Assembly: GCA_964560175.1 (NCBI GenBank)
Contig: CAZLKQ010000001.1
Span: 1-48,749 of the forward strand
Direction: 5' to 3'
Length of the DNA: 48,749 bases
Origin: an uncultured Candidatus Saccharibacteria bacterium
Lineage (GTDB): Bacteria; Patescibacteriota; Saccharimonadia; Saccharimonadales; CAZLKQ01
In this document: in pieces, positions 1 to 48,749 of the stretch
How the letters are laid out: each line of letters starts with the position of its first letter
Numbering within the stretch: the stretch's first letter is position 1
Program-made: the position numbers and the translations under genes
Notes under the pieces: generated by a model
Seen by the model: only the letters and a program-made list of their open reading frames with translations
The model's database searches: none
Told to the model about the DNA's origin: nothing

Positions 1-72
1 AAGACACTGGCGATGAGTGTGATAATTTCGATCATATAATTACCTACCCAGTCTACACCAAACTAGCTGTGA

Positions 73-1407
73 TTACTTCTTCAAAAAGTGATTGAGGGTG
101 TCGCGGAGCGAACGGACGGCGTGGTGAGAGGCCGGTGATTTGCTAAAAGCTGGCCCGATAGTAGATTTGAAATTCAATTTTTTAGCTTCGCTGAGCCGTC
201 TTTCTATCTGGGGTACATGGCGGATTTCGCCAGACAGACCGACTTCGCCGAAAACCACCGCATCCTGTTTCAAACTCAGACCTTTGGCAGCCGAGGCTAT
301 GGCCATGCAGACTGCCAGATCGGCGGCCGGCTCGCTGATCTTCAGCCCGCCGACGATATTTACGAAAACGTCAGACGACGACAAGTCCAGAGCCGTTCGT
401 TGGTTCAGAACCGCGACCAATAAATTCAAGCGATTGAGGTCAATGCCCGAAGCAGTCCGCTTCGGATAGCCAAAAGGACTTTTGGACACCAAAGCCTGGA
501 CTTCGACCAACAGCGCCCGGCTACCTTCGACGGTAGCCAGGACGATCGAGCCGTCTGAGACTTGGCGTTCAGCTAGCAGCAGCGCCGACGGGTTGCTGAC
601 TTCCTCCAGACCGGCCTCGGACATGTCGAAAATGCCGATTTCGTTGGTGGACCCGAATCGGTTTTTGGCTGAGCGCAGGACTTTCAGCCCGCCATAGCGG
701 TCGCCCTCCAGGCTCAAGACGACGTCGACCATGTGTTCCAACAGCTTTGGTCCGGCGATCTGGCCTTCTTTGGTGACATGTCCGACGATTACAACTGAGG
801 TTTTGGCGCCTTTGGCGGCCGACATTATCATCTGAGTTGAGTTGGTAACTTGCGATGGAGAGCCGATAGTTGTGCCGATCTCATCGACAGACATGGTCTG
901 GATCGAGTCGACAACCACTAGGTCATATTGGTTGGAGCTGATGGTGGCGGCAATATCGTTGGTCCGGTTGCTGGCGGCCAGGCCGAAATCAGTTTTGATC
1001 TTTAGCCGGTCAGCTCGCAACATGATCTGGTGGGCCGATTCCTCGCCGCTGACATATAGCACTTTCTTGTCCTTCGCCAGGCTGCCGACAATTTGCAGCA
1101 GCAGAGTTGATTTACCAATCCCCGGCTCTCCAGTCAATAAGGTTAGACTACCCGGCACCAAACCTCCGCCCAGCACTGTATCGAGTCCTGATATGCCAGT
1201 TTGCAGTCGGCCTTTCTGCTCTTTGTTGGACAAAGTTTTTAGATCTATTGGTTCGAGTTTATGGCCTGATGAGGACTTTGGTCCGGATTTCGACTCGTGA
1301 AAGACAACAAGCGTGTTCCACTCGCCGCAACTGGCGCATTTGCCGGCCCATTTTGGAAACGACTCACCACAGCTATTGCAAACATAAGTTGTTGTCGATT
1401 TCGCCAT
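73..1407 (-). CDS. radA: DNA repair protein RadA/Sms
   Basis: N-terminal C4 zinc finger (CNSCGESFPKWAGKCASCGEWNT), Walker A GEPGIGKST, KNRFG motif, Lon-like C-terminal domain; 444 aa. Confidence 0.93.
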   Translation of the reverse strand: MAKSTTTYVCNSCGESFPKWAGKCASCGEWNTLVVFHESKSGPKSSSGHKLEPIDLKTLSNKEQKGRLQTGISGLDTVLGGGLVPGSLTLLTGEPGIGKSTLLLQIVGSLAKDKKVLYVSGEESAHQIMLRADRLKIKTDFGLAASNRTNDIAATISSNQYDLVVVDSIQTMSVDEIGTTIGSPSQVTNSTQMIMSAAKGAKTSVVIVGHVTKEGQIAGPKLLEHMVDVVLSLEGDRYGGLKVLRSAKNRFGSTNEIGIFDMSEAGLEEVSNPSALLLAERQVSDGSIVLATVEGSRALLVEVQALVSKSPFGYPKRTASGIDLNRLNLLVAVLNQRTALDLSSSDVFVNIVGGLKISEPAADLAVCMAIASAAKGLSLKQDAVVFGEVGLSGEIRHVPQIERRLSEAKKLNFKSTIGPAFSKSPASHHAVRSLRDTLNHFLKK

Positions 1408-1460
1408 TAAGTTGAATTATAACTCACGCCAGATTGTATCGACTAACTCTACAGTTCTGG

Positions 1461-1573
1461 CCATTTTCCATTAGCCATTCACCATTTTCCATACGTTTTC
1501 TGTTTTCCGTTTCCCATGGAGGATGGCTTACGGTCAATGTACGGTGAATGGTAAACGGTAAATGGTGAACGGG
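1461..1573. repeat. Palindromic element with heptamer-repeat arms: (CCATTNN)n left, (NNAATGG)n right, CCATGG centre
   Basis: ccatttt ccattag ccattca ccatttt ccatacg ... cccatgg ... gtgaatg gtaaacg gtaaatg gtgaacg; lies between two co-oriented minus-strand genes. Confidence 0.8.
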
Positions 1574-1574
1574 A

Positions 1575-2552
1575 CTATAGCTCAGATCTGGAATTCAGGG
1601 CATTTGTCAGGTCGATCTGGTAGGTGGCCAGTTCGTTGTATCGGGCGACAGCTGCCCGGTAACTGGCGACGTGGCTGTTGTAGCGGGCAATGTCAGCATT
1701 GTAAGACCGGACCAGAGCATTGTGTTGTGGCACCAGACTGTTGTACTGGCTAGTCTCGCCTTGGTCAGATAAAGCTTGCAGCCGTCTTTCGCTGGCTTCG
1801 ATGGCAGCTTTTTTGCTATCCAGGGCTGATGCTTCGGCTTGTAGTCGAGTGTAGTCGTCGTCGATTTGTTGTTTCAGGGAGGTTAGTTCATTTTCATTGG
1901 CTTCAAAAACCGCCTCATATGAATCATAAAGACTGACGATTTGCTGACGGTCGGAGAAGTAGCGTGAGTAATATTTCTCCAGCGCCGGTGGGATGTCGTG
2001 GACTTCAGTCGGTACAATCGAGTGCAGCTCATTTGTTATATCAGTTTCGTTAGTTCCGGCATCGCGGTAGCGCTGGATGATCTCAGCCAAATGAGTGTCT
2101 GTTGTGGTAGCCAAAACTTGGCGTAATTGCTCGCCCAAGTCGCGTTGCTCGTCGGGCGACAATCTGACCCAGGCGCCGTGAAGCATTTCATGAGCGGCTG
2201 TTACCGGCTCAGCCGCCTCGATTTCTGGCAGAGTGATATCTAGTAAATATATTCTGTCGCCGTCGTAGCAGCCGATGACAAAAGCTTGTTCCTTGAAATT
2301 GCAGTTTTGATTAAATACTTGCTTGTCGTTGAGCCCGGGCAAGGAAGCGTAGAAAATGTCTCGGCCACGGCTCGTTAGGGTCGTTTCAGTTGCTAAACTG
2401 GCAAAGAATTCGGTCGGTTGGTAACTTTGCAGTCGCCACCAATCCTTTATTCCGTATCTGATTTGGGTGCTATGACCGAGTACAAACCAAACTGAGAGCA
2501 GAAATATTGGCCAAAAAATCAGCCGCCCGAAGAATTTAGCTCGACTAGTCAT
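1575..2552 (-). CDS. Membrane-anchored protein with HExxH motif (putative zinc metalloprotease) and C-terminal coiled coil
   Basis: N-terminal TM helix (LIFWPIFLLSVWFVLG), AAHEMLHGAW, C-terminal (R/S)YNxxxA heptad repeats (RSYNADIA RYNSHVA SYRAAVA RYNELAT); family not recognised. Confidence 0.5.
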   Translation of the reverse strand: MTSRAKFFGRLIFWPIFLLSVWFVLGHSTQIRYGIKDWWRLQSYQPTEFFASLATETTLTSRGRDIFYASLPGLNDKQVFNQNCNFKEQAFVIGCYDGDRIYLLDITLPEIEAAEPVTAAHEMLHGAWVRLSPDEQRDLGEQLRQVLATTTDTHLAEIIQRYRDAGTNETDITNELHSIVPTEVHDIPPALEKYYSRYFSDRQQIVSLYDSYEAVFEANENELTSLKQQIDDDYTRLQAEASALDSKKAAIEASERRLQALSDQGETSQYNSLVPQHNALVRSYNADIARYNSHVASYRAAVARYNELATYQIDLTNALNSRSEL

Positions 2553-2578
2553 GCTCTGATTATAAAACGTTTTAACTT

Positions 2579-2605
2579 TTTACAACTATAAACGAGTGCT
2601 ACAAT
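2579..2605 (+). promoter_or_regulatory. Candidate extended -10 promoter for tyrS, implying a leaderless mRNA
   Basis: TTTACA, 15-nt spacer, TGcTACAAT; the -10 ends 7 nt before the tyrS ATG at 2613 and no SD is present. Confidence 0.4.
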
Positions 2606-2612
2606 CTGTTGT

Positions 2613-3764
2613 ATGAGTAAAGACATCTTGAGTCGAAGAGTTGCAAAGGTGCTGCCTGACCCCAAAGGTCTAGAGAAACTAATGTCAAAACGTAAAATCA
2701 AGCTTTATCAAGGCTTTGACCCGACTGGCACTAGGCTGCATCTGGGACATTCCGTCGGCCTGCGCAAATTGATGGAGTTTGCTAGAGCCGGCCACGAAGT
2801 AATTTTCCTGTTTGGTACTGGTACGGTATTGGTCGGCGATCCCAGTTTGCGCGAACATGCCAGGGAACTGATCACCGAAGAGACAATTGAGAAAAATATC
2901 ACCGACTGGAAGAAACAGGCTGCTAAAATCGTCGACTTTGACAAGGTAAAAATTCTCAAAAATGGCGACTGGCTGACCAAACTGACGATAAAGGACATTA
3001 TCAAGATTGGTAGCCAGATCAGCGCTATCCAGCTTTTTAAACGCGAGAGTTTCAATCGCCGCTTAGAGGCCGGTGATACAGTTTGGTTCCACGAGACGAT
3101 GTACCCATTGCTTCAGGGCTACGACTCGGTGGTGATGGATGTCGATCTGGAGATCGGCGGCACCGACCAGGAATTCAACATGTTGATGGGCCGCGAATTG
3201 CAAAAGAAGATGAACAATCGTGAGAAATGGGTGCTTGAGACGCCGATGATCGTCGGCACTGATGGCAAGCCGATGAGTAAAACCAGTGGCAACTGCGTTT
3301 GGTTAGATGACGAACCAAGTGAAATGTATGGCAAACTGATGCGACTACCCGATGAGCACATTTGGCAATATCTCGAGCTGGTAACCGATCTGGACGGTGC
3401 TCAGATCAAAAAACTTGAATCGGCCAACGATCCCCGGGCCGCCAAAGCCCGGCTGGCCCGTGAAGTTGTCAGTATTTATCACTCCAAAAAAGCCGCTGAT
3501 GAAGCCGCTTCGGGTTTTGACAGTCAATTCAAAAAAGGCGAATTGCCAGACAAAATCCAAGAAGTGCAACTGGCAACTAGCAACTGGCAACTGGATGAGC
3601 TCCTAGTAAAAGCCGGCTTAACTAGTAGTAAATCAGAAGCTCGCCGGCTGGTCGCTCAGGGTGGCGTTCGTTTGAACCAGAAAAAGTTGGAAACTGAAGA
3701 AGTGAAAATAACCAGAGGCGATGTCCTGCAGGTGGGCAAACGCAAATTCGTCCGCATCAAGTAA
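2613..3764 (+). CDS. tyrS: Tyrosyl-tRNA synthetase
   Basis: Class I motifs HLGH and KMSKT; C-terminal S4-like domain (SKSEARRLVAQGGVRLN); 383 aa. Confidence 0.88.
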   Translation: MSKDILSRRVAKVLPDPKGLEKLMSKRKIKLYQGFDPTGTRLHLGHSVGLRKLMEFARAGHEVIFLFGTGTVLVGDPSLREHARELITEETIEKNITDWKKQAAKIVDFDKVKILKNGDWLTKLTIKDIIKIGSQISAIQLFKRESFNRRLEAGDTVWFHETMYPLLQGYDSVVMDVDLEIGGTDQEFNMLMGRELQKKMNNREKWVLETPMIVGTDGKPMSKTSGNCVWLDDEPSEMYGKLMRLPDEHIWQYLELVTDLDGAQIKKLESANDPRAAKARLAREVVSIYHSKKAADEAASGFDSQFKKGELPDKIQEVQLATSNWQLDELLVKAGLTSSKSEARRLVAQGGVRLNQKKLETEEVKITRGDVLQVGKRKFVRIK

Positions 3765-3794
3765 CCTTTATGTCATCCGTGGCATAATCAAGCC

Positions 3795-5822
3795 ATGGAG
3801 TTAAGCAATCAGGTTATTTTGATCAAGGGTGTTGGCGAGTCATTGGCCAGCGATCTGGATTCAGTCGGTATCAAAACTGTTGCTGATCTGCTGCTATATG
3901 TTCCGCGTCGCTACGACGATTACTCAAAGGTTGTCGCTACCAACGTCGCCAAACCCGGTCCGGTAACCATCAAAGGCCAGATCGAGAAAGTCTCCCAGCG
4001 CTATGTCCGCCGCGGTTTGCATGTGACCGAAGCGGTGATCAAAGATGGCACCGGCCGGCTCAAGATGGTCTGGTTCAATCAGCCTTACCGGGCGGCTAGC
4101 CTACCCAGAGACACAGAAGTTTATGTGTCCGGGCAGCTGGAGAGAATTAGTCAAGGTTTCGCGATTTCCCATCCTGGAGTCGAGAAGGTCAGCTCTTTCA
4201 CCAAAAATACCGCCCGCATAGTGCCAGTCTATCCCGAGACCAGACGCATCGGATCAGCCAGAATCCGCCAATTGATAGCCGTCGTTTTGCAATCAAAAAT
4301 CAGCCTGCCCGAGATTTTGCCAAAAAGTTTGGTAAATGATTTCGGTTTGCTGCCATGGCGAGAGGCCATCCAGACTATTCATTTTCCGAAAACTTTGGAG
4401 ATGGCCGAGCAGGCCCGCTGGCGACTGGGTTTTGATGAACTGCTAAGTCTTATGCTGGCGCACGCCTTGCTGAAGCGCCAACTCGGCGAGCTCAAGAGTC
4501 CAAAGATTCCATTTGATGAAAAGTTAGCCAAAAGCTTTGTGGCCAGTTTGCCATTCAAGCTAACTGATGCCCAGAGGCGGGCAGCTTGGGAAATATTAGG
4601 CGACGTACAGAAGGTTCATCCCATGAACCGACTACTGGAAGGCGACGTCGGCAGCGGCAAGACCGTTGTCGCTGCATTCGTAGCTCTGATGGCCCAACGG
4701 GCTAGTTTCCAGACCGCCGTCATGGCACCGACTGAAGTGCTGGCCAACCAGCACTATCAGACTTTTAAGGATTTGCGCAAAACCTTAAAAGTTAAAATTG
4801 AAATTTTGACGGGCTCAACTAAGACAGCCGAGCGCAAAAAAATCTTAGACGGCGTGGCAGATGGTTCGGTAGATATGCTCATCGGCACCCACGCTTTGAT
4901 CCAAAAAGGTGTCGACTTCAAAAATCTCGGACTGGTCGTAGTCGATGAACAACACCGTTTTGGTGTCCGCCAGCGCCAGGCCTTGGTCGGCAAAAGCCAC
5001 TTGGTGCCCCACGTGCTGAGCATGACGGCCACGCCAATTCCGCGCAGCCTGATGTTGACGGTCTACGGTGAGCTTGACGTGTCGATCCTCGATGAACTGC
5101 CTCCAGGCAGGCAAGCCATTGACACCAAAGTTATCTCCAACCGCGCCCGCGATTCGATCTACGCCAAGATAGATCAGCAGATTGAGGATGGCCGGCAGGT
5201 GTATGTGATTTGCCCGCTGGTTGAAGATTCGGACTTTTTAGGTGTCAAATCAGCGACCTCAGAATTTGAAAAGCTGCAAAAGACCGTTTTTGCCCACCGC
5301 AAAATTGGACTGTTGCATGGCCGGTTGAAGGCGGATGATAAAACTAAAATCCTGGATAGTTTCAAAAAAGGCCAAATCGAATTGCTGGTTAGCACGACAG
5401 TCGTCGAAGTTGGCGTCGATGTGCCAAATGCCACCATCATGATGGTCGAGGGCAGCGAACGGTTCGGCCTGGCTCAGTTGCACCAACTGCGCGGTCGGGT
5501 CGGTCGGGGCAAACATAAAAGTTATTGTTACCTTTTTACCAGCGCTGACATGAAATCCCGCGAACGACTGCGTTATCTCGAGCGCACAAGCAATGGTTTT
5601 GAGCTAGCCGAGGCTGACCTGCAACTGCGCGGACCAGGTGAGATATATGGCACTGTCCAACACGGCGAGCTGGACCTTCGGATCGCCAAACTGACTGACA
5701 TGAAACTGGTGTCAACTACTCAAAAAGCCGTCAAAGAATTTATTGCTGAGTATGATCTGAAGGATTATCCAGAACTTGCCGGGAGAGTCCATATGCAGCA
5801 AACGGTTGCCCACCTGCTTTAG
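3795..5822 (+). CDS. recG: ATP-dependent DNA helicase RecG
   Basis: Helicase motifs GDVGSGKT, DEQHRFG, TATPIPR, QLRGRVGRG; N-terminal wedge/OB region; 675 aa. Confidence 0.92.
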   Translation: MELSNQVILIKGVGESLASDLDSVGIKTVADLLLYVPRRYDDYSKVVATNVAKPGPVTIKGQIEKVSQRYVRRGLHVTEAVIKDGTGRLKMVWFNQPYRAASLPRDTEVYVSGQLERISQGFAISHPGVEKVSSFTKNTARIVPVYPETRRIGSARIRQLIAVVLQSKISLPEILPKSLVNDFGLLPWREAIQTIHFPKTLEMAEQARWRLGFDELLSLMLAHALLKRQLGELKSPKIPFDEKLAKSFVASLPFKLTDAQRRAAWEILGDVQKVHPMNRLLEGDVGSGKTVVAAFVALMAQRASFQTAVMAPTEVLANQHYQTFKDLRKTLKVKIEILTGSTKTAERKKILDGVADGSVDMLIGTHALIQKGVDFKNLGLVVVDEQHRFGVRQRQALVGKSHLVPHVLSMTATPIPRSLMLTVYGELDVSILDELPPGRQAIDTKVISNRARDSIYAKIDQQIEDGRQVYVICPLVEDSDFLGVKSATSEFEKLQKTVFAHRKIGLLHGRLKADDKTKILDSFKKGQIELLVSTTVVEVGVDVPNATIMMVEGSERFGLAQLHQLRGRVGRGKHKSYCYLFTSADMKSRERLRYLERTSNGFELAEADLQLRGPGEIYGTVQHGELDLRIAKLTDMKLVSTTQKAVKEFIAEYDLKDYPELAGRVHMQQTVAHLL

Positions 5823-5935
5823 ACCGTTCTCCGTTTGCCATTTACCGTTCACCATGCATCAACCCTTATCAGTTACCCATGGAAAATGGAGAACGGAAAA
5901 CGCATGGAAAGCGGCTAATTGAAAATGGAAAATGG
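5823..5935. repeat. Palindromic heptamer-repeat element of the CCRTT/AAYGG family
   Basis: accgttc tccgttt gccattt accgttc accatgc ... cccatgg ... aatggag aacggaa aacgcat; lies between recG and the next plus-strand ORF. Confidence 0.8.
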
Positions 5936-6785
5936 ATTGGTATACCTTATACTAATCACGATGTACTCAATAATTGGCACCAATAAAATGAATAACTGGC
6001 TCGGTGCCCACCAGAAAATCAATCGGCTGGCTTACCGCGGCCTAAAACAAGTTGTCCTGTGGCAAAACGAACCAGTCCGGGCGCGGTCCAAGTTGTCGAG
6101 TTTTCCAACTCTCAAAGCCATCCAACATTTTGAGGGCAGAAATGGCCCGGATGGACTGAAGATCAAATCACCCGGCTTGCATGAGCCAGAGCATTACTAC
6201 GATCCGCAAGCTGGCGCAGCCTCGCCACTGATTAAACTTTTGTCTGCACATGAGAAAGATTTGGCAGCAGCCTTAAAAGCTAAAAATATTGAAAAAGCGG
6301 CCTTCGAAGCCAGTTGGCTTGCTCATACCCTGGTTGACGGCTTAACGCCAGCTCACCATTACCCGTTTATCGATGAGCTGAGCATAATCCGCGGCGAAGG
6401 CAAAGAGACCCAAGACTCGGTAGCCAAAAAACTGGTCGTCAAAGGCAGTTCTACCAAAGATACCTTGAAAAAGACCTGGAAATTGGTTGGTGCCAAAGGT
6501 TTACTCTCAACCCATATCAATTTTGAGGCCGGTGTCGGTAGCGCCGTGACACCGCTACGGTTGCCACAGGCTGTACCTTCAGGCGTGGAGCTGGCTTTTG
6601 CCCGCAACCACGGCTTGGCGGCTGTTTTCATGGCTTCGGCCGATGCCATCGACCAACTCGAGCTGTACGAGCGCTTTTACCGGAATGGCTGGACTACCAA
6701 GCTTGGCCGCGATGTTCGAAATTTTTTGGTTCCCCAGATGATAAAGACTGTTACATTGGCTTGGCTGCTAGCGCTTGAGAAGTAG
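5919..6785 (+). CDS. Hypothetical protein, start uncertain
   Basis: Long ORF with no family recognised. The first codons lie inside the repeat arm, so ATG 5961 or 5988 is a more likely start. Confidence 0.5.
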   Translation: MKMENGLVYLILITMYSIIGTNKMNNWLGAHQKINRLAYRGLKQVVLWQNEPVRARSKLSSFPTLKAIQHFEGRNGPDGLKIKSPGLHEPEHYYDPQAGAASPLIKLLSAHEKDLAAALKAKNIEKAAFEASWLAHTLVDGLTPAHHYPFIDELSIIRGEGKETQDSVAKKLVVKGSSTKDTLKKTWKLVGAKGLLSTHINFEAGVGSAVTPLRLPQAVPSGVELAFARNHGLAAVFMASADAIDQLELYERFYRNGWTTKLGRDVRNFLVPQMIKTVTLAWLLALEK

Positions 6786-6938
6786 AACCCATTTCAAGAT
6801 AATTTTGTAGGCAGAAAGTGAGACAATTTTGAGCGAAAACCATGAAACACAAGGAAGCATACCCGTAGGTACGGTGACGAGTGGTGAGTGGTTTGCAGCC
6901 AAAATTGACCAGTTTATGGGGCAAAACTTTATTTTGAG

Positions 6939-7493
6939 ATGGGTTCTCTAATGATTAGAATAATTTCTGGTGATTTAAAAGGGCGGAAATTGATCACTCC
7001 AAAAGGTCAGCGGACTCATCCGATGGGTGATCGGGTACGCAGTGGTTTATTCAATGCCTTAGGGGATATCAAGGACTTGATGGTTCTAGATGCTTTCGGA
7101 GGTAGCGGTGCGCTGAGTGTTGAGGCACTGAGTCGCGGAGCTAGCTCAGCCCTAATCATTGAAATAGATGCCCAAGCTCAAGCCGTTATCGAAAAGAATA
7201 TTTTGGTGCTGGGTCTAAGGGGCATTGCTAAATTAGTCAAAGCTAACTGCTCCACTTGGAGCGACCGGAATCCGGAGCAGACTTTTGATCTGGTGTTTGC
7301 TGCCCCGCCTTACGACGATTTGCAGGAAGGCACCCTGCAAAAATTGGTGCGACACGTCAAACCCGGCGGCTTATATATTCTGGATTGGCCTGGTGGCAAG
7401 AAACTGCCAGAACTAGACGGACTTAATTTCATCAAAGAACTGCAATTTGGCGACGCCTGTATCGGCTTCTATCGCAAGGCGGCTATTCAGTAG
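6939..7493 (+). CDS. rsmD: 16S rRNA (guanine966-N2)-methyltransferase RsmD
   Basis: MIRIISGDLKGRKL N-terminus, SAM-binding DAFGGSGALSVEALSRGA, catalytic FAAPPY; alternative start ATG 6951. Confidence 0.85.
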   Translation: MGSLMIRIISGDLKGRKLITPKGQRTHPMGDRVRSGLFNALGDIKDLMVLDAFGGSGALSVEALSRGASSALIIEIDAQAQAVIEKNILVLGLRGIAKLVKANCSTWSDRNPEQTFDLVFAAPPYDDLQEGTLQKLVRHVKPGGLYILDWPGGKKLPELDGLNFIKELQFGDACIGFYRKAAIQ

Positions 7494-7529
7494 TCAGTAG
7501 TGTGTAGTCGGTATGGCTGCAAATATATT

Positions 7530-7558
7530 TTCAAAAGTTCAAAAAAAATAAGTATAAT
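7530..7558 (+). promoter_or_regulatory. Candidate sigma70-type promoter with a leaderless start
   Basis: TTCAAA, 17-nt spacer, TATAAT; the -10 ends 6 nt before ATG 7565 and no SD is present. Confidence 0.45.
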
Positions 7559-7564
7559 ATCACC

Positions 7565-7885
7565 ATGAATCTGACGAATGACGATCTCAAATCAATTAAG
7601 AAAGTTGTAAGCGACTCTATTGACGAGCGAGTCCCTAAGATTATCGATGAACGTGTGCCAAAGATCATTAATGAACAAGTGCCAAAGATTATCAATGAAC
7701 TCGTCCCAGGAATAGTAGCTGATGAGAATGGTGAGGTTACTCAGGACATAATTGGGCATATGTCCACAATGCATCGTGATCTCAAAGCTGATATTGGTCG
7801 AATTGAGTCAAAACTTGATCCGACGATCCACAGACTAGACGATTTAGAGTTCGAATTCAAAAAGTTCAAAGCAAAAACTGCTTAA
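7565..7885 (+). CDS. Small coiled-coil protein with four tandem 9-aa (27-nt) repeats
   Basis: IDERVPKII DERVPKIIN EQVPKIIN ELVPGIV; the N-terminus MNLTNDDLKSIKKVV resembles ORF 38756 (MSLTTTDFQEIRTIV). Confidence 0.6.
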   Translation: MNLTNDDLKSIKKVVSDSIDERVPKIIDERVPKIINEQVPKIINELVPGIVADENGEVTQDIIGHMSTMHRDLKADIGRIESKLDPTIHRLDDLEFEFKKFKAKTA

Positions 7886-7920
7886 TCCCATAATAAATAA
7901 AAGTTCAAGAAACGACTGGT

Positions 7921-8007
7921 TGGTGGGGATGAAAGGACTTGAACCTTCACGAACCGAAGTTCACTAACTCCTGAAGCTAGCGCGTCTACCAATTCCGCCA
8001 CATCCCC
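7921..8007 (-). tRNA. tRNA-Leu(CAG) with encoded CCA
   Basis: Reverse complement GGGGATGTGGCGGAATTGGTAGACGCGCTAGCTTCAGGAGTTAG...GGTTCAAGTCCTTTCATCCCCACCA; cloverleaf with long variable arm; anticodon loop TTCAGGA. Confidence 0.9.
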
Positions 8008-8038
8008 ATATATTTATAGATTCTATATCAGATGAGCG

Positions 8039-8068
8039 TTGTCATAAAGCCTTGAGGGTTGGTATGAT
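8039..8068 (+). promoter_or_regulatory. Candidate promoter for the FAD oxidase gene
   Basis: TTGTCA, 18-nt spacer, TATGAT; GAGGT SD lies before the TTG start at 8088. Confidence 0.4.
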
Positions 8069-8087
8069 GTGTTAATGCTAGAGGTAA

Positions 8088-9728
8088 TTGAAATGGAGTT
8101 CGGTGGATAACGTCGCCAATTATTTGCGCAAACATCTGGAAGGCGAGATCCTGACCTCGGCTAAAGTTCGGGAATTCTTCTCGACCGACGGTAGTGTTTT
8201 CCGGGTACCGCCGAAACTAGTTGTCTATCCCCGGCATGTGACTGATGTGCGCAAGGTTGTTCGTTTTTCATGGCAGTTAGCTGAGAAGGGTAAGGTCCTG
8301 CCGATAACAGCCAGAGGCAAGGGTACCGACCAGGCTGGCGGAGCCATAGGCGAAGGTATCTGTCTGGCCCTACCGGCTCACATGAACAACATCCTGGAGA
8401 TCAGCAAAGACAGTGTCACCGTCCAGCCGGGCGAACTCTACGCCACCTTGCAAAAAGTTTTGATCACCCACGGCCGCTATCTGCCGCCATACCCATCGAG
8501 CATCGATTTTTCATCGATCGGCGGAGCTGTGGCCAATAACGCTGCCGGCGAAAAAACCATCAAATACGGCGCGACTGTCGACTTCGTCAAATCTTTGGAG
8601 GTCGTACTGGCCAATGGCGAGCTGATCACGACAAAACGCTTGTCAAAGCGTGAGCTGAACAAAAAGAAAGGCTTATCGGGTTTTGAGGGCGAAGTCTACC
8701 GCCAGCTCGACGGCCTGATCATGGACAATTGGGAAACCGTTCATTCCTCGCCACTGTCCGTCAGCAAAAATTCAGCCGGTTACAAACTCTGGGACGTCAA
8801 GAAAAAAGACGGTTCCTTTGATCTCACACCGCTGATTGTCGGATCTCAAGGCACACTGGGCATCGTATCTGAGATAAAGCTCAAGACCGCAGCTTACAAC
8901 CCGCAAACATCACTGATCGCTGCCTACTTTGACGATATAGCCAAAGCTGGCAGTGCTGTCTTGTCTCTGATGAAATTGCAGCCTTCGGCTCTCGAAGTCG
9001 TGGACAGTAACTTACTGGAATTTCTGGATAAAAATGACCCGGCCAAGCTTGCCAATCTCGTCGAAAAACCATTTCCAAAAATTATCTTGTTGGTCGAATT
9101 CGACGATTCGACGACGGGTGCTCGCAAGAAAAAGAGCAAGAAGGCTAAAAAAATCCTGACTAGTCTAGCCTATGAACTCAGTAGCACCGACAATCCACAG
9201 GAACAGGCGTTACTCTGGAAGATTCGCCATAGCGCGGCGGCTGTCATTTGGCAAGATCAAGGCAGCGCCAAAGCTTTGCCGATCATAGAGGACGGTGTAG
9301 TGCCGGTCGAAAAGTTACCGGAATTTCTGGAGGCTGCCTACGCACTTTTCAAGAAAAATAATCTCGAGATTGCCGTTTGGGGACACGCTGGCAATGCCAA
9401 TCTGCATATGCAGCCATTCCTGGATCTGAGCAACACCAGTGATCGCCAGAAGGTATTTCGCTTGATGGATGAGTTTTACCAGATGGTCATCGACATGGGT
9501 GGCAGCAGCAGCGGCGAGCACAATGATGGCCGGCTGAGGGCACCGTACCTACCCAAACTTTACGGCCAGCCGCTTTACGACCTATTTGTTGAGGTCAAAA
9601 AAATCTTTGATCCCTACGATATTCTCAATCCAGGCGTCAAAATCGGCGTCACTCGCCAGGACCAGCTCAAATATCTGCGCCAAGACTACGACATGGCTCA
9701 TCTCTACGACCACTTGCCAAAAATGTAA
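8088..9728 (+). CDS. FAD-binding oxidoreductase of the GlcD/D-lactate dehydrogenase family
   Basis: FAD_binding_4-like ARGKGTDQAGGAIGEG; C-terminal GGSSSGEHNDGRLRAP signature; apparent TTG start; 546 aa. Confidence 0.82.
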   Translation: MKWSSVDNVANYLRKHLEGEILTSAKVREFFSTDGSVFRVPPKLVVYPRHVTDVRKVVRFSWQLAEKGKVLPITARGKGTDQAGGAIGEGICLALPAHMNNILEISKDSVTVQPGELYATLQKVLITHGRYLPPYPSSIDFSSIGGAVANNAAGEKTIKYGATVDFVKSLEVVLANGELITTKRLSKRELNKKKGLSGFEGEVYRQLDGLIMDNWETVHSSPLSVSKNSAGYKLWDVKKKDGSFDLTPLIVGSQGTLGIVSEIKLKTAAYNPQTSLIAAYFDDIAKAGSAVLSLMKLQPSALEVVDSNLLEFLDKNDPAKLANLVEKPFPKIILLVEFDDSTTGARKKKSKKAKKILTSLAYELSSTDNPQEQALLWKIRHSAAAVIWQDQGSAKALPIIEDGVVPVEKLPEFLEAAYALFKKNNLEIAVWGHAGNANLHMQPFLDLSNTSDRQKVFRLMDEFYQMVIDMGGSSSGEHNDGRLRAPYLPKLYGQPLYDLFVEVKKIFDPYDILNPGVKIGVTRQDQLKYLRQDYDMAHLYDHLPKM

Positions 9729-9801
9729 GGATTGGTAATTAGTAGCTAGGAATTAGGAAATAGTAGTCGGAATGACGTAATTTATCTATACTTATTTGAT
9801 C

Positions 9802-9886
9802 GGGGATGTGGCGGAATTGGTAGACGCGCTTGGTTTAGGACCATGTGTCTTAGGGCGTGGAGGTTCGAGTCCTCTCATCCCCACCA
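9802..9886 (+). tRNA. tRNA-Leu(UAG) with encoded CCA
   Basis: GGGGATGTGGCGGAATTGGTAGACGCGCTTGGTTTAGGACCATG...GGAGGTTCGAGTCCTCTCATCCCCACCA; anticodon loop TTTAGGA; its 5' 29 nt are identical to the other tRNA-Leu. Confidence 0.9.
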
Positions 9887-10040
9887 TCGATTCGACAAGC
9901 TCACCATAGGTGGGCTTTTTGAATTCATTTGGAGAGGACTCGAACCGATAGGCCGAATCTGCCAGCGGCAGATGAGGTTTTCCTCGCTTGGCTGAGCGAC
10001 GTGAGCCATAGGCTCAGATCGGAGCGAACATAATATTTGG

Positions 10041-10067
10041 CGAGTCCTCTCATCCCCACCATTCGAC
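10041..10067 (+). repeat. Direct repeat of the tRNA-Leu(UAG) 3' end (att-like scar)
   Basis: cgagtcctctcatccccaccat (22 nt) is identical to 9866-9887, followed by tcgac as after the tRNA. An inverted 15-nt copy of the T-arm lies within 9931-9946. Confidence 0.7.
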
Positions 10068-10142
10068 GCGCTGCGCTTGCTCATGGCAAGCCAGTGGAAA
10101 GAATGACCCTGAGCGCAGTCGATGGGCCATTACCTCCAGATT

Positions 10143-10748
10143 TTAGATGAGAGTTTTGAAATAGGGCCAGAAGTGCCAGACGATAACGCCCAAAATTGCT
10201 AAATACCATAGAGCCAATACTCCGAAGTGATTTTCTTCGACAAATCTTAAGATTCTGCTTCCAGGGCCGGTACCTGGAAACAAAAGATTGTGTCGTAGTA
10301 AGTATAATGTGGTGTGTAGGAAAATCGGAATGGTCACAATCCAGACGACTATGCAGTACGGACATAGCGCGTTGAGCCGGAAAATGCTCTGAAACATCAG
10401 CCAGTGCACAAAACCGACACCAAACAACGTGCCAGCCCAGAACATTTGCCAGTACCAGCGAGCAAATTTTGCTCCGGCGATCAGGCTCATGCCGACGACG
10501 ATGACGGCCGCAAAACCGACCAGACCGAGGATTGGATTTGGAAAGCCAAAGGCTGAGGCTTGGTCGGAAGAAATAATTGGTCCGCAAGACAGTAGGGGAT
10601 TGAGATTGCAAGACGGCACATATGCTGGATCCTTGAGTACCGCCATTTTTTCTAGCATCAGCACAAAGGCCGCCGCTAAACCAATCGCTCCGCCAAATAC
10701 CAAAACCTTTGGATAAATTTTGTCTAGGAACGCTGTAGCCTTGGTCAT
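10143..10748 (-). CDS. Vitamin K epoxide reductase (VKOR) family membrane protein
   Basis: Multi-TM protein; loop cysteines CNLNPLLSC and redox motif CPYC. Confidence 0.78.
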   Translation of the reverse strand: MTKATAFLDKIYPKVLVFGGAIGLAAAFVLMLEKMAVLKDPAYVPSCNLNPLLSCGPIISSDQASAFGFPNPILGLVGFAAVIVVGMSLIAGAKFARWYWQMFWAGTLFGVGFVHWLMFQSIFRLNALCPYCIVVWIVTIPIFLHTTLYLLRHNLLFPGTGPGSRILRFVEENHFGVLALWYLAILGVIVWHFWPYFKTLI

Positions 10749-10766
10749 TGTCTTTATTGTAACAAT

Positions 10767-11708
10767 CTAACGGAAGAGACTGCTAATTGATTCTTCGTGG
10801 TGGATGCGCTTGATGGCCTCTGCGAGAAGCGGAGCTATGGTAACTATTTCGATTTTTTTGTGTTTGCGTTTTTCAGTCATCGGGATTGAATCTGTGATCC
10901 ACAATTTTTCTATCGCCGAATCTTCCAGGCGCTCCAGCGCTGGGCCCGACAAAACTCCATGGGTTGCCGCAGCAAAGACTCGCTTTGCTCCGGCTTTTTT
11001 CAGTGCCGCAGCGGCTTCAGTGATCGAGCCGGCCGTGGCGATAATGTCATCTACCAGTACCACATCACGGCCGACTACTTCGCCCAAAATGTTCATTACT
11101 TCAGTCTTTTTGTCATCGATGCGCCGTTTGTCGACGACTGCTAGATCAGCTCCCATGCGTTCTGCGAAGCCACGAGCCATCTTTATTCCGCCGACGTCCG
11201 GCGTAGCGATGACGGGATCCTTTATGCGTTGTTTTTTAATGTGGTCGATGAAAACATTGACTCCATAAATATGGTCGAGCGGTATATCAAAAAAGCCTTG
11301 GATCTGATGGGCGTGTAGATCGAGCGTTAAGACACGGTCAGCACCAGCGGCCGTGATGAGATTAGCCACGAGTTTGGCAGTAATCGGCACTCTAGGGCGA
11401 TCCTTGCGGTCTTGACGGGCATAGCCAAAATATGGAAGTACAGCGGTTATCCGTACGGCTGAGGCCCGTTTGAGCGCGTCGAGCATGACGAGGAGCTCCA
11501 TCATATTTTGATTTGGTGGATAACAGGTCGGCTGTATCAAGAAAACATCGCCGCCCCTTACATCATCTTGAATTTGGGTAAATATCTCACCGTCACTGAA
11601 TCGAATAATGTCTGCCTTGGCCAGCGGCAGCTTCAATTGTTTAGCAATAGCCTTGGCCAGAGCAGGGTTGGCATTGCCAGTAATGACCAGAATCTTCTCA
11701 GCCTTCAT
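10767..11708 (-). CDS. prs: Ribose-phosphate pyrophosphokinase
   Basis: DLHAHQIQGFF and the PRPP loop VLVDDIIATAGS; 313 aa. Confidence 0.93.
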   Translation of the reverse strand: MKAEKILVITGNANPALAKAIAKQLKLPLAKADIIRFSDGEIFTQIQDDVRGGDVFLIQPTCYPPNQNMMELLVMLDALKRASAVRITAVLPYFGYARQDRKDRPRVPITAKLVANLITAAGADRVLTLDLHAHQIQGFFDIPLDHIYGVNVFIDHIKKQRIKDPVIATPDVGGIKMARGFAERMGADLAVVDKRRIDDKKTEVMNILGEVVGRDVVLVDDIIATAGSITEAAAALKKAGAKRVFAAATHGVLSGPALERLEDSAIEKLWITDSIPMTEKRKHKKIEIVTIAPLLAEAIKRIHHEESISSLFR

Positions 11709-11714
11709 ACGAGC

Positions 11715-12152
11715 CTATTGAGCTCTCGCGAAGGAAATAAGGGCTATCCCGCTGACAACAAGTGCTATTCCTAAAAGATGATAGACGGTAAGTGTTTCTT
11801 TGAGAAAAAGTACGCTCAGTAAAGTCGACAAAGCGATAGATGCTCCGAAAACCAGAGGTGACACATAGGACAGGTTGCCGCCATACTGAAATATTTTGTG
11901 AAAGGCTATGGCAAACATTGCAATCCCAAGCCCAGCCAATGAAGCGTAGACAATGCCACTTCGAGTTGTCGTCAAAAGGTTTCCTTTATTTGCCACTTTG
12001 ATCATGAGAAGTGACAACGGGATAACTACTGCGACAAGGTTTACAATTACGGGGACTAATCCACCATCAATTTTTCCTCCGGCTTTAGCAGAGAAAAATT
12101 GGAAAAACGCATATCCGATGGTTGCTACAATAATTAAAATCCACATTGCCAT
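11715..12152 (-). CDS. Small EamA/DMT-like membrane transporter
   Basis: 145 aa, 4-5 hydrophobic helices, single EamA-like half-domain architecture. Confidence 0.55.
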   Translation of the reverse strand: MAMWILIIVATIGYAFFQFFSAKAGGKIDGGLVPVIVNLVAVVIPLSLLMIKVANKGNLLTTTRSGIVYASLAGLGIAMFAIAFHKIFQYGGNLSYVSPLVFGASIALSTLLSVLFLKETLTVYHLLGIALVVSGIALISFARAQ

Positions 12153-12153
12153 T

Positions 12154-12768
12154 TTATCCGGCTCTCATAAATTCGATCATGTTGTCGCGTTGAGTAGAGT
12201 CAATTTTTTGTTCTTCAGCAAGAATTGAGAATACTTCTGTCATAGTCATAGCAATATCTATCGTGTAGCCTGCTTTTTCCACAATATCCTTACCGCCCAT
12301 TTCTCTATCTAAAAGCAAATAAAATCCAACGACTTCAAGCTTACAAGCTTTAAATTGTTCAAGCGATTCCAATTTAGAATCACCTTTTGTGACGAGGTCA
12401 TCAATAATAGCGACCCTGTCGCCTTCTTTCCAATCGCCTTCAACCGACTTGCCCTTACCATGGTCTTTAATTTTGGCTCTTGGCTGGATCAATGGACGAT
12501 TTGTTTCATATCCAACTCCGGTAGCAATAGGTGTGCCTGCTTCAGGAATACCTGCAAGAAAAACGTTTTGAGGTAACCCCTCAAGCATTTCTGCATAAAT
12601 TGCGGTAATTTTATGGAAGGCTTCTGGATGTGATTGGACAATACGCAAGTCAATATAAAAAGGCGATACTACTCCGCTTTTGAGAGTAAATTCACCAAAA
12701 GTGAGTATTCCAAACTGGTGCAAGCTAACAGCCACATCACGTTTTGCCCTATCAGAAACTTTACTCAT
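12154..12768 (-). CDS. pyrE: Orotate phosphoribosyltransferase
   Basis: PRTase motif [14 protein letters not shown]. Start trimmed to ATG 12768 (GGAGGA SD), overlapping the pyrF stop as ATGAGTAA. Confidence 0.87.
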
Positions 12769-13561
12769 TCTGTCCTCCTCTAAATTTGTTAATTTCAGCG
12801 TGTAATTTTTTTGCTTCTTCGCGTGGGTTATCTGCAAAGATTATACCCCTTGCTGAATTTACAATTAGTCCATCACCCGAACTATTTTGCCCAGCTTCGA
12901 TAACTGCCTTTGCGTCGCCACCCTGTGCACCGACACCCGGGACAAGAAAAGTCATGTCGTCGCCGACTAATTCACGGATTTCACGCATTTCCTTCGGATA
13001 GGTTGCGCCGACCACAAGTAGACAATTTTTGTTGACGTTCCATTCGCTTGCTATTTTGCCTGCCAAATATTGGTAGTAGGGCTTTCCCTCGACCACAACG
13101 TCCTGAGTATCTTCCACCCCAGAGTTTGATGTGCGGCACAAAATAATCATCCCTTTGTCCTCTAAATTCAAAAAAGGCTCTAAGGCTTCTCGCCCCAAAT
13201 ATGGGTGGAGAGTGGTGGCGTCGGCGTTTAAATAATTGAAAATATAGTCTACGTACCCGTCATTGGTGTTGCCAATGTCAGCGCGTTTTGCATCAACAAT
13301 TACTGGTATTGCAGAGTGTTTATTGTGGATGTAGGCAATAGTTTGCTGCAACTGGGCGATGCCTTCGGCGCCATTGCCTTCGTAGAAAGCCGAGTTTGCC
13401 TTGAAAGCGCAGACTAAATCCGCAGTTGCGTCAACAATCTCCTTATTGAAATCAAATTGGCTTTTGCCAGCTGGCAATTTGTGGGTATCACTGTCCAAAC
13501 CGACACACAAAAGCGAATTATTCTTATCGACGCTTACACTCAGCTTCTTTAAAAAATTCAA
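12761..13561 (-). CDS. pyrF: Orotidine-5'-phosphate decarboxylase
   Basis: [18 protein letters not shown] motif; 266 aa. Confidence 0.85.
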
Positions 13562-14136
13562 ACGGCCGCCTTTTCTAACTCAGCTAAAACTTCAGTAACT
13601 AGTGCTTCTGAGTCATCGTTGAATATGATTTTCCCTTGACCTTCTTTATTTATCTTTCGAGCCAGTCCTTCAAGTTCGTCAGCTATGCCGCCAGTACCTG
13701 TTAAAACTCCAACGATTTTCTGCATATCAACAAGGTTAGTGAATTCGTTTAGACTTCCCCATCGACCCGATATTATTATGCCGGCATCACATGTAGCGGT
13801 GGATATTACATTTCGATACTTCATACAAGCCCTTTTATCCTTCGCAAAAGGGTAATCTTTTGGTATGTATATCAATTTATCATAGATAGTGAAGTCATCG
13901 TCGGGCCAATTCTGTTTTTGTCCATCTAGATCAAACATTGGTGAAAATCCCCACACTTCGACACCGTGCTTGCGAGCTTCTGAAGCGACTTCGTATGGCA
14001 GGCCCGAGCATGCACCGGTCACAATAATGAGTTTTGCCGCATACTTGCCAAGAACTTCCCCCAATTGTTTAGCTTTAGGCATAATTTCAGCCATTTCACC
14101 AGCTCCAGAACCAAAGACTCCAACCTTATATTTCAT
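13558..14136 (-). CDS. LOG/TIGR00725-like Rossmann-fold protein
   Basis: VGVFGSGAG N-terminus; TGTGGIADE resembles the PGGxGTxxE motif of the LOG family; 4-nt overlap with pyrF. Confidence 0.5.
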   Translation of the reverse strand: MKYKVGVFGSGAGEMAEIMPKAKQLGEVLGKYAAKLIIVTGACSGLPYEVASEARKHGVEVWGFSPMFDLDGQKQNWPDDDFTIYDKLIYIPKDYPFAKDKRACMKYRNVISTATCDAGIIISGRWGSLNEFTNLVDMQKIVGVLTGTGGIADELEGLARKINKEGQGKIIFNDDSEALVTEVLAELEKAAV

Positions 14137-14214
14137 GTATTGATCCTATTCAGCCTCTCAATATAGTCATAGTATTTAAGTAAGTATAACCAAATATGGT
14201 ATCTTAAGTCCAAG

Positions 14215-15303
14215 ATGGCTGATGGAGTAACTCAACCGGTATTTAATCCCTATAAGACGTTGAGTGAAAACCTGAACACTGATCGTCCCACCTATGAATT
14301 CCTTGGCTTTCAGGTGGATTCATTATTTGGTATCGCAGCCTGCCCTGGTACAGCTAACAGCGCTTACGTAAATGCAGCCTTTAGTAATGGTTTTGATATT
14401 GTTACTTATAAAACTCAGCGTAGCGTTCGTTTCCCATCCAACCCCTTTCCTAATGTGTTGCAGGTTGAGGTAGAGGGTCATCTGACGCCGGAGCGTGCAC
14501 AGGAGCCAATTGTCGGCTATTTACCACAATCGATAGACCGCAATAATTTCACGATAGCTAATTCCTGTGGCAATAACTGTGAAGGGCCAGAGTACTGGGT
14601 CGATGATGTGCGTAAGGCACTCGCACAAATCAGATCCGGTCAATTGCTGATAGTCAGCGTGGTTGGCACGATCAAAGAGGGTTTTGGTCCGGACGAATAT
14701 CACGATGATTTTGCCAAGGCCGCTGAGTTTGCCGCCCAGGCCGGCGCAAAAGTCATTGAGCTCAATTTGTCATGTCCAAATGTCGCCAGTGAAGGTGTCA
14801 TCTGTTACAGCCCAAAAGTTGTCGAGGATATAGCCCGGCGAGTCAAACAGCGAGTAGGCAACGATGTAAAACTACTCGCAAAAATCGGCTACTTTCGACC
14901 CACTCAGGAGGAACTGTTGCGTGAAGTAGTCCAGAGTATGGCACCATATATCTCGGGAATTACTGCGACCAACACCCTGCCCGCGCCGATAGTCGACCGA
15001 GATGGCAACCAGGCTTTCCCGGGTCCGGGGCGTGAAAAAGCCGGCATTTCCGGCTCAGCCATAAAATGGGCTGGGATTGAGATGACAAGTCGTCTGAAAA
15101 ACCTGCGAGAAACTTTAGGCGCAAGTTATGGGATTATTGGCGTAGGTGGTGTTATGGCTTTTCAAGATTATCAGGACTACATAAAGGCAGGTGCCGACGC
15201 AGTGCAGTCAGCGACCGGTGCCATGTGGAATCCCGAGCTAGCTCACAGCATAAAAAAGGCTTTAGCAGCTCCATTTCTAGCCCAAGCAACAAGTGCTCTC
15301 TAA
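14215..15303 (+). CDS. pyrD: Dihydroorotate dehydrogenase, class 1-like (catalytic Cys)
   Basis: ELNLSCPNV motif, C-terminal GVGGV FMN-binding region; 362 aa with an N-terminal extension; no adjacent pyrK. Confidence 0.78.
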   Translation: MADGVTQPVFNPYKTLSENLNTDRPTYEFLGFQVDSLFGIAACPGTANSAYVNAAFSNGFDIVTYKTQRSVRFPSNPFPNVLQVEVEGHLTPERAQEPIVGYLPQSIDRNNFTIANSCGNNCEGPEYWVDDVRKALAQIRSGQLLIVSVVGTIKEGFGPDEYHDDFAKAAEFAAQAGAKVIELNLSCPNVASEGVICYSPKVVEDIARRVKQRVGNDVKLLAKIGYFRPTQEELLREVVQSMAPYISGITATNTLPAPIVDRDGNQAFPGPGREKAGISGSAIKWAGIEMTSRLKNLRETLGASYGIIGVGGVMAFQDYQDYIKAGADAVQSATGAMWNPELAHSIKKALAAPFLAQATSAL

Positions 15304-15313
15304 AATCAGATCT

Positions 15314-16381
15314 TTAGCAGATTGGGATAGGCATTAGTACGCGGCCGCTGCCGGGTTCTGCTAGGACTTTACCGTGTTCGTAAACTAATTCACCTCGCAG
15401 AGCGACTTTCTCTATTTTGCCGACCACTTTCTGGCCGACAAAAGGCGACCAACCGCACTTAGTCTTAAGATCTTTATTGTCAATCTCATATTCTTCCATA
15501 GACACTTCGACGTAAGTATTTTTCTCCACGGGTAAACAAAGTAGTTTTGCGGGCTGGGTGACGCACTTGTCAATTATCTGCTTCCTAGTGATTTTGCCAT
15601 CGCGTTCGGCCGTAAGCAGTAGCGGCAATGTCGTCTCTAGGCCAGGCACACCAAACGCACCTTCTTCTTTTTCAGCTTTAGTATGCGGTGCGTGGTCTGA
15701 TTCGATCAGGTCAATATCATCGAGGTGCTCCCAGAGAAAATCAACATCGGCTTGGGACTTCAGGCTGGGCTTCATTTGTCCGTAAACTCCTAGGTGCTTC
15801 GCGTCCTTGTCTGTCAAAAATAGGTGGTGAGGAGTCACCCCACAAGTCACTCGCATACCTCCACGTTTAGCTTTGATTATTTTCTCTAAAACTTTGCGAC
15901 TCGGCATGTGGCAAATATGTACCGAACGATCCATACCTTTTAGGGATTCGATAGCAACATCGATCACATCTTCTTCTGCATGCAATAACACAGGTAGGTG
16001 CTTCGGCCACGCTTTGTAAATTTTTTGCAAATGCATTGGGTCCATCAGGAAATTGCCAGTTGTTTGGTTGAGATAAAGTTTTAGCCCTAGGGCATAAACC
16101 GCAGCCTCATCAAATTGGTCAAGGTTGTCCCCTTGTGACCCGAAGTAAAAGCCTATGTCGCTGACAGCTTTTTGCTTGGCGATATTTATTTTTTCTTGCA
16201 GTTTTTCGATCGAAAAGATCGGCTCAGCGTTGTTGGGCATGTCGACCACAGTTGTGAAGCCACCGGCTAGAGCGGCACTAGTACCAGTTAAAAAATCTTC
16301 TTTTTGTGTTTGTCCCGGGTCACGCAGGTGGACGTGGATGTCGATCAAACCAGGTAGAGTTATGTTTTCAATCATTAACAT
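15314..16381 (-). CDS. pyrC: Dihydroorotase
   Basis: Amidohydrolase metal site GLIDIHVHLRDPG; ESDHAPH; 355 aa. Confidence 0.83.
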   Translation of the reverse strand: MLMIENITLPGLIDIHVHLRDPGQTQKEDFLTGTSAALAGGFTTVVDMPNNAEPIFSIEKLQEKINIAKQKAVSDIGFYFGSQGDNLDQFDEAAVYALGLKLYLNQTTGNFLMDPMHLQKIYKAWPKHLPVLLHAEEDVIDVAIESLKGMDRSVHICHMPSRKVLEKIIKAKRGGMRVTCGVTPHHLFLTDKDAKHLGVYGQMKPSLKSQADVDFLWEHLDDIDLIESDHAPHTKAEKEEGAFGVPGLETTLPLLLTAERDGKITRKQIIDKCVTQPAKLLCLPVEKNTYVEVSMEEYEIDNKDLKTKCGWSPFVGQKVVGKIEKVALRGELVYEHGKVLAEPGSGRVLMPIPIC

Positions 16382-16409
16382 TAGAATAGCATTCTAGGAC
16401 TGTGGCATA

Positions 16410-17348
16410 ATGGCGCGAGTGAAACACGTCATTGAGGCCCAACAGTTCGACCCTGATTTCCTGAAGAGGCTTTTCTCCCGGGCCAGTGAAATGCAAGGTT
16501 TATTCAACGGCAATGGCAGTCGGGAACAGTTAAACAAGCTTTTGCCCGGTAAGATGATGTTCAATGTCTTTTATGAACCATCGACTCGTACACGAATGTC
16601 CTTTTCTGCCGCCGCCCAACACATGGGCATGGAAGTCGTAACAACTGAAAACGCCAAGGAATTTTCTTCGGCGGCTAAAGGTGAGACCTTGGAAGATACC
16701 ATCCGGACTCTGTGTGAGTATCATCCCGATGCCATAGTATTGCGCCACCATGAGAGCGGAGCGGCTGAGCGGGCGGCTGAAATCAGTACAGTTCCCATCA
16801 TCAACGCCGGAGATGGCAGCGGCCAGCACCCAACCCAGGCCTTGCTCGATCTCTACACTATCGAAAAAGAACTGGGACGATTGAAGGATCTGAAAATTAT
16901 CATCGGCGGTGACTTGTCCCATGGCCGGACAGCCCGCAGTCTGACTTATTTGCTGACAAAGTTCTCAGGTAATGAAATCACCTTTGTCTCACCTCAATCA
17001 CTGCGGATTGGGGAAGATATAAAGAAGCACCTAGCCAATACCAAAACACCATTTCAGGAAACCGAAGACCTTGAAACAGTCTTACCCAAAGCAGATGTAG
17101 TTTACTGGACTCGCGTCCAAAAAGAACGGCTTGCCGAAGGTGAAAAAGTAGAGAAGCATTTCATTATCGATATACCCCAGCTTCGTCTGATGAAAAAGGA
17201 CTCAATCCTGATGCATCCGCTACCCCGCGTCGACGAGATCACACCAGCAGTTGATAGCACTCCCCAAGCTGCATACTTTCGCCAAGCTGGCAATGGTATG
17301 TTTGTTCGCATGGCAATTCTCGAGTGGGTACTGGGATCAGAGGATTGA
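16410..17348 (+). CDS. pyrB: Aspartate carbamoyltransferase catalytic subunit
   Basis: STRTR, HPTQ and HPLPR motifs; 312 aa. Confidence 0.93.
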   Translation: MARVKHVIEAQQFDPDFLKRLFSRASEMQGLFNGNGSREQLNKLLPGKMMFNVFYEPSTRTRMSFSAAAQHMGMEVVTTENAKEFSSAAKGETLEDTIRTLCEYHPDAIVLRHHESGAAERAAEISTVPIINAGDGSGQHPTQALLDLYTIEKELGRLKDLKIIIGGDLSHGRTARSLTYLLTKFSGNEITFVSPQSLRIGEDIKKHLANTKTPFQETEDLETVLPKADVVYWTRVQKERLAEGEKVEKHFIIDIPQLRLMKKDSILMHPLPRVDEITPAVDSTPQAAYFRQAGNGMFVRMAILEWVLGSED

Positions 17349-18107
17349 TTATTTTTTGAGGGCGATGTAGCGCAGGGCCGGCATGGCGGCGAGTGCCGTC
17401 AAAACTATCGTTTGCAACAGTTGTAAAACCAGATCAGAGACTACTGACTGGCCCAAAATTGCTCCGAGGATCATAGCTGCGATGCCAGCGGCAATACCAA
17501 AGAGAGCTGTCACCCCGATAATTCCCCAGAGGCCACCTTGCTTAGCCAGCTGTCCGGATCGCTTTAAGGTAGCCATCGGTCCGGTTTTTTCCTCCAAGAT
17601 TACAAAAGGAGCAATCATCAATCGCGGTAACATGACGATCAATGCGATCACTCCGGGAATGACAAACAGCAGGAAAAGCGGTGCCAAAATAATAGCAACC
17701 AGTAAGAAGAACTTTATAAACGGTAGGGAAAACTTCCAGCCTTTCGACAAAGCATCTTCGATAGCTGTTTTTTTGTTTTTAGCGCCCTTGAGCAGCACGA
17801 AACTCTCAGCTGGTGTCAAAATCGCCATTACTACTAACATCAAGAGTCCAAAAACAATTAGTAGGGCAATGTTGCCGCCCGTAAAGAAACTTGTAGGGTC
17901 AATGACCGAAGTCTGATTGTAGAAATTTGGAGCTTGGTCTGGTGGAAAGAGCTTATTTCCTAGAAGGGCTTCAAAGATCGTCGAAATCAAAATAGGTGCA
18001 AAAGCGATAATCAAAAGTGTGGCCATGTTTTTGCGAAAAACCCGAATACTAGGCTTTACCAAGCTAAAAGCGGACGGTGTTGTGGTTTCGCTCATTGTTG
18101 AAACCAT
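17349..18107 (-). CDS. Polytopic membrane protein, unknown function
   Basis: At least 5 hydrophobic helices; start trimmed to ATG 18107 (alternative ATG 18095). Confidence 0.55.
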   Translation of the reverse strand: MVSTMSETTTPSAFSLVKPSIRVFRKNMATLLIIAFAPILISTIFEALLGNKLFPPDQAPNFYNQTSVIDPTSFFTGGNIALLIVFGLLMLVVMAILTPAESFVLLKGAKNKKTAIEDALSKGWKFSLPFIKFFLLVAIILAPLFLLFVIPGVIALIVMLPRLMIAPFVILEEKTGPMATLKRSGQLAKQGGLWGIIGVTALFGIAAGIAAMILGAILGQSVVSDLVLQLLQTIVLTALAAMPALRYIALKK

Positions 18108-18255
18108 TCTGCACCTTCCCCGCAAACAACTCAACACCAATTTTCATTTTTTTTGCGGATAGGAACGTTCCTACCCACATTTGGACAAAACGTTATTCAG
18201 CAATTTTTTGTAACTTAAATTTGTATTATAACCACTAACGTGATATAAGATAGAT

Positions 18256-18312
18256 ATGGTTATTTTAAGACTAAACCACCATCTGCATATTTCGCCGGAG
18301 CAACTCGGGTAA
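18256..18312 (+). CDS. 18-codon micro-ORF (MVILRLNHHLHISPEQLG), a candidate leader peptide or part of a small RNA
   Basis: Starts about 7 nt after a TTGTAT-17-TGaTATAAG promoter (18221-18249). It ends inside the first of two tandem hairpin plus T-run terminators. Confidence 0.25.
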   Translation: MVILRLNHHLHISPEQLG

Positions 18313-18333
18313 TTTTTTTATTGTCAAAAATAC

Positions 18334-18357
18334 AAGCCGGGTTTGCCCGGCTTTTTT
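18334..18357 (+). terminator. Rho-independent terminator
   Basis: aagccggg tttg cccggctt followed by a T run; preceded by a weaker hairpin plus T run at 18293-18320. Confidence 0.7.
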
Positions 18358-18413
18358 AATTCCCAAACTTCTTAAGTTTGGATCTCAATATTTATTTGAA
18401 AGGAAATTTAGAA

Positions 18414-19115
18414 ATGAGTGAATTAATGATCGAATTCAAAACGGGCCCAGTTAATCTGACCGATGAAGCGCTAGTCGCGATTGGCGGATTGTATCAGGTT
18501 TCATTTGCTGGAGAGCCCTGGCGTGAGTCATCTCGATGTGCCGCCCCAAAGCGTAAACTCGGTGTATGTCCTGGGGGTTTCTCACCACTAGAAGTGGGAG
18601 AGATGTGCATTGACTGTGGTTTAAGTCCACTCGTCGAGGCTTATCCCATGGATGAGCTGACCAAAAGTCTGAACAGCCGTTTTGCTGATACCTCGTCCCA
18701 GCTCTATTTAGAAAGCGAAGATTCCGAGCTGCTGTTGGCAGCTATATTTTGGGAGGCCAGACCCAAAAAGATTGCTGGCAGGAAATATGCGGATATGTCA
18801 GAGATGGAAAAATGGCTAATTGATAATCTGCCAGACCAGCCAATTGTCTGGCTGGATGAGATTTTTGCCGATAAACAAAAACGTCCAACTGGGAACCTTT
18901 GGAACTACCAACAAATGATCGAAAAAGTTTTGGAAAAGGCTGGTTCCAAAGTAATTGCTTTTAGGACTATCAACGAAGGCCTGTTGGCTAAAACTAAATC
19001 GGTTTTTCCAAGCAACTCGACGGTGATACCTGGTAAAGACATACCTGATGACAGAGATCGTACGTTTGTCATCATCGATGGTCGGTGGCAGCCTCCAAAA
19101 AAGGAGAATAAATAA
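18414..19115 (+). CDS. Hypothetical protein, possibly GNAT-like, with an inserted 4-Cys cluster
   Basis: Start trimmed to ATG 18414 (AAAGGAAA SD); C-x9-C-x13-C-x2-C (CAAPKRKLGVC...CIDC); WLDEIFADKQKRPTGN is weakly GNAT motif A-like. Confidence 0.45.
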   Translation: MSELMIEFKTGPVNLTDEALVAIGGLYQVSFAGEPWRESSRCAAPKRKLGVCPGGFSPLEVGEMCIDCGLSPLVEAYPMDELTKSLNSRFADTSSQLYLESEDSELLLAAIFWEARPKKIAGRKYADMSEMEKWLIDNLPDQPIVWLDEIFADKQKRPTGNLWNYQQMIEKVLEKAGSKVIAFRTINEGLLAKTKSVFPSNSTVIPGKDIPDDRDRTFVIIDGRWQPPKKENK

Positions 19116-19828
19116 TGACAAAAGTATTAATAATTGGCGGGATGCACGGAAATGAGCCTCTTGGGCCAGCCGTCGTAGGGCTATTTAAAGACATGCCAAT
19201 AAAAAATATTGAAGTAGTACTTGCTAACGAGCAAGCCATTGCCCAAAACTCTCGTTTTATAAAACAGGACCTAAACCGTTCTTTTCCAGGCGAAAAGGAC
19301 AGTGGCGACTATGAGAAACGTAGGGCAGCTGAGTTACTTCGGTTGTGTATAGACTACGATTTGGTAATCGATTTCCATAACACGCATTGTCCCGACAATG
19401 ACTGCGCATTCGTTGGCGAGTCAGCGCCGACAAGTCTGTATGATATCTCGGCCTCATTGGGACTTCATCGCATTATCGTGGCTGATTATGACTGTCTAAA
19501 CAAATTTGCTCCGAATTGCTTATCGATCGAGATCAGTTTGAGTAGCCCACTCAATAATGCACAGTTATGGTACAAAAAAATTTCTCGGCTGGTGACGTCA
19601 GATTCGTTGCCAAAATCAAAGTCGTATGAGAAATATCGTTTTGTTTATCGAATGACGCTCGAAGACAGAGACCGGTTGAATTTAGCTGACAAAAACCTGC
19701 GAGCTTTTCGGCCGCTAGACAAAGAGCTGGTCGAAGCGATGAAAGTCAGCAGCCCAGCCTATCCGATCTTTATAAACGATGCTTACACGCCGTACAACTA
19801 CGGTGGAATACTTTATAAAATCACGTAG
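19115..19828 (+). CDS. Succinylglutamate desuccinylase/aspartoacylase (AstE/AspA, M14-like) family protein
   Basis: IIGGMHGNEPLG and DFHNT zinc-ligand motifs; TAATG overlap with the upstream ORF. Confidence 0.72.
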   Translation: MTKVLIIGGMHGNEPLGPAVVGLFKDMPIKNIEVVLANEQAIAQNSRFIKQDLNRSFPGEKDSGDYEKRRAAELLRLCIDYDLVIDFHNTHCPDNDCAFVGESAPTSLYDISASLGLHRIIVADYDCLNKFAPNCLSIEISLSSPLNNAQLWYKKISRLVTSDSLPKSKSYEKYRFVYRMTLEDRDRLNLADKNLRAFRPLDKELVEAMKVSSPAYPIFINDAYTPYNYGGILYKIT

Positions 19829-19843
19829 AATAGGAGCATAACC

Positions 19844-21112
19844 ATGAAAATTTCAACACAACCCTACAAAGGCACGCGGGATTTTTATCCGGAGGATTAC
19901 GCCCGCCGACAATATATTTTTGATACCTGGTCCAGGGCGATGGAGCGGTTTGGTTACCAGCCCTACGATGGGCCGATTATTGAACCGATCGATCTGTACC
20001 GCAGCAAAACCAGTCAGGAAATTGTCGACCAACAACTCTACAGTTTTGTCGACCGCGGTGATAGGGAAGTCGCCATCCGGCCAGAAATGACACCGACAGT
20101 AGCCCGAATGGTGGCTGCCCGCCGGCAAGAGCTGGCCTATCCGCTGCGCCTGTACTCGATTCCAAATCTCTGGCGTTATGAGCGGCCGCAAAAAGGCCGC
20201 CTTCGCGAACACTGGCAGCTCAACGGGGACATATTCGGTGTCGAATCGATCCAAGCCGAACAAGAACTGATCCTGCTGGCTCATGGCTTGATGTCCGACT
20301 TCGGCGCCCGCGAGGATATGTATAAAATCCGGATCAATTCCCGTAAGTTAATAAACGTTTTGCTCGAAGAGTATTTCACGGTAAATCCGGAGCAAATCAC
20401 CGAGGTTATCCGTTTGATTGACAAAATAGATAAATTGGACAAACGGGCCTTTAAAGACGCTATGAGCGATCTAGTCGGCGAGCGGGCGGATGAGATCATC
20501 GAGATGATCGGCCTGGACAGCCTGGAGGGGTTACCGGACAGCGTGGCTCAATTCGCTGGGCCGCTAAACGAACTAGTCTCATCGCTAACCAAGCAGCAAG
20601 TCGGCAATCTAGAGATAGATCTATCGCTGATGCGCGGTTTTGATTACTACACGGATATAGTCTTCGAAGTTTTCGACACTCATCCCGACAACAGCCGTTC
20701 GATGTTCGGCGGCGGACGCTATGACGGCCTGGTCGGCAAATACGGCGTACACGACTTACCAGCAGCTGGTTTCGCTGCCGGTGATGTGACCATGGCTGAG
20801 TTCTTGACCGGCCACGAGCTGTGGCCAAAAGGTGCGGCTCGTCCCGGAGTCTACCTGGCTGTGGTCGGTGCTGAACACGACAGGGCGCAACTCGTCGCCC
20901 AGCAACTCAGAACGGATGGGTTAATTGCCGAGCTGGATCTTAGTGGACGCAAACTAGACCAGCAAATCAAAGCCGCCGTGGCCAAGGGTTACCGCTACGT
21001 TTTGTTTGTAGGTGAGCAAGAACTACGCCAGAAAAAGTTTGTCCTCAAAGACCTGCAAACCACCAAGAGCCAAACCCTGGAGCTAGATAAAGTTATAAAA
21101 GCCGTGCTATAG
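19844..21112 (+). CDS. hisS: Histidyl-tRNA synthetase
   Basis: Class II motifs (RPEMT, FGGGRYDGL), C-terminal anticodon-binding domain; 422 aa. Confidence 0.93.
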   Translation: MKISTQPYKGTRDFYPEDYARRQYIFDTWSRAMERFGYQPYDGPIIEPIDLYRSKTSQEIVDQQLYSFVDRGDREVAIRPEMTPTVARMVAARRQELAYPLRLYSIPNLWRYERPQKGRLREHWQLNGDIFGVESIQAEQELILLAHGLMSDFGAREDMYKIRINSRKLINVLLEEYFTVNPEQITEVIRLIDKIDKLDKRAFKDAMSDLVGERADEIIEMIGLDSLEGLPDSVAQFAGPLNELVSSLTKQQVGNLEIDLSLMRGFDYYTDIVFEVFDTHPDNSRSMFGGGRYDGLVGKYGVHDLPAAGFAAGDVTMAEFLTGHELWPKGAARPGVYLAVVGAEHDRAQLVAQQLRTDGLIAELDLSGRKLDQQIKAAVAKGYRYVLFVGEQELRQKKFVLKDLQTTKSQTLELDKVIKAVL

Positions 21113-21121
21113 TCCTGCCTG

Positions 21122-22408
21122 ATGAAATTTAGCGAAGGCAAGAACACCCCAACATCCCAACAATTCACGGTTTCGGCTGAGGAATCTGATCTGCTGTCAG
21201 CCAAGCGGGCGGTTTTTAATGAACTGCGTGGGCAGGTCAAAGCTGATGGCTTTCGTCCGGGCAAAGCGCCGGACAACGTCGTCGAGCAAAAACTCGGTAG
21301 CCAAATGGTCCAATCTGAGGTGCTGGGACGTGCCGTTAATCAGTTGTTTGGCCGGGCTGTGGCCGAGCAAAAACTCAATGTTATCGGCCAGCCTGATATC
21401 AAAATCACAAAATACGTGCCGTATTCAGCTTTAGAGTTCACTGCTGAATGCGAAATAGCGCCAACCTTCAAATTGCCAGATTATGAAAAATTCAAAATTG
21501 AGGTGAAACCGCAGGAACCGACTGACAAAGAAGTAGATGATGTTTTGCAAAACATGCGCAGCCGGATGGCTAAAAAAACTGAGGTCACTCGGCCGGCCAA
21601 AGACGGCGATGGATTGTTACTGGATTTTGCTGGACGTGACAACAAAAACCAGCCGCTGGCCGGTGCCAAAGGCGAGGATTTCCCCCTGCAACTGGGCTCC
21701 AAGACCTTTATCCCCGGTTTTGAAGACAAACTAATCGGCCTGAAAAGTGGCGAAGACAAGACCTTTGATCTGACTTTTCCCAAGGATTATCATTCCAAAA
21801 ATCTCCAGTCAGCCAAAGTGACTTTCGATGTCACGGTCAAGAAAGTTTATGAGCTGAAGCAGCCAGAGCTGAATGATGCTTTTGCTGCCAGCGCCAGTCC
21901 TTTTCCTAAACTCAGCGAGCTGAAAGCCGACGTCAAAAAACAACTGGCTAGCGAGCACCAGCAGCAGGCTGAGCGCGAACGCCGCGAGAAATTGATCAAA
22001 ACATTGGTCGAAAAGACCAAGATCGATTTGCCGCCCAAACTTGTGGACCGAGTCAAAGAGGAAATCCACAAAGAATTTTTGCGCAACCTAGAACTGCGAA
22101 GTTTGAGGGAAGAAGACTTTTATAAGAATGAAGGCACAACCAAGGAAAAATATGAAAAGACTGAGTTGCTACCAGCTGCGCAGCGGCGGGTAAAGGCTTC
22201 ATTGATTTTGAGCGAAGTAGCAAGAGTAGAAAATCTCAGCGTTAACCGCGAGGAACTGGAAGAATATTTGAAACTTCTCCAAGGCCGCTACCAAAGCGAT
22301 CCAAAAGCCTTATCAGAGCTCGACAAACCCGAAGTCCGCGAGGATGTCGCCGCCCAGCTGCTGACCGAAAAAACTATCGCCAAACTCCTCAGCTTCATCG
22401 TAAAATAG
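21122..22408 (+). CDS. tig: Trigger factor
   Basis: GFRPGKAP ribosome-binding signature, central FKBP-like PPIase, helical C-terminal domain; 428 aa. Confidence 0.9.
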   Translation: MKFSEGKNTPTSQQFTVSAEESDLLSAKRAVFNELRGQVKADGFRPGKAPDNVVEQKLGSQMVQSEVLGRAVNQLFGRAVAEQKLNVIGQPDIKITKYVPYSALEFTAECEIAPTFKLPDYEKFKIEVKPQEPTDKEVDDVLQNMRSRMAKKTEVTRPAKDGDGLLLDFAGRDNKNQPLAGAKGEDFPLQLGSKTFIPGFEDKLIGLKSGEDKTFDLTFPKDYHSKNLQSAKVTFDVTVKKVYELKQPELNDAFAASASPFPKLSELKADVKKQLASEHQQQAERERREKLIKTLVEKTKIDLPPKLVDRVKEEIHKEFLRNLELRSLREEDFYKNEGTTKEKYEKTELLPAAQRRVKASLILSEVARVENLSVNREELEEYLKLLQGRYQSDPKALSELDKPEVREDVAAQLLTEKTIAKLLSFIVK

Positions 22409-22412
22409 GGCA

Positions 22413-22808
22413 ATGGCCAATTTAATAAAAGGTTTGAGGAGCGAAGTTCTCGAACAAATCGAGGCGAATACCTCACGAGAATGGGGCCATCAATCGGTGC
22501 CAAAGGGAGAACTTGCATACAAAAGCTACATGCATCTTACTAGGAGTGGTCATTTAACTCTTTGTGTCATGGATCTGTTTGATGCAGAAAGTCATACACA
22601 CCATGCAGTCGAGGTTATAGATAACCGCCGCAAAAGTGGCATCCACCGCAGTCTTGCTGCATACGACCCGATATTTTCGACCGAGGGTTCTGAGCTGATT
22701 TTTGAGGTTGCTGACAAAATGACAGTGCCATACGATGGCCGGCCAATGGAGCCGGGCGAACTCGAAGAAATGCTCAAATATATTCAAACTCTCGATCATA
22801 CGGCATAA
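22413..22808 (+). CDS. Hypothetical protein (131 aa)
   Basis: Starts 5 nt after the tig stop; no family recognised. Confidence 0.5.
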   Translation: MANLIKGLRSEVLEQIEANTSREWGHQSVPKGELAYKSYMHLTRSGHLTLCVMDLFDAESHTHHAVEVIDNRRKSGIHRSLAAYDPIFSTEGSELIFEVADKMTVPYDGRPMEPGELEEMLKYIQTLDHTA

Positions 22809-22816
22809 TACTAAGC

Positions 22817-22951
22817 ATGAGAAAGTTACCCGATCCCAAACAAAAAAGACCTAGCGGCCGGCCGATGGCCAATAGCGGCGGCCTAAAGCGCCAAAACAAA
22901 CGCATCCGCAAACAAATCAAAAGTCGCCTTAAAAATAGATCAATAGATTGA
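22817..22951 (+). CDS. 44-aa highly basic micro-ORF
   Basis: MRKLPDPKQKRPSGRPMANSGGLKRQNKRIRKQIKSRLKNRSID has 16 K/R in 44 aa; below the ORF-track cutoff; no clear SD. Confidence 0.25.
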   Translation: MRKLPDPKQKRPSGRPMANSGGLKRQNKRIRKQIKSRLKNRSID

Positions 22952-22976
22952 CAATACAACTAGTACATGGTAATAT
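22948..22976 (+). promoter_or_regulatory. Near-consensus sigma70 promoter
   Basis: TTGACA, 17-nt spacer, TAATAT; the -10 ends 9 nt before ATG 22986. Confidence 0.6.
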
Positions 22977-22985
22977 ATTCATTAT

Positions 22986-23507
22986 ATGACAGATATAGAG
23001 CAAGACTCTTCAAATTGGTTTGAGTTCAATGTTTCCGGCCTAGGCTTCGAAGTAGGTGGCAGAGCTAGCCCAGAGCTGTATAAAACTATTTCCGAATATT
23101 TAGTAGCAATAGCGGATCGAGAACCAGCGAAGGGAGATGAAAGCTCCCGTGTATTTCATCCAAGTTATTCAACGATTGTGGAACTCTCATCCGATGAGCA
23201 AATTACTTTAGTAACCTATAGCAACCTAGAACAATTTCAGCAAAGCTCAGAAAAGTGGCATAAAAGTCCACGCACCTTTGAACGCCTACATAACTCAATG
23301 GCGAGAGCTAAGTCACAACCAACCATGCCGTCCGAATTTCCAAGAATCCTAAGGGTTATTGATCGAAATGGAAAAGAATATAAGGGCTTTCATGTTGAAG
23401 GATTTATCTCAGCAGTCAAGAATGGTTGGCTTTGGGATGTTAGTAATCTAGGGGAAAAGTCAGTACATTTTGCACAGGATTTTACCAAAGAACTTGAAAT
23501 GAACTAG
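22986..23507 (+). CDS. Hypothetical protein (173 aa)
   Basis: Has its own promoter; no family recognised; AT-rich. Confidence 0.55.
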   Translation: MTDIEQDSSNWFEFNVSGLGFEVGGRASPELYKTISEYLVAIADREPAKGDESSRVFHPSYSTIVELSSDEQITLVTYSNLEQFQQSSEKWHKSPRTFERLHNSMARAKSQPTMPSEFPRILRVIDRNGKEYKGFHVEGFISAVKNGWLWDVSNLGEKSVHFAQDFTKELEMN

Positions 23508-23547
23508 CACTCTTGATTGTCGAGTGCCAATACATTAGACTAGTTTC

Positions 23548-24138
23548 ATGACACAGAACAGTTCCATTCTCGTCCCAACAGTTATCGAACAAACCGCCAT
23601 CGGCGAACGCGTCTATGATATTTATTCCCGCTTGCTCAAAGAGCGAATAATTTTCCTCGGTACGGCTATCGACGACACTGTTGCCAATCTAGTCATCGCA
23701 CAGCTACTACATCTGGCTCACGAGGACTCCGCCAAAGACATCAAACTCTATATAAACAGCCCAGGCGGCAGCGTCTACTCTGGACTGGCAGTTCTGGACA
23801 CCATCCAACACATTAAACCCGACGTCTCGACGATCGCTGTCGGCTTTGCGGCCAGCATGGGCGCAGTCCTGCTGGCAGCTGGTGCCAACGGCAAACGCTA
23901 CGCCCTACCGCATGCCAAAATCATGATCCACCAACCCTGGTCTTCTCATCAAGGTACGGCCAGCGACATCGAGATCGATGCCCGGGAAACCATCGAGATC
24001 AAGAGATTGCTCGAAGAGCTTATGGCCAAGTTCACCTCAAAATCTGTCAAACAGGTCAACCGAGACATGGACCGTGACAAGTACATGACCGCCAATCAAG
24101 CGGCTGAGTACAAAATAATCGATAAAGTCATAAAGTAG
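23548..24138 (+). CDS. clpP: ATP-dependent Clp protease proteolytic subunit
   Basis: Catalytic Ser context GFAASMG, HQP His, RDxxM; 196 aa. Confidence 0.95.
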
Positions 24139-24148
24139 CTACGCTACG

Positions 24149-24258
24149 CTCCGTTAACTATTCTCCATTTACCATTCTCCGTACATTAACCATTTACCAT
24201 TAACTGTGAATGGACAGTGGAAAACGTATAGAAAACGGTGAACAGTGAATGGATAATG
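24149..24258. repeat. Palindromic heptamer-repeat element of the CCATT/AATGG family
   Basis: ctccatt taccatt ctccgta ... catttac cattaac tgtgaat ggacagt ggaaaac ... gaatgga taatg. Confidence 0.8.
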
Positions 24259-24451
24259 ATTTCTGAGTTGACAGTGAGCGTATAATCCCATAAACTTACA
24301 TTTAAGAAGCAGAAATGAGGGCCCTGTATTCTTTTGGCCAAAAGAATATGGAGCCTTTCATGCGCCTTCCACTAAAAAACAACCAAAGGCATGTAATGGA
24401 CGCACTGCTACCGGCCAGAGTGCGTTTAATCTAGCGAGGACTTTTTACATT

Positions 24452-27400
24452 GTGAGCAAAGGTGTCACACTGCGTAAGCTTTACTCAAAACAAAAACATG
24501 CGGTTCAACTCCCTAATCTCATCGAGCACCAGCTCAGAAGCTGGCAGTGGTTTGTTGATGAAGCGCTGGGCGAAATTTTCGCTGAGATCAACCCGGTTGA
24601 AGACTATACTGGCTCTAAACTCGAGCTGCGTTTTATTGATTACCGTTTTGAAGATCCCAAACTAGCCGAGAACGAAGCCAAAGACAACAACGTTTCTTTT
24701 GAAGTCCCATTAAAAGCTAATATCGAGCTGACCAACAAAGTCACCGGCGAAGTCAAAGTCCAAGAAATTTACCTCGGCGACTATCCGTGGATGACCGACC
24801 GGGGTACTTTTGTTATCAACGGGGCAGAGCGGGTAGTCGTCAGCCAACTGATCCGCAGCCCGGGTGTCACATTCAGCATGGAAACGTCCGGTTCACGCCG
24901 ACTCTACGGCGCCAAAGTCATCCCCAACCGAGGTGCTTGGCTGGAATTTGAAACTGCCAGCAGCGGCGCCATCTTCGTCAAGATCGACCGCCGGCGCAAA
25001 ATCCCAGTCACGACCTTGCTGCGCAGCCTCGGCTATACCAGCAATGAAGATATAAAGAATTTGTTTACCACAGTTGACACTGGCGAGTTCTCTTTTGTAG
25101 ATGCCACCCTGGAAAAGGATCCGTCCAAAGGCCAAAACGACGCGCTGATCGAAGTTTACCGACGCCTCCGACCAGGTGACTTAGCAACTGTCGAAAATGC
25201 CAAGAGCCTGATCGAAAATATGTTCTTTAACTTCAAACGTCTGGACTTCAGCCGGGTTGGCCGCTACAAACTGAATAAACGGCTCGGCCTCGATGTGCCA
25301 AACACTATCGAGAACCGGGTTTTGCGCCTAGAGGATCTGACCGCAATTATTGCTGAAATTGTCCGAATGAATGTCTCACAGGAAGCCGCCGACGATATCG
25401 ATTCCCTGGCCAACCGCCGCGTCAAGCTGGTCGGCGAATTGGTCCAGCGCCAATTCCGCATCGGCTTGCTGCGCATGGAGAGAAATGCCAAAGACCGGAT
25501 GAGTATGTGCGATATCGAAACTGTCACACCGGCCCAGCTGATCAACGCCCGACCAATCGTCGCGGCAGTTCGTGAATTTTTCGCCAGCTCCCAGCTGAGC
25601 CAATTTATGGACCAAGTCAATCCGCTGGCTGAGCTGGCCCACAAACGCCGCCTCAGCTCAATGGGCCCCGGTGGTCTGAGCCGAGAGCGGGCCGGCTTTG
25701 AGGTCCGAGATGTCCACCCGACACACTATGGCCGTATCTGCACAGTCGAAACTCCGGAAGGCGCCAACATCGGCTTGGTGCTCAACCTAGCCCAGCATGC
25801 CCGTATTAATGACTACGGTTTTATCGAGACACCTTACCGCAAGGTCGAAAATTTTCTGCCGCCAGGCAAAGCAGTCGGACGACTAACCAGTGAAGTGGTC
25901 AAGGACGCCAAGGGCAATGTCATTATCAAAAAAGGTGTCAAACTCACCAAAGCCGACACCACGAAACTGGCCAAACTGGGCGTCACACAAGTGCCAGTCA
26001 AAGCCCGGGTTACCGACGAACTAGTCTATCTCGACGCGGCTGATGACCTAAAGGCCGTTATAGCCAATGCCAATTCCCAGGTCGGCGAAGATGGCTACTT
26101 CAAAACCGAACGCGTGGCTGCTCGCAAGAGCCTGACTGACGCTGAAGTCGACGCCGACGAAGTCACTCATATGGATTACTCACACGCCCAAATCATCGGT
26201 GCTGCCGCCGGTCTGATTCCGTTTATCGAAAAAGACTCGCCGGGCCGAACCTTGATCGGTTCCAACCAACAGAAACAAGCCGTGCCACTGATCCGGACCG
26301 AGCGCCCCTATGTCGGTACCGGCATCGAACATCACATTGCCCTCAACAGCGGCCAGTTGCTAGTAGCTGAAGACAACGGCGTGGTCGAAGCGGCTGATGC
26401 CAATTCCGTCACCGTCAAATACAAAAAAGCCGTCCGTACCTATCCGGTTCAGCACTTTATCCGCAGCAATGACGGCACTAGCATCAATCAAAAAGTCGTA
26501 GTCGATCCCGGCGACAAAGTCAGCAAAGGCGACACCCTGGTCGAAGGTATGTCGATCGATGAAGGTGAAATCGCCCTGGGCAAAAATGTCTTGACAGCCT
26601 TTATGCCGTGGGGCGGCTACAACTTCGAAGATGCCATCATCATCTCTGACCGTCTGGTCAAAGACGATACCCTGTCCTCTATTCACATTGTCGACTATTT
26701 ACTCGAAGTCCGCGAAACCAAGCTGGGTCCCGAGATCGTAACGCCAGATATTCCTAATGTTTCCGAGGAGTCACTCCGCCACCTTGATGAGGAAGGCATT
26801 GTCCGGATCGGCGCCGAAGTCCACCCCGGCGACATCTTGGTCGGTAAAATTACGCCCAAAGGCGAGCAAGAGCTGTCCAGCGAGGAACGTTTGCTGAGGG
26901 CAATTTTCGGAGAAAAAGCCAAAGACGTGCGTGACTCGAGTTTGCGCATGCCAAACGGCAAACACGGCAAGGTCGTCGGTATCAAGATCTTTTCCAAAGA
27001 AACCGGCCACGAACTCAAAGCCGGCACACTGCAGCAAATCCAAGTCTTCGTCGCCCAAATGCGCAAGATCGCCGTCGGCGACAAGCTAGCCGGCCGGCAT
27101 GGTAACAAAGGCGTTATAGCCCGCATCTTGCCGATCGAGGACATGCCCTTTATGGAAGACGGCAGCCCGATCGATATCATTTTGAATCCGCTCGGCGTAC
27201 CGTCACGAATGAACATCGGCCAGCTGTTTGAAACATACCTCGGTATGGCAGCCCATGCCCTGGGCGTCCATATAGCCACGCCATCCTTTAACGGATTGTC
27301 AGTTGATACCGTCCGCGGACTGCTCAAAGAAGCTAATCTGCCCGAGGATGGCAAAGTCCAGCTGATCGATGGCCGCAATGGCCAGCCATTTGCCGAGCGC

Positions 27401-27979
27401 ACAACTGTCGGCTACATGTACATCCTCAAACTCAATCACATGATCGCCGACAAGATCCATGCCCGCTCAACCGGTCCATACACCATGGTTACCCAGCAAC
27501 CTCTAGGCGGCAAAGCCCAGAACGGTGGCCAGCGCTTTGGCGAAATGGAAGTCTGGGCGTTAGAGGCCTACGGCGCGTCCAATACATTGCAGGAAATGTT
27601 GACCATAAAATCAGATGATGTTTACGGCCGGTCAAAAGCCTACGAAGCGATCGTCAAACAAGAAAAGATCCAAGGTCCAAAAGTTCCCGAATCTTTCAAT
27701 GTCTTGGTCAAGGAATTGCAAGGCCTGAGCCTGGAAGTCGATCTCATCCAACGCGATCGGATGGTCGATGCTGAGGAAGTTTTGGAAGAAGTCATCGAAC
27801 AAGAAGGAAAAAATCCAGCCACTATCACTCCAGACGAGGACACTTCGCAAATAGACATCACCGATGACGCGGTCGTCGATCAATTTCGGATAGTTACCGA
27901 TGGCGATGATGACGACGCGGTAACGACAGATGACAAAGACGACAAAAAGATAGGTGACAAAGAGGAGTCCAAATTATGA
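24452..27979 (+). CDS. rpoB: DNA-directed RNA polymerase subunit beta
   Basis: Full-length RpoB signatures (GDKLAGRHGNKGV, NPLGVPSRMNIGQ, QRFGEMEVWALEAYGA); GTG start; acidic C-terminal tail. Confidence 0.97.
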   Translation: MSKGVTLRKLYSKQKHAVQLPNLIEHQLRSWQWFVDEALGEIFAEINPVEDYTGSKLELRFIDYRFEDPKLAENEAKDNNVSFEVPLKANIELTNKVTGEVKVQEIYLGDYPWMTDRGTFVINGAERVVVSQLIRSPGVTFSMETSGSRRLYGAKVIPNRGAWLEFETASSGAIFVKIDRRRKIPVTTLLRSLGYTSNEDIKNLFTTVDTGEFSFVDATLEKDPSKGQNDALIEVYRRLRPGDLATVENAKSLIENMFFNFKRLDFSRVGRYKLNKRLGLDVPNTIENRVLRLEDLTAIIAEIVRMNVSQEAADDIDSLANRRVKLVGELVQRQFRIGLLRMERNAKDRMSMCDIETVTPAQLINARPIVAAVREFFASSQLSQFMDQVNPLAELAHKRRLSSMGPGGLSRERAGFEVRDVHPTHYGRICTVETPEGANIGLVLNLAQHARINDYGFIETPYRKVENFLPPGKAVGRLTSEVVKDAKGNVIIKKGVKLTKADTTKLAKLGVTQVPVKARVTDELVYLDAADDLKAVIANANSQVGEDGYFKTERVAARKSLTDAEVDADEVTHMDYSHAQIIGAAAGLIPFIEKDSPGRTLIGSNQQKQAVPLIRTERPYVGTGIEHHIALNSGQLLVAEDNGVVEAADANSVTVKYKKAVRTYPVQHFIRSNDGTSINQKVVVDPGDKVSKGDTLVEGMSIDEGEIALGKNVLTAFMPWGGYNFEDAIIISDRLVKDDTLSSIHIVDYLLEVRETKLGPEIVTPDIPNVSEESLRHLDEEGIVRIGAEVHPGDILVGKITPKGEQELSSEERLLRAIFGEKAKDVRDSSLRMPNGKHGKVVGIKIFSKETGHELKAGTLQQIQVFVAQMRKIAVGDKLAGRHGNKGVIARILPIEDMPFMEDGSPIDIILNPLGVPSRMNIGQLFETYLGMAAHALGVHIATPSFNGLSVDTVRGLLKEANLPEDGKVQLIDGRNGQPFAERTTVGYMYILKLNHMIADKIHARSTGPYTMVTQQPLGGKAQNGGQRFGEMEVWALEAYGASNTLQEMLTIKSDDVYGRSKAYEAIVKQEKIQGPKVPESFNVLVKELQGLSLEVDLIQRDRMVDAEEVLEEVIEQEGKNPATITPDEDTSQIDITDDAVVDQFRIVTDGDDDDAVTTDDKDDKKIGDKEESKL

Positions 27980-30900
27980 TAACCGACAACAGCAAGGGCC
28001 TGACTGATTTTGACGCTGTCCGGCTGACAGTCGCCTCACCGGAGCGCATCCTCGAGTGGTCACATGGTGAAGTCACCAAACCGGAAACCATCAATTACCG
28101 CACTCAGAAGCCGGAACGTGACGGTCTGTTTTGTGAACGCATTTTTGGCCCGGTCAAAGATATCAATCCCAATGATCCGAAATATCGAGGCATTCGTACC
28201 CGCGACATGGCCCGTGATGAACGCGGTGAAATCGTTACCAAATCTATCGTCCGCCGTGAGCGTATGGGCCACATCGCTCTGGCTGCGCCGGCTGCCCACA
28301 TTTGGTTTTTGCGCGGCACGCCATCAGCCATCGGCTTGCTGCTCAATACTACCGTCAAGAATCTGGAGAAAGTTGTTTATTTTGCCAGTTACATCATCAC
28401 CAGTGTCAGTGAGGCTGATAAGAAAAAGGCAGTTGAAGATCTGGAAGCCGTCACTGAAGCTGCCAAAAAAGCCATCACTGCTCGATTTGAAACCGCGGCC
28501 AAGGCCAAGGACGCCGATGTCAAAGTCCTGGCGGCTGCCCGCACCAAGGAACTTGAAGAGCTAGAGGCTGCCACGTTTGCCAAGCAGCAGATTCTGGACG
28601 GCCTGCTAAAAATGCGTTTGATCAGCGAGACCGAGTACCGCGAAATGCCAAAGGAATACCAAAAGCTAATCACAGTCAACATGGGCGGATTGGCCTTGCA
28701 CCAATTACTCAAAGAGATCGACATCAAGCAATTGATCAAAGAACTCAAGCTTGAGGCCGAAGGTGCCAAAGGCGCCCGGCACAAGAAAATTATCAAGAGG
28801 CTGAAAGTACTCGAAGGCATGCAAAATGCTGAAATCGAGCCGACTTCGTTGATTTTGACGATGTTGCCGGTCATTCCGCCAGATCTCCGTCCGATGGTTC
28901 AGCTGACTGGCGGCCGTTTCGCTACCTCCGATCTGAATGACCTGTACCGGCGAGTTATCAACCGAAATAATCGGCTGAAGAAATTGATCGACCTCAAAGC
29001 TCCGGAAGTCATTCGCCGCAACGAAATGCGTATGCTCCAAGAAGCCGTCGATGCCTTAGTCGACAACGGCAACGCCCGATCAGGTCGAGCCGTCGCTGCT
29101 ACCGGTGGCCGCCGCCGACTGAAATCACTGTCTGACATGCTCAAGGGCAAACAAGGTCGCTTCCGCCAGAACCTACTCGGCAAGCGCGTCGACTATTCTG
29201 GCCGTTCAGTAATCGTGGCTGGACCGGATCTCAATCTCGACCAATGCGGCTTACCGAAGATGATGGCACTGGAACTTTTCAAACCGTTTGTTATCGGCCG
29301 CCTGATCGAACTCGATCTGGCTCACAACATCAAGTCTGCCTCTCGGATGATCGAACTCGGCCTGACTGAGGTCTGGGATGCCCTGGACGAAGTCATCAAG
29401 GGTAAATATGTGATCCTAAACCGCGCGCCGACTCTTCACCGGCTAGGAATCCAGGCCTTTAAGCCGCGACTGGTCGAAGGCCGGGCCATCCAGCTCCACC
29501 CATTGGTTTGCAAAGGTTTCAATGCTGACTTTGACGGTGACCAAATGGCTGTCCACTTGCCACTGTCCGAAGACAGCCAGCGCGAAGCCCGCGAGATCAT
29601 GTCAGCCGAGCAAAACTTGCTCAAGCCGGCTGACGGTATGCCGGTGCTGCATATCGAGCAGGATATTGTCCTGGGTTGTTACTATATGACATACGACAAA
29701 CCATCAGTTGGCACCACAGTCAAGAATTTTTCTAGCGTTGACGAGGCTCTGTTCTCACTCGACGCTGGAAAAGTCAAGCTGCAATCACCGGTAAAAATAA
29801 ATGTCAAAGGCAGCGTACGCGAGACGACTGTTGGACGAGTTCTATTTAATGAAATATTCCCCGAAGATTTTGAGTATATAAACGAACCGATGAGCAAAAA
29901 AGCCCTACAGGCCGCCATGAGCCGGGTGTTCGCCCAATATGGCAAACGGGAAACTGCCCGGATCGCAGATGAGTTGAAAAATTTGGCCTTCCATTATGCC
30001 ACCTACGCCGGCCTGTCAATTGGCATCGATGACTTTGAAGACGTCAAGGGTCTCGACGAGATTCTGGGCAAAGCTGAAGATCGGGTCACCAAGATCTCCG
30101 AGCAATTTGCCGGTGGACTGTTGACAGACGAAGAGCGCTACCGATTGACAGTGCGAGAGTGGCTAAACGCCGACGCCGAAGTGCTGACCAGACTCCAAGA
30201 GCAATTCAAAGACCAGGACAATACTATATCGATCGCCGCCATTTCCGGGGCCCGGGGTAGCATCGGCCAAGTCAAGCAAGCGACCGGCACCGTCGGCGTG
30301 GTCGTCGACGCTTTGGGACGGGAGATCGAGTTGCCGATTCGTTCCAATTACAAGATAGGTTTCTCCTCACAGGAGTACTACATCGCTACCAAGGGAGCTC
30401 GCAAAGGTCTGATCGACACCGCTCTCAAGACTGCCGACTCTGGTTATTTGACCCGTCGTCTGGTGGATGTCAGCCAGGATGTTTTCACTATTGATACTGA
30501 GTCCAAGGATGCCGGCTTAACCCTGACGAAGGCTGAGAGCGATGAACGGGGAATCAATTTTGCCGACAGGATTGCCGGCCGAGTTTTGGCGCGTGACGTC
30601 AAAGTCGGTGGTAAGACATTAGCCAAAAAAGAAAGCCTAGTCACCAAAGAAACAGCCCAAGCCATTGTCGACGCCGGTGTCGAAGAGGTTGTGATCTATA
30701 GCATCCTGACAGCTGAGAGTACCCGCGGTATTTCGCGCCGGAGCTATGGCGTCGATCTAGCGACCGGCCAATTAGTCAAATCCGACCAACCGATCGGTGT
30801 TATTGCCGCCCAGAGTATCGGCGAGCCTGGTACCCAGCTGACACTGGATACAAAGCACGCCCATGGTGCCGCCGCCGAAGAAGACGTAACCCGTGGTTTG

Positions 30901-31782
30901 CCGCGAATCGAAGAACTCCTCGAAGCCCGAACGCCAAAAGGTCAAGCCTTCCTGTCAGAAATTGAAGGCACCGTCACAGTCCGCGATGATGGCAATGACT
31001 ATTTGGTAGAAGTCAAATCTGACAATGCCGAGATCGTCTCGGTGCCTACAAAGAGTGCCACTGTTGTCGTCAAAAATGGCGCCAATGTCAACAAAGGCGA
31101 TATTTTGGCCAGCGATAACAAATCGAGCAAGCCGCTAGTTTCTCCGATCAAGGGCACCGTGGAGTTGATAAAGGGCGAGATTTTGGTGACTGGTGAGAAG
31201 GGCGAAGTCGTCCGCTACCGGATCCCGGGTTTCAAAGCCTTGGTTGTCAAAACCGGCGATCGGGTTGGTATGGGTGAGCGCTTGACCTATGGTTCATTGA
31301 ACCTTCAGGATCTGATGCGCCTGCGCGGCATCGAAATGACCCAGCGCTACATCATGGGCGAAATCCAAACCATGTACGCCGCCCAGGGCCAAGTCATTGC
31401 CGATAAGCACCTCGAGCTGGTTGTCAGGCAGATGTTCTCGCGGGTACAAGTCGATGATCCAGGTGATAGCCTGTTTGTCATCGGTGACATTGTCTCGCTG
31501 ACTAGTGTGGTTGAGCAAAATCATAAACTGGCCGCTGCCAAGAAACACCCGGCCATTTACAGCCAGATGCTACTGGGAATTGCCAAAGTCGCCACTTGGT
31601 CTGACAGCTTCCTGTCAGCCGCGTCTTTCCAGGACACTACCCGGGTACTGATCAATGCCGCCACCAGCGGTCGGATCGACACTCTATACGGCCTGAAGGA
31701 AAATGTCATCATCGGCCGCAAGATCCCAGTCGGTACTGGCGCTGCCAGCTATGAGCACCCAACAGAGGTTGATGATGTCTAA
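27976..31782 (+). CDS. rpoC: DNA-directed RNA polymerase subunit beta'
   Basis: [12 protein letters not shown] catalytic motif; ATGA overlap with rpoB; 1268 aa. Confidence 0.97.
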
Positions 31783-31796
31783 CATATCTGTTAGAT

Positions 31797-31878
31797 TAAG
31801 TTCTAAAGTTCATAAAGTTTTTAAAGTTCGTAAAGGCGAACTGACTTTTAACTTTCAACCTTATAAACTTTTAACTAG
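31797..31878. repeat. Palindromic element with 9-nt TAAAGTTCN repeats and complementary AACTTT arm
   Basis: taaagttca taaagtttt taaagttcg taaagg ... ttttaac tttcaac cttataaac ttttaac; followed by ctagcAAATCGGAGATTT and the rpsL GTG. Confidence 0.75.
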
Positions 31879-31895
31879 CAAATCGGAGATTTGTA

Positions 31896-32309
31896 GTGCC
31901 TACAATTAACCAATTAGTCCGAAATCCGCGCAAGAGCGCCAAGGCTAAATCGAAATCTCGGGCTCTACATAGCACCTATAATGCTCTGAAGATTCGCACC
32001 TATGAGAAAAATTCACCGCTGAAGCGTGGTGTTTGTATCAAAGTCACCACCAAGACACCAAAGAAACCAAACTCAGCGCTACGCAAAGTCGCCCGTGTCC
32101 GTTTGACCAATGGCCAAGAAGTCTGGGCCTATATCGGCGGCGAAGGCCACAATCTCCAAGAGCACGCAGTGGTTTTGATCCGAGGCGGTCGAGTACCAGA
32201 TCTGCCTGGAGTTCGTTACCATATTGTTCGAGGATCATTGGATCTCCAAGGCGTTCAAAATCGCAAAAACGGCCGCTCTAAATACGGCGCAAAAAAGGCC
32301 AGCAAATAA
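31896..32309 (+). CDS. rpsL: 30S ribosomal protein S12
   Basis: PTINQLVR...; [15 protein letters not shown]; GTG start. Confidence 0.96.
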
Positions 32310-32542
32310 TGGGCGAGGCAATGTGTCCAATGTTTGCAGACTGTAAGGCACAAAGTATCTCGAGAGAATACAGAGTGGGTTTAAACTCAGAAATGCCGCT
32401 TGGCATCAAGTATGTGATTACAGATATATGTAGGCTGGCAATTGAAAAACGGACGCAAAGCTGTCCAATTGTAAATATGAGTACAGAAGAGGAAATCCTT
32501 CTCCTACAAAAACGCGCAAATGGAGATTATAATGCCGCGTAA
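32309..32542 (+). CDS. 77-aa Cys-containing orphan ORF filling the rpsL-rpsG spacer
   Basis: TAATG overlap with the rpsL stop; 11-nt overlap with the rpsG start; 4 Cys (CPMFADC ... C ... SCP). Confidence 0.5.
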   Translation: MGEAMCPMFADCKAQSISREYRVGLNSEMPLGIKYVITDICRLAIEKRTQSCPIVNMSTEEEILLLQKRANGDYNAA

Positions 32543-33017
32543 AGTTACCAAATCGCTAAGACGAAATATTGCTCCAGATCGGATTTACGACTCTATCCTA
32601 GTACAGAAATTGATCAATAAAGTCATGCTGGCCGGAAAGAAAACTTTGGCAGAAAAATTAGTCTATTCTGCCATGGTAAAAGCTGCAGCTAATCTCAAAT
32701 CTGACAAACCGCTAGAAGTACTAGAAACCGCTATCAAAAATATCCGACCGCAACTGGAAGTGAAATCTCGCCGGATCGGTGGAGCAAACTACCAGATTCC
32801 TTTTGAAATCAAAGGCGAACGCCAAACCCATAAAGCTTTAATGTGGTTTATTGCTGCTGCCCGAGACCGCCGTAAATCAATGGGCAAGGACTTTGATGAA
32901 GCTCTAGCCGCTGAAATTGTCGATGCTTTCAATGAAACCGGCTCAGCTGTCAAGAAAAAAGAAGACACACATAAGATGGCTGAAGCGAATCGCGCCTTCG
33001 CCCACTTCGCTAGGTAA
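32532..33017 (+). CDS. rpsG: 30S ribosomal protein S7
   Basis: MPRKVTKS...; GGANYQIP; GGAG SD; start trimmed from ORF-track 32520. Confidence 0.95.
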   Translation: MPRKVTKSLRRNIAPDRIYDSILVQKLINKVMLAGKKTLAEKLVYSAMVKAAANLKSDKPLEVLETAIKNIRPQLEVKSRRIGGANYQIPFEIKGERQTHKALMWFIAAARDRRKSMGKDFDEALAAEIVDAFNETGSAVKKKEDTHKMAEANRAFAHFAR

Positions 33018-33022
33018 TTAAG

Positions 33023-33394
33023 ATGTCGGAAATGACTAGTGCTCTTCCCTGCAGTGATTGCCCTCGAAAGGCCAACCGTTTTGTAATCCGCACTTCAGGA
33101 ATAATATTAGAGGAACAAGGTGGAGTTATGTACGGCTATGTAAAACCTGACCGAAGGTCTCTTGTAATGGGTAGAATAAGCACCGCAGACTTAGAAGCGA
33201 ATTACCAAGATTTGGCTGCTTCTATCTATTTATGTGAAAGCCCAGTTACAATAACGCAACCAAAAGCCGGCCTACTGGGGCGGGTGGGCTTTAAGCGGGA
33301 GGTATTGGCATGCCCCGCGTTAAGGGAAGCAGTGGTAGAGAGAACTATTGCACGTATTGAAGAAATTAATAATCCTGAGGCGGGACATGACTGA
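33023..33394 (+). CDS. Orphan ORF A (123 aa) with PCxxCP motif
   Basis: LPCSDCPRKANRFVIR...; same strand, 5 nt after the rpsG stop. Confidence 0.55.
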   Translation: MSEMTSALPCSDCPRKANRFVIRTSGIILEEQGGVMYGYVKPDRRSLVMGRISTADLEANYQDLAASIYLCESPVTITQPKAGLLGRVGFKREVLACPALREAVVERTIARIEEINNPEAGHD

Positions 33395-33638
33395 GCTACT
33401 TAAAACTTTTGAATTTCCAGAAGCATGCGTTGGAAGTTGCCCCCAGATCGGCAGGTGGTTAAGCACCGTGGAACACTCAGATCCAGAAAGCTGGCGATAT
33501 ATAGAAGCAGTGAGTAAACTTAAAGGCTTGTCAGACATAGCCTGCGCTACTCAGTGTGGAGGACCGTGGGATGACCAAACAGAAATGGCCCCAGTCCTCT
33601 ATTGTTCAGGTAATCCAGGAAGTGATTACGGAGTTTAA
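33387..33638 (+). CDS. Orphan ORF B (83 aa), Cys-rich
   Basis: ATGACTGA overlap with ORF A; CVGSCP and CATQCGGP motifs. Confidence 0.5.
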   Translation: MTELLKTFEFPEACVGSCPQIGRWLSTVEHSDPESWRYIEAVSKLKGLSDIACATQCGGPWDDQTEMAPVLYCSGNPGSDYGV

Positions 33639-33639
33639 A

Positions 33640-34161
33640 ATGGCTGAGACACAAGAAATCGCCGTTGCCAGACCGCATATACCTTATACGGATGTTCCAG
33701 AATTAATAAAATGGCCATGCGAAAATTGCCCCAATAGGGTTAGTGTGACGGCTCGTATCAAGAGTGATTCTTTGCAAATTATGGACGGAGAATTGCAGAT
33801 TGAGGGAGTATGGGTGCCAGAAAATATTGATCCTCTGTCGCAACGAAAAGTAATTCTGGTCCAGTTAGGAAAGAAAGTAGCGGACTTATATGCTGAGGGA
33901 TGCACAGGTTCTCGTATCGAGGAAGATTGGTCACCGAATCATCGAGTCAGGCTGGATTACAACAGATGCAAATCCGAGTCGAGTGACGTACTCGAAAGAC
34001 TTGGTCGAGCCATGACCCCTGGCTGGGCTGGTTATTACGCTTTTGGGATGGGACTTATTAGGGAACAGATTTATACCGAGCCAGAACTTGCTATGTTAGC
34101 AGCGGAAAAAGCCAAATCCAAAGAAGAAGAGCGCCGAAGGCGAATGCGGGGACCTTACTAA
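33640..34161 (+). CDS. Orphan ORF C (173 aa) with PCxxCP motif and basic C-terminus
   Basis: GGAG SD, start AAATGGCTGAG; WPCENCPNRVSV resembles ORF A; its stop directly abuts the fusA ATG. Confidence 0.55.
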   Translation: MAETQEIAVARPHIPYTDVPELIKWPCENCPNRVSVTARIKSDSLQIMDGELQIEGVWVPENIDPLSQRKVILVQLGKKVADLYAEGCTGSRIEEDWSPNHRVRLDYNRCKSESSDVLERLGRAMTPGWAGYYAFGMGLIREQIYTEPELAMLAAEKAKSKEEERRRRMRGPY

Positions 34162-36231
34162 ATGGCTAAGACTCCGCTGGATAAAATCAGAAACATTGGG
34201 ATTATCGCGCATATCGATGCTGGTAAAACCACTACGACCGAAGCTGTTTTATACCGAACCGGACTAAAGCACAAGATCGGTGCTGTACACGAAGGTGAAA
34301 CTACTACTGACTGGATGGAGCAGGAACGCGAGCGTGGCATCACCATTACCTCGGCTGCTGTCACTTGTTTTTGGAAAGATCACCAGATCAATATCATCGA
34401 CACACCTGGCCATATCGACTTTACCGTCGAAGTCGAGAGATCTTTGCGCGTACTCGATGGCGCCATGACGGTTTTCGACGGGAAAATGGGAGTCGAGAGC
34501 CAGTCTGAAACAGTTTGGCGACAAGCCGACAAATACGGCGTGCCGCGAATCTGTTTTATCAACAAGATCAACCAAACCGGCGGTGATTTCTATAAATCCC
34601 TTGAGTCCATCCATACGCGTCTGACCAAACACGCTTACCCGATCCACCTGCCGATCGGCTTTGAGCAGTCAATCAATGGTGTCATCGACCTGATCGACAT
34701 GAAAGCCTACACCTACAAGGACTTCACTGACAAAGAATTGGTCGTCGGCGAAATACCCGAAGACATGAAAGAAAAGGCCGCCAAATACCGCTCTCATCTG
34801 GTCGAGGCTGCTCTGGGTGCCGATGACGACCTACTGATGAAATACTTGGACGGCACCGAAATCACCAATGAAGAGCTCAAATCTTGCATCCGCAAATCGA
34901 CGATCAAAGGTGACTTTTTCATCGTCTCGGGCGGCGATGGCCGGGGTGTGATCGTCGAGAAACTGCTCGATCTAATTGTTGACTATCTGCCAAATCCGCT
35001 GGAAGCCGGCTCAGTCTTTGGCACTCATCCCAAAACAGGTGATGAACTGGAGCGCAAACCCGATGTCAATGAACCGTTTTCCGCTCTGGCATTCAAGATC
35101 GCCACTGACCCCTTTGTCGGCAAACTGGCCTTTTTCAGAGTTTATTCCGGCTCGATGAAAGCCGGCAGTTACATCATGAATGCGGCAACCGGTGACAAAG
35201 AACGGGTCGGCCGGATCTTGCGCATGCACGCCAACGACCGGACCGATGTCGAGACGATCGAAGCCGGCGATATCGCCGCCGCGGTTGGCCTCAAAGGCAC
35301 AACTACCGGCAATACATTGTGCGACCCTGCTAACCCAATAATTTTAGAGTCGATCGACTTCCCAGACCCACCAGTTTCGATTGCGATAGAGCCCAAAACC
35401 AAGGCTGACCAAGAAAAAATGTCGATTGCCCTGCAGCGCCTAGCCGAGGAAGATCCGACTTTCCGAGTCCACAGCGACCACGAAACCGGCCAGACTATCA
35501 TTTCTGGCATGGGCGAGCTGCACCTGGAGATCATTGTCGATCGAATGAAAAGAGAATTCAAAGTCGAAGGTAGTGTAGGCCAACCACAAGTCGCTTACCG
35601 GGAGACCATTAAAGTTCAGACTGAGATAGAGGGTAAATATATCAAGCAAACTGGCGGTCGCGGCCAATATGGCCATGTCGTACTCCGGCTCGAGCCGCAA
35701 GAAGCCGGAGTAGGCTTCGAATTTGTCGATGCCATCAAGGGTGGTGTCGTGCCACAAGAGTACCGAAGCGCTGTCAAAAAAGGTATCGAAGATGCCATGG
35801 CAAATGGCGTCATTGCCGGCTACCCAGTAGTTGATGTCAAAGTAACTTTGACTGACGGCTCGTACCACGAAGTCGACTCCTCCGAGCTAGCCTTCACAAT
35901 GGCCGCTAGCCAAGCTTTACAAGCCGGAGTCAAAAAGGCTAACCCAGTACTACTGGAGCCGGTAATGAAAGTCGAAGTAGTGACTCCTGAGGAATTTATG
36001 GGTGACGTCATCGGCGACCTGAACGGCCGTCGCGGCCGGATCGAAGAAATGGAAGACCGGGCCGGCGTCAAAGTCGTCCACGCTTTCGTGCCACTTGGTG
36101 AAATGTTTGGCTACACCAATGATATCCGTTCGATGAGTCAAGGCCGAGCCAGCTCAACAATGGAGCTTGACCATTACGGCGAAGTACCGAATAATGTGGC
36201 CGAAGAAATCATTGCAAAACAAACTAAGTAG
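34162..36231 (+). CDS. fusA: Elongation factor G
   Basis: [14 protein letters not shown], NKxD; 689 aa. Confidence 0.97.
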
Positions 36232-36248
36232 TCATATTTTAGGTATAG

Positions 36249-36578
36249 ATGTCAAAAGATGTAGAAATTGAAGATAGGGCACAAGGCTACATCGATGCCT
36301 GTGCTTTCCTTGATCTAGAATATGCTAACTGTGACATAGTCGCTCAGGAATTTCGGGAAGTTTATGAGCGACGTAGTGTAGAACTGCTCGGCGCTTTTCA
36401 TGTGGACACGCTGAGAGTTACCACAAAAATGGGTGCCCAAATCCTACATACTACAGGGGTATTAGTGTCGATGGGTCCATCAATAGTGCATAGGCGTAAT
36501 AAATTTAGGCAAGTTATCGATGATGAGTCAGCCGGCCTGGCTGAAGCAGAAGAAATAATTGCCAAAAAAGGCAAATAA
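36249..36578 (+). CDS. Orphan ORF D (109 aa), apparently derived from the fusA 3' end
   Basis: C-terminus AEEIIAKKGK* versus [13 protein letters not shown]; N-terminus VEIEDRAQG..CAFLDLE versus [20 protein letters not shown]. Confidence 0.5.
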   Translation: MSKDVEIEDRAQGYIDACAFLDLEYANCDIVAQEFREVYERRSVELLGAFHVDTLRVTTKMGAQILHTTGVLVSMGPSIVHRRNKFRQVIDDESAGLAEAEEIIAKKGK

Positions 36579-36579
36579 A

Positions 36580-37125
36580 ATGATAAGAGGATCTCTTTAC
36601 GAATCAACTTCCTATCCTGTATTGGATTTGTTGGTCGGAGTTGAGAGTAATCCTGCCGCCGATACACTTTTGGCCCAGATCGAGACCGCGGCTGCAGTAG
36701 ATGTAAAGCTAAGACTAGACTACAACGCTACGCTGCCAAAACTCAACTTGGCGGGCGTTATTGACTTAATCGCTATGGGCGACGAAAGCCGGCTGAAAAA
36801 ATACGCACAACTAAAATTACTCCACGATGCCGTATCAACTCCTGAAGATTTAGCTTCAAAGAATGATTCTGTTGTCACCGAGTTGGAGTTGGCGGTGTCT
36901 GGCTTGCAGCAACGCAAAGGGGAGAGTCGAAGAGTGCGCCTTTTGCATAAACGAGCAGCAAAAACTCTCGACTATTACCAGAAGCACATGAGACGGCGCC
37001 CGTTTTCTACGCCCAATCTACTTACACTGCTTGATAGAGATTCAGAGATGTTTCTAGGGGCAGTTAATTTTATTGGCGAGTTGTCGTTGGTTGAAAGGAA
37101 AATAACAAAATCATTTTCGCCTTAA
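36580..37125 (+). CDS. Orphan ORF E (181 aa)
   Basis: ATG 1 nt after the ORF D stop; no family recognised. Confidence 0.5.
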   Translation: MIRGSLYESTSYPVLDLLVGVESNPAADTLLAQIETAAAVDVKLRLDYNATLPKLNLAGVIDLIAMGDESRLKKYAQLKLLHDAVSTPEDLASKNDSVVTELELAVSGLQQRKGESRRVRLLHKRAAKTLDYYQKHMRRRPFSTPNLLTLLDRDSEMFLGAVNFIGELSLVERKITKSFSP

Positions 37126-37130
37126 CAGGG

Positions 37131-37159
37131 TTTACAACTGGGCTCAACCCCTGTACAAT
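37131..37159 (+). promoter_or_regulatory. Candidate promoter for tuf
   Basis: TTTACA, 17-nt spacer, TACAAT; AGGAGA SD lies before ATG 37237. Confidence 0.55.
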
Positions 37160-37236
37160 GCGTAACATAAATGAGGCATGTATTTGATTGCCTCGAAAAA
37201 GTTAAATAATAGTAGTAACAATCAGGAGAACAGTTA

Positions 37237-38421
37237 ATGGCAAATTTTGATCGCAGCAAACCACATGTAAACGTCGGTACCATGGGACACGTCGACCACG
37301 GCAAAACCACCCTGACTGCCGCTATTACGCACACCCTGAGCAAGCGATTGCCATCAGATATCAACAAACCGATCAATTTTGACCAGATCGACAACGCGCC
37401 CGAGGAAAAAGAACGCGGCATCACGATTGCTGTTTCACATCTGGAATATGAGTCTGAGAAGCGCCACTACGCCCACGTCGACATGCCCGGTCATGCCGAC
37501 TATATAAAGAATATGATCACAGGTGCCGCCCAGATTGATGGCGCCATTCTGGTTGTCTCAGCTGCTGACGGCCCAATGCCACAGACCCGTGAACATGTCC
37601 TACTGGCCCGCCAAGTCGGTGTGCCCTCGATCGTTGTCTTTCTAAACAAAATGGACATGGCTGATCCAGAACTAGTGGAGCTCGTCGAAGCCGATGTCCA
37701 GGAACTATTGACCAAGTACGAGTATGACGGTGACAAAACTCCGATTATCAAAGGTTCCGCCAAGAAAGCTCTCGAAGGCGATGAGAAGGAAATGGACAAC
37801 ATCATGGAGCTGGTCAAGGCTATCGATGAGCACATTCCTGAGCCAAAGCGTGATCTAGACAAACCATTCCTGATGGCCATCGAAGACGTTTTCTCGATCA
37901 AAGGCCGGGGCACCGTCGCTACAGGACGTGTCGAGCAAGGTATCGTCAAAGTCAATGAAACGGTCGAAATCGTCGGGATTCGTGATACTAAGAAATCAGT
38001 AGTTACCGGTGTTGAGATGTTTCGAAAAAACCTCGATCAAGGCCAGGCTGGCGACAATGTCGGTATTTTGCTACGGGGAATTGAAAAAGAAGATATCGAG
38101 CGCGGCCAAGTTTTGGCAAAACCCGGCACTATCACTCCACACACCGAATTTGACGCTGAAGTCTACATCCTGACAAAGGAAGAGGGCGGTCGTCACACGC
38201 CGTTTTTCAAAGGCTACAAGCCACAATTTTACTTCCGCACCACTGATGTGACTGGTGAAGTTGAGCTACCGGCTGATACAGAAATGGTCATGCCAGGTGA
38301 CACCATTACCTTCAAGGTCAAATTGATCCAAGCTATCGCTATGGACCAAGGCCAACGTTTTGCTATCCGCGAAGGCGGCAAGACCGTCGGCGCTGGCGTC
38401 GTAACGAAAATTAACAAATAA
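37237..38421 (+). CDS. tuf: Elongation factor Tu
   Basis: [18 protein letters not shown]; 394 aa. Confidence 0.97.
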
Positions 38422-38428
38422 TTTTCGA

Positions 38429-38458
38429 GTAATTAGTAACTAGGAATTAGCAATTAGT
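38429..38458. repeat. One-armed heptamer array GNAAYTA x4
   Basis: gtaatta gtaacta ggaatta gcaatta; near-identical to the array at 9735-9770 (gtaatta gtagcta ggaatta ggaaata). Confidence 0.7.
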
Positions 38459-38743
38459 ATGACAGAAACTTCACGACAACAGACCCCAGAAGAAATGACT
38501 CGATCAAGAATTGCTCTTTACCGTCATGCTGCTGCTGGTGGATACGATGTTCATCAATGGGGTACCAAGGAAGGCGAGATATATCATGAAGTTTTTGCGC
38601 AATCCGGTGATGAAATCCCAGATGCAAATTTTACTTATCTAGAGCCAATTTTGGAGCATGAAATAGTATATCTTGGCTCGTTGACTCCCAAAGGAGCAAA
38701 AGAGATTGCTGATCAATTGGAGGAGATTTTACTAAATGGCTGA
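38459..38743 (+). CDS. Orphan ORF F (94 aa)
   Basis: No family recognised; its stop lies inside a copy of the rpsJ start sequence. Confidence 0.5.
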   Translation: MTETSRQQTPEEMTRSRIALYRHAAAGGYDVHQWGTKEGEIYHEVFAQSGDEIPDANFTYLEPILEHEIVYLGSLTPKGAKEIADQLEEILLNG

Positions 38744-38755
38744 GGAAGTAAAATC

Positions 38756-39037
38756 ATGAGTTTGACGACAACTGATTTTCAAGAAATTCGAACTATTGTT
38801 CGTGAGGAAGTTGAAAGCATTGTAGAAGCGAAATTGAATCCACTCAGAAATGAGCTACAGGCTCTTCGTAATGATATAAAAGAAATTTACAACAGGCTGG
38901 TTAAACTCGAATCGCCTGTATTTACAAATAAGGAATTTAATAAATTACCACTAGAGAAAAGACTTCTGACATTAAATTCTGATTTGTTGGCGATGGCTAA
39001 AGAAATTGGTTTATCACTTCCAAGGAACACAAATTAA
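38756..39037 (+). CDS. Orphan ORF G (93 aa), coiled coil, paralog of ORF 7565
   Basis: MSLTTTDFQEIRTIVREEVES versus MNLTNDDLKSIKKVVSDSIDE. Preceded by the 7-codon remnant MAEEVKS*, coupled through an ATGA overlap. Confidence 0.55.
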   Translation: MSLTTTDFQEIRTIVREEVESIVEAKLNPLRNELQALRNDIKEIYNRLVKLESPVFTNKEFNKLPLEKRLLTLNSDLLAMAKEIGLSLPRNTN

Positions 39038-39391
39038 ATGGCTGAGGAAATTCGCGTACAACAGATGGATGAGCCACAGGATTGGGTGAAGAAACTGCGT
39101 GGAGCTGACAAGTTAGCATACGATGAGGTTCGCGAGGAGAGTATCGGAGAAATAGCAGAGGTTTACAAACAGCGGCTAAAAGAATTTGTTGATGAAATTA
39201 CTGAGATTGGAGCGGAGGAAGCCATCGCTCATAGAGCAACAAGGCTAGCAACTAATACCAGAGACTCTTTTGAAGCCGGCATCCAAGTTGGCATGGACAG
39301 CGAACGTGAGTATCGGCAACAACTGGCTCGTAGAGAAAGAGAAGAGCATGCCTCCTTTCAGAGAAATGTCATCGGAAATTGGGCTGGCTGA
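39038..39391 (+). CDS. Orphan ORF H (117 aa), acidic, helical
   Basis: Starts with ATGGCTGAGGAA, identical to the rpsJ start; TGATG overlap with rpsJ. Confidence 0.55.
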
Positions 39392-39729
39392 TGGCTGAGG
39401 AAACTGCAAAAGTAGTTCCAGCTGGCGTACCAAGGATCAGGATTCGACTGAAGGCTTATGATCACAAAGTGATCGACCTGTCGGCCAAGCAAATTATCGA
39501 TACTGCGGAGCGCACTGGTGCTACAGTGGCCGGACCGATTCCGTTGCCAACCAAGCGGAGTGTATACACGGTTATCAAGAGTCCTCATGTCTATAAAAAG
39601 GCTCGTGAGCAATTCGAAATGCGCGTACACAAACGACTGATTGATATCAGTAATCCGACTCCAAAAACCATCGATTCTCTCCAGAATCTGTCTCTACCTG
39701 CCGGCTGCGACGCCGAAATCAAAATGTAG
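39391..39729 (+). CDS. rpsJ: 30S ribosomal protein S10
   Basis: [21 protein letters not shown]...GPIPLPT; start trimmed to MAEE. Confidence 0.93.
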
Positions 39730-39878
39730 TGGCAATAACTCCCTTTTGTGACAGGTGCGGCGAGGAACTAAAGAAATTTGGGGCAATCCTGTTTAGCCCG
39801 CCAAATGCTAAAAGTGTTGTCAAAAAACTACATGTATGCGTTGATTGCTATAAAGAAATAGTTAAAACTTTCAAATAG
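39729..39878 (+). CDS. 49-aa zinc-ribbon micro-protein
   Basis: GTG start overlapping the rpsJ TAG (TAGTG); [13 protein letters not shown]...VCVDCYKE has two CxxC pairs; below the ORF-track cutoff. Confidence 0.45.
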
Positions 39879-39958
39879 GTATTGCTCATGCTTGCAAATC
39901 GGGTAAGTATATACCAAGCTAATCGAATGAATGAAAAAAAAGGTTAAAGTAGTAATTT

Positions 39959-40336
39959 ATGACCGCTGAACATAATATTAACCAAGCGCAGCTATATTAT
40001 GAAATACGTGAGCAATTTACAGAAATGCGCGAATCATTTTCAGCTGAGCGGACAGCATACTTAGAACTATTACTCTCCTTGGAAGGTGTTCCCGTAAGTG
40101 CTTCGTATAGGTTTCGGTATGTCAAAGAACCCGGGGAGTTTGGTCGCGGTGGACATCTAACAGACTTATTACAACCTGTTGATAGGCAAGCTGTGAAAGT
40201 AGTCATCTCGGAAGTAGGTGAATCAAATTTAGGTGTGCGTATAGTAAGAGAAAACGGATCACCAAATAATTTTGTTGAGATTGTTGCTTTTGACGACTTT
40301 GAATTGTTAGAGATAAGTAGCAACAACGCAAACTAA
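39959..40336 (+). CDS. Orphan ORF J (125 aa)
   Basis: No family recognised; AT-rich; flanked by the 16-nt repeat GTATTGCTCATGCTTG. Confidence 0.5.
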   Translation: MTAEHNINQAQLYYEIREQFTEMRESFSAERTAYLELLLSLEGVPVSASYRFRYVKEPGEFGRGGHLTDLLQPVDRQAVKVVISEVGESNLGVRIVRENGSPNNFVEIVAFDDFELLEISSNNAN

Positions 40337-40472
40337 TCGCAAAAGTATTGCTCATGCTTGTCACATATTGACAGTGATATAATTTTGGTATGAATCCCGT
40401 TAGAACTAAGTATTTTATCGAAGACAAAACCTGCCGCTTTTTAATTAGCGTAAAAAACGGAGTTCTAACGGG

Positions 40473-40739
40473 ATGAATAACGTATCTTTGTCCTTACCAT
40501 TTCTCATTCAAGGCGATAGCCCACAGCACAAGGCCATGAGGCGTCATCAGTTGTATGATTTACTCGAAAAAGACAATGAACTGCTAGCGGATATTCTCGA
40601 CCTTCAACGCAAGCTGGCTAAGAAAAAAGATAAGGAGTCTCGCGAATTAGTTGACGAGCTCGGTGAAATCGTTCAGGAATTTCTCGGTCTGAATCGTCAA
40701 AAATTAGAACTTACCAAGGCCATCAATAAAGATACCTAA
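40473..40739 (+). CDS. Orphan ORF K (88 aa), coiled coil
   Basis: Its start is sequestered in a perfect 14-bp inverted repeat and coupled (ATGA) to a 28-codon uORF at 40390-40476. Confidence 0.5.
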   Translation: MNNVSLSLPFLIQGDSPQHKAMRRHQLYDLLEKDNELLADILDLQRKLAKKKDKESRELVDELGEIVQEFLGLNRQKLELTKAINKDT

Positions 40740-40741
40740 TT

Positions 40742-41053
40742 ATGCCCACGATACCTAAACGTCAATTTGACGAGGTGGGCAACGAATTAGCTGGTTTACA
40801 ATCGGAAACCATAGAGAGTAAATCAGCAGATACGCCGATAGTCGAACAGACCAGAGATGTTATAGCGCGTACGGTGGTGCAAACTTTCTTTTTGCTGCTA
40901 GGTGTAATTCTGATCGGCGTGCCGGTCTACAATGCCAATGTAGCCAGCGATCTCCGACTTGATCTACCTGATCTGCTGCAACAATATTCAGCGATTTTGG
41001 GCCCTGTGCTAGGCTTTGTCATCGGCTACTATTTCAAGAGCAAAAATGACTAA
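40742..41053 (+). CDS. Orphan ORF L (103 aa), two TM helices
   Basis: VVQTFFLLLGVILIGVPVY and ILGPVLGFVIGYYF. Confidence 0.5.
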   Translation: MPTIPKRQFDEVGNELAGLQSETIESKSADTPIVEQTRDVIARTVVQTFFLLLGVILIGVPVYNANVASDLRLDLPDLLQQYSAILGPVLGFVIGYYFKSKND

Positions 41054-41486
41054 TCTCGAAGGCTGCAAATTTTGTGATCCTAAAAGTGAAGATCTAAGAC
41101 CACGCTTAATTAATCTCGGCAGCTGGTGTTATTCAGCTTTATCCAATCCTCGCATAACTCGCGGACATGCTCTGGTGATTCCGAACCGACACGTTGAGGA
41201 CCCAACTGAAGTTGATGAAAGAGATTTTATATACATACAAAGAGAGATCATAAAATTACAGAGGAAAATTCTGCTCGAAATTGCTCCGGGTGTTGATGTT
41301 TGGCAAAAATATCAGCCGTTTGTCGAGGAAGGGCACGCAGGAACAAAAATGAACCATGTTCATTATCACGTGATTCCCAGAAATCCTGCCGACGGTTTAC
41401 TGATGTCACCCGAACCAGGAACCGATACATTCTCGCCGCTTTGCGAAGAAGAGCGTATCGACATGCTCGAAATTTTGGGACCATAA
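41046..41486 (+). CDS. HIT (histidine triad) family protein
   Basis: HVHYHVIPR triad; ATGACTAA overlap with ORF L; start trimmed from 41016. Confidence 0.78.
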   Translation: MTNLEGCKFCDPKSEDLRPRLINLGSWCYSALSNPRITRGHALVIPNRHVEDPTEVDERDFIYIQREIIKLQRKILLEIAPGVDVWQKYQPFVEEGHAGTKMNHVHYHVIPRNPADGLLMSPEPGTDTFSPLCEEERIDMLEILGP

Positions 41487-41511
41487 AATCTGTATCTGCT
41501 AAAATACGCTT

Positions 41512-41766
41512 ATGACTAACCGTAAGCGTGAATCAAACAGTGTCTATTTTCTGAAAATTGTCTTTTTCTTCGTGATTGGCACCATTTGGATTCGCTTTGG
41601 GGCCGATTCCAGAACTGGAGGAGGTATTCCAATTGGTTTGCTGTTGGGGATTATTTTTGCCAATCACGACCACTTCCAAATCGACCAAAAAATTGAATTT
41701 GCGATCCTGCTGATTGCTGCCATCCTAAGCTTTGTTTTCCCTATCGGCGCAGTCATAGTCGTCTAA
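41512..41766 (+). CDS. Orphan ORF N (84 aa), membrane protein
   Basis: Three hydrophobic segments; start ATGACTAAC echoes the HIT gene start ATGACTAAT. Confidence 0.5.
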   Translation: MTNRKRESNSVYFLKIVFFFVIGTIWIRFGADSRTGGGIPIGLLLGIIFANHDHFQIDQKIEFAILLIAAILSFVFPIGAVIVV

Positions 41767-41841
41767 TCTGCCTGTCCCGCAACTTTTCCTGAGTGTAGTA
41801 ATAAGCAATCTGATTATGAAATCTCAAGAAACGGTGCGGGA

Positions 41842-41871
41842 TTGACACATCTGTTGTACATCTGGTAGTAT
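41842..41871 (+). promoter_or_regulatory. Candidate extended -10 promoter for rplC and the downstream S10-operon genes
   Basis: TTGACA, 18-nt spacer, TGgTAGTAT; about 150-nt structured leader follows. Confidence 0.5.
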
Positions 41872-42024
41872 TTAATCAATTGCACTCGGCTGCGTTTATT
41901 TGGATTGCGGCAAGAGACTGGTCTGTAAGTTCTACGATAAATCAGGACCAAAGATCCTGAGCGAAGTCGAAGGATACTGCAAATCAGCCTCCAGTGCAGT
42001 TTGACTTAAAATTAGGAGATAGAC

Positions 42025-42648
42025 ATCAAAGCTATCATTGGCACCAAGATCGGTATGACCCAGATCCTGACAGAGGATGGTACGGCTGTGCCTGTAACCT
42101 TGGTCCATGCCGAGCCAAACGTCGTTACCCAGAACAAAACAGATGAAGCCAATGGCTACAACGCCGTCCAGCTAGGCGCCGGCCGAGCCAAAAGACCCGC
42201 CAAACCCCAAGAGGGACATGCCAAGAAAGCCGGTCTAGACTTTACCCCGCGGATTATGCGCGAGGTACGCGACCTCGAGTTTGACCCCGAAACTATAAAA
42301 CCCGGAGCCAAAGTCGAAGTCACGAACTTTGAAGTCGGCGACGAAGTCGATGTCACGGGAACTAGCAAAGGTAAAGGCTTCGCCGGAACCGTCAAACGTC
42401 ATAATTTTCTAACCAGCCCAAAATCTCACGGCGGTAAAGGCTATATCCGAAAACCTGGCTCGATCGGCTCTATGTATCCGCAAAAAGTCATGAAGGGCAA
42501 ACGAATGGCCGGCCGCATGGGCTTTGATAAAACTACCATCGTCGATCTCAAAGTCGTGCTAGTAGACGCCGAAAATAATTTACTCGGTATTAGAGGCGCC
42601 TTGCCTGGGCCGCGCAAAGGCACAGTCATAGTGCGAGGTTCTAAATAA
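42025..42648 (+). CDS. rplC: 50S ribosomal protein L3, probable non-AUG (ATC) start
   Basis: The conserved N-terminus (I)[13 protein letters not shown] is in frame upstream of the first ATG (42055); AGGAG SD lies 6 nt before ATC 42025; in-frame TAG at 42013. Confidence 0.88.
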
Positions 42649-43301
42649 TGTCCGTTATAACTTTCTCAGCAACTGGTACAAAATCAACAACTGTGGCTAA
42701 ACTGCCAAAAGATATTTTTGACCAAAAAATCGAATCACATGATCTGCTGCACCAAGTTTTTGTAGCTCAACACGCTGCCCTACGCTCCAATTCTGCCAAA
42801 ACCTTGGATCGCGGTGAAGTCCGCGGCGGTGGCAAGAAGCCCTGGAAGCAAAAGGGCACCGGCCGGGCACGACACGGCTCGATCCGCAGCCCAATCTGGC
42901 GCGGCGGCGGTGTGACTTTCGGCCCTTCAACTGACCGAAATTACACCAAAAAAGTTACTACGGCAGCCAAGCAAAAAGCTTTGCGCCAAGTCCTGACGCT
43001 CTGCGCCAAGGACGGCAGCCTGTCGATCATCAAGTCCTTCGTCTCCAAAGACGGCAAAACGGCACCAATGGAGTCGTTGCTAAAAAAACTAAACTTGGCT
43101 CGACCGCTAGTGGTTGTTATTGAAAAGCGCGACGACGTAACTGTCCAGGCAACTCGCAACCTTAAGGACCTGGATCTGGTGACGGCTAGCTACCTGAATG
43201 TCTATCGACTAGCCAATGCCCGACACATTTTGCTGACTGAAGGGGCAATCGCTGTGATTGAGGCCGGCCCAAAACAGACTAAACCGGAGACCAAAGAATG
43301 A
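42648..43301 (+). CDS. rplD: 50S ribosomal protein L4
   Basis: [29 protein letters not shown]. Confidence 0.95.
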
Positions 43302-43603
43302 ATACGCCGCTAGTTATCCAGCCACTCATCAGCGAAAAGAGCTTTATTCAGGCTGAAAAAGGCGTCTATACCTTCAAAGTTCCTCTCACAGCTAACAAAC
43401 AAACGATCGCCAAGACGATTGCTGCTGATTACAAGGTGACAGTTGAAGCTGTTAGAACGGTATTGTCTAAGGGCAAAGCCAAGCGGATCGTCCGCAAACG
43501 CCAACAGCCTAGCGTTGGCCATCGCTCAGATTTTAAAAAAGCTTACGCTACGCTCAAAAAAGGCGATAAAATTGCGGTCTTTGCCGAAGGAGCTGAGTCA
43601 TGA
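43298..43603 (+). CDS. rplW: 50S ribosomal protein L23
   Basis: ISEKS...YTFKV; ATGA overlaps on both sides. Confidence 0.92.
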
Positions 43604-44436
43604 GTATAAAAGTCTTCAAACCAACCACTCCCGGACAGCGCGGCATGACAACCCGTGATTTTAGCGAGATCACCAGCAAAAAACCTGGCGCCCGCTCTTT
43701 ACTCAAGATCAAAAAAATTACATCGGGCCGCAATAATCAAGGCCGGATAACCACTAGGCATCGCGGCGGCGGGGCCAAACGTTTTTATCGATTGGTCAAT
43801 CACAAGTTAGCCTCTGGCATCTCGGCTACTATTGAGCAGATCGAATACGATCCAAACCGTTCGGCCAATATCGCTTTGCTGCGCGAAAAAGGCGGCAAAC
43901 CGCACTACATTTTGGCAGCCGATGGTATGAAGCCCGGCCAAGTCGTGAGTTCCGGTGCTGACGCAGCTATCGAAAATGGCAATCGATTGCCTATACACGC
44001 GATTCCACTGGGCAGTTCAATATATGGCATCGAGCTGCAACCGGGCCGCGGGGCTCAGATGGTTCGAAGTGCTGGCGCCCGAGCCCAGCTAATGGCCCGT
44101 GAAGGCGAACTTGCCCAGATCAAATTACCTAGCGGCGAAGTTCGCAAGGTCAGCATCAATTGTATGGCCAGTATTGGATCGGTCGGCAACGCCCAGCACC
44201 AAAACGTCAAGATCGGCAAAGCTGGCCGCAAACGTCATATGGGCATCCGGCCATCAGTTCGTGGTAAGGCCATGAACCCTGTTGACCACCCGATGGGCGG
44301 CGGCGAAGGCCAAACCGGCCCGGGCCGCAACCCAAAGACGCCTTGGGGCAAAATAGCTATTGGACTCAAGACTCGCAGACGGAAATATACTCAGAAAATG
44401 ATCGTCAAGACTCGGGCAGAAAGCAAGAGGCGCTAA
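43600..44436 (+). CDS. rplB: 50S ribosomal protein L2
   Basis: KPTTPGQRG...; HRGGG; VRGKAMNPVDHPMGGGEG. Confidence 0.97.
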   Translation: MSIKVFKPTTPGQRGMTTRDFSEITSKKPGARSLLKIKKITSGRNNQGRITTRHRGGGAKRFYRLVNHKLASGISATIEQIEYDPNRSANIALLREKGGKPHYILAADGMKPGQVVSSGADAAIENGNRLPIHAIPLGSSIYGIELQPGRGAQMVRSAGARAQLMAREGELAQIKLPSGEVRKVSINCMASIGSVGNAQHQNVKIGKAGRKRHMGIRPSVRGKAMNPVDHPMGGGEGQTGPGRNPKTPWGKIAIGLKTRRRKYTQKMIVKTRAESKRR

Positions 44437-44442
44437 GATGCA

Positions 44443-44524
44443 GCAACTAGCAACTAGCAACTGGCAACTAGGAAAAAAATTCGATCAAAGAGTCCTAATT
44501 GCTAATTGCCAAATCCAAATTGCC
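44443..44524. repeat. Palindromic heptamer element: (GCAACTR)x4 left arm, (GCYAATT-like)x4 right arm
   Basis: gcaacta gcaacta gcaactg gcaacta gg ... cctaatt gctaatt gccaaat ccaaatt gcc; lies between rplB and rpsS. Confidence 0.8.
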
Positions 44525-44541
44525 ACAAACGGAGGCTTGTT

Positions 44542-44829
44542 ATGAGCCGCAGCCTCAAAAAAGGACCATTTCTGGATCCAAAACTAATGAAGAAAATCGA
44601 AAACAGCGGTGACTCTAGAGCGCCTATCAAGACTTGGGCGCGAGCTAGCTCGATCTCCCCGGAGATGGTCGGCAAAACTATCGCTGTTCACAACGGCCGG
44701 GTACACGTGCCGGTATTGATTTCCGAAAATATGGTCGGGCACAAGCTCGGCGAATTCGCGCCAACCCGCAAGTTCCGTGTCCACGGCGGCAAATTAGCTA
44801 AAGGCCAGGGTAGTGGGGAATCATCATGA
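44542..44829 (+). CDS. rpsS: 30S ribosomal protein S19
   Basis: [10 protein letters not shown]...; GGAGG SD; start trimmed from 44506, which lies in the repeat arm. Confidence 0.95.
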
Positions 44830-45230
44830 AAGTCCAAGCTTTGTCTAAAAATCTGCGAATTTCGCCGCGAAAAATTGGTTTGGTTGCAGGTCTAGTCAGA
44901 GGCCGCAGTGTCGACGACGCTTTGGTTATCCTCCAACATACTCCTAAAAAAGCCGCGCCAATGCTGGCTAAAATAATCTCCAGTGCTTCAGCTAATGCCC
45001 GGTACAAGCATTCATCGGCTAGTAGTGATTTAACTATCGAAGTTTTAGATGTTGGCTATGGTGTGCGAATGCGCCGCTATTTCGCGGCAGCCCACGGCAG
45101 AGCCAGGAAATTTCAAAAACTCAGCAGCAATGTCCGAGTCGTACTAGACGTAGCCGACAAGAAAGCTACTAAAAGTAGTGAGAAGTCTGTAGTCGGTAGT
45201 GAGAAAAAGAATAAAGAGACAAAGTCATGA
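44826..45230 (+). CDS. rplV: 50S ribosomal protein L22 with Lys/Ser-rich C-terminal tail
   Basis: [16 protein letters not shown] core; the tail [21 protein letters not shown] is partly encoded by GTAGT heptamer repeats. Confidence 0.93.
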
Positions 45231-45237
45231 TTCAGTT

Positions 45238-45321
45238 TGTAAAGTTCATAAAGTTAAAAGTTCATAAAGTTATGTTCACTCAGAGGTCACCTTCTACTTT
45301 ATACCTTCTACTTTCTACTAG
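45238..45321. repeat. Palindromic element of the TAAAGTTCA family
   Basis: gtaaagttca taaagtt aaaagttca taaagtt ... ccttctacttt ataccttctacttt ctactag; followed by ctagaAAATCGGAGATTT and the rpsC ATG. Confidence 0.75.
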
Positions 45322-45339
45322 AAAATCGGAGATTTTCTG

Positions 45340-45975
45340 ATGGGACAGAAGGTCAATCCAATTAGTTTCCGCTTAATCGACAGCAAAGATTGGCGTTCTA
45401 AATGGTTTGCCGGTGGCAAGCAGTATGTGGATTTTCTGCTCGAAGATCTCAAGATCCGCAAGTTGATCGATGACACACTGACCCGCCGAGCCAGTATCCA
45501 AAAAGTCGACATTGAACGAACCGCGAATCAAATAACCATAACTATCCATTCCGCAAAAGCCGGTGTGGTCATCGGTCGTGGCGGCGCTGGAGTAACTCAA
45601 CTGAAGAATCAAATTCAAAATATTGTCGGACGAGCAGTCCGGCTAAACATCGAAGAGGTCAAAAAGCCTGAGCTGTTCGCCAGAATTGTGGCTGAAAATA
45701 TCGCCCACCAATTGGAAAAACGCATTTCGTTCCGCCGTGCCATGAAAGCCTCGGCTGCCGCCACCATGCGCGTCGGGGCCAAGGGCGTCAGAATCCAATT
45801 GGCCGGCAGGCTAAATAACGCCGATATGGCTAGACGCGAAAAAGAAATTCAGGGATCAGTGCCACTCCACACCATCCGGGCCGACATCGACTACGCTTTG
45901 GCCGTCGCCAAAACCAGTGCCGGCACCATCGGCGTCAAGGTCTGGATATATAAAGGCGAGAAGTTCGAGGAATAA
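45340..45975 (+). CDS. rpsC: 30S ribosomal protein S3
   Basis: MGQKVNPISFRL; KH domain GRGGAGV. Confidence 0.95.
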   Translation: MGQKVNPISFRLIDSKDWRSKWFAGGKQYVDFLLEDLKIRKLIDDTLTRRASIQKVDIERTANQITITIHSAKAGVVIGRGGAGVTQLKNQIQNIVGRAVRLNIEEVKKPELFARIVAENIAHQLEKRISFRRAMKASAAATMRVGAKGVRIQLAGRLNNADMARREKEIQGSVPLHTIRADIDYALAVAKTSAGTIGVKVWIYKGEKFEE

Positions 45976-45980
45976 TATGA

Positions 45981-46073
45981 GTTATAAAGTCCATAAAGTT
46001 ATAAAGTCCATAAAGTCTAGCTTAAGATTAGGGTTTCAAGCTTGCAACTTTCAACTTGCAACTTTCAACTTGA
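45981..46073. repeat. Palindromic element: (ATAAAGTYC)x4 left arm, (GCAACTT TCAACTT)x2 right arm
   Basis: ataaagtcc ataaagtt ataaagtcc ataaagtc ... gcaactt tcaactt gcaactt tcaactt. Confidence 0.8.
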
Positions 46074-46092
46074 GCCACCACTGGGGGCGAGC

Positions 46093-46518
46093 ATGTTGAT
46101 GCCTAAAAAAACCAAATTTAGAAAAGTCCGCAAAGGCAAAATAAGAGGCCCAGCGCGCAGCGGCTATTCAGTCAGCTTCGGCCGTTTTGGCTTGCAGAGT
46201 TTGGAAGCTGAGCGTATCAACTCCCGCCAAATCGAAGCCGCCCGTCGAGCTATGACTCGCTACGTCAAGCGCGGTGGCAAGATCTGGATTCGTATCTTTC
46301 CGCACACTCCAGTTACCCGCAAGCCCCAGGACGTAAAAATGGGCAGCGGCAAAGGCAATCCGGAATTCTTCGTGGCTAAAGTCCATGTCGGAACAGTGAT
46401 TTTTGAGATGGACGGAGTGGCTGAGGATGTGGCCAAAGAGGCTATGCGCCTGGCCGGACACAAATTGCCCGTTAGGACCCGCTTTATCGCCAAACACGTC
46501 CAAGGAGAACAGGTATGA
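46093..46518 (+). CDS. rplP: 50S ribosomal protein L16
   Basis: [11 protein letters not shown]...; start trimmed from 46042, which lies in the repeat arm. Confidence 0.95.
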
Positions 46519-46712
46519 AAGCTTTAGAATTTAGAAAAAAGACCGAAGTCGAAGTGTCCAAACAGTTGAGCACTTTGAAAGCGAAAATCGCTGACCTGGT
46601 ACGTGATGCTTCGACAGCAGAGAAAAGAAATGTCCGGGAAATTAGAGCTATCCGAAAAGACATCGCTCGTGCCTTGACTGTTTTACACGAAAAGCAAAAG
46701 GAGGCCAAATAA
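46515..46712 (+). CDS. rpmC: 50S ribosomal protein L29
   Basis: 65 aa, helical, in the conserved position; ATGA overlap with rplP. Confidence 0.9.
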
Positions 46713-46822
46713 TGTTTGGCCAATTCTCAAGGGAAAAGAGCAGCCAGAGTTTGGATTCATTCCAAACCCTGCGCGTTGAGAAAAACCGCAAGTTTGTCTC
46801 AAAAGCCGGAGGCGTAAAATAA
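46712..46822 (+). CDS. 36-codon micro-ORF exactly filling the rpmC-rpsQ spacer
   Basis: [36 protein letters not shown]; TAATG overlap at both ends. Confidence 0.3.
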   Translation: MFGQFSREKSSQSLDSFQTLRVEKNRKFVSKAGGVK

Positions 46823-47094
46823 TGTCTCTGCGTGTAATCACCGGCATTGTGGTCTCGGACAGAACGCCAAAGACGATCATCGTTAAGGTCGATCGTACCA
46901 AGCGCCACCCGATTTATTCGAAAAACTATCTGTTGAGCAAAAAATTTACCGCCCACGATGAAGCTCGTGAAGCAAAAATTGGCGACAAAGTACAGATCAT
47001 CGAGTCGACGCCAATCAGTAAGACCAAACGCTGGCGGCTACAGGCAGTCGTTGAAAAAGCTAAAACTTTGGACAGCACTGAGGCGGTGTCATGA
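46822..47094 (+). CDS. rpsQ: 30S ribosomal protein S17
   Basis: GIVVSDRTPKTIIVKVDRTKRHPIYSK. Confidence 0.93.
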   Translation: MSLRVITGIVVSDRTPKTIIVKVDRTKRHPIYSKNYLLSKKFTAHDEAREAKIGDKVQIIESTPISKTKRWRLQAVVEKAKTLDSTEAVS

Positions 47095-47104
47095 CTTCAT
47101 CACT

Positions 47105-47214
47105 CCCATTCACCATTCACCATTATCCATTATCCATACATTATCCATTTACCATTAACCGTGAACGGACAACGGTAAACGCTTGGAAAGCGGAAAACGG
47201 TAAACGGATAATGG
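47105..47214. repeat. Palindromic heptamer-repeat element of the CCATT/AAYGG family
   Basis: cccattc accattc accatta tccatta tccatac ... ccattaaccgtgaacgg ... acaacgg taaacgc ... aaaacgg taaacgg ataatgg. Confidence 0.8.
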
Positions 47215-47233
47215 CGACCAGAGGGAGCTACCA

Positions 47234-47602
47234 ATGATACAGCAAGAATCCCGACTAAAAGTAACCGATAACAGCGGAGCCAAAGAGATCCTTTGTATCC
47301 GCGTGCTCGGCGGATCAGGCCGCCGCTACGCCCGTGTTGGTGATGTGATTACCGCCAGCGTAAAGGTCGCAACACCAAATGCGGCAATCAAGAAAAAAGC
47401 CGTAGTCCAAGCCGTGATAGTCCGAACCCGTGGCATTACCAAGCGCAAAGATGGTTCAACCATCCGTTTTGATGACAACGCGGCGGTTATCATCGGCGAA
47501 GACAAGCTGCCTAAAGCTACGCGGGTATTCGGGCCGGTACCCAGGGAGCTGCGCGATCGCGGCTATATGAAGATAATCTCACTTGCGCCGGAGGTCTTAT
47601 AA
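47234..47602 (+). CDS. rplN: 50S ribosomal protein L14
   Basis: [18 protein letters not shown]. Confidence 0.96.
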
Positions 47603-47943
47603 TGGCGACCACCAAGATCTTCAGAATAAAACTGCGTGTTGGTGATGAAGTAATGGTGCGATCCGGTGCCCTCAGGGGTAAAACCGGCAAAGTTACCGCT
47701 ATCCATCCGCGTGCCAACAAAGTCACAGTCGAGGGAATCAATATATTTAAAAAACACCAGAAGCCCAACCAGCAGTATCCCAAAGGCGCCATTCTAGAAA
47801 AAACCCGGCCGATTGGTGTTTCCAAGGTCGGCATCGTCCGTCCAGGTGCAAAGAATTTGGCCAGCCGCATCGGTTACATGGTTAAAAAAGACGGCACTAA
47901 AACCCGCGTTTACCGCCAAGCATCCAACAAGGAGATCAAGTAA
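47602..47943 (+). CDS. rplX: 50S ribosomal protein L24
   Basis: KOW motif GDEVMVRSGALRGKTGKV; TAATG overlaps. Confidence 0.93.
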   Translation: MATTKIFRIKLRVGDEVMVRSGALRGKTGKVTAIHPRANKVTVEGINIFKKHQKPNQQYPKGAILEKTRPIGVSKVGIVRPGAKNLASRIGYMVKKDGTKTRVYRQASNKEIK

Positions 47944-48581
47944 TGGTTGCCTTGACTGAAAAGACTACCAACAAGCTGCCTAGATTAAAAGCTCTTTTTC
48001 TCGGCGAGATTCGCACGCGGTTGCAAAAGGACTTGGATCTCAAGAATCTTCACCAAGTTCCGAGACTGGATAAAGTTGTTATAAACGTCGGCATCGGCCG
48101 CAACAAAGAGGACAAGAAGTTCCAAGAAATGGTCTTAACTGCCCTAGCCCGTCTGACTGGACAACATCCAGTGGAGACTGTGGCAAAGAATTCGATTGCC
48201 GGCTTTAAGCTACGCGAAGGTCAAAAAATCGGCGCCAAAGTAACTCTGCGGGGTGATCGCATGTATGAATTTGTCGACCGGTTGATCAATATAGTTCTGC
48301 CAAGGGTTCGTGATTTTCGCGGTGTGGCCAACAAATCCTTTGACTCAACTGGCAATTACCATCTAGGGATACGTGAACAGTCAGTTTTTCCGGAGCTCGA
48401 CCAGGAAGACGTCAGTGTGCTGTTTGGCCTAGAGATTAGTTTTGTTATTAAAGGCGGCGATGCCGATAAATCCAAGGCTCTGTTGGTGGCTTTTGGATTG
48501 CCGTTCGAACGACCTCTCGGCCAAATTACTACCATTAACGAATCAAAAGAGATTAAACCAGTTAAAGGAACCGAGTTGTGA
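47943..48581 (+). CDS. rplE: 50S ribosomal protein L5
   Basis: VPRLDKVVINVGIG...; 212 aa with a C-terminal extension. Confidence 0.95.
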   Translation: MVALTEKTTNKLPRLKALFLGEIRTRLQKDLDLKNLHQVPRLDKVVINVGIGRNKEDKKFQEMVLTALARLTGQHPVETVAKNSIAGFKLREGQKIGAKVTLRGDRMYEFVDRLINIVLPRVRDFRGVANKSFDSTGNYHLGIREQSVFPELDQEDVSVLFGLEISFVIKGGDADKSKALLVAFGLPFERPLGQITTINESKEIKPVKGTEL

Positions 48582-48700
48582 AATTTTCAATTTTTAATTT
48601 TCAGTTTTCAATCAATTCACAGTTACTCAATTTTCAAACATTGGCTCATTCACTCATTGATAATTTAATGAAAATTGATAATTGTAAATTGGTAATTGAA
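48582..48700. repeat. Palindromic heptamer element: (AATTTTC)n left arm, (GNNAATT)n right arm
   Basis: aattttc aattttt aattttc agttttc ... gaaaatt gataatt gtaaatt ggtaatt. Confidence 0.8.
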
Positions 48701-48720
48701 GCGACTGAAGGGAGCGTCTG

Positions 48721-48749
48721 ATGGCCAAGAAATCAGCAATAGCAAGAGA
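48721..48749 (+). CDS. rpsN: 30S ribosomal protein S14, 5' fragment truncated by the window end
   Basis: MAKKSAIAR... after a GGGAG SD; expected position after rplE. Confidence 0.7.

Follow-up and report, generated by a model that had tools for sequence, protein, structure and literature searches.

Dispersed heptamer palindromes at gene junctions of Saccharibacteria and the reading frames that run through them

Four heptamer palindromes in the window

The window (the whole stretch of DNA analysed, 48,749 nt from an uncultured Candidatus Saccharibacteria bacterium) contains four palindromes located in gene spacers. All four had been reported in an initial annotation and were found in place with slightly refined limits, and Pfam searches agreed with the gene contexts given there. 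The copies, together with the mini-ORF of copy 4, are as follows.

1461..1572, minus strand: copy 1, between ORF1575 and radA (minus-strand genes), standard 4 + 11-mer + 2 arms
5824..5935, plus strand: copy 2, between recG and the next ORF, standard 4 + 11-mer + 2 arms
24151..24259, plus strand: copy 3, between clpP and rpoB, standard 4 + 11-mer + 2 arms
47106..47214, plus strand: copy 4, between rpsQ and rplN, the one window copy that is fully intact (nhmmer E ~1e-23)
47091..47237, plus strand: mini-ORF of copy 4, 48 codons, with 2 and 3 stops in the other two frames

Each arm consists of four CCRTTNN heptamers, one 11-mer (CCRTRCRTTNN) and two further heptamers, and the second arm is the mirror image of the first, giving a total length of 109–112 nt. 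Alignment of the eight arms was gap-free except for 3 nt at the centre; the tandem heptamers recognised previously are thus real, in arms more regular than had been noted. The centre CCATGG, described as a frequent switch point, is present in copies 1 and 2 only, whereas copies 3 and 4 carry CTGTGAATGG and CCGTGAACGG, respectively. Scanning the window for CCATTNNCCATTNNCCATT with up to 2 mismatches gave 20 matches, all inside the four sites, where shuffled sequence would give 0.10. A 49-nt pattern made from the invariant columns, likewise with up to 2 mismatches, matched just the eight arms (0 expected). Mutual identity of the copies within the genome is only 60–77%. As had been suggested, the arms can pair in several registers, the best having 35–36 Watson-Crick pairs in 58 positions and those shifted by 7 being nearly equal. 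A "weaker example" proposed at 6786–6938 does form a long hairpin, but it is not a family member, having no family match and stops in all frames.

A family in Saccharibacteria and related Patescibacteria

Searching with the invariant-column pattern matched 112 metagenome contigs versus about 1 expected, which bears out the earlier view that a true repeat family is present. The census comprised 136 elements on 109 metagenome contigs, 109–122 nt in length, with a fixed layout of 4 + 11-mer + 2(–3) units in inverted arrangement. For 107 of 128 matched arms, a partner arm was found at 5 or fewer mismatches, while random sequence gives at least 9. The elements start 0–20 nt downstream of a stop codon. 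Hosts were called from flanking proteins named Patescibacteria or Saccharibacteria, and ribosomal proteins on the element-bearing contigs were 55–75% identical to those of Saccharibacteria relatives. Neither Rfam (searched with the gathering score and with E ≤ 1) nor Pfam gave a match. Apparently, this is a family of Saccharibacteria/Patescibacteria undescribed so far. Within the window all copies lie between co-oriented genes, but the wider set departs from this rule, with 52 co-oriented, 9 divergent and 6 convergent contexts as called on the metagenome contigs with a crude ORF caller of our own.

CCATTNN heptamer arrays occur in many unrelated phyla, with an inverted partner array nearby in about 17 of 120 loci examined, and could be taken to mean that the palindromes arose by independent local microsatellite expansion or by chance, with no family behind them. 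We give this reading almost no credence: the four copies align without gaps and share the phase break of the 11-mer, the specific 49-nt-type pattern was found in 0 of the 120 array loci from other phyla but in the above contigs of one lineage, and another organism (L201) has a non-orthologous copy that shares 83% identity with copy 4.

A reading frame across the palindrome

The initial annotation had overlooked a reading frame in the element, which would couple the genes on either side. In copy 4, the mini-ORF has an ATG that overlaps the stop of rpsQ (ATGA) and a TGA that overlaps the ATG of rplN (ATGA), and a GGGAG Shine-Dalgarno motif for rplN is located 7 nt ahead of the second ATGA; P0216 is 78% identical to this mini-ORF. 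The frame of copy 2 is nearly intact: it opens with the TTG at 5806 and closes with the TGA at 5920–5922, 2 nt ahead of ATG 5925, the probable start of the next gene, with no ATG start of its own. Copies 1 and 3 were treated as degenerate: copy 1 has one sense frame open across the element, without an ATG, GTG or TTG start, and copy 3 has stops in all three sense frames and is separated from rpoB by a promoter-like site and a leader of 190 nt. Both have lost the frame, and the genes downstream of them have longer leaders and promoter-like sites.

Across the family, frame 0 was stop-free in 37 of 48 strongly polar copies, each of the other five frames being so in 1–3 of the 48, and 34 of 62 copies were open versus 21.3 ± 2.5 (maximum 30) after column shuffling. 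An upstream [AG]TGA was in phase with the element (a multiple of 3 nt) in 31 of 37 cases (about 12 expected). ATGA was located within 25 nt upstream of the element in 34 of 53 (8% background), and a Shine-Dalgarno-like motif within 30 nt downstream in 35 of 53 (11% background). Intact ORFs numbered 48, their median length being 51 aa, and 35 of them start with ATGA; their ends comprised 31 ATGA/GTGA/TTGA and 6 CTGA, the latter seen as TGATG in L137, L147 and L236. Between co-oriented genes, all intact ORFs (33/33) were on the sense strand. An intact frame was absent in about half of 91 elements, and in two to three of the four window copies.

A functional multi-copy gene for a small protein of about 50 aa (PFTV... 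/ ...VNGKW repeats), with the palindrome being incidental, would agree with the intact ORFs, coupled to their neighbours at start and stop, and with the recognisable consensus, M..PFTVHRSPFTxRYPFTVI..WLxANGKCMVNGKWLMVNG, which had 92 predicted-protein matches at 90% clustering and 341 cluster representatives at E ≤ 1e-3; in just a few database proteins the element peptide is an N-terminal fusion. Against this, no amino-acid-level selection was found in a test based on only 11 independent pairs: differences by codon position were 71/56/75 (p = 0.23), with no third-position excess, and synonymous/nonsynonymous counts were 37/127 in frame versus 45/117 and 21/135 out of frame, with no synonymous excess. 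In one orthologous pair, DNA identity was 84% but peptide identity just about 71%, AlphaFold2 gave a pLDDT of 52 and a pTM of 0.14 with no secondary structure, and a Pfam search with the peptide (E ≤ 1) returned no family and one noise match. Conservation in the family has a period of 7 nt, not 3 nt, and many copies keep the DNA pattern after losing the frame. A small-protein gene is therefore improbable, and the peptide is probably a by-product rather than the functional point.

In each heptamer the C and T residues make up the invariant columns, while R and NN vary freely in copies with and without an intact frame. Such a pattern must be held by a constraint beyond pairing or coding, and many genomes share the fixed unit number and the 11-mer phase break. 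It is conceivable but improbable that the element is a DNA-level platform, where a protein (an enzyme that mobilises the element, or a factor of the nucleoid or of replication) reads CC..TT at 7-nt spacing in both arms, the frame and hairpin being side effects. Neither a candidate protein nor a recurrent neighbouring gene was found for this role, and it leaves the uniform sense orientation, the in-phase ATG and the overlapping stops unexplained. A platform is compatible with, and not exclusive of, the bridging function proposed below.

Evidence for and against an RNA element

Another reading regards the palindrome as a structured RNA in polycistronic mRNA, i.e. a site for processing of the RNase III type, a stabiliser of the 3′ end or a pause/terminator signal, with the frame being secondary. 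The window copies fold better than controls (z-scores –2.8 to –3.6); across the wider family, 37 of 53 copies have a sense strand that folds more stably than the antisense strand (mean –36.9 versus –32.7 kcal/mol, p = 0.014), sense-strand G.U pairs outnumber A.C mismatches in 34 copies (the reverse in 15), the position of the elements just past a stop codon would suit such a role, and transcribed Correia and ERIC elements are targeted by RNases (PMC10969869). A conserved RNA hairpin was nevertheless not supported, as the arms pair worse than shuffled partners (73.0% paired cells versus 75.0 ± 0.4), the covariation score was under that of all 500 shuffles, RNAalifold found no consensus structure, and neither an Rfam match nor a U tract was present. 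The arms showed no compensatory covariation; the comparison of orthologous spacers, which had been recommended, gave differences in presence and absence of the element. In the window copies, moreover, antisense folding equals or exceeds that of the sense strand, the avoidance of stop codons in one frame explains the asymmetry of the arms and the strand bias, and the stem would be melted by a ribosome reading the frame. An RNA element as the primary function is thus unlikely, although a hairpin role could coexist with bridging, since the sense RNA is the stabler one in most copies.

Other bridged palindromes in the window

Five palindromes built from other units and following the same bridging principle had also been overlooked.

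31772..31909, plus strand: rpoC/rpsL palindrome, AAAGTTnnn 9-mers, 45-codon spanning ORF
44438..44545, plus strand: rplB/rpsS palindrome, AGCAACT then CTAATTG, 35-codon spanning ORF
45227..45340, plus strand: rplV/rpsC palindrome, AAAGTT units, 37-codon ORF, ATGA start and TGATG end
45977..46099, plus strand: rpsC/rplP palindrome, AAAGTY then TTTCAAC, 40-codon spanning ORF
48578..48721, plus strand: rplE/rpsN element, related, CAATTTT-type heptamers in the same 4 + 11-mer + 2 layout

Across the rplE/rpsN element runs an ORF of 47 codons whose start overlap is GTGA and whose end overlap is TGATG. At rpoC/rpsL, the remaining frames have 8 and 3 stops, while the rplB/rpsS and rpsC/rplP ORFs end in ATGA at the probable rpsS start and in TGATG at the probable rplP start, respectively. 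In rpoBC and the ribosomal cluster, each of the 6 palindrome spacers has one and only one frame free of stops, its start and stop being properly placed; where the spacer lacks such a palindrome, every frame is in most cases interrupted by stops.

Filled and empty junctions

Junctions with and without the element were observed in relatives: 1) L134 has an element in atpG/atpD, and L200 has elements in both atpA/atpG and atpG/atpD, 2) L237–L242, whose AtpD is at least 90% identical to that of the filled relatives, have plain 4-nt overlaps (ATGA) at the atp junctions, and 3) in L123 and L124 the site of copy 4 is a single SD-TCATGA-TAC junction with no element. Saccharibacteria lineages also differ in which ribosomal-operon junctions carry the element. 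Since close relatives have empty ATGA versus filled sites, the element has been gained or lost at junctions, and among the three roles suggested initially, that of miniature mobile palindromes fits best, although at any one site the difference may reflect loss instead of gain. These comparisons suggest that the family is mobile and that it may insert at ATGA. The ATGA on both flanks could be a 4-nt target duplication or part of the element; no flanking direct repeats were detected in 67 of 88 elements, and on the contigs examined there was no recurrent transposase near the copies and no recurrent non-housekeeping neighbour.

Proposed explanation

With moderate confidence, we propose that the family is a dispersed palindromic repeat of about 110–120 bp, restricted to Saccharibacteria/Patescibacteria and gained and lost at gene junctions, of which the well-kept copies form a bridging mini-cistron. 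The element would typically sit at a stop/start overlap (ATGA), leaving one ATGA on each side, and the insert would bring a Shine-Dalgarno motif just ahead of the second ATGA. A well-kept copy would then be a mini-cistron of about 45–55 codons, with a start codon overlapping the upstream stop, a single frame without stops through both arms, and a stop codon overlapping the start of the downstream gene. Judging from this arrangement, ribosomes would terminate and reinitiate twice, melting the hairpin in passing, and translational coupling of the flanking genes may thereby survive an insertion of 140 nt. The arm mismatches may be what the palindrome needs to remain stop-free in one frame. A mobile palindrome akin to RPEs or MITEs could be tolerated because ribosomes translate through it. 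Bridging does not account for the heptamer build or for the invariant CC..TT at 7-nt spacing.

More tentatively, the elements might be "selfish mini-cistrons", i.e. mobile DNA of the gene-dense operons of Saccharibacteria/Patescibacteria that would target ATGA, bring its own Shine-Dalgarno motif and restart codon, and be rendered harmless by being translated through; CCRTTNN, CAATTTT and AAAGTTnnn might then represent several families with one strategy.

Comparison with known systems

Several assignments were rejected, in line with the initial annotation as regards CRISPR, intrinsic terminators and REP/BIME. The 7-nt period, in single, scattered elements of operon spacers next to radA, recG, clpP, rpoB and ribosomal genes, differs from the roughly 28–37 nt units of CRISPR and the 36-nt units of TIGR arrays, which neighbour cas or tas genes (TIGR features from PMC12045711). 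A terminator scan found no GC-rich stem with a U tract at the four sites, where the 3′ arm also lacks a T run behind it. An Rfam-type structured RNA (no covariance-model match, covariation below shuffled controls) and a known small-protein family (no Pfam family, pLDDT 52) were likewise rejected. REPs are 20–40 nt, GC-rich and linked to RAYT transposases (cf. PMC3333891). Like REP/BIME/REPIN sequences, the present elements are abundant intergenic imperfect palindromes, often between co-oriented genes, but they are 110–120 nt long, AT-rich in their heptamer arms, periodic and frame-carrying, instead of short GC-rich palindromes clustered in BIMEs.

The Rickettsia palindromic elements (RPEs) are alike in being dispersed palindromes of about 100–150 bp in reduced genomes, with an open frame translated with host genes (PMC10969869). 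Here too a palindrome has an open frame (the strongly polar copies above; the copy 4 mini-ORF), which is putatively translated. The differences, compared by description, are that RPEs are in-frame insertions within host genes and end up in the host protein, whereas the present elements form separate, overlapping mini-cistrons, and that RPE arms lack tandem heptamers and the host lineage is another.

Among MITEs in operons, Correia/NEMIS, ERIC, BOX and RUP elements include some that carry promoters or small ORFs and some that are cut by RNase III/RNase E (PMC10969869). In common with these, the present elements are small (less than about 500 bp), non-autonomous, hairpin-forming and multi-copy (4 copies in 48.7 kb), with no internal transposase, and their presence at orthologous sites varies between relatives, as in the atp operon. 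They differ in having periodic-heptamer arms, a frame bridging the flanking genes and low identity within the genome. Clear terminal repeats with target duplication were not found, the flanking ATGA being at most a candidate for one, and no partner transposase was found on the contigs examined.

For TAACTGA (Beggiatoaceae), STRR (cyanobacteria) and the four-heptamer elements of Geobacter, a translational role or a mobile origin has been proposed (PMC4679880, PMC2700814), and these too are tandem heptamers in spacers, also within ribosomal protein operons. They are, however, direct, head-to-tail arrays of variable copy number (BOGUAY has 169 direct sets and 1 indirect), in contrast to the fixed inverted layout, 11-mer phase break and spanning ORF described here, and membership in the STRR/TAACTGA arrays was rejected. 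Finally, the overlaps at both ends of the mini-ORF (ATGA, TGATG) are classic coupling junctions, a subject treated in a background review (PMC12548453); the present case differs in that two such overlaps stand in series around an inserted palindrome, whereas element-free relatives have the plain 4-nt overlap.

Architecture of the heptamer palindromes

The initial annotation described four palindromes with arms of tandem heptamers, and all were present where it had placed them, with total lengths of 109-112 nt and with gene contexts confirmed by Pfam. They are listed here with the reading frame through each.

Copy 1: 1461-1572, between ORF1575 and radA (minus strand); frame open, no start codon
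Copy 2: 5824-5935, between recG and an ORF; frame open from TTG 5806 to a TGA 2 nt before ATG 5925
Copy 3: 24151-24259, between clpP and rpoB; every frame closed by stops; promoter-like site and long leader downstream
Copy 4: 47106-47214, between rpsQ and rplN; open frame at 47091-47237 (48 codons), the other two frames having 2 and 3 stops

Matches to CCATTNNCCATTNNCCATT with up to 2 mismatches numbered 20, compared with 0.10 expected from shuffles, and all fell within the four sites. Alignment of the eight arms on both strands was gap-free except for 3 nt at the centre, and revealed that each arm comprises four CCRTTNN heptamers, a phase-shifting 11-mer (CCRTRCRTTNN) and two further heptamers, followed by the mirror image. 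The pattern of invariant columns matched only these eight arms in the window, even when two mismatches were allowed. Pairing in several registers was borne out, the best symmetric register giving 35-36 Watson-Crick pairs of 58 and the 7-shifted registers being almost equal, while folding against controls gave z-scores of about -3.

The region at 6786-6938, taken earlier as a weaker example, had no match to the family model, is not heptamer-based and has to be removed as a separate long hairpin. This imperfect hairpin, 153 nt long, separates ORF5925 from an rsmD-like methyltransferase gene and has a folding energy of -43.9 kcal/mol (z = -3.2 for 6790-6935) and stops in all frames.

Distribution of the family

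The architecture-specific pattern matched 112 metagenome contigs, whereas our own estimate of the chance expectation was of the order of 0.1-1 contigs; an inverted partner arm with ≤5 mismatches was found for 107 of the 128 matched arms, compared with ≥9 mismatches in random sequence. Retrieved with a pattern that itself came from this window, the set contained 99 elements (91 unique) in length classes of 109, 112, 119 and 122 nt. The proteins flanking these copies were named Patescibacteria or Saccharibacteria, host names being taken from a handful of proteins, and the ribosomal proteins on the same contigs shared 55-75% identity with their counterparts in Saccharibacteria relatives. The window belongs to a relative of Saccharibacteria; its L5 protein shares ~60% identity with the closest proteins named as Saccharimonadia, and an exact-protein look-up returned a single 1.8-kb contig identical to the window. 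Database protein P0002 was rejected as a relative: this chimeric Firmicute-like "L5" of 295 aa, with duplicated domains on a 1.2-kb contig (L122), looks like an assembly or tandem artefact.

A plain scan for four CCATTNN units in GTDB (one genome per species) yielded arrays in cyanobacteria, Bacteroidota, Acidobacteria, Mesorhizobium and others, but none shared the architecture and they were dropped; inverted pairs among them mostly had the opposite arm order. Arrays of (GAATGGT)n followed by (ACCATTC)n, with that opposite order, variable copy number and no 11-mer, were seen in loci from Mesorhizobium (L049, L069), Pyrinomonadaceae (L074, L082, L104), Cnuella (L039, L109), Anaerolineae (L060) and Prevotellaceae (L111), and may be a separate phenomenon. 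Searches of viral contigs and plasmids gave no match to the family, Rfam had no family for the elements, and a full-text literature search found no description of this repeat. Within the window, Rfam matched nothing but two tRNA genes, at 7924-8007 (minus strand) and 9802-9883 (plus strand). TIGR-Tas arrays, which occur in this group of bacteria, were rejected on unit size and context.

The arms do not covary

A conserved RNA hairpin maintained by compensatory changes was not supported. Identity between window copies was 70-77%, compared with 61-63% complementarity between the arms within a copy. Among 91 elements, own arms were less complementary than random partners (30.7 versus 32.9 ± 0.3 of 50 positions); in the sense-oriented alignment 73.0% of cells paired, compared with 75.0 ± 0.4 in shuffles, the covariation score was lower than in all 500 shuffles, and RNAalifold found no consensus structure. 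In the wider family the sense strand folded somewhat better (37 versus 15 copies, p = 0.014), an advantage that the window copies, unlike the wider family, did not have.

A reading frame runs through the palindrome

In 37 of 48 strongly polar elements, oriented by internal polarity, the frame CCG TTT ACC... was stop-free through both arms, whereas the other five frames were open in just 1-3 of the 48, with a mean of 3-4 stops. Of 62 copies, 34 were open; after columns had been shuffled among elements, 21.3 ± 2.5 were (maximum 30). The systematic imperfection of the arms is explained by the avoidance of stops in one frame. Orientation by a position-weight model had agreed with transcription by 41:12, yet it scored all four window copies, weakly, as opposite; it was replaced by the reading-frame criterion, under which copy 4 is sense-oriented.

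With metagenome gene contexts taken from our simple ORF caller, [AG]TGA lay upstream within 28 nt in 37 of 53 co-oriented cases, 31 of the 37 in phase with the open frame (~12 expected). ATGA preceded the element in 34 of 53 cases (background 8%), and a motif like the Shine-Dalgarno (SD) sequence followed it in 35 of 53 (background 11%). Intact mini-ORFs numbered 48, with a median of 51 codons. In the 35 of these that began with ATGA, the start overlaps an upstream TGA; at the other end, ATGA, GTGA or TTGA in 31 and CTGA in 6 more (read as TGATG in contigs L137, L147 and L236) mean that the stop often overlaps the next start. All 33 intact ORFs located between co-oriented genes were on the sense strand. 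The copy 4 junction reads GAGGCGGTGTCATGA, then 143 nt ending in GGGAGCTACCAATGA, then TACAGCAAG..., and relatives have SD-N-TCATGA-TAC... at the same S17/L14 junction. Judged from its sequence, copy 4 is a textbook case of the putative junction-bridging element.

Five palindromes built of other tandem units in the rpoBC and ribosomal cluster of the window were each spanned by exactly one stop-free frame, with start and stop overlapping the neighbouring genes; spacers of the window without such palindromes mostly had stops in every frame.

31772-31909, plus strand: rpoC-rpsL junction, AAAGTTnnn 9-mers
44438-44545, plus strand: rplB-rpsS junction, AGCAACT/CTAATTG units
45227-45340, plus strand: rplV-rpsC junction, AAAGTT units
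45977-46099, plus strand: rpsC-rplP junction, AAAGTY, then TTTCAAC
48578-48721, plus strand: rplE-rpsN junction, CAATTTT units

One-armed arrays of AATTAGN heptamers, similar in sequence, were located at 38422-38458 (tuf-rpsJ) and 9729-9775 (upstream of a tRNA), and no inverted partner was seen for either. Four tandem GCAACTG heptamers lie at 3566-3594, inside the tyrS coding region (2613-3764).

Directly after copy 3, ~155 nt upstream of rpoB, TTGACA-17-TAAACT at 24268-24296 suggests a promoter of rpoB's own. In all four copies, the sense-oriented 3′ arm carried a promoter-like motif (TGGAAA/TTGGAA/TAGAAA, 17-18 nt, GA(T/A)AAT), and promoter-like sites in the 3′-arm regions were not enriched over shuffles.

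5905-5933: promoter-like motif, copy 2
24229-24257: promoter-like motif, copy 3
47183-47212: promoter-like motif, copy 4
about 1464-1492, minus strand: promoter-like motif, copy 1

The encoded peptide and its annotation

In 11 independent close pairs, differences at codon positions 1, 2 and 3 numbered 71, 56 and 75 (p = 0.23), and synonymous/nonsynonymous counts were 37/127 in frame and similar out of frame (45/117 and 21/135). For an orthologous pair at the rpoA-rplQ junction, the element DNA was 84% identical, the flanking genes 85% and 76%, and the peptides just ~71%. Pfam had no family for the peptide, and AlphaFold2 with 64 sequences gave a pLDDT of 52 and no secondary structure. In this small test of 11 pairs, the peptide itself does not look to be under selection.

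Proteins called "hypothetical" by gene callers matched the peptides (92 at 90% clustering; 341 representatives at E ≤ 1e-3), including P0216, 78% identical to the copy 4 peptide; hundreds of ~50-aa "hypothetical" proteins in Patescibacteria annotation appear to be these elements, and in some database proteins (P0286, P0337) the element is fused to the N-terminus. Mechanical ORF calls push downstream genes into the 3′ arms, with TTG starts at 5919, 44506 and 46042; the true starts are likely 5925 (ORF after recG), 44542 (rpsS) and about 46098 (rplP). The same sequence was assembled independently (SRR6868923; contig L001, 1-62), and that assembly stops at the centre of the copy 4 palindrome, indicating that the elements break short-read assemblies.

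Gain, loss and possible movement

Comparison of orthologous spacers revealed gain and loss. An element occupied atpG-atpD in contig L134 and both atpA-atpG and atpG-atpD in L200, whereas six contigs with AtpD in the same 90% cluster had plain 4-nt overlaps at these junctions; in the ribosomal operon the sites varied by lineage (rpoA-rplQ, rplD-rplW and rpsK-rpsD), and two relatives had no element. A copy from another organism and context (L201) was 83% identical to copy 4, above the mutual identity of the window copies. The earlier suggestion of miniature mobile palindromes is supported by this gain and loss at junctions. The test for target-site duplication was negative apart from ATGA, and beside the copies only housekeeping genes and no recurrent transposase were found.

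The upstream stop/start lay within a small hairpin of the form ATGAC-NNN-GTCAT(T/C) in many copies at unrelated junctions (5′ flanks of L126, L127, L131, L137, L147, L190, L197, L198, L207 and L226), and many copies had a mini-palindrome around the downstream SD, e.g. CACCGGAGGTG or GGCCGGAGGCC. Since these flanks are shared, the mobile unit may exceed the heptamer palindrome.

Interpretation

The best-supported reading is of a mobile palindrome resembling the Rickettsia palindromic elements (RPE) and MITEs; as a mini-cistron that is presumably translated through, it would be able to persist where junctions are tightly coupled. Termination and restart would occur at the first ATGA, and the ribosomes, melting the stem as they read it, would stop at the second overlap, where the element's own SD motif would aid the start of the next gene. 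An RNA-hairpin or a DNA-binding role could exist alongside this bridging role. If ribosomes do read through, the repeat can enter essential coupled operons (ribosomal proteins, ATP synthase, rpoA) with coupling unbroken, and would offer a natural test system for termination-reinitiation across a 50-bp stem. For this lineage, of which few members have been cultured, the elements also serve as markers of recent change in the genome. If true, this reading would extend to gene junctions the idea, from Rickettsia, of selfish DNA in coding regions.

Follow-up and report, generated by a model that had tools for sequence, protein, structure and literature searches.

Three spacers in the window, i.e. 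the whole 48,749-nucleotide stretch of Saccharibacteria DNA analysed here, are best explained as unannotated copies, each of ca. 110 bases, of a repeat cassette of ca. 105–140 nt that was inserted or duplicated between presumably co-transcribed Saccharibacteria genes; we put the probability of this reading at roughly 0.6. With the same confidence we propose that the cassettes are tolerated because translational coupling is relayed across them, in a manner which resembles that proposed for mycobacterial interspersed repetitive units (MIRUs) although the elements are built differently. Such a cassette consists of a left array of 7–9-nt units, a right array of units with a complementary core, a 3′ module carrying a GGAG-type Shine-Dalgarno (SD) sequence in a mini-hairpin of 5–7 bp and a single open reading frame (mini-ORF) running through the whole. 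The three spacers, termed E1 (rpoC|rpsL), E2 (rplV|rpsC) and E3 (rpsC|rplP), contain the following features.

31783–31895, + strand: E1 spacer, between the rpoC stop (31780–31782) and the rpsL GTG (31896)
31772–31909, + strand: E1 mini-ORF, 45 codons, shuffle P 0.039
31804–31836, + strand: E1 left array, TAAAGTTCA TAAAGTTTT TAAAGTTCG TAAAGG
31843–31878, + strand: E1 right array, GACTTTT AACTTTC AACCTTA TAAACTTTT AACTAG
31879–31893, + strand: E1 SD module, mini-hairpin CAAATC-GGA-GATTTG
45231–45339, + strand: E2 insertion, between the rplV stop (45228–45230) and the rpsC ATG (45340)
45227–45340, + strand: E2 mini-ORF, 37 codons, shuffle P 0.022
45240–45272, + strand: E2 left array, TAAAGTTCA units of 9/8/8(9) nt
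45288–45321, + strand: E2 right array, CACCTTC TACTTTA TACCTTC TACTTTC TACTAG
45321–45337, + strand: E2 SD module, mini-hairpin GAAAATC-GGA-GATTTTC, GGAG at 45328–45331
45976–46092, + strand: E3 insertion, between the rpsC stop (45973–45975) and the rplP ATG (46093)
45977–46099, + strand: E3 mini-ORF, 40 codons, shuffle P 0.035
45984–46018, + strand: E3 left array, ATAAAGTCC ATAAAGTT ATAAAGTCC ATAAAGTCT
46034–46072, + strand: E3 right array, TTTCAAG CTTGCAA CTTTCAA CTTGCAA CTTTCAA CTTG

Architecture of the three spacers

Tandem 8–9-nt units are present in all three spacers, as an earlier note on this DNA had maintained for the left arms. Arrays of a TAAAGTYNN 9-mer are common to E1, E2 and E3, with the unit TAAAGTTCA in E1 and E2 and the units ATAAAGTCC/ATAAAGTT in E3. 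If up to 3 mismatches are allowed, the window contains 9 matches to the 16-mer TAAAGTTCATAAAGTT compared to an expectation of 0.39, and 8 of the 9 lie inside E1–E3. The right arms share an ACTTT/ACCTT core but not the AACTTT heptamers originally described, as is evident from the E2 units CACCTTC, TACTTTA, TACCTTC and TACTTTC. Since the period is 9 on the left and 7 on the right, the postulated palindrome is limited to a core of 5–6 nt per unit.

The window contains only two copies of the 3′ flank CTAGNAAATCGGAGATTT (31875–31892 and 45318–45335), both without mismatch, against an expectation of 0.16 even if 3 mismatches are allowed; they are followed by the genes named previously, those of the ribosomal proteins S12 (rpsL, GTG 31896) and S3 (rpsC, ATG 45340). 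The flank does not represent the generic SD context of the genome, the objection raised with the original claim, because only 2 of the 59 gene starts in the window, those behind E1 and E2, carry it. E1 and E2 align over their full length, comprising the left array, the right array ending in ACTAG and the SD module, and therefore a unit including the SD sequence was duplicated; this unit is, however, a complete mini-cistron and not a non-coding hairpin plus ribosome binding site. Related SD modules, AAWCGGAGGTTTCA and GCGACCRAAGGGAGC, are found 3′ of array elements in other Saccharibacteria genomes. The GGAG motif of E1 (31885–31888) lies 7 nt 5′ of the rpsL GTG, and the right array of E3 is followed by a GGGGG SD sequence at 46083–46087. 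Over the 30 nt 5′ of element-coupled starts the median folding energy is −5.8 kcal/mol, compared to −2.6 kcal/mol in 103 control SD windows (p = 5e-6).

The mini-ORFs of E1–E3 (37–45 codons) extend from the stop of the upstream to the start of the downstream gene. In E2, the ATG and the rplV stop overlap (ATGA), as do the TGA and the rpsC ATG (TGATG). In E3, whose limits follow from ATG 46093 being the true rplP start, the mini-ORF begins 1 nt past the rpsC stop and runs to 6 nt beyond the rplP ATG, its TGA overlapping an in-frame second ATG at 46099 (TGATG). The geometry of E1 is the loosest of the three: its ATG precedes the end of the rpoC stop by 10 nt, and its TAA ends 13 nt beyond the rpsL GTG. 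The E1 left array is read as K-V-H-K-V-F-K-V-R-K-G; an 8-nt unit in the E2 left array shifts the codon phase within the array. The same 9-mer is read in two codon phases inside E2, and likewise inside E3, and hence the DNA rather than the peptide is conserved.

Bridging reading frames and insertion at operon junctions

Bridging ORFs are not confined to E1–E3. They are present in all seven spacers that measure 100 nt or more within the rpoC–rpsL plus S10/spc region, with individual shuffle P values of 0.006–0.10 and a product of about 1e-11; after reverse complementation of the spacer core none of the seven is bridged. GAGG or AGGA is located 4–13 nt 5′ of 6/7 mini-ORF starts, within the upstream gene. 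The further elements of the window are given below; one-arm heptamer arrays also occur in it, e.g. at 38431–38457.

5823–5918, + strand: CCATT/CCGTT-family element outside the ribosomal operon; 3/3 sense frames open, a TTG-started ORF ends 1 nt before the next gene
44437–44541, + strand: element of the same kind with AGCAACT/TAATTGC units, at the rplB|rpsS junction (actual rpsS start, ATG 44542)
44438–44545, + strand: rplB|rpsS mini-ORF, 35 codons, with an ATGA overlap at its end
46712–46822, + strand: rpmC|rpsQ bridging mini-ORF, 36 codons, TGATG at the start and TAATG at the end; hairpin present, arrays absent; the only mini-ORF with an existing protein call in public data
47091–47237, + strand: CCATT-family array hairpin, rpsQ|rplN, bridged by a mini-ORF of 48 codons (ATGA at either end), SD module CGACCAGAGGGAGC
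48578–48721, + strand: AATTTTC/GAAAATT array hairpin, rplE|rpsN, bridged by a mini-ORF of 47 codons that starts with GTG and ends in TGATG, SD module GCGACTGAAGGGAGC

Across Saccharibacteria loci, the gene strand is open in 26 of 29 two-arm elements and the antisense strand in 5 of 29, and in the majority of them the ORF ends exactly at the next start codon. A set picked by Tandem Repeats Finder alone gave a corresponding result (21/22 open on the gene strand versus 6/22 antisense). TAAAGT-type array hairpins of other CPR metagenome contigs, located in part between tRNA genes, served as a non-coding control, and most of them have no open frame.

The junctions now occupied had been considered tight in typical operons, which applies to rplV|rpsC and rpsC|rplP (−1 to +10 nt in relatives) but not to rpoC|rpsL (54–232 nt). 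In the closest relatives (S3 77–80% identical), the L22|S3 gap is −1 (TAATG) and the S3|L16 gap 3–10 nt; in most of 80 GTDB Saccharibacteria loci the L22|S3 gap is −1 to +1. These gaps identify E2 and E3 as insertions. Of the three elements, E1 has the weakest case. Its first ca. 15 nt (ATCTGTTAGA) recur in the 54-nt rpoC|rpsL spacer of the relative L204, and other relatives possess a conserved spacer of 110–232 nt. Because the spacer of the relatives contains a conserved TGTTATACT-like box, which could be a promoter −10 element, E1 may lie in a 5′ UTR and the start of its ORF outside the transcript.

Sequence comparison further indicates that families are shared across genomes and junctions. 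The right half of the rplE|rpsN element of the window is homologous to the rplX|rplE element of genome L074 (ca. 85% identity over ca. 50 nt), i.e. at a non-orthologous junction, and two further CCATT-family copies are found on another contig of equal read depth. The set of occupied junctions varies from genome to genome, reaching nearly every ribosomal-protein junction in L074, and array families are widespread in CPR metagenomes. The elements showed no consistent target-site duplication or terminal repeat, and no transposase or recombinase gene was identified for them. The sequencing runs containing the present sequence are exclusively DNA runs from a permafrost metagenome.

Proposed translational relay and alternative explanations

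On the basis of this geometry we propose the following scenario. The mini-ORF start would occupy the former start-codon site of the downstream gene, overlapping or abutting the upstream stop, and would be served by the old SD sequence inside the 3′ end of the upstream gene; the mini-ORF stop would coincide with the new start codon of the displaced gene (TAATG, TGATG or ATGA). Ribosomes ending the upstream gene would re-initiate at the mini-ORF and translate through the arrays, their passage blocking array folding and keeping the RNA covered. They would then melt the SD mini-hairpin, terminate at the next start codon and re-initiate there. Ribosomes can probably be handed across the insertion in this way, so that the ribosomal-protein operon would retain its translational coupling and stoichiometry. 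The peptide is probably a by-product, although a recurrent N-terminal M-x-R-F-x-x-H-Q-like motif leaves room for selection acting on it. The cassette is best regarded as repeat DNA that is tolerated, selfish or neutral and has been made translationally transparent, following a logic as proposed for MIRUs.

Alternatively, the spacers might be non-coding regulatory stem-loops with a ribosome binding site, whose arrays fold in the mRNA and tune stability, processing or initiation, the open frames being incidental. Consistent with this idea, other families in the window fold significantly (CCATT element 47095–47233, z −3.2 sense and −6.6 antisense; element 1440–1574, z −3.5 and −4.4), the SD sequence sits within a local hairpin and non-coding TAAAGT hairpins exist in the CPR contigs mentioned above. 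However, the arms of E1–E3 as sense RNA fold no better than shuffled sequences (z −1.7, −0.1 and −0.5, respectively), so that a translation-modulating stem-loop appears unlikely for E2 and E3, where the large hairpin is predicted to be thermodynamically insignificant in the mRNA. Moreover, the bridging ORFs are far too regular for chance, neither + strand terminator-like sites within E1–E3 nor an Rfam match for the elements were found, and the variable choice of junctions is contrary to a gene-specific regulator. We therefore regard this explanation as unlikely.

Rather improbable is also a primarily DNA-level element, in which the inverted arrays form single-strand hairpins of the template (bottom) strand, serve as recombinase/transposase substrates or bind proteins, and the open frame is a secondary constraint; it overlaps in part with the preferred explanation. 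The antisense strand gives the better fold in 18 elements out of 29 (Wilcoxon p = 0.014); the difference is marked in the window, where it applies to most elements, and A·C mismatches of the sense strand turn into G·U pairs on the antisense strand. The occurrence of families at different junctions of several genomes and widely in CPR metagenomes would suit such an element. Yet this strand asymmetry is missing in several genomes, E1–E3 are not significantly structured on either strand with DNA folding parameters, and neither a recombinase or transposase gene nor a consistent target duplication was found. The proposed relay would account for the better antisense folding only indirectly, by a weakened mRNA structure.

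Least probable are genuine micro-protein genes with 35–48-residue products of their own function, e.g. ribosome-associated, and repeats encoding low-complexity peptides: the frame is kept in nearly all copies, indels between the L003 paralogues are multiples of 3, the N-terminal motif is found in each of L003, L014 and L083, encoded by synonymously differing codons, and one mini-ORF has a protein call, but repeat units are translated in two phases inside E2 and inside E3, the frame in which homologous rpoC|rpsL DNA is read differs between the window and L204, the peptides differ wholly between families of constant architecture and end modules, and the C-terminal 'motifs' ATEGS and DQRE merely encode the SD sequence.

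Relation to known repeat systems

According to a 2025 J Bacteriol review (PMC12548453), MIRUs insert at start codons with a coupled ORF (Supply et al. 1997) and are read as mobile DNA with minimal effect on expression. As described there, they resemble the present elements as short repeats between operon genes, oriented with the genes, that contain a small ORF with its stop coupled to the downstream start, i.e. the same start/stop geometry. They belong to another phylum, with no sequence relationship to the present elements shown, and are head-to-tail units of 40–100 bp with an overlap of −4, whereas the elements here are single units of two inverted arrays of 7–9-nt sub-repeats, bring their own SD sequence in a mini-hairpin, overlap mostly by −1 (TAATG/TGATG) and in one genome, L074, fill nearly all of the ribosomal-protein junctions. 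Rickettsia palindromic elements (RPEs), like further ORF-compatible MITEs (intragenic ERIC, BOX), are palindromic repeats of ca. 100–150 bp in translated sequence which survive by being stop-free in the host frame (PMC10969869), a property shared here. RPEs, however, fuse in frame to the host protein, and the cassettes form a separate mini-cistron with its own start, SD sequence and stop.

The STRR sequences of cyanobacteria are tandem heptamer arrays. Comparable are the TAACTGA repeats of Beggiatoaceae, Cyanobacteria and Bacteroidetes (MacGregor 2015, PMC4679880) and, as far as cited therein, the long simple sequence repeats of Mrazek 2007. The likeness consists of short arrays (2–6 copies) of 7-nt units in intergenic regions, with sites within ribosomal-protein operons and directly 5′ of start codons. 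In the published arrays, however, a single heptamer is directly repeated, and a paired complementary array, a bridging ORF and an SD module are lacking, whereas one architecture accommodates many different unit sequences here. REP/BIME and classical MITE elements (Correia, RUP, ERIC) likewise occur in multiple copies between cistrons, are imperfectly palindromic and share a transcript with the flanking genes, the last being presumably the case here too; the present elements differ by lacking a family consensus across copies, terminal inverted repeats and a consistent TA or other target duplication, by having internally tandem-repetitive arms and by being open reading frames. Finally, short 'delivery' ORFs and bicistronic designs, in which termination-reinitiation or RNA unfolding couples translation, take the form of 5′ leaders or of engineered devices, whereas the short ORF described here would itself be coupled to a gene upstream of it and resides on a repeat.

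Repeat arrays and bridging frames in the long spacers

The elements are embedded in the following arrangement of RNA polymerase and ribosomal-protein genes.

Genes of the locus
24452-27979, rpoB
27976-31782, rpoC
31896-32309, rpsL, start codon GTG
3' of rpsL, in this order: rpsG, fusA, tuf and rpsJ
42055-48581, rplC through rplE
48721, start of rpsN

An earlier note had described three spacers, E1 (rpoC/rpsL), E2 (rplV/rpsC) and E3 (rpsC/rplP), as palindromes at normally tight junctions, the first two travelling with a conserved ribosome-binding module. The repeats are present in all three and were resolved by Tandem Repeats Finder into arrays; those of the elements comprise 3-5 units. Each spacer is moreover traversed by a mini-ORF, a small frame from the stop of the upstream to the start of the downstream gene.

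Spacers, arrays and mini-ORFs
31783-31895, + strand, spacer E1; period-9 array at 31798-31835
E1 mini-ORF, + strand: ATGATG at 31772, 10 nt before the end of the rpoC stop; 45 codons; TAA 13 nt inside rpsL
45231-45339, + strand, spacer E2; period-9 array at 45240-45271, period-7 array at 45292-45319
E2 mini-ORF, + strand: ATG at 45227 on the rplV stop (ATGA); 37 open codons; TGA on the rpsC ATG (TGATG)
45976-46092, + strand, spacer E3; period-9 array at 45984-46017, period-7 array at 46034-46071
E3 mini-ORF, + strand: ATG at 45977, 1 nt past the rpsC stop; 40 codons; TGA on the second in-frame rplP ATG (TGATG), 6 nt after the ATG at 46093

The 16-mer of left-array units, TAAAGTTCATAAAGTT, is matched nine times in the window with up to 3 mismatches (0.39 expected), and eight of the nine matches fall inside E1-E3. 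The flank CTAGNAAATCGGAGATTT occurs exactly twice in the window, once in E1 and once in E2. That it might simply be a generic Shine-Dalgarno (SD) context, the objection raised in the note itself, is excluded by its position before only 2 of 59 gene starts and its absence from the other 57. The proposal that hairpin and SD were copied as a unit agrees with the alignment, in which E1 and E2 match end to end. Other parts of the description need adjustment. The right arms said to be of AACTTT type consist in E2 of CACCTTC and TACTTTA units and have only an ACTTT/ACCTT core in common; the arms of the supposed palindromes differ in period (9 versus 7), and only 5-6 nt per unit are able to pair. Tight junctions are the rule for rplV/rpsC and rpsC/rplP, but not for rpoC/rpsL, where the spacer measures 54 nt in the relative L204 and 110-232 nt, with conserved sequence, in L208-L213. 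Further copies of the E family were not found at the depth of the genome in the source run.

The other long spacers, rplB/rpsS, rpmC/rpsQ, rpsQ/rplN and rplE/rpsN, are also bridged by mini-ORFs, and their repeat units are different (AGCAACT, none, CCATTNN and AATTTTC, respectively). Bridging is thus found at 7/7 long spacers, with P values of 0.006-0.097 for each in spacer shuffles and a product of about 1e-11; after reverse-complementing the spacer core none of the seven bridges. The mini-ORFs have their own start and stop and use a frame unlike that of either neighbouring gene. GAGG or AGGA precedes six of the seven mini-ORF starts within the upstream gene's 3' end, where relatives hold the SD of the downstream gene, which is now displaced. 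E1-E3 and four further elements of the window all lie between + strand genes and in gene orientation. Across several Saccharibacteria loci, 26 of 29 two-arm elements are open throughout on the gene strand versus 5 of 29 on the other strand, and a set defined by Tandem Repeats Finder only gave 21/22 versus 6/22. In about 16 of the 29 the stop shares a single base with the start that follows (TAATG, TGATG, TAGTG), and ATGA is found in several others. We infer that the mini-ORFs are translated. A census of mini-ORFs with this relay geometry counted 207 in 1.46 Mb, a number contaminated by genuine small ribosomal proteins and used for per-locus lists only.

The gene order around the elements has further peculiarities. 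Many unmatched small ORFs are interleaved between rpsG, fusA, tuf, rpsJ and rplC (33023-34161, 36249-37125, 38459-39391 and 39959-41766), and a HIT-domain protein (41016-41486) is among the ORFs interrupting the usual str/S10 order. The rpsL/rpsG gap is filled by a 77-codon ORF (32309-32542) without a Pfam match, whose start lies on the rpsL stop (TAATG) and whose end overlaps rpsG over 23 nt; the L204 gap measures 234 nt (3415-3648) and has its own open frame, and in most other relatives rpsL and rpsG overlap. The rplB/rpsS (L2/S19) gap is 260-350 nt long in about 15 Saccharibacteria loci (L002-L081), and that of L082 carries a 99-codon ORF without a family match. A 229-residue ORF on the high-G+C metagenome contig L207 (643-1332), corresponding to about one and a half tandem S12 copies, may have arisen by gene fusion or by chimeric assembly and is unrelated to the repeat cassettes.

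The Shine-Dalgarno module and predicted folding

The flank singled out as conserved in the earlier note is part of a 3' module that recurs among the elements and whose SD lies within a small hairpin formed locally.

SD mini-hairpins (stem-loop-stem)
E1: CAAATC-GGA-GATTTG
E2: GAAAATC-GGA-GATTTTC
L003: AAACC-GGA-GGTTT
L082: GCCTCC-GAA-GGAGGC
L074: GCTCC-TGAAA-GGAGC

The 30-nt windows 5' of element-coupled starts have a predicted median fold of -5.8 kcal/mol, compared with -2.6 kcal/mol for 103 other SD-bearing starts of the same loci (p = 5e-6). A masked SD that is opened by the arriving ribosome corresponds to the classical RNA-unfolding mode of translational coupling (PMC12548453).

A stable mRNA hairpin formed by the arms of E1-E3 finds no support in the sense-RNA folding z-scores of -1.7, -0.1 and -0.5, respectively, against dinucleotide shuffles, and with DNA folding parameters the arms likewise perform no better than the shuffles. 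In most window elements the antisense strand folds better, and A.C mismatches of the sense strand become G.U pairs in the antisense strand; the element at 47095-47233 reaches -34.0 kcal/mol on the + and -55.1 kcal/mol on the - strand. Over 29 elements of several genomes this bias is real but modest (18/29, p = 0.014), and it may reflect either selection weakening mRNA structure or a role at the DNA level. Within E1-E3 no terminator-like site (G+C-rich stem plus U tract) was detected on the + strand, and promoter or terminator consensus sequences in the elements did not rise above chance. In the whole window the Rfam gathering score was reached only by two tRNAs, and a search of 44400-48749 with E up to 1 gave no match.

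Insertion and conservation of the elements, and signs of their spread

Among 185,579 GTDB species genomes the best S3 relative of the source genome, a Candidatus Saccharibacteria member (Saccharimonadales), is 72% identical; S3 relatives at 77-80% identity are present in public protein data. The L22/S3 distance lies between -1 and +1 in almost all of the 80 GTDB relatives, and the four closest ones have -1 at L22/S3 and 3-10 nt at S3/L16, the empty sites reading ...AAGGAGAAGAAATAATGGG... and ...GAGGAATAAGCCATGTTGATGCC..., respectively. By these comparisons, E2 and E3 are insertions. Both are missing from the best S3 relatives (77-80% identity), and close relatives have no orthologous copies for dN/dS. 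The terminal inverted repeats and fixed-length target-site duplication of a MITE are not present; comparison with the empty sites gave inconsistent duplications, namely TGAT at E2, ATG at E3 and none at E1. The TAATG at both ends of elements in L074 and L003 is explained equally well by selection. A search for a candidate copying enzyme was negative. Public runs containing the window sequence were DNA runs of one permafrost metagenome only, with no transcript run among them, and contigs of the source run yielded assembly breaks and paralogous copies instead of empty-site alleles. The short-read assembly of this sample (Logan contigs) is interrupted at 45039-45048 and 47135-47153, near or inside repeat elements, and a Logan contig of 2.9 kb and equal depth carries two copies resembling 47088-47224.

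E1 is the weakest case because of its loose geometry (-10, +13), its P of 0.039 and a candidate -10 box. Directly 3' of the rpoC stop a conserved box, CTGTTA(G/T)A(C/T)T, is found in all relatives examined (L204, L208-L213) and at 31789-31797 of the window, reading TGTTATACT in the relatives and TGTTAGATT in the window. It has the look of an extended -10 (TGnTAnnnT), possibly the promoter of the str operon, in which case E1 would sit in the rpsL 5' UTR. The motif ATCTGTTAGA 3' of rpoC has one reading frame in the window and another in L204, yet both spacers are bridged. A suggestive, albeit ambiguous, alignment relates the SD region of E1 to the leader native to rpsL in L204 (CGGAG-TTT, ATCTGTTAGA).

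Conservation of the elements is at the DNA and not at the peptide level. An 8-nt unit shifts the codon phase inside E2 and inside E3, such that TAAAGTY is read as (x)TA-AAG-TTx and then AAA-GTT-CAT, or in reverse order. Peptides of different families are unrelated except for their C-termini, which simply encode the SD. L003 has four similar copies, and indels between its paralogues are of 3 and 6 nt only.

The Saccharibacteria loci with array-hairpin elements, a minority, are L074, L003, L014, L048, L059, L082 and L083; in L074 nearly every ribosomal-protein junction is occupied. In its right half and SD module, the rplE/rpsN element of the window is about 85% identical to an element of L074, whose S3 is 65% identical to that of the window and which carries the matching element at a different junction, rplX/rplE. 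A contig other than that of the window, at equal read depth in the source run, holds two CCATT-family copies. In the window, this family of CCATT/CCGTT ... AATGG/AACGG heptamer-array hairpins has at least four copies (1440-1574, 5823-5918, 24139-24260 and 47095-47233); the one at 24139-24260, in the 313-nt spacer before rpoB, is closed in all frames of both strands, and the one at 1440-1574, among - strand genes, has a sense frame open over 1461-1572 and no start codon. Two one-arm arrays at 38422-38458 and 9729-9775 (AATTAGN x4; GGAATTAG-like) are without a complementary partner; one extends to -1 of an ATG that opens a 94-codon ORF 3' of tuf, with no SD, and the other directly precedes a tRNA gene.

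Arrays of the 9-mer TAAAGTYNN are widespread, with at least 120 metagenome contigs matched by 15-mer (L084-L203). Among these 120 listed matches, 67 have at least three chained copies and 17 a complementary right arm as well; the majority are incompatible with an ORF. The TAAAGT-type array hairpins of these other metagenome contigs serve as a natural control and are, among the matches listed, mostly closed in all frames. Such hairpins are located between tRNA genes in L092 and L182, and arrays lie just 5' of start codons in L138, L180 and L185; one of the control contigs, L161, encodes Paceibacterota-like proteins.

Proposed translational relay and comparison with known repeat systems

In the reading we favour, the elements are repeat cassettes that are tolerated and keep translational coupling by being translated. 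The ribosome of the upstream gene would re-initiate at the old start site, translate through the arrays, open the SD hairpin and terminate on the start now used. Which junctions are occupied varies from genome to genome, and this speaks against a role in regulating particular genes. A considerably more far-reaching proposal, which we regard as rather unlikely, is that Saccharibacteria, perhaps CPR bacteria generally, host self-spreading array-hairpin elements of a class not described before, whose single architecture, inverted arrays of 7-9-mers, would be generated repeatedly with different units. Within operons, such elements would have turned into autonomous cassettes for translational relay (start on stop, open frame, masked SD, stop on start) able to colonise even every ribosomal-protein junction, and the strand-biased G.U pairs would reflect movement or copying as template-strand single-strand hairpins by some enzyme.

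It is assumed that few loci in biology are as compact and constrained as the ribosomal-protein operons of CPR bacteria, whose genomes are tiny and streamlined. Those described here tolerate repeats of 100-140 nt at many junctions, in one relative at nearly all, seemingly because every repeat in itself relays translational coupling. If true, the MIRU principle would gain a second, independent example, and there would be a natural test bed for the termination-reinitiation versus the RNA-unfolding model of coupling. The finding also points to dozens of unannotated mini-ORFs per genome, missed or mis-assigned by gene callers, and before an "intergenic" hairpin of a metagenome-assembled genome is called a regulatory RNA, a bridging frame should be looked for. 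Short-read assemblies are broken by the repeats at these sites.

Our literature searches turned up no account of such elements, be it from Saccharibacteria or from other CPR bacteria. REP/BIME sequences are imperfect palindromes of 20-40 nt with a family consensus, extragenic and untranslated, whereas the present elements span 105-140 nt, have arms composed of tandem arrays of varying units and contain open reading frames. Rickettsia palindromic elements are inserted in-frame and fuse into the host protein, unlike the mini-ORFs described here. TAACTGA/STRR-type arrays consist of direct copies of one heptamer and are intergenic, often just upstream of a start codon. The elements here likewise contain arrays, with 3-5 units each, but the left units of E1-E3 are 9-mers, and the arrays are paired with a complementary array and located inside an ORF. 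The one-arm arrays at 38422-38458 and 9729-9775 resemble the published TAACTGA-type arrays before start codons, and an array of the published type is present at 38431-38457. The closest likeness is to the MIRUs (Supply et al. 1997), with which E1-E3 and the four further window elements share the position between co-oriented operon genes, the gene orientation and an internal small ORF coupled at both ends, tightly in E2 and E3 and more loosely in E1. However, the present elements occur one per junction, only their 7-9-nt sub-units being in tandem, and show no head-to-tail VNTR behaviour; they are inverted arrays of 7-9-mers with their own masked SD. Given phylum and composition, sequence similarity to the mycobacterial MIRU consensus is unlikely. 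Due to this different build, with inverted arrays, an own masked SD and no head-to-tail units, we consider the elements to work like MIRUs without being members of the family.

Follow-up and report, generated by a model that had tools for sequence, protein, structure and literature searches.

Our study revealed that all five junctions of the core translation genes rpsL-rpsG-fusA-tuf-rpsJ-rplC are occupied by additional same-strand ORFs in a 48 749-nt stretch of DNA (hereafter the window) from an uncultured Candidatus Saccharibacteria bacterium. There are 15 of these ORFs, of 49–181 aa, and the inserted DNA totals approximately 5.7 kb. On balance, we consider it probable that they are accessory genes, either young or acquired, which entered at gene boundaries that permit insertion and which depend on coupling for their expression. 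In our best reading, these fillers are neither a set of ribosomal proteins nor a recognizable mobile cassette system.

Arrangement and coding signal of the inserted ORFs

Every ORF listed in the first-pass annotation was recovered with its reported position and length (Table 1): one at rpsL|rpsG, three at rpsG|fusA, two at fusA|tuf, three at tuf|rpsJ and six at rpsJ|rplC. The start/stop overlaps it had listed were also all found, at 32309 (TAATG), 33387 (ATGACTGA, an 8-nt overlap of o2 with o3), 39389–39393 (TGATG), 39729 (TAGTG) and 41046 (ATGACTAA). Three 8-nt overlaps are of one form, in which the upstream ORF ends at a stop codon built into the start of the next gene. Over the junctions, two contigs of a Logan assembly (run SRR6868923) showed no difference from the window, so the arrangement, as seen in this single sample, is not the product of one assembler.

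Plus-strand ORFs of ≥45 aa covered 0.79–0.99 of each of the five gaps, compared to means of 0.11–0.28 in shuffled sequences, and the observed cover of each gap was matched by 0–1 of 1000 shuffles. A periodic Markov model, trained on the other genes of the window, ranked the annotated frame as the best of six in 15/15 ORFs, with coding scores below those of the core genes. The first-pass annotation had suggested from spot counts that the inserts are AT-richer than the core genes, and this was confirmed by a mean GC3 of 0.38, compared to 0.51 for 41 other genes (Mann–Whitney p = 1.4e-5). In 25 relatives, gap ORFs matched their own core genes (mean GC3 difference −0.005), and the deficit is therefore specific to the genome of the window; it could reflect weak codon-usage selection instead of foreign origin. 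A Pfam match was absent from 14 of the 15 ORFs, compared to about 7 of the 27 genes in the first 32 kb of the window. The one match was the HIT protein, which had already been named as the sole recognizable family.

Table 1. Features of the rpsL–rplC region of the window
Feature	Position	Strand	Evidence or remark
rpsL (S12)	31896..32309	+	core gene; 81–85 % identity to rpsL of related loci
o1, 77 aa, four Cys	32309..32542	+	best coding frame; singleton cluster
rpsG (S7)	32532..33017	+	core gene; comparison with related loci
o2, 123 aa, CSDC motif, orphan	33023..33394	+	best coding frame; absent from L162
o3, 83 aa, Cys-rich orphan	33387..33638	+	best coding frame; absent from L162
o4, 173 aa, conserved Cys4 protein, basic C-terminal tail	33640..34161	+	homologue P0010
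fusA (EF-G)	34162..36231	+	core gene; comparison with related loci
fusA 3' end (AEEIIAKQ), direct repeat copy 1	36199..36222	+	repeat family D14
o5, 109 aa orphan	36249..36578	+	last 10 residues AEEIIAKKGK* copy fusA C-terminus
fusA 3' end, diverged copy 2 (20/24 nt)	36546..36569	+	equal distance to stop codon
o6, 181 aa orphan	36580..37125	+	matches itself only among 5.8e9 protein clusters
Promoter-like site TTTACA-17-TACAAT	37131..37159	+	78 nt upstream of tuf; consensus match alone
tuf (EF-Tu)	37237..38421	+	core gene
o7, 94 aa orphan	38459..38743	+	best coding frame
ATGGCTGAGGAA copy 1	38736..38759	+	opens 7-codon mini-ORF MAEEVKS*
o8, 93 aa orphan, predicted helical	38756..39037	+	best coding frame; GC3 0.27
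o9, 117 aa orphan	39038..39391	+	begins with ATGGCTGAGGAA copy 2
rpsJ (S10)	39391..39729	+	core gene; begins with ATGGCTGAGGAA copy 3
o10, 49 aa, two CxxC motifs, GTG start	39729..39878	+	starts on rpsJ stop (TAGTG)
o11, 125 aa orphan	39959..40336	+	best coding frame
Long hairpin, 29-nt arms	40389..40479	+	inverted repeat I2; −41.4 kcal/mol, z = −5.25
o12, 88 aa orphan	40473..40739	+	best coding frame
o13, 103 aa orphan, hydrophobic C-terminal half	40742..41053	+	best coding frame
o14, 146 aa HIT-family hydrolase	41046..41486	+	Pfam HIT
o15, 84 aa membrane protein, three predicted helices	41512..41766	+	conserved Saccharibacteria family
Promoter-like site TTGACA-18-TAGTAT, TG before	41842..41871	+	head of leader upstream of rplC
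rplC (L3)	42025..42648	+	conserved N-terminus coded from 42025 (ATC)

Conserved genes, orphans and the junctions of relatives

Three of the ORFs, o4, o14 and o15, are clearly real, established genes. o4 adjoins fusA directly (TAAATG), and its own start agrees with that of fusA, AAATGGCTAAGAC, in 13 of 14 positions. Among 1.84e9 cluster representatives o4 has one homologue (P0010; 49 % identity, E 2.7e-43), whose gene fills the rpsG|fusA junction of a distant relative, L162; as the homologue follows rpsG immediately there, o2 and o3 were added later. Both proteins carry the invariant cysteines C27, C30, C88 and C110, and their comparison gave a pN of 0.35 and a pS of 0.78. o14 matched the Pfam HIT model (E 1.6e-9, 38.7 bits, cut-off 21.5) and, weakly, the NCBIfam HinT model, and has both its CxxC motif (CKFC) and its histidine triad (HVHYHVI) intact. 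The o15 family was found at 27–51 % identity in at least 10 loci, always at rpsJ|rplC, and nothing ties o15 to the ribosome.

The other 12 ORFs have no detectable relative, with deep homology searches covering the orphans o4 and o6; since o4 proved to have a homologue, some other orphans may have one too. The 3' end of o1 overlaps rpsG by 11 nt and contains the rpsG Shine–Dalgarno (SD) sequence GGAG, and L162 has a Cys-rich 87-aa ORF at the same place and start, whose sequence similarity to o1 is not significant. No match was found for o2 in Pfam, PHROGs, PADLOC or viral contigs, for o11 in PHROGs or PADLOC, or for o12 and o13 in Pfam or NCBIfam. Residues 8–95 of o6 weakly resemble the whole HPr domain at full length (E 0.014), with the phosphorylatable His and Ser replaced, and its AlphaFold2 model was unusable (pLDDT 46). 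o10, which is missing from the genes called by the Logan annotation, aligns over residues 14–47 with residues 130–163 of human TK1 (17/33 identical, E 8e-4), while the Pfam thymidine kinase model is silent; the alignment makes o10 a possible relic of a thymidine kinase gene. The hairpin at the start of o12 is predicted to sequester the SD sequence and start codon of that ORF and is preceded by an extended −10 box (TGATATAAT). The first ATG of rplC, at 42055, lies 30 nt downstream of the ATC at which its conserved N-terminus begins.

The first-pass annotation had taken it as given that these genes should abut. This premise fails here, as Saccharibacteria have loosened exactly these junctions: 48 of 79 rpsL..rplC junctions (61 %) measured ≥400 nt in 28 close Saccharibacteria loci, compared to 46 of 351 (13 %) in 132 other bacteria (Fisher p = 1.8e-17), and the rplC..rplB junction was always tight (0/38). 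In the synteny comparison it had proposed, which took in about 160 related loci, 14 of the 15 ORFs lacked a counterpart; o15 was kept at rpsJ|rplC, and the o4 homologue of L162 lies at rpsG|fusA. ORFs that share a junction were unrelated from one species to the next, and the junctions of relatives often hold ordinary genes, which may lie on either strand; examples are those for CTP synthase, adenylosuccinate synthetase, lactate/malate dehydrogenase and amylases. L082, the closest relative (tuf 89 %), is nearly compact, and most fillers of the window are therefore likely gains, although even this relative is distant (fusA 69 %, rpoC 64 %). Boxes of the form TTGAC(A/G)-17/18-TAnnAT and a leader upstream of rplC are conserved in at least 12 relatives, and published work on TM7x uses separate tuf and rpsJ promoters (PMC10633639).

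Duplicated gene termini

Exact copies of ATGGCTGAGGAA, which forms the start of rpsJ, number three in the whole window, and these three bracket o8 and o9. The stop codon of o7 falls within the first copy (AATGGCTGA), the stop of the mini-ORF opened by that copy overlaps the o8 start, and its GAGGA doubles as the o8 SD sequence. The N-terminus of o9, MAEE, is the same as that of rpsJ. Likewise, the 3' end of fusA is duplicated at the end of o5, a pattern with two occurrences in the window compared to 0.00 expected. Apart from these termini, the units show no relation to rpsJ, fusA or one another, and the terminal duplications were not seen in relatives. The proposed insertion mechanism is drawn from these two loci in one genome; selection could be part of the reason why the 12-mer has stayed exact, as it contains a start codon and an SD-like GAGGA.

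Origin of the fillers and competing explanations

The first-pass annotation had offered two interpretations, which together are partly supported. One was that selfish cassettes hitch-hike on the operon; in the form considered here, selfish or mobile cassettes would insert at the ends of highly expressed genes and profit from their expression. The terminal duplications, of which the 12-nt repeat has three copies and the 24-nt fusA tail two, are reminiscent of those at target or attachment sites, the ORFs are AT-rich compared to their host and species-specific, antitoxin-like ORFs were seen by eye at fusA|tuf in some relatives, and the promoterless, co-oriented series recalls integron cassettes. 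Integron-like cassettes, miniature transposons, toxin–antitoxin modules and defence modules were all considered. However, no integrase, transposase or recombinase was found among the scanned ORFs of the window or 10 large junction genes of relatives; the cassette borders showed neither attC-like sites nor terminal inverted repeats, and most spacers measured −11 to +17 nt. Pfam, PADLOC, PHROGs and searches of phages, plasmids and viral contigs returned no toxin–antitoxin, defence, phage, plasmid or viral match and no donor for any orphan, and each unit occurs once in the window. We consider such cassettes unlikely, and what stands of the proposal is its weak sense: inserted, compositionally atypical DNA that borrows the expression of the operon and has left scars. 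The other interpretation was a set of undescribed small ribosome- or translation-associated proteins; in the form considered here, a lineage-specific set with several zinc-binding members, co-encoded for matching amounts, it is less probable still. It would agree with the shared orientation of all ORFs and their tight coupling to ribosomal protein and elongation factor genes, the Cys pairs in o1, o2, o3, o4 and o10, the Cys-rich ORF in the rpsL|rpsG slot of both the window and L162, the retention of o15 beside rpsJ and rplC, and the apparent dependence of rpsJ on o9 translation, given the TGATG overlap and the lack of a visible SD sequence for rpsJ itself. As a whole, the set was not upheld: 12 ORFs lack a counterpart in about 160 related loci, same-position ORFs are unrelated across species, metabolic genes lie at the same junctions in relatives, the nearest of which is nearly compact, no ribosomal or translation family was matched in Pfam, NCBIfam or PDB, and low GC3 is opposite to the expectation for highly expressed translation genes. 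Such a role may still be entertained for o4 only, judging from its position at rpsG|fusA, its four invariant cysteines, its basic tail and the signature of purifying selection.

A comparably low probability attaches to birth in place, whereby the ORFs arose in expanded spacers, de novo or by overprinting or extension under constant transcription, with duplicated start and stop regions of neighbours supplying the signals for initiation and termination. In favour of this, the ORFs are short and AT-rich and lack homologues, some (o8, o9, o12) are predicted to be helical or are of low complexity, the rpsJ start is reused by o9 and the mini-ORF and the fusA tail by o5, and the shared form of the 8-nt overlaps has the upstream ORF running to a stop inside the next start; such properties have been reported for native orphan genes (PMC11293555). 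Against this, approximately 5.7 kb of DNA still needs a source, as compact relatives show it to be extra, no residual similarity to neighbouring sequence signals local duplication, 15/15 ORFs have an in-frame codon-position structure that one would not expect of very young de novo genes, and o4, o14 and o15 are clearly old. Very improbable, in our view, is that most ORFs are non-functional, being chance ORFs or decaying remnants of former junction genes. Saccharibacteria have reduced genomes, relatives still carry genes at the same junctions, coding scores are below those of the core genes, both AlphaFold2 models were of low confidence, and the alignments of o10 with an internal segment of thymidine kinase and of o6 with HPr could be read as traces of decay. 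However, both alignments become marginal once multiple testing is taken into account, the Pfam models for the two families are silent, the partial Pfam matches expected of enzyme fragments are absent, as is similarity to the junction genes of relatives, and the gaps are nearly filled by single, long frames, all on one strand, whose starts and stops overlap in an orderly way, rather than by fragments or frameshifted pieces.

Under the preferred reading, that of accessory genes inserted at permissive boundaries, the 15 ORFs would be real or recently real protein-coding genes that have accumulated by insertion at str/S10 gene boundaries. The six genes do not form one tight operon in Saccharibacteria: rplC is preceded by conserved promoter-like boxes and a leader of its own, and the promoter-like site upstream of tuf in the window possibly marks a further separate unit. 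Extra DNA would be tolerated at the four junctions from rpsG to rplC, which species appear to have filled with different genes, in the genome of the window with small, co-oriented ones; the 12 without relatives may be young, fast-evolving or horizontally acquired. We infer that they are transcribed together with their neighbours and translated by coupling across 0–17 nt spacers or 1–11 nt overlaps, with o9 borrowing the first four rpsJ codons. The likely entry route would be recombination in which the very conserved flanking genes served as anchors for the incoming DNA. In Saccharibacteria, natural competence has been demonstrated, as has recombination by double crossover (PMC10633639); competence would allow uptake, and the duplicated gene termini would be scars left by the recombination events.

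In summary, the loosening of the cluster is common to the lineage as a whole and does not reflect a new set of ribosome parts, although two or three of the fillers are conserved and some of the insertion scars are unusual.

Layout, coding signal and composition of the inserted ORFs

The genes rpsL, rpsG, fusA, tuf, rpsJ and rplC all lie on the + strand of the window within 31896-42648, and rplD, rplW and rplB follow without gaps. The first-pass annotation had listed fifteen small + strand ORFs between these six core genes, and all of them (o1 to o15, see table) are present exactly as listed, together with every start/stop overlap that it named. The spacer from an inserted ORF to the next gene is -11 to +17 nt in 10 of 14 cases, and + strand ORFs cover 0.79-0.99 of the five gaps against 0.11-0.28 in shuffled sequence, with no more than 1 in 1000 shuffles scoring as high. 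Under a periodic Markov model trained on the window's other genes, the annotated frame was the best of six for 15/15 ORFs, and the inserted ORFs scored lower than the core genes. Across the junctions, the window is reproduced identically by contigs of another assembly, made by Logan from the same run (SRR6868923). Three 8-nt gene overlaps were alike in form, CATGACTGA at 33387, AATGACTAA at 41046 and AATGGCTGA at 38735, and in all three the stop of the upstream ORF is a stop in the +2 frame of the next gene's ATG-RCT-RA start. ORFs lacking a Pfam match are locally enriched: these 10 kb hold 14, the 32 kb before them have about 7 among 27 genes, and none is apparent in the ribosomal protein genes further down, which lay outside the Pfam scan.

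Inserted ORFs in the junctions between rpsL and rplC
ORF	Position in window	Strand	Length
o1	32309-32542	+	77 aa
o2	33023-33394	+	123 aa
o3	33387-33638	+	83 aa
o4	33640-34161	+	173 aa
o5	36249-36578	+	109 aa
o6	36580-37125	+	181 aa
o7	38459-38743	+	94 aa
o8	38756-39037	+	93 aa
o9	39038-39391	+	117 aa
o10	39729-39878	+	49 aa
o11	39959-40336	+	125 aa
o12	40473-40739	+	88 aa
o13	40742-41053	+	103 aa
o14	41046-41486	+	146 aa
o15	41512-41766	+	84 aa

The inserts had also been suspected of being richer in A+T than other genes, and this was borne out by G+C at third codon positions (GC3), which averaged 0.38 for the 15 ORFs and 0.51 for the 41 other genes in the comparison (p = 1.4e-5). This deficit is peculiar to the genome of the window, as the mean difference between gap and core genes was -0.005 in 25 relatives. 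It fits a recent arrival of the ORFs from AT-richer donors, and the GC3 of many Saccharibacteria is 0.25-0.40; alternatively, selection on codon usage may be weak.

Two regions elsewhere in the window were also noted. Between tig and clpP, which are neighbours in many bacteria, lie two same-strand ORFs (22413-22808 and 22986-23507; 131 and 173 aa; GC3 0.43 and 0.34) for which no family match was found, so that the habit of orphan insertion is not strictly confined to translation genes. A low-GC3 run (0.34-0.46) on the minus strand at 11715-14136 encodes an EamA transporter, a phosphoribosyltransferase, pyrF and a SLOG/LOG-like protein, within a pyrimidine-biosynthesis neighbourhood (prs, pyrF, pyrD, pyrC-like, pyrB) that is unusual for a reduced epibiont.

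The str/S10 junctions in related genomes

The best matches to the window's tuf were Saccharibacteria metagenome-assembled genomes (76-89 % identity). Junction lengths were measured in all 160 loci retrieved, comprising 28 close Saccharibacteria and 132 other bacteria. In the Saccharibacteria, 48 of 79 junctions between rpsL and rplC (61 %) were at least 400 nt long, with a median of 669 nt, against 46 of 351 (13 %) and a median of 81 nt in the other bacteria (Fisher p = 1.8e-17). The enlargement concerns rpsG|fusA, fusA|tuf, tuf|rpsJ and rpsJ|rplC; rpsL|rpsG is mostly tight, and rplC-rplD-rplW-rplB is tight throughout (0/38 junctions reach 400 nt). Compact loci exist (L010), and that of the closest relative, L082, is nearly so. 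We found no description of str/S10 junctions as class-wide cargo sites in the limited library of literature searched.

The contents of the junctions vary by species, with almost no family in common in an all-against-all comparison, and positional orthology of junction ORFs between species was unsupported except for o4 and o15. One third of the relatives' junction ORFs lie on the opposite strand. Their large junction genes encode CTP synthase, adenylosuccinate synthetase, lactate/malate dehydrogenase, amylases, a lysyl-phosphatidylglycerol synthase domain protein and a thioester adhesin, and no transposase or integrase was found among the ten that were tested. By eye only, small fusA|tuf ORFs of three relatives (L031, 9571-9830; L039, 8954-9325; L083, 9556-9870) resemble antitoxins of the Phd/YefM or ribbon-helix-helix type.

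Promoter-like sequences also occur within the cluster. Sigma-70-like boxes of the form TTGAC(A/G)-17/18-TAnnAT upstream of rplC are common to at least 12 relatives (L001, L002, L005, L007, L009, L010, L015, L083, L088, L089, L090 and L103), in which rplC is also preceded by a conserved leader, about 150 nt long, whose long-range helix (CTTGGTG...CACCAAG) shows compensatory changes in 5 of 10 predicted base pairs. The leader matches no Rfam family and is a candidate ribosomal-protein autoregulatory leader. The window has a site matching the rplC boxes at 41842-41871 and another promoter-like site before tuf; its own rplC leader (41842-42024) aligns poorly to those of the relatives. In cultivated Saccharibacteria, the tuf and rpsJ promoters are used as separate strong promoters (PMC10633639). 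With these promoter-like sites and enlarged junctions, the 'operon' of the Saccharibacteria class is a loose cluster of several units, and the premise of the first-pass annotation that these six genes should abut fails in this class.

Three side observations concern expression signals. The rplC gene of the window (42013-42057) has an apparently non-canonical start: after a TAG stop at 42013-42015 its reading frame holds no ATG, GTG or TTG before 42055, while an N-terminus like that of the relatives' L3, which begins MKALLGTKIGMT, is encoded in frame, and an ATC at 42025, preceded by the Shine-Dalgarno (SD) sequence AGGAG, aligns with the relatives' rplC ATG. A conserved motif, AGAGGTTACGAnATnGCACAnAAGGAG, lies 10-35 nt upstream of rpsJ in many relatives (L005, L007, L009, L011, L013, L089 and others), and is absent from the window and its closest relatives. 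Between o11 and o12, a very stable hairpin at 40389-40479 (29-nt arms, -41.4 kcal/mol, z = -5.25) is preceded by an extended -10 box, TGATATAAT, and buries both the start codon and the SD of o12; it is possibly a terminator or an element of translational control.

Established genes and orphans among the inserts

Three of the inserts are established genes. o14 carries a HIT domain (PF01230; 38.7 bits against a gathering score of 21.5, E 1.6e-9) with an N-terminal CxxC and an intact HxHxHxx motif (NHVHYHVIP in translation). It thus resembles HIT hydrolases in domain and both motifs, but this likeness extends to one ORF only, and the relatives do not share its placement between rpsJ and rplC. o15 belongs, on sequence and position, to a small unnamed Saccharibacteria family of putative membrane proteins. 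Members were found by tblastn at 27-51 % identity in at least 10 Saccharibacteria loci (L082, L002, L004, L007, L103, L009, L005, L089, L092 and L013), and are proteins of about 85-110 aa with a basic N-terminus, three hydrophobic segments and the motif (S)HEHFQxDRKIEYAxLL; o15 aligns with them. As every one of these loci has the gene between rpsJ and rplC, the separation of rpsJ from rplC is old.

A full HMMER search of 1.84 billion cluster representatives found exactly one true homologue of o4, P0010 (49 % identity, E 2.7e-43). Its gene lies on L162, a short contig from another run, SRR9865950, where it starts 5 nt after rpsG and abuts fusA, the same slot as that of o4. L162 is a distant relative of the window (rpsG 63 % and fusA 67 % identical). 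The four Cys are invariant between the two proteins; with pN at 0.35 and pS saturated at 0.78, o4 evolves faster than rpsG or fusA by a factor of only about 1.5. Taken together, a single homologue in the same slot, the invariant Cys and pN below pS indicate that o4 is a conserved, selected protein with a fixed position. o2 and o3 are absent from L162 and are therefore later additions. L162 also carries a Cys-rich ORF of 87 aa whose start, like that of o1, falls on the rpsL stop; sequence similarity between the two was not significant (z = 1.1, no BLASTP match). Paralogy of o2 and o4, which have a PCxxCP motif in common, was unsupported, as was paralogy among the orphans generally.

The other twelve ORFs are called orphans here in the sense that the following searches found no relative; a deep homology search covered o4 and o6, of which o4 had a homologue. 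The twelve gave no tblastn match in the approximately 160 related loci and, two marginal similarities aside, no match in Pfam, NCBIfam, Rfam or PDB sequences. The ten of them that were looked up formed singleton clusters seen only on the contig of the window, and o6 found only itself among 5.8 billion clusters. An exact look-up of tuf, rpsL and rpsJ for strain variants usable for dN/dS returned only the same sample. AlphaFold2 models of o4 (with its one homologue; pLDDT 47) and of o6 (alone; pLDDT 46) were too poor for fold searches.

Two orphans gave marginal similarities, neither of them reliable. Residues 14-47 of o10 (window 39771-39869, pattern FGAIL..P.A.SVVK...VC..C) match a stretch from the interior of human thymidine kinase 1 in the PDB (17/33 identical, E 8e-4, marginal after multiple testing). 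No P-loop part lies nearby, the Pfam thymidine kinase model gave no match and only this 33-residue internal segment aligns, so that o10 was not accepted as a TK1-type thymidine kinase; judged from that segment, it may at most be a relic of a tdk gene adjoining rpsJ. Residues 8-95 of o6 (window 36601-36864) align with full-length HPr at an E value of 0.014, also marginal after multiple testing; the Pfam HPr model was silent, and the phosphorylatable His15 and Ser46 are both replaced.

Duplicated gene termini, possible routes of insertion and known systems

Some of the inserts are bordered by duplicated ends of neighbouring genes. The 12-mer ATGGCTGAGGAA occurs three times on the + strand of the window within 660 nt, at 38736, 39038 and 39391, where we estimate about 0.006 exact matches by chance. 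The third copy is the start of rpsJ (MAEE; the rpsJ of relatives also begins MAE or MAD) and the second is the start of o9 (MAEE), while the first opens a 7-codon mini-ORF, contains the stop of o7 and leads to a mini-ORF stop that overlaps the start of o8. The copies bracket units of 302 nt (o8) and 353 nt (o9), similar in size to rpsJ (339 nt). Beyond the 12-mer, neither unit resembles rpsJ or the other unit in DNA or protein sequence, which rules out a diverged tandem duplication of rpsJ as their source. The simplest history is an ancestral o7/rpsJ overlap of the AATGGCTGA form, and then two insertions directly behind codon 4 of rpsJ, with the 12 nt regenerated each time. A second repeat, of 24 nt, joins fusA and o5: the fusA tail GCC GAA GAA ATC ATT GCA AAA CAA recurs at the end of o5 as GCA GAA GAA ATA ATT GCC AAA AAA (C-terminus AEEIIAKKGK*), the two copies are equally far from a stop codon, and the pattern occurs twice against 0.00 expected. 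The start regions of o4 and fusA are also identical at 13 of 14 positions. Terminal duplications were not supported as a general feature of the relatives, where a search with exact 11-mers found none, and no description of duplicated gene termini around such insertions was found in the limited library searched.

Several downstream genes have no SD of their own, for example rpsJ after o9 (TGATG) and fusA after o4 (TAAATG). The inserts would be transcribed with their neighbours and translated by coupling and, read from the sequence, translation of rpsJ seems in turn to depend on the orphan o9. As for their entry, Saccharibacteria take up DNA through natural competence and incorporate it by double-crossover recombination (PMC10633639), which makes recombination anchored on the flanking genes plausible. 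Insertion would then be anchored at one end on these highly conserved genes, with an illegitimate join at the other, and we regard this as a plausible route.

By the features tested, the array is neither an integron nor a toxin-antitoxin or defence locus nor a prophage, and it is unlikely to be a transposon. It resembles integron cassette arrays in that short, co-oriented ORFs without promoters of their own follow one another behind strong expression signals, in a composition unlike that of the host and in a short sequence repeated at borders. However, the borders in the window are start/stop overlaps and the repeats are termini of neighbouring core genes. A repeat search found no recurrent inverted repeat at ORF borders that would suggest attC sites (the sole strong hairpin is the one between o11 and o12), and neither an attI site nor IntI or another recombinase or integrase domain was found, the latter among those ORFs of the 48.7-kb window that Pfam or NCBIfam scans covered. 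Of the features expected of a transposon or MITE, direct duplications exist (12 nt in three copies, 24 nt in two); there were no terminal inverted repeats at unit ends, no second copy of any inserted unit in the window and no transposase or recombinase gene among the window ORFs scanned (Pfam or NCBIfam). Pfam placed none of the 15 ORFs in a toxin, antitoxin or defence family, and PADLOC gave no match for a set of 10 ORFs (o10 and o12-o15 lay outside it). Furthermore, PHROGs gave no significant match for 10 ORFs, and no orphan was matched by tblastn in 50,697 phage records or in plasmid records, or in three scans of viral contigs. Phage morons and transfer hot spots flanked by core genes were reportedly described by Juhala et al. 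in 2000 and Oliveira et al. in 2017. As with these, atypical extra genes lie here between conserved syntenic genes, and the same intervals are reused with different cargo in each lineage. Morons carry their own promoter and terminator and reside in prophages, and hot spots usually hold mobile-element genes. Neither is seen here, and the intervals lie inside the str/S10 cluster.

The first-pass annotation had offered new ribosome- or translation-associated proteins as one reading of the ORFs. This was unsupported for the set as a whole, as no orphan matched a ribosomal-protein or translation-factor family in Pfam, NCBIfam or the PDB and most ORFs have no counterpart in relatives. Lineage-restricted genes at fixed sites between translation genes do occur, such as Bacillus subtilis ybxF, which encodes an L7Ae-like protein and lies between rpoC and rpsL. 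Another is GU_19737823, a family of unknown function between rpsF-rpsR and rplI in Pseudomonadales (PMC9132574). o4 (rpsG|fusA) and o15 (rpsJ|rplC) are comparable, although those genes are kept across an order or more, whereas o4 is known from two genomes and o15 from at least 10. It is also conceivable, but in our judgement improbable, that the str/S10 junctions are a gene nursery in which DNA is captured at the extreme ends of the most highly conserved and expressed genes by a process that duplicates the start or stop region of the neighbour, and some captures are fixed as translation partners. Captured DNA would acquire the working start codon and ribosome-binding site of its neighbour, or its stop, and thus be translated at once; o4, with its four Cys and its place between S7 and EF-G, and o15 would be captures fixed as lineage-specific partners.

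We rate the array as orphan or accessory genes inserted between conserved genes. Species-specific orphan genes (SSOGs) in operon-like contexts are documented (Vakirlis & Kupczok 2024, PMC11293555), and Patescibacteria carry a very high load of lineage-specific unknown genes, the unknown-to-known gene ratio being highest in this group (Vanni et al. 2022, PMC9132574; Rodriguez del Rio et al., bioRxiv 10.1101/2022.01.26.477801). Like the inserts, SSOGs are short, lack homologues, have poorer codon usage and are lodged between conserved genes, and unrelated-looking ORFs sometimes take their place at matching positions in sister species. The window differs in that 14 Pfam-less ORFs crowd into 10 kb within the most conserved gene cluster; they share one orientation, are coupled to essential genes and have duplicated gene termini as scars. 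Its orphans also fall below the conserved genes of the host in GC, a trait that the SSOG study found typical only of a virus-like minority (PMC11293555).

In summary, the str/S10 gene order is a widely used landmark for marker concatenation, binning checks and operon prediction, and for annotation our results reveal a whole bacterial class with four of its junctions open to cargo. For the study of gene origin, the locus is unusually clean, since the ancestral state can be read from relatives and the insertions are small. Some of the scars show how a newcomer can borrow the start codon or stop region of its neighbour, and rpsJ, an essential gene, now seemingly depends on the translation of a newcomer. 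o4 and o15 are nominated as testable small proteins, for which the fixed site beside translation genes is the only present clue to function, and genetic tools for testing such genes exist in cultivated Saccharibacteria. The lineage-wide pattern, the borrowing of start codons, the way in which rpsJ seems to rely on an orphan, and o4 as a conserved four-Cys protein are worth following up.

Follow-up and report, generated by a model that had tools for sequence, protein, structure and literature searches.

The window analysed here is a 48,749-nt stretch of Saccharibacteria DNA that carries rpoB, rpoC, rpsL, rpsG, fusA, tuf, rpsJ and the S10 operon. It belongs to a 525-kb assembly, 77% complete; no other genome in the search set comes from the same family. 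The genes follow the order and strand of the canonical str operon (rpsL-rpsG-fusA-tuf), and the spacer between rpsG and fusA, the genes for ribosomal protein S7 and elongation factor EF-G, is 1144 nt long and fully coding. It is occupied by three open reading frames, ORFs A, B and C, each in its own frame (2, then 3, then 1; Table 1). The longest rpsG frame opens at 32520, yet the S7 consensus start MPRKV, with GGAG-N6 in front of it, falls at ATG 32532, which is the likely start of the gene; its TAA stop occupies 33015-33017.

The ATG of A at 33023 lies 5 nt past the rpsG stop. A and B overlap by 8 nt (ATGACTGA), a single nucleotide separates B from C, and the stop of C abuts the fusA start codon at 34162 (TAAATG). 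This packing had been described in an earlier, sequence-only reading of the locus, and it proved exact when the coordinates were re-derived. All of the motifs quoted in that reading were also recovered, namely LPCSDCPRKANRFVIR and GGVMYGYVKP in A, CVGSCP and CATQCGGP in B, and WPCENCPNRVSVTARI and EERRRRMRGPY in C.

Table 1. Features of the str operon and its junctions in the window.
Feature	Position	Strand	Details
rpsL	31896-32309		
Orphan ORF filling the rpsL-rpsG spacer	32309..32542	+	77 aa; pI 5.3; Cys 6, 12, 41, 52
rpsG (ribosomal protein S7)	32532..33017	+	Upstream anchor; Pfam Ribosomal_S7, E=1.4e-51
ORF A	33023..33394	+	ATG to TGA; 123 aa; pI 5.9; Cys 10, 13, 71, 97
P-C-S-D-C-P knuckle of A	33047..33064	+	Residues 9-14
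GAGG Shine-Dalgarno-like site	33377..33380	+	6 nt ahead of B start
ORF B	33387..33638	+	ATG to TAA; 83 aa; pI 4.3; Cys 14, 18, 53, 57, 73
C-V-G-S-C-P knuckle of B	33426..33443	+	Residues 14-19
GGAG Shine-Dalgarno site	33630..33633	+	6 nt ahead of C start; form as before rpsG
ORF C	33640..34161	+	ATG to TAA; 173 aa; pI 5.8; basic C-terminal tail
P-C-E-N-C-P knuckle of C	33715..33732	+	Residues 26-31
fusA (EF-G)	34162..36231	+	Downstream anchor; ATG at 34162
Orphan ORFs between fusA and tuf	36249-37125	+	109 and 188 aa
tuf	37237-38421		
Orphan ORFs between tuf and rpsJ	38459-39391	+	94, 93 and 117 aa
Orphan ORFs between rpsJ and rplC	39729-41486	+	Several
Basic CxxC...CxxC ORF	39729-39878		49 aa; immediately 3' of rpsJ
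HIT-domain gene	41016-41486		

The tiling of the rpsG-fusA gap by A, B and C is far beyond chance. On the plus strand, 99.6% of the spacer falls within ATG-initiated reading frames that are 60 or more codons long, and on the minus strand 19% does, against a mean of 6.7% and a maximum of 69% in 5000 composition-matched first-order Markov sequences. No promoter-like or terminator-like sites were found inside the block, an Rfam search of it at E ≤ 1 matched no family, and searches with blastn, tblastx and tblastn returned neither paralogues elsewhere nor copies of the flanking genes. No repeats were found flanking the block, and a mobile-element origin is therefore not favoured. GC skew is positive throughout 33050-34100 (0.13-0.22) and again at 36200-36650, and close to zero in the flanking conserved genes; GC content in the block is slightly below that of the flanks, at 0.44-0.48.

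B and C are each preceded by a GAGG/GGAG-N6-ATG site of the same type as that of rpsG. A has only an AGG-N8 in front of its ATG, and fusA lacks a canonical Shine-Dalgarno (SD) site 3-11 nt before its start codon. The 3' end of the 16S rRNA (GGATCACCTCCT) was not found among the 33 contigs of the genome. The proposal that small Cys-motif genes are made here together with S7 and EF-G thus has several features in its favour: all three lie on the operon strand, with no internal promoter or terminator detected, B and C have ribosome binding sites, and C runs directly into fusA. The second half of that proposal, association of the products with the ribosome, fared less well and is taken up below.

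Homology marks C as a real gene. A search of 5.8 billion proteins returned a metagenomic homologue of 165 aa (P0002; 57% BLASTP identity), and an exhaustive HMMER search added a second of 169 aa (P0004), also metagenomic. In the three-member alignment (A2), C is 55% identical to P0002 and 48% to P0004, and all three share one start Met. Cys 27, 30, 88 and 110 are invariant in this family, and the W-P-C-x-x-C-P-N-R motif, a C-x-G motif and the basic tail are kept as well; the two homologues have a pI of 9.1 and 8.3. A further candidate, P0005 (332 aa, E=1.2e-6), is a repeat protein whose match is apparently due to its repeats, and it was set aside. The C profile, run against metagenome contigs from JGI and genome contigs from GTDB, gave no match, and nothing usable came from a PDB sequence search with this profile or from searches of the ESM Atlas with C and A.

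B is probably a real gene too, judging from two relatives. A word-index protein search with B matched B alone. When 400 Saccharimonadales genomes were searched in all six frames, a weak match emerged that led to a 91-aa ORF (L115:1486-1758, genome G279), which pairs reciprocally with B by BLASTP at E=2e-8, and this ORF in turn led to a third member of 111 aa (L119:928-1260, minus strand, genome G400). The alignment of the three (A4) has C14, C18, C57, C73, P19, S31-D32-P33 and G59 invariant, giving a common pattern of E-[LF]-P-x-x-C-x3-C-P, S-D-P, C-x-G and a fourth Cys. Both relatives sit between fusA and tuf rather than between rpsG and fusA, and they come from two other Saccharimonadales families; one mini-gene family thus occupies different str-operon junctions across lineages. 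As the homologues of B and C retain four invariant Cys, a Cys4 metal site is plausible in both.

These families also bear on whether the block could be a single ancestral gene of about 380 aa, split by two +1 frameshifts that would mark either a pseudogene or an assembly error. The succession of frames 2, 3 and 1 would fit such an event, as would the overlaps of 47 and 83 nt between neighbouring open frames. However, the homologues of C are stand-alone proteins of 165-169 aa with the same start Met, those of B are stand-alone ORFs of 91 and 111 aa, and an SD site of its own precedes each of B and C. Because the homologues of B and C stand alone, we reject the single broken gene as largely refuted and regard it as extremely unlikely.

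A is the least certain member of the block. The existing gene call is an 88-aa form matching 72% of A, which most likely starts at Met36 (33128). Whether A begins there or at ATG 33023 is uncertain, and the Met36 start would remove the N-terminal CxxC. No homologue of A was found in any search, including one of 400 other genomes of the order; a match in genome G137 contained 7 stops and was set aside. The sequence-only reading had proposed looking for the trio in related genomes, and the outcome was negative: a search of about 400 Saccharimonadales genomes did not turn up the trio as such. A and the C family were each seen in 0 of 400 other genomes of the order, and two of about 400 had a member of the B family.

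The relationship among the three ORFs is best seen in their cysteines. A and C have exactly four Cys each, with an identical C-2-C-57-C spacing (C-2-C-57-C-25-C in A, C-2-C-57-C-21-C in C), and the corresponding spacing in B is C-3-C-38-C-15-C. The P-C-x-x-C-P motif occurs 5 times in the six frames of the 525-kb genome and, within long open frames, in A and C only; C-x-x-C-P does not occur at all in the 117,867 aa of the genome's long proteins. The common N-terminal pattern of A and C that had been pointed out earlier is borne out by a rare motif and by Cys spacing, but profile comparison found nothing beyond the motif. BLASTP aligned A and C over P-C-x-x-C-P alone (E=0.035), hhalign of A against the C family gave 8 columns at a probability of 6%, and in a shuffle test with Cys and motif held fixed A had no further similarity to C, P0002 or P0004 (p 0.10-0.75). 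The B and C profiles have colinear D-P-x-S-x-R, C-x-G and C-[NKS] elements, which were not significant by hhalign (P=0.18), and none of the pairs A-C, B-C and A-B was significantly related by this method. Absence of A/C homology in profile comparison had been named in advance as one half of what would refute the idea, and that absence was found; the rare motif and the spacing nevertheless still favour a link. We read the link as real, reflecting either tandem duplication or membership of the same structural class, a choice and a claim that sequence statistics cannot prove. That A and C may be diverged tandem duplicates is accordingly suggested rather than demonstrated.

Codon usage scores were 0.03 for A, -0.05 for B and 0.07 for C, between the mean of true genes (0.28) and that of spurious frames (-0.08), and so do not confirm that the three are coding. 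The score of C, a demonstrably real gene, is as low as that of A. Structure prediction, another of the checks proposed earlier, was of no help: AlphaFold models reached a pLDDT of 53.7 for C with its 3-sequence alignment and 42.6 for A alone, too poor for a fold search.

The rpsG-fusA junction is unusual throughout the Saccharimonadales. At 33 loci from outside the Saccharibacteria the spacer measures 24-166 nt, with one outlier of 2052 nt. In Saccharimonadales it spans 12 to more than 3000 nt overall, with 12-37 nt in a few genomes, 180-640 nt in most and up to 730-2240 nt in the longest group. At 19 of 46 Saccharibacteria loci there was no EF-G match in the sequence of up to 3 kb downstream of rpsG, a few of these loci ending early at contig ends. 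Where the spacer measures 150-700 nt (40 loci), the longest run without a stop takes up a median of 91% of the operon strand and 56% of the other strand, and the operon-strand run is the longer in 39 of 40 (p=4e-8, a value that, like all p-values across these loci, is overstated because related genomes are not independent).

The ORFs that fill this slot have much in common in character and little in sequence. Nearly all are singletons by phmmer and 49 of 54 match no Pfam family, the exceptions being DUF520 (three), SPW and a pilin-type N-methylation motif. They are acidic (median pI 5.0) and rich in cysteine, which makes up 2.0% of their residues against 0.47% in ordinary proteins, an approximately fourfold difference; at least four Cys are present in 22 of 58 slot ORFs compared with 12 of 915 chunks of ordinary proteins. 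A C-x-x-C-P knuckle with a two-plus-two Cys layout recurs in several; Cys positions are 18, 21, 82 and 101 at locus L022 and 19, 22, 83 and 102 at locus L029. Comparisons of class subfamilies with hhalign gave P-values from 0.0014 to 0.76, with the motif and the Cys spacing alone in common. A, B and C share the features of this junction mini-gene class, a grouping not published as a family: they are same-strand ORFs that fill the spacer and that are small, orphan, non-basic, soluble and four-Cys. The slot can also be vacant: in the genome whose S7 comes closest (73-74% identity) the spacer is 34-37 nt and holds no ORF of at least 30 aa.

A DUF520 (YajQ-like) gene of 164 aa lies in the rpsG-fusA slot of L066 (Candidatus Nanosynbacter), L068 and L076. 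The spacer of L032 (genome G005) holds, at about 2037-2138 in the rpsG orientation, a duplicate of the segment coding for the S7 C terminus; it covers residues ~128-165, is 82% identical to the S7 of the window and follows a match to S7 that stops at residue 143. The duplicate could be the footprint of insertions entering the junction, or it could reflect a disrupted rpsG.

The survey also allows a reading to be weighed in which the DNA is kept open solely so that ribosomes can travel from rpsG to fusA, leaving A, and possibly B, without function. Exact tiling, a fusA without its own canonical SD site, atypical codon usage, the singleton status of A and low-confidence structure predictions all agree with this. 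On the other hand, it leaves conserved cysteines unexplained: B and C keep invariant Cys and conserved motifs at 28-57% identity, and slot ORFs in general are enriched in Cys to the extent given above. Moreover, in just 15 of the 52 slot-bearing loci does the upstream stop fall between -4 and +10 nt relative to the fusA ATG, and an SD site before fusA is kept in 37 of the 52. Strict stop-start coupling to fusA is too infrequent for a general model of bridging ORFs, which was rejected, and we consider it distinctly unlikely that A, B and C are no more than bridging or partly spurious frames.

Similar genes are found at other junctions of the str/S10 string. The 77-aa orphan ORF between rpsL and rpsG overlaps rpsG by 11 nt and has the CP-containing Cys motifs that had been attributed to it, two of its four Cys preceding Pro; it is of the same junction mini-gene class as A, B and C. 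An expanded rpsL-rpsG spacer was seen in eight relatives at nine loci (two apparently from one genome), with a single ORF in each. These ORFs begin on the rpsL stop and finish at the rpsG start, and five of them carry 4-5 Cys. Same-strand orphan ORFs are present at every other str/S10 junction of the window (Table 1); those at the fusA-tuf, tuf-rpsJ and rpsJ-rplC junctions are mostly acidic and Cys-free.

Known families offer no name for any of the three. At E ≤ 1, Pfam and NCBIfam gave no match for B or C and a single chance-level one for A (T3SS_NleG, E=0.13), with no ribosomal family among the results. Nothing significant for the block was returned by PHROGs or PADLOC, no TM-like segments were found in A, B or C, and the C4 zinc finger of DksA/TraR (Pfam zf-dskA_traR) matched none of them. 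A literature search found no description of A, B, C or such junction genes. What is new here is that three such genes form one block, that motif and spacing link A with C, and that the B family lies between fusA and tuf in the two other genomes with members.

The Cys4 patterns of A, B and C resemble those of the C+ (Cys4 zinc) ribosomal proteins and of the FusB zinc domain. The C+ ribosomal proteins bL31, bL32, bL33, bL36, uS14 and bS18 are likewise small, with two Cys pairs, are encoded in or near ribosomal operons and are expressed alongside ribosomal genes. They differ in being strongly basic, conserved in bacteria generally and covered by Pfam and NCBIfam models; A, B and C range from acidic to neutral, are hypervariable and lineage-restricted, and match no model. 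FusB and FusC are EF-G-binding accessory proteins with a four-Cys zinc domain, FusB being a two-domain protein of about 210 aa, and may offer a functional analogy for a gene adjoining fusA; at the thresholds used, neither the three ORFs nor the other slot ORFs matched their Pfam domains.

These likenesses invite the view that A, B and C are new zinc-binding proteins associated with the ribosome or EF-G, either extra ribosomal proteins or FusB-like binders. Its chief argument is position. The genes lie between, and are coupled to, those for S7 and EF-G, and the class recurs specifically at junctions beside S12, S7, EF-G and EF-Tu; the Cys4 patterns could be read by analogy with the C+ ribosomal proteins and the FusB zinc domain, and a basic C-terminal tail is kept in C and its homologues. 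Saccharibacteria also lack bL9, uL30 and usually bL32, in a report that does not mention the junction ORFs (PMC9297842). The view is weakened by acidity, by turnover and by the fact that the slot can be empty. The composition of A and B is acidic and that of C close to neutral, the Pfam and NCBIfam searches were empty except for the chance-level match of A, and the slot proteins are hypervariable and patchy; their place can be taken by DUF520, SPW or pilin-like genes or left empty, as in the short spacer beside the most similar S7. The term "ribosome-associated" in the sequence-only reading therefore finds no backing: the pI values are 5.9, 4.3 and 5.8, no ribosomal family is matched, the B homologues are located between fusA and tuf, and relatives carry unrelated genes or none in the slot. 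We consider a role on the ribosome or EF-G unlikely.

The same turnover could be taken to indicate conflict. Mini-proteins of this kind might shield or modulate S12, S7, EF-G and EF-Tu against inhibitors from an actinobacterial host, or be cargo of phage/host conflict. Extreme turnover, orphan status, small acidic products and exchange between junctions are the pattern expected of arms-race genes, and an epibiotic lifestyle on Actinomyces is described for these bacteria (PMC9297842). PADLOC and PHROGs, however, gave nothing significant, and no repeats or mobile-element hallmarks flank the block. We regard such cargo as improbable here. In its most specific form, and by analogy with FusB, a clade-wide set of diversifying Cys4 zinc mini-proteins would bind S12, S7, EF-G and EF-Tu and protect or tune them against host inhibitors, the trio being an expanded arsenal; this we would put forward as very improbable speculation.

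The explanation that we favour, with moderate confidence, treats A, B and C as four-Cys mini-proteins that are accessory, probably bind zinc and are carried on the str operon, and the block as a tripled version of a fast-turnover slot found across the order. They would be small, soluble, cytoplasmic proteins transcribed within the str operon and translated through coupling and SD sites, with C passing ribosomes straight to fusA. A loose architecture appears to be common to all three, consisting of an N-terminal C-x(2-3)-C-P knuckle and two distal Cys. From the four Cys, a Cys4 zinc site stabilising a small binding fold is the most likely arrangement. Under this explanation the three would be lineage-specific cargo exploiting a strong constitutive operon, and not core ribosomal proteins.

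A tiny genome (<1 Mb) thus spends 1.1 kb of a highly conserved and highly expressed operon on three orphan four-cysteine proteins, and the same junctions across the order house an ever-changing set of mini-genes. Whichever role these genes have, standard annotation misses or mis-starts them. Should A, B and C have S7, EF-G or the ribosome as their target, they would represent a new, lineage-specific layer of translation control or protection in episymbionts. If they have no role in translation, the slot would show how reduced, promoter-poor genomes get new genes expressed by inserting them in essential operons.

Follow-up and report, generated by a model that had tools for sequence, protein, structure and literature searches.

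Within the 48.7-kb contig analysed here (48,749 nt, hereafter the window), one 12-nt start sequence recurs three times upstream of and at rpsJ, the gene for ribosomal protein S10, and we read these copies as having two origins: the small gene G would have been inserted at the start of its resident neighbour H, leaving a duplicate behind, and H and rpsJ would belong to two families that begin alike, with no cassette-capture system involved. We give this reading a probability of about 0.5. The preliminary description of this DNA had proposed repeated insertion at, or duplication of, the 5' end of rpsJ, with the S10 initiation region regenerated each time. Insertion with duplication is supported for one event, in which a 15-mer brackets G, and a 16-mer around ORF J adds a second unit, whereas the three serial regenerations reduce to one clear event and two natively similar starts. 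Both insertions, of G and of J, are deduced from the footprints that they would have left.

The str-S10 cluster has one of the most conserved gene orders in bacteria, and in Saccharibacteria the fusA/tuf, tuf/rpsJ and rpsJ/rplC junctions hold variable sets of small unknown genes. If G was inserted as we propose, the contig would reveal at single-nucleotide resolution how a small gene can enter an essential operon harmlessly: duplication of the initiation region leaves a stranded copy that provides the newcomer's stop and Shine-Dalgarno context, and translational coupling keeps the essential gene expressed after its own promoter is lost. Should such footprints prove recurrent, they would help to explain how ultra-small, naturally competent episymbionts gain and express lineage-specific small proteins; should they not, the case is a useful caution that identical starts can come from families natively beginning alike.

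Three copies of one start sequence

The 12-mer ATGGCTGAGGAA occurs exactly three times in the contig, at 38736, 39038 and 39391, always on the + strand and always at a start codon, as had been described. The third copy is the genuine S10 start, opening an ORF of 112 aa with a match to Pfam Ribosomal_S10 (E = 1e-36); the second opens ORF H (MAEEIRV...); and the first opens a seven-codon mini-ORF, MAEEVKS*, whose TGA does overlap the ATG of G at 38756. Copies 1 and 2 have 15 nt in common, confirmed as TAAATGGCTGAGGAA at 38733 and 39035 and consisting of TAA plus the 12 nt, copies 2 and 3 have 13 nt in common (ATGGCTGAGGAAA), and copy 3 agrees with the other two over only 12-13 nt. The shorter ATGGCTGAG is found six times in the contig, four of them at ORF starts, namely the three copies here and the start of ORF C at 33640. 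Coordinates of all features are collected in Table 1.

Table 1. Genes, small ORFs and boundary repeats around rpsJ and fusA in the window.
Feature	Position	Strand	Remarks
ORF C	33640..34161	+	from ATG 33640; stop abuts fusA ATG (TAAATG)
ORF D C-terminal tail AEEIIAKKGK*	36543..36578	+	mimics EF-G tail at 36196-36231
tuf (EF-Tu)	37237..38421	+	AGGAG Shine-Dalgarno; promoter-like site 37131-37159; no terminator-like site after it
ORF F, 94 aa	38459..38743	+	true orphan; coding-like codon usage; GC3 0.28
Left copy, 15-nt direct repeat TAAATGGCTGAGGAA	38733..38747	+	contains 12-mer copy 1 (38736-38747)
Mini-ORF MAEEVKS*, 7 codons	38736..38759	+	TGA overlaps G ATG (ATGA)
ORF G, 93 aa	38756..39037	+	predicted long helix and second helix, coiled-coil-like; GC3 0.27
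Right copy, 15-nt repeat	39035..39049	+	gives G stop codon (TAA) and putatively native H start (12-mer copy 2, 39038-39049)
ORF H, 117 aa	39038..39391	+	MAEEIRV...; helical hairpin; stop TGA overlaps rpsJ ATG (TGATG)
Copy 3, rpsJ start ATGGCTGAGGAAA	39391..39403	+	13-nt identity with H start
rpsJ (ribosomal protein S10)	39391..39729	+	Pfam PF00338, E = 1.1e-36 over residues 17-111; operon context
ORF I, 49 aa	39729..39878	+	zinc-ribbon-like; GTG start overlaps rpsJ stop
Left copy, 16-nt direct repeat GTATTGCTCATGCTTG	39879..39894	+	exact, unique; brackets ORF J unit
ORF J, 125 aa	39959..40336	+	lies between the two 16-mers
Right copy, 16-nt direct repeat GTATTGCTCATGCTTG	40345..40360	+	exact

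Chance predicts 0.01 copies of ATGGCTGAGGAA in the window, and none of 100 shuffles reached three, which upholds the claim that the copies are not accidental; nor is the 12-mer a common start context, as these three are its only occurrences in the contig. In a set of 48 genes, the exact direct repeats that flank a gene mostly measure 5-8 nt; for G the figure is 15 nt, for H 13 nt and for J 16 nt. Pure coincidence, or an assembly artefact, could appeal to the frequency of Met-Ala-Glu starts and to the metagenomic origin of the contig, but a bracketing repeat of at least 13 nt has a null probability of 4e-4 per gene and yet four were seen, and the shuffles argue the same way. Assembler k-mers, moreover, are longer than 13-16 nt, so that such repeats cannot chain contigs, and we regard this explanation as hardly credible.

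Two further candidates were rejected. A tandem duplication of rpsJ fails on the dissimilarity of the F, G and H units and rpsJ beyond the 13-15-mers, and the idea that the units are non-coding fails on codon usage, every small ORF scoring best in its own frame against the usage of the contig. The small ORFs are probably real genes, and F, G, H, J and others gave no meaningful family in Pfam, PHROGs, NCBIfam or PADLOC.

Origins of the copies at G, H and rpsJ

The preliminary description rightly had copy 2 opening H, but G and H are not the orphans it took them for. G is one of some 30 related proteins (the query and 29 homologs, 36-59% identical, with 21 invariant columns) and aligns over its full length to the family motif MSLTTxDLQEIR...ALRNDIKEIY...LPR; H has nine homologs; and a word-index search with F found F only. 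Homologs of G are found both upstream and downstream of rpsJ as well as in non-ribosomal contexts, and a -10 box of its own precedes each ATG by 6-10 nt. Seven copies in other loci carry no flanking repeat of at least 9 nt, and G copies elsewhere lack the 12-15-mer motif. The window's G seems no longer to have that promoter spacing and to be coupled to the operon instead. F and G also have a lower GC3 (0.27-0.28) than H (0.42) and rpsJ (0.48). Because the 15-mer brackets exactly the G unit and G is a stand-alone small gene in many unrelated contexts, the arrangement fits a single duplicative insertion into the F/H junction, and we put even odds on copy 1 being a true duplicate.

In such an event the stand-alone gene G would have been inserted 12 nt into the F/H junction, duplicating 15 bp (TAAATGGCTGAGGAA), and the likeliest route would be staggered illegitimate or short-homology recombination between DNAs of differing gene content. 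The left copy would have stayed with F, whose stop codon (TGA, 38741-38743) lies inside copy 1, and its GAGGA, 9 nt before the G start, can serve as a predicted Shine-Dalgarno site for G; the mini-ORF can then be read as a duplicate of the H start left stranded. The right copy would have restored the H start and supplied the stop codon of G, which in the window is 2-3 residues longer than every homolog listed and so reaches the TAA of the right-hand repeat. Saccharibacteria are able to take up DNA, which is then integrated by recombination (PMC10633639).

H belongs to a small Saccharibacteria family of helical proteins of about 110 aa, marked by W16, Y28, R32, FEAGIQVG and a terminal GNWAG*. 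Its nine homologs come from an exhaustive HMMER search (phmmer E = 2e-26 to 2e-4), the best aligning residues 1-117 of H with 1-113, and the alignment is full-length, including the N-terminus, with the conserved features present. The AF2 model is a helical hairpin (pLDDT 84) for which Foldseek found no PDB match, a word-index search found only H itself, and a metagenome scan for the family returned one partial locus. From residue 1, H aligns with homologs that start MAEGVRTIQ, MAGEAIVQQ and MTGEVYVQQ, its first 11 residues being homologous to the family N-termini; at the DNA level these starts read ATG GCG GGA GAA (locus L093), ATG ACG GGT GAA (L087) and ATG GCT GAA GGT (L084), and that of the window ATG GCT GAG GAA. 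Homologs of H occupy the tuf-rpsJ interval in at least four other Saccharibacteria contigs representing three distinct loci (L084/L085/L086, L087 and L097), and in L084/L085 and L097, though not in L087, they stand directly upstream of rpsJ, with an ordinary spacer and their own Shine-Dalgarno site.

Since the family N-termini read MAEG, MAGE or MTGE and the homologs sit between tuf and rpsJ, copy 2 may well be native to H, for which we see roughly a one-in-two chance judging from these alignments. The aligned N-termini and the shared location in L084/L085, L087 and L097 therefore speak for H as a resident syntenic gene and not a captured cassette, and the earlier suggestion that H acquired its start from rpsJ does not hold up. 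What was duplicated is likelier to have been the start of H than that of S10.

The serial alternative, in which G and then H were inserted into the first rpsJ codons, each duplicating the S10 initiation region and both ORFs borrowing the S10 start, would account for two units delimited by three exact copies, and it can draw on two cases described below, an ORF wedged independently into the rpsJ 5' end of L087 and the copy of the EF-G C-terminal tail on ORF D, a mirror-image case at the fusA 3' end. It is nevertheless quite improbable: the first residues of H belong to its own family, H homologs elsewhere precede rpsJ, have a Shine-Dalgarno site of their own and an ordinary spacer and need no borrowed start, copies 1 and 2 share the TAA that copy 3 lacks, and a check for repeated rpsJ starts found them in 0 of about 55 relatives.

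The S10 protein of the window is 76-88% identical to other Saccharibacteria S10 proteins, whose starts in relatives read MAEA, MADA or MPEE, and compared with these its MAEE is near the family norm. Because both families begin Met-Ala-(Glu/Gly)-(Glu/Ala), we infer that the 13-nt identity of the H and rpsJ starts is largely a matter of ancestry or shared start preference plus a coincidence of synonymous codons, perhaps tightened by short conversion. From the codon usage of the contig, the probability of identical codons given that both start MAEE is 0.086, and given the family starts we estimate the prior for the exact 13-nt identity at only about 1-2%; some copying from one start to the other may yet have taken place. 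In L084 the first 10 nt are common to H and rpsJ (ATGGCTGAAG) despite a 121-nt spacer, and the synonymous Glu codon of the two starts co-varies, being GAA/GAA in L084 and GAG/GAG in the window; in L087 the two starts differ (7/12 nt).

These shared starts would also suit a selected module, in which the 12-mer serves as a preferred place of initiation (Met-Ala-Glu-Glu, with GAGG inside it) or is bound by a translational regulator, and is kept identical at three starts by selection or short-tract gene conversion, with no footprint of insertion at all. Met-Ala opens about 35% of the Shine-Dalgarno-preceded ORFs in these loci and MAE 7%, L084 shows the shared start and the co-varying Glu codon, the GAGGA of copy 1 is well placed as the Shine-Dalgarno site of G, and the rplX start is copied upstream of rplN into a mini-ORF with the same ATGA architecture. 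We consider this unlikely, as the contig has no further occurrence of the exact 12-mer, MAEE opens just 2 of 855 sampled Saccharibacteria ORFs, and the H and rpsJ starts of L087 disagree. RNA structure around the three copies does not exceed that of shuffles (z = 0.2-0.7), the sole feature near them being an A/U-rich stem of 9 bp (GAUUUUACU/AGUAAAAUC) with copy 1 in its loop. The shared TAA, the extended C-terminus of G and the unrelated 16-mer at ORF J would also be left unexplained.

Boundary repeats elsewhere in the contig and in relatives

ORF J, which has no match in the family libraries or by tblastn against the fetched loci, lies between two copies of an exact 16-mer that differs in sequence from the repeat of the G unit. 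Because this unique 16-bp repeat surrounds ORF J, the same kind of event as at G is suggested to have happened at least twice in the region. At fusA the earlier account was accurate: AAATGGCTGAG lies at 33638-33648, at the start of ORF C, and the fusA start TAAATGGCTAAGAC at 34159. Between the ORF C start, ATGGCTGAGAC, and that of the neighbouring fusA, ATGGCTAAGAC, 10 of 11 positions agree. At the other end of fusA, the tail of ORF D would be a mirror-image boundary duplication; mimicry of the EF-G tail downstream of fusA is strong in the window only, with a weak echo in L085. The fourth bracketing repeat is the 13-mer ATAATGGCGACCA, whose occurrences at 47208 and 47599 stand on either side of the core gene rplN; it copies the rplX start into a mini-ORF ending ATGA on the next start. 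It cannot be a cassette insertion and may instead reflect some other process, or a function, by which initiation regions are copied.

No close relative of the same species or genus was present in the databases searched, the best L4 identity being 51%. Across Saccharibacteria the tuf-rpsJ and rpsJ-rplC spacers range from about 80 nt to 5.5 kb. L087 offers an independent case: a 105-aa ORF starts GTGGCTGAA right behind the S10 promoter and Shine-Dalgarno site and is followed by TAATG-rpsJ (ATGGCCGAA), so that it is wedged between the S10 promoter with the first three codons and rpsJ. Direct repeats of at least 13 nt are not in excess in the variable spacers of relatives, and the few present bracket no ORFs; the only other neighbours with the same start are low-complexity MAKK ribosomal proteins.

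Several of these results weigh against the duplicative insertion of G itself: the rplN-flanking ATAATGGCGACCA cannot be explained in the same way, the G copies of other genomes lack flanking direct repeats, the spacers of relatives hold no surplus of such repeats, and no enzyme that makes 15-16-bp duplications is visible. A bolder generalisation, which we think very unlikely, would be that Saccharibacteria capture small genes, independently of any recombinase, in the first few codons of genes that are essential and highly expressed (rpsJ, H, fusA, rplX). Such a 'start-codon integron', duplicating 12-16 bp of the initiation region each time, would let new small proteins be tried out within the ribosomal super-operon. 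Translation of the newcomer would begin immediately at a start of proven use, leaving the essential gene intact and translationally coupled to it. The L087 ORF, the 16-mer at ORF J, the EF-G tail on ORF D and the rplX-start mini-ORF upstream of rplN are compatible with it.

Known systems and the expression of rpsJ

The closing remark of the preliminary description, that no recombinase is visible, is borne out across the 48.7 kb: Pfam scans of the ORFs found no transposase, integrase or serine recombinase. An inverted-repeat scan of 38400-39800 detected no arms at the unit boundaries and no attC-like structure, RNA/DNA folding at the junctions stayed within the range of shuffles, and inspection of the J unit showed no inversion between its ends. 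Like integron gene cassettes, the window has promoterless small ORFs arranged head-to-tail upstream of a fixed site, a resident upstream signal and boundary repeats, but it lacks intI and attC hairpins, its repeated core consists of the region around a start codon, and one 'cassette', H, is a vertically conserved rpsJ neighbour. A dedicated site-specific system, with the 12-15-mer as an att-like core, the recombinase elsewhere in the genome, and G and H captured at the rpsJ start for integron-like expression, could point to exact repeats precisely at the unit boundaries, to the many genomic positions of the G family and to spacer content that is highly variable across the phylum. Set against this are the missing enzymes, the missing attC-like or terminal inverted repeats, the different sequence of the repeat at ORF J, the G copies elsewhere that have neither motif nor flanking repeats, the synteny of H, which is not mobile here, and the lack of viral relatives of the G and H families (searches of IMG/VR gave no match for either), and we judge such a system extremely improbable.

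Target-site duplications of transposable elements or MITEs resemble the window in that exact direct repeats of 13-16 bp directly flank units of 0.3-0.45 kb. They differ from it in that terminal inverted repeats and a transposase are wanting here, the repeat lengths vary (15, 13 and 16 nt), the insert is one ordinary small gene, and other copies of G have no flanking repeats. With phage morons the G family shares its autonomy in relatives, where its members have their own -10 box and lie between differing conserved neighbours, but the setting of G is cellular and not viral.

A further comparison is with the footprints of illegitimate or homology-facilitated recombination in naturally transformable bacteria, which show short direct repeats or microhomology at the insertion joints. 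What the window shares with them is a discrete gene unit of foreign appearance, placed between conserved genes and within a short exact direct repeat. Described joints of illegitimate recombination usually show 3-10 nt of microhomology, and recipient DNA is deleted rather than duplicated. The window, by contrast, duplicates 15-16 bp that hold a translation start functional on both sides. As in those footprints, mobile-element machinery is missing, and the host phylum is naturally competent (PMC10633639).

A GTTACR motif stands 20-48 nt upstream of rpsJ in about 30 of 42 Saccharibacteria loci, and in TM7x the region upstream of rpsJ, a predicted strong promoter, works as a promoter in reporter cassettes (PMC10633639). 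In the window the motif is missing and rpsJ has no Shine-Dalgarno site, and a + strand consensus scan from tuf to rpsJ (38421-39391) found neither promoter-like nor terminator-like sites; the chance that the promoter or leader spacer of rpsJ was lost in this lineage seems to us evenly balanced. Because F to I are linked by overlapping or abutting stops and starts (the F stop lies inside the mini-ORF, followed by ATGA between mini-ORF and G, TAAATG between G and H, TGATG between H and rpsJ, and TAGTG between rpsJ and I), transcription of rpsJ probably starts at the tuf promoter and its translation probably relies on termination-reinitiation coupling, as far as these junctions indicate. Such overlaps recall translational coupling in ribosomal-protein operons, except that here the chain crosses non-ribosomal accessory ORFs and a seven-codon mini-ORF, and replaces the separate rpsJ promoter of relatives. 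Overlap-type junctions of the same kind also join the core genes rplC-D-W-B.

Repeats of the rpsJ start sequence in the spacer upstream

This contig, a piece of chromosome, comes from an uncultured Saccharibacteria-type bacterium (CPR/Patescibacteria). Saccharibacteria supply all of its nearest genomes among 185,579 species representatives, with an L4 identity of only ~50%; identity to relatives is ~85% for EF-Tu and 76-88% for S10. The gene order is rpoB - rpoC - rpsL - rpsG - [oB, oB2, oC] - fusA - [oD, oE] - tuf - [oF, mini-ORF, oG, oH] - rpsJ - [oI, oJ, oK, oL, HIT protein, oN] - rplC - rplD - rplW - rplB, where oB to oN are small ORFs (ORF C is oC, and so on). Across Saccharibacteria tuf and rpsJ lie 78 to ~2,300 nt apart, and rpsJ and rplC ~600 to ~5,500 nt; the range in other CPR lineages is 44-436 nt. 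Variable spacers filled with genes thus occur phylum-wide at these junctions. By contig codon usage each small ORF scores best in its own reading frame; none of them has a family in Pfam, PHROG, NCBIfam or PADLOC.

The 48,749-nt window contains the 12-mer ATGGCTGAGGAA exactly three times, always at a start codon; the expected count is 0.01, and three copies were reached in 0/100 shuffles. The preliminary description, which had placed three such copies at starts upstream of and at rpsJ and held that they were not due to chance, was accurate on both points. Copies 1 and 2 have 15 nt in common, including the upstream TAA, and copies 2 and 3 have 13 nt. We favour, with a probability of roughly 0.5, a reading in three parts: the starts of H and rpsJ are natively similar, a single duplicative insertion put G into the start of H, and a lineage-specific loss of the rpsJ promoter left everything chained by translational coupling.

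Coordinates of the features discussed, in the window
Feature	Position	Strand	Detail
tRNA-Leu(TAG), final 22 nt	9866-9887; 10041-10062		exact repeat, 175 nt downstream
Pyrimidine cluster	10767-17348
ORF C	33640-34161
EF-G C-terminus	36196-36231
ORF D end	36543-36578
tuf promoter	37131-37159		promoter-like site
tuf	37237-38421
ORF F	38459-38743		stop codon TGA, 38741-38743, inside copy 1
Inverted repeat	38725-38755		9 bp, perfect
15-mer	38733-38747; 39035-39049		direct repeat
Copy 1	38736	+	opens 7-codon mini-ORF (38736-38759), MAEEVKS-stop; TGA overlaps ORF G ATG
ORF G	38756-39037
Copy 2	39038	+	opens ORF H (39038-39391)
Copy 3	39391	+	opens rpsJ (39391-39729); Pfam Ribosomal_S10, E = 1e-36
ORF I	39729-39878
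16-mer	39879-39894; 40345-40360		direct repeat
ORF J	39959-40336
ORF N	41512-41766		84 aa
rplC start region	42025-42057
Short repeats, rplV-rpsC and rpsC-rplP	45241-45272; 45980-46016; 46041-46072
48-codon ORF, rpsQ-rplN	47091-47237
rplX start 13-mer	47599-47611

The inverted repeat GATTTTACT / AGTAAAATC encloses copy 1, its 13-nt loop holding the ORF F stop codon and a GAGGA motif; the overall fold there is no better than that of shuffles.

ORF H and the likeness of its start to that of rpsJ

ORF H had no homolog by word-indexed search and nine by exhaustive HMMER search, full length and aligned from residue 1, the best at 52% and 46% identity. Family N-termini read MAEGVRTIQID, MTGEVYVQQVD, MAGEAIVQQIS and MRGEVRAQ, and C-termini end ...VGNWAG-stop; at the DNA level the starts are ATG GCG GGA GAA (relative locus L093), ATG ACG GGT GAA (L087), ATG GCT GAA GGT (L084) and ATG GCT GAG GAA (window). 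The MAEE start of H is therefore native to its family. The nearest homologs lie between tuf and rpsJ, arranged as tuf - terminator - H - 121-nt spacer - rpsJ (L084, L085, L086), H - ~240 nt - rpsJ (L097) or tuf - H - three small ORFs - rpsJ (L087), with more distant members at other genome positions. ORF H is thus a resident neighbour of rpsJ and not, as had been proposed, an orphan cassette opened by a captured S10 start. AF2 confidently predicts a helical hairpin for it (pLDDT 84), for which no PDB match was found. In L084 an 11-nt direct repeat, AAAATCACAAA, flanks the entire H unit of tuf terminator, promoter and H ORF (645-655 and 1123-1133).

S10 proteins of relatives begin MAEA, MADA or MPEE, and in L084 the starts of H (ATGGCTGAAGG) and rpsJ (ATGGCTGAAGC) have 10 nt in common despite the promoter-bearing spacer between them. 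Among Shine-Dalgarno-preceded ORFs of the fetched loci ~35% open with Met-Ala and 7% with MAE, and under contig codon usage two MAEE proteins would use identical codons with a probability of 0.33 x 0.51 x 0.51 = 0.086. Our rough prior for the 13-nt identity is ~1-2%, low yet not negligible, the feature having been picked by scanning. The Glu codon co-varies between the two starts (GAA/GAA in L084, GAG/GAG in the window), which leaves room for short conversion or shared selection.

ORF G and the question of capture

ORF G (93 aa) has ~30 homologs at 36-59% identity, with strongly conserved motifs (MSLTxxD...ALRNDIKEIY...LPR) and an AF2-predicted fold of a long helix and a second helix. Family members lie upstream of rpsJ (L004, L005, L011, L020, L047), downstream of it (L046, L051, L081) or in unrelated contexts (L083, L098, L100, L102), some genomes having two, and each copy in relatives carries its own -10-like box 6-10 nt 5' of the ATG. 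G is therefore a small gene that stands alone and is widely scattered. Its copies elsewhere lack flanking repeats. Alone among the members listed, the window G extends 2-3 codons past the family end ...LPR(x)-stop, terminating at the TAA of the right-hand 15-mer.

The 15-mer brackets the G unit precisely, its left copy containing the F stop and its right copy the G stop and H start; with G and one 15-mer taken out, F and H would overlap by 8 nt, a plausible junction. GC3 is 0.27-0.28 for F and G, against 0.42 for H and 0.48 for rpsJ. Of the 48 genes examined, most have exact repeats of 5-8 nt between their two flanks; the repeat reaches 15 nt around G, 16 nt around oJ and 13 nt around both H and rplN (null probability of at least 13 nt, 4e-4 per gene). 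We read copy 1 as a real duplicate. Just downstream of rpsJ/oI the exact 16-mer GTATTGCTCATGCTTG, absent from the rest of the window and from 97 fetched related loci, brackets the ORF J unit and looks like a second footprint of duplicative insertion. We infer at least two such insertions of small gene units (G, oJ) within a 2-kb stretch. Of the idea of repeated duplication at the S10 start, what is supported is one duplication around the G unit, at a target better taken as the H start; the starts of H and rpsJ are natively similar.

Part of the earlier proposal, that cassettes are captured at the S10 start, is still alive. An independent case is L087: GTGGCTGAA, placed immediately after the S10 promoter and Shine-Dalgarno site, opens a 105-aa ORF (7088-7405) that ends TAATG on rpsJ (ATGGCCGAAGCA; ATGGCCGAA) and intervenes between the first S10 codons and the rest of rpsJ. 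The ORF C start matches the fusA start at 10/11 positions. An inserted 198-aa ORF between rpsJ and rplC in L001 is enclosed by a duplication of the 3' half of an oN-family gene (84 nt, 83% identity; 8051-8134 and 8786-8868). The ORF D end, AEEIIAKKGK-stop, mimics the EF-G C-terminus at 8/10 residues with several synonymous differences, a match in the top 3 of ~52,000 neighbouring ORF pairs. Against capture, an exact copy of the 13-mer ATAATGGCGACCA, which contains the rplX start, lies 26 nt before the core gene rplN and 391 nt before the rplX start itself, in a mini-ORF that also ends ATGA; a cassette insertion is ruled out there. Also against capture, none of ~55 relatives repeats its own rpsJ start, and their variable spacers show no enrichment in such repeats.

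In L085 the EF-G tail is echoed more weakly (AEDVIAKN... after ETIIAKSSK-stop, TTATTGCCAAAA in common). Lys/Glu-rich K-E-x-K-stop tails (KETK, KENK, KEAK, KGDK) end many Saccharibacteria ribosomal proteins and EF-G (many loci, L003-L061; window rplD and fusA ends), and unrelated neighbouring proteins are therefore alike at 5-7 of their last 10 residues. A 48-codon ORF, with an ATGA overlap to each neighbour, fills the 139-nt rpsQ-rplN spacer, and ATAATGGCGACCA opens the last part of this ORF. The spacer also consists of short CA-rich and GA-rich repeats that could pair.

A scan around the locus found no terminal inverted repeats or attC-like structures, the contig encodes no integrase or transposase, confirming that no recombinase is visible, and neither the G nor the H family has viral relatives. 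A dedicated capture system is very unlikely; with the H start native, one duplicative insertion, that of G, is what stands of serial cassette formation. Saccharibacteria have natural competence and use recombination to integrate DNA (PMC10633639). The most economical mechanism would be a staggered recombination event, illegitimate or over short homology, between DNA molecules unlike in gene content.

Expression of rpsJ and other features of the contig

In ~30/42 Saccharibacteria loci a conserved GTTACR motif 20-48 nt upstream of rpsJ is followed by an AGGAG Shine-Dalgarno site (more fully GTTACR...(G)CACA...AGGAG; L001-L063, L084-L087), and probably represents either the -10 region of the rpsJ promoter or a leader. 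In strain TM7x, reporter cassettes are driven by the promoter region of rpsJ (PMC10633639). The motif is displaced to -340 in L087, and both motif and AGGAG site are absent upstream of rpsJ in the window, where the + strand has no promoter-like or terminator-like sites between tuf and rpsJ. F, the mini-ORF, G, H, rpsJ and I are chained through ATGA, TAAATG, TGATG and TAGTG junctions, and the GAGGA within copy 1 lies 9 nt 5' of the G ATG. Given the missing motif, the uninterrupted tuf-rpsJ interval and these stop/start junctions, rpsJ is probably transcribed from the tuf promoter and translated by coupling.

Directly upstream of rplC lies ORF N, apparently a membrane protein (...HDHFQIDRKIEY... 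in relatives) and a phylum-typical unknown gene within the S10 cluster, conserved in ~30 Saccharibacteria loci. The rplC gene seemingly has a non-canonical ATC start (AGGAGA, 5 nt, ATC): ATC AAA GCT ATC ATT GGC ACC AAG ATC GGT ATG matches the relatives' N-terminus MKALITRKVGM, and L3 would be 10 residues shorter if begun at the first in-frame ATG/GTG/TTG. The rplV-rpsC and rpsC-rplP spacers are filled by short tandem or near-tandem repeats (AAAGTTCATAAAGTTA, AGTTATAAAGTCCATAAAGT, CTTGCAACTTTCAACTTG). The repeated tRNA-Leu(TAG) end, CGAGTCCTCTCATCCCCACCAT, has the look of an att-type remnant, left at the tRNA 3' end by integration or excision. The pyrimidine cluster encodes PRPP synthase, an OPRT-like protein, OMP decarboxylase, dihydroorotate dehydrogenase, a dihydroorotase-like amidohydrolase and aspartate carbamoyltransferase, and is unusual because de novo nucleotide synthesis is, to our knowledge, usually missing from Saccharibacteria.
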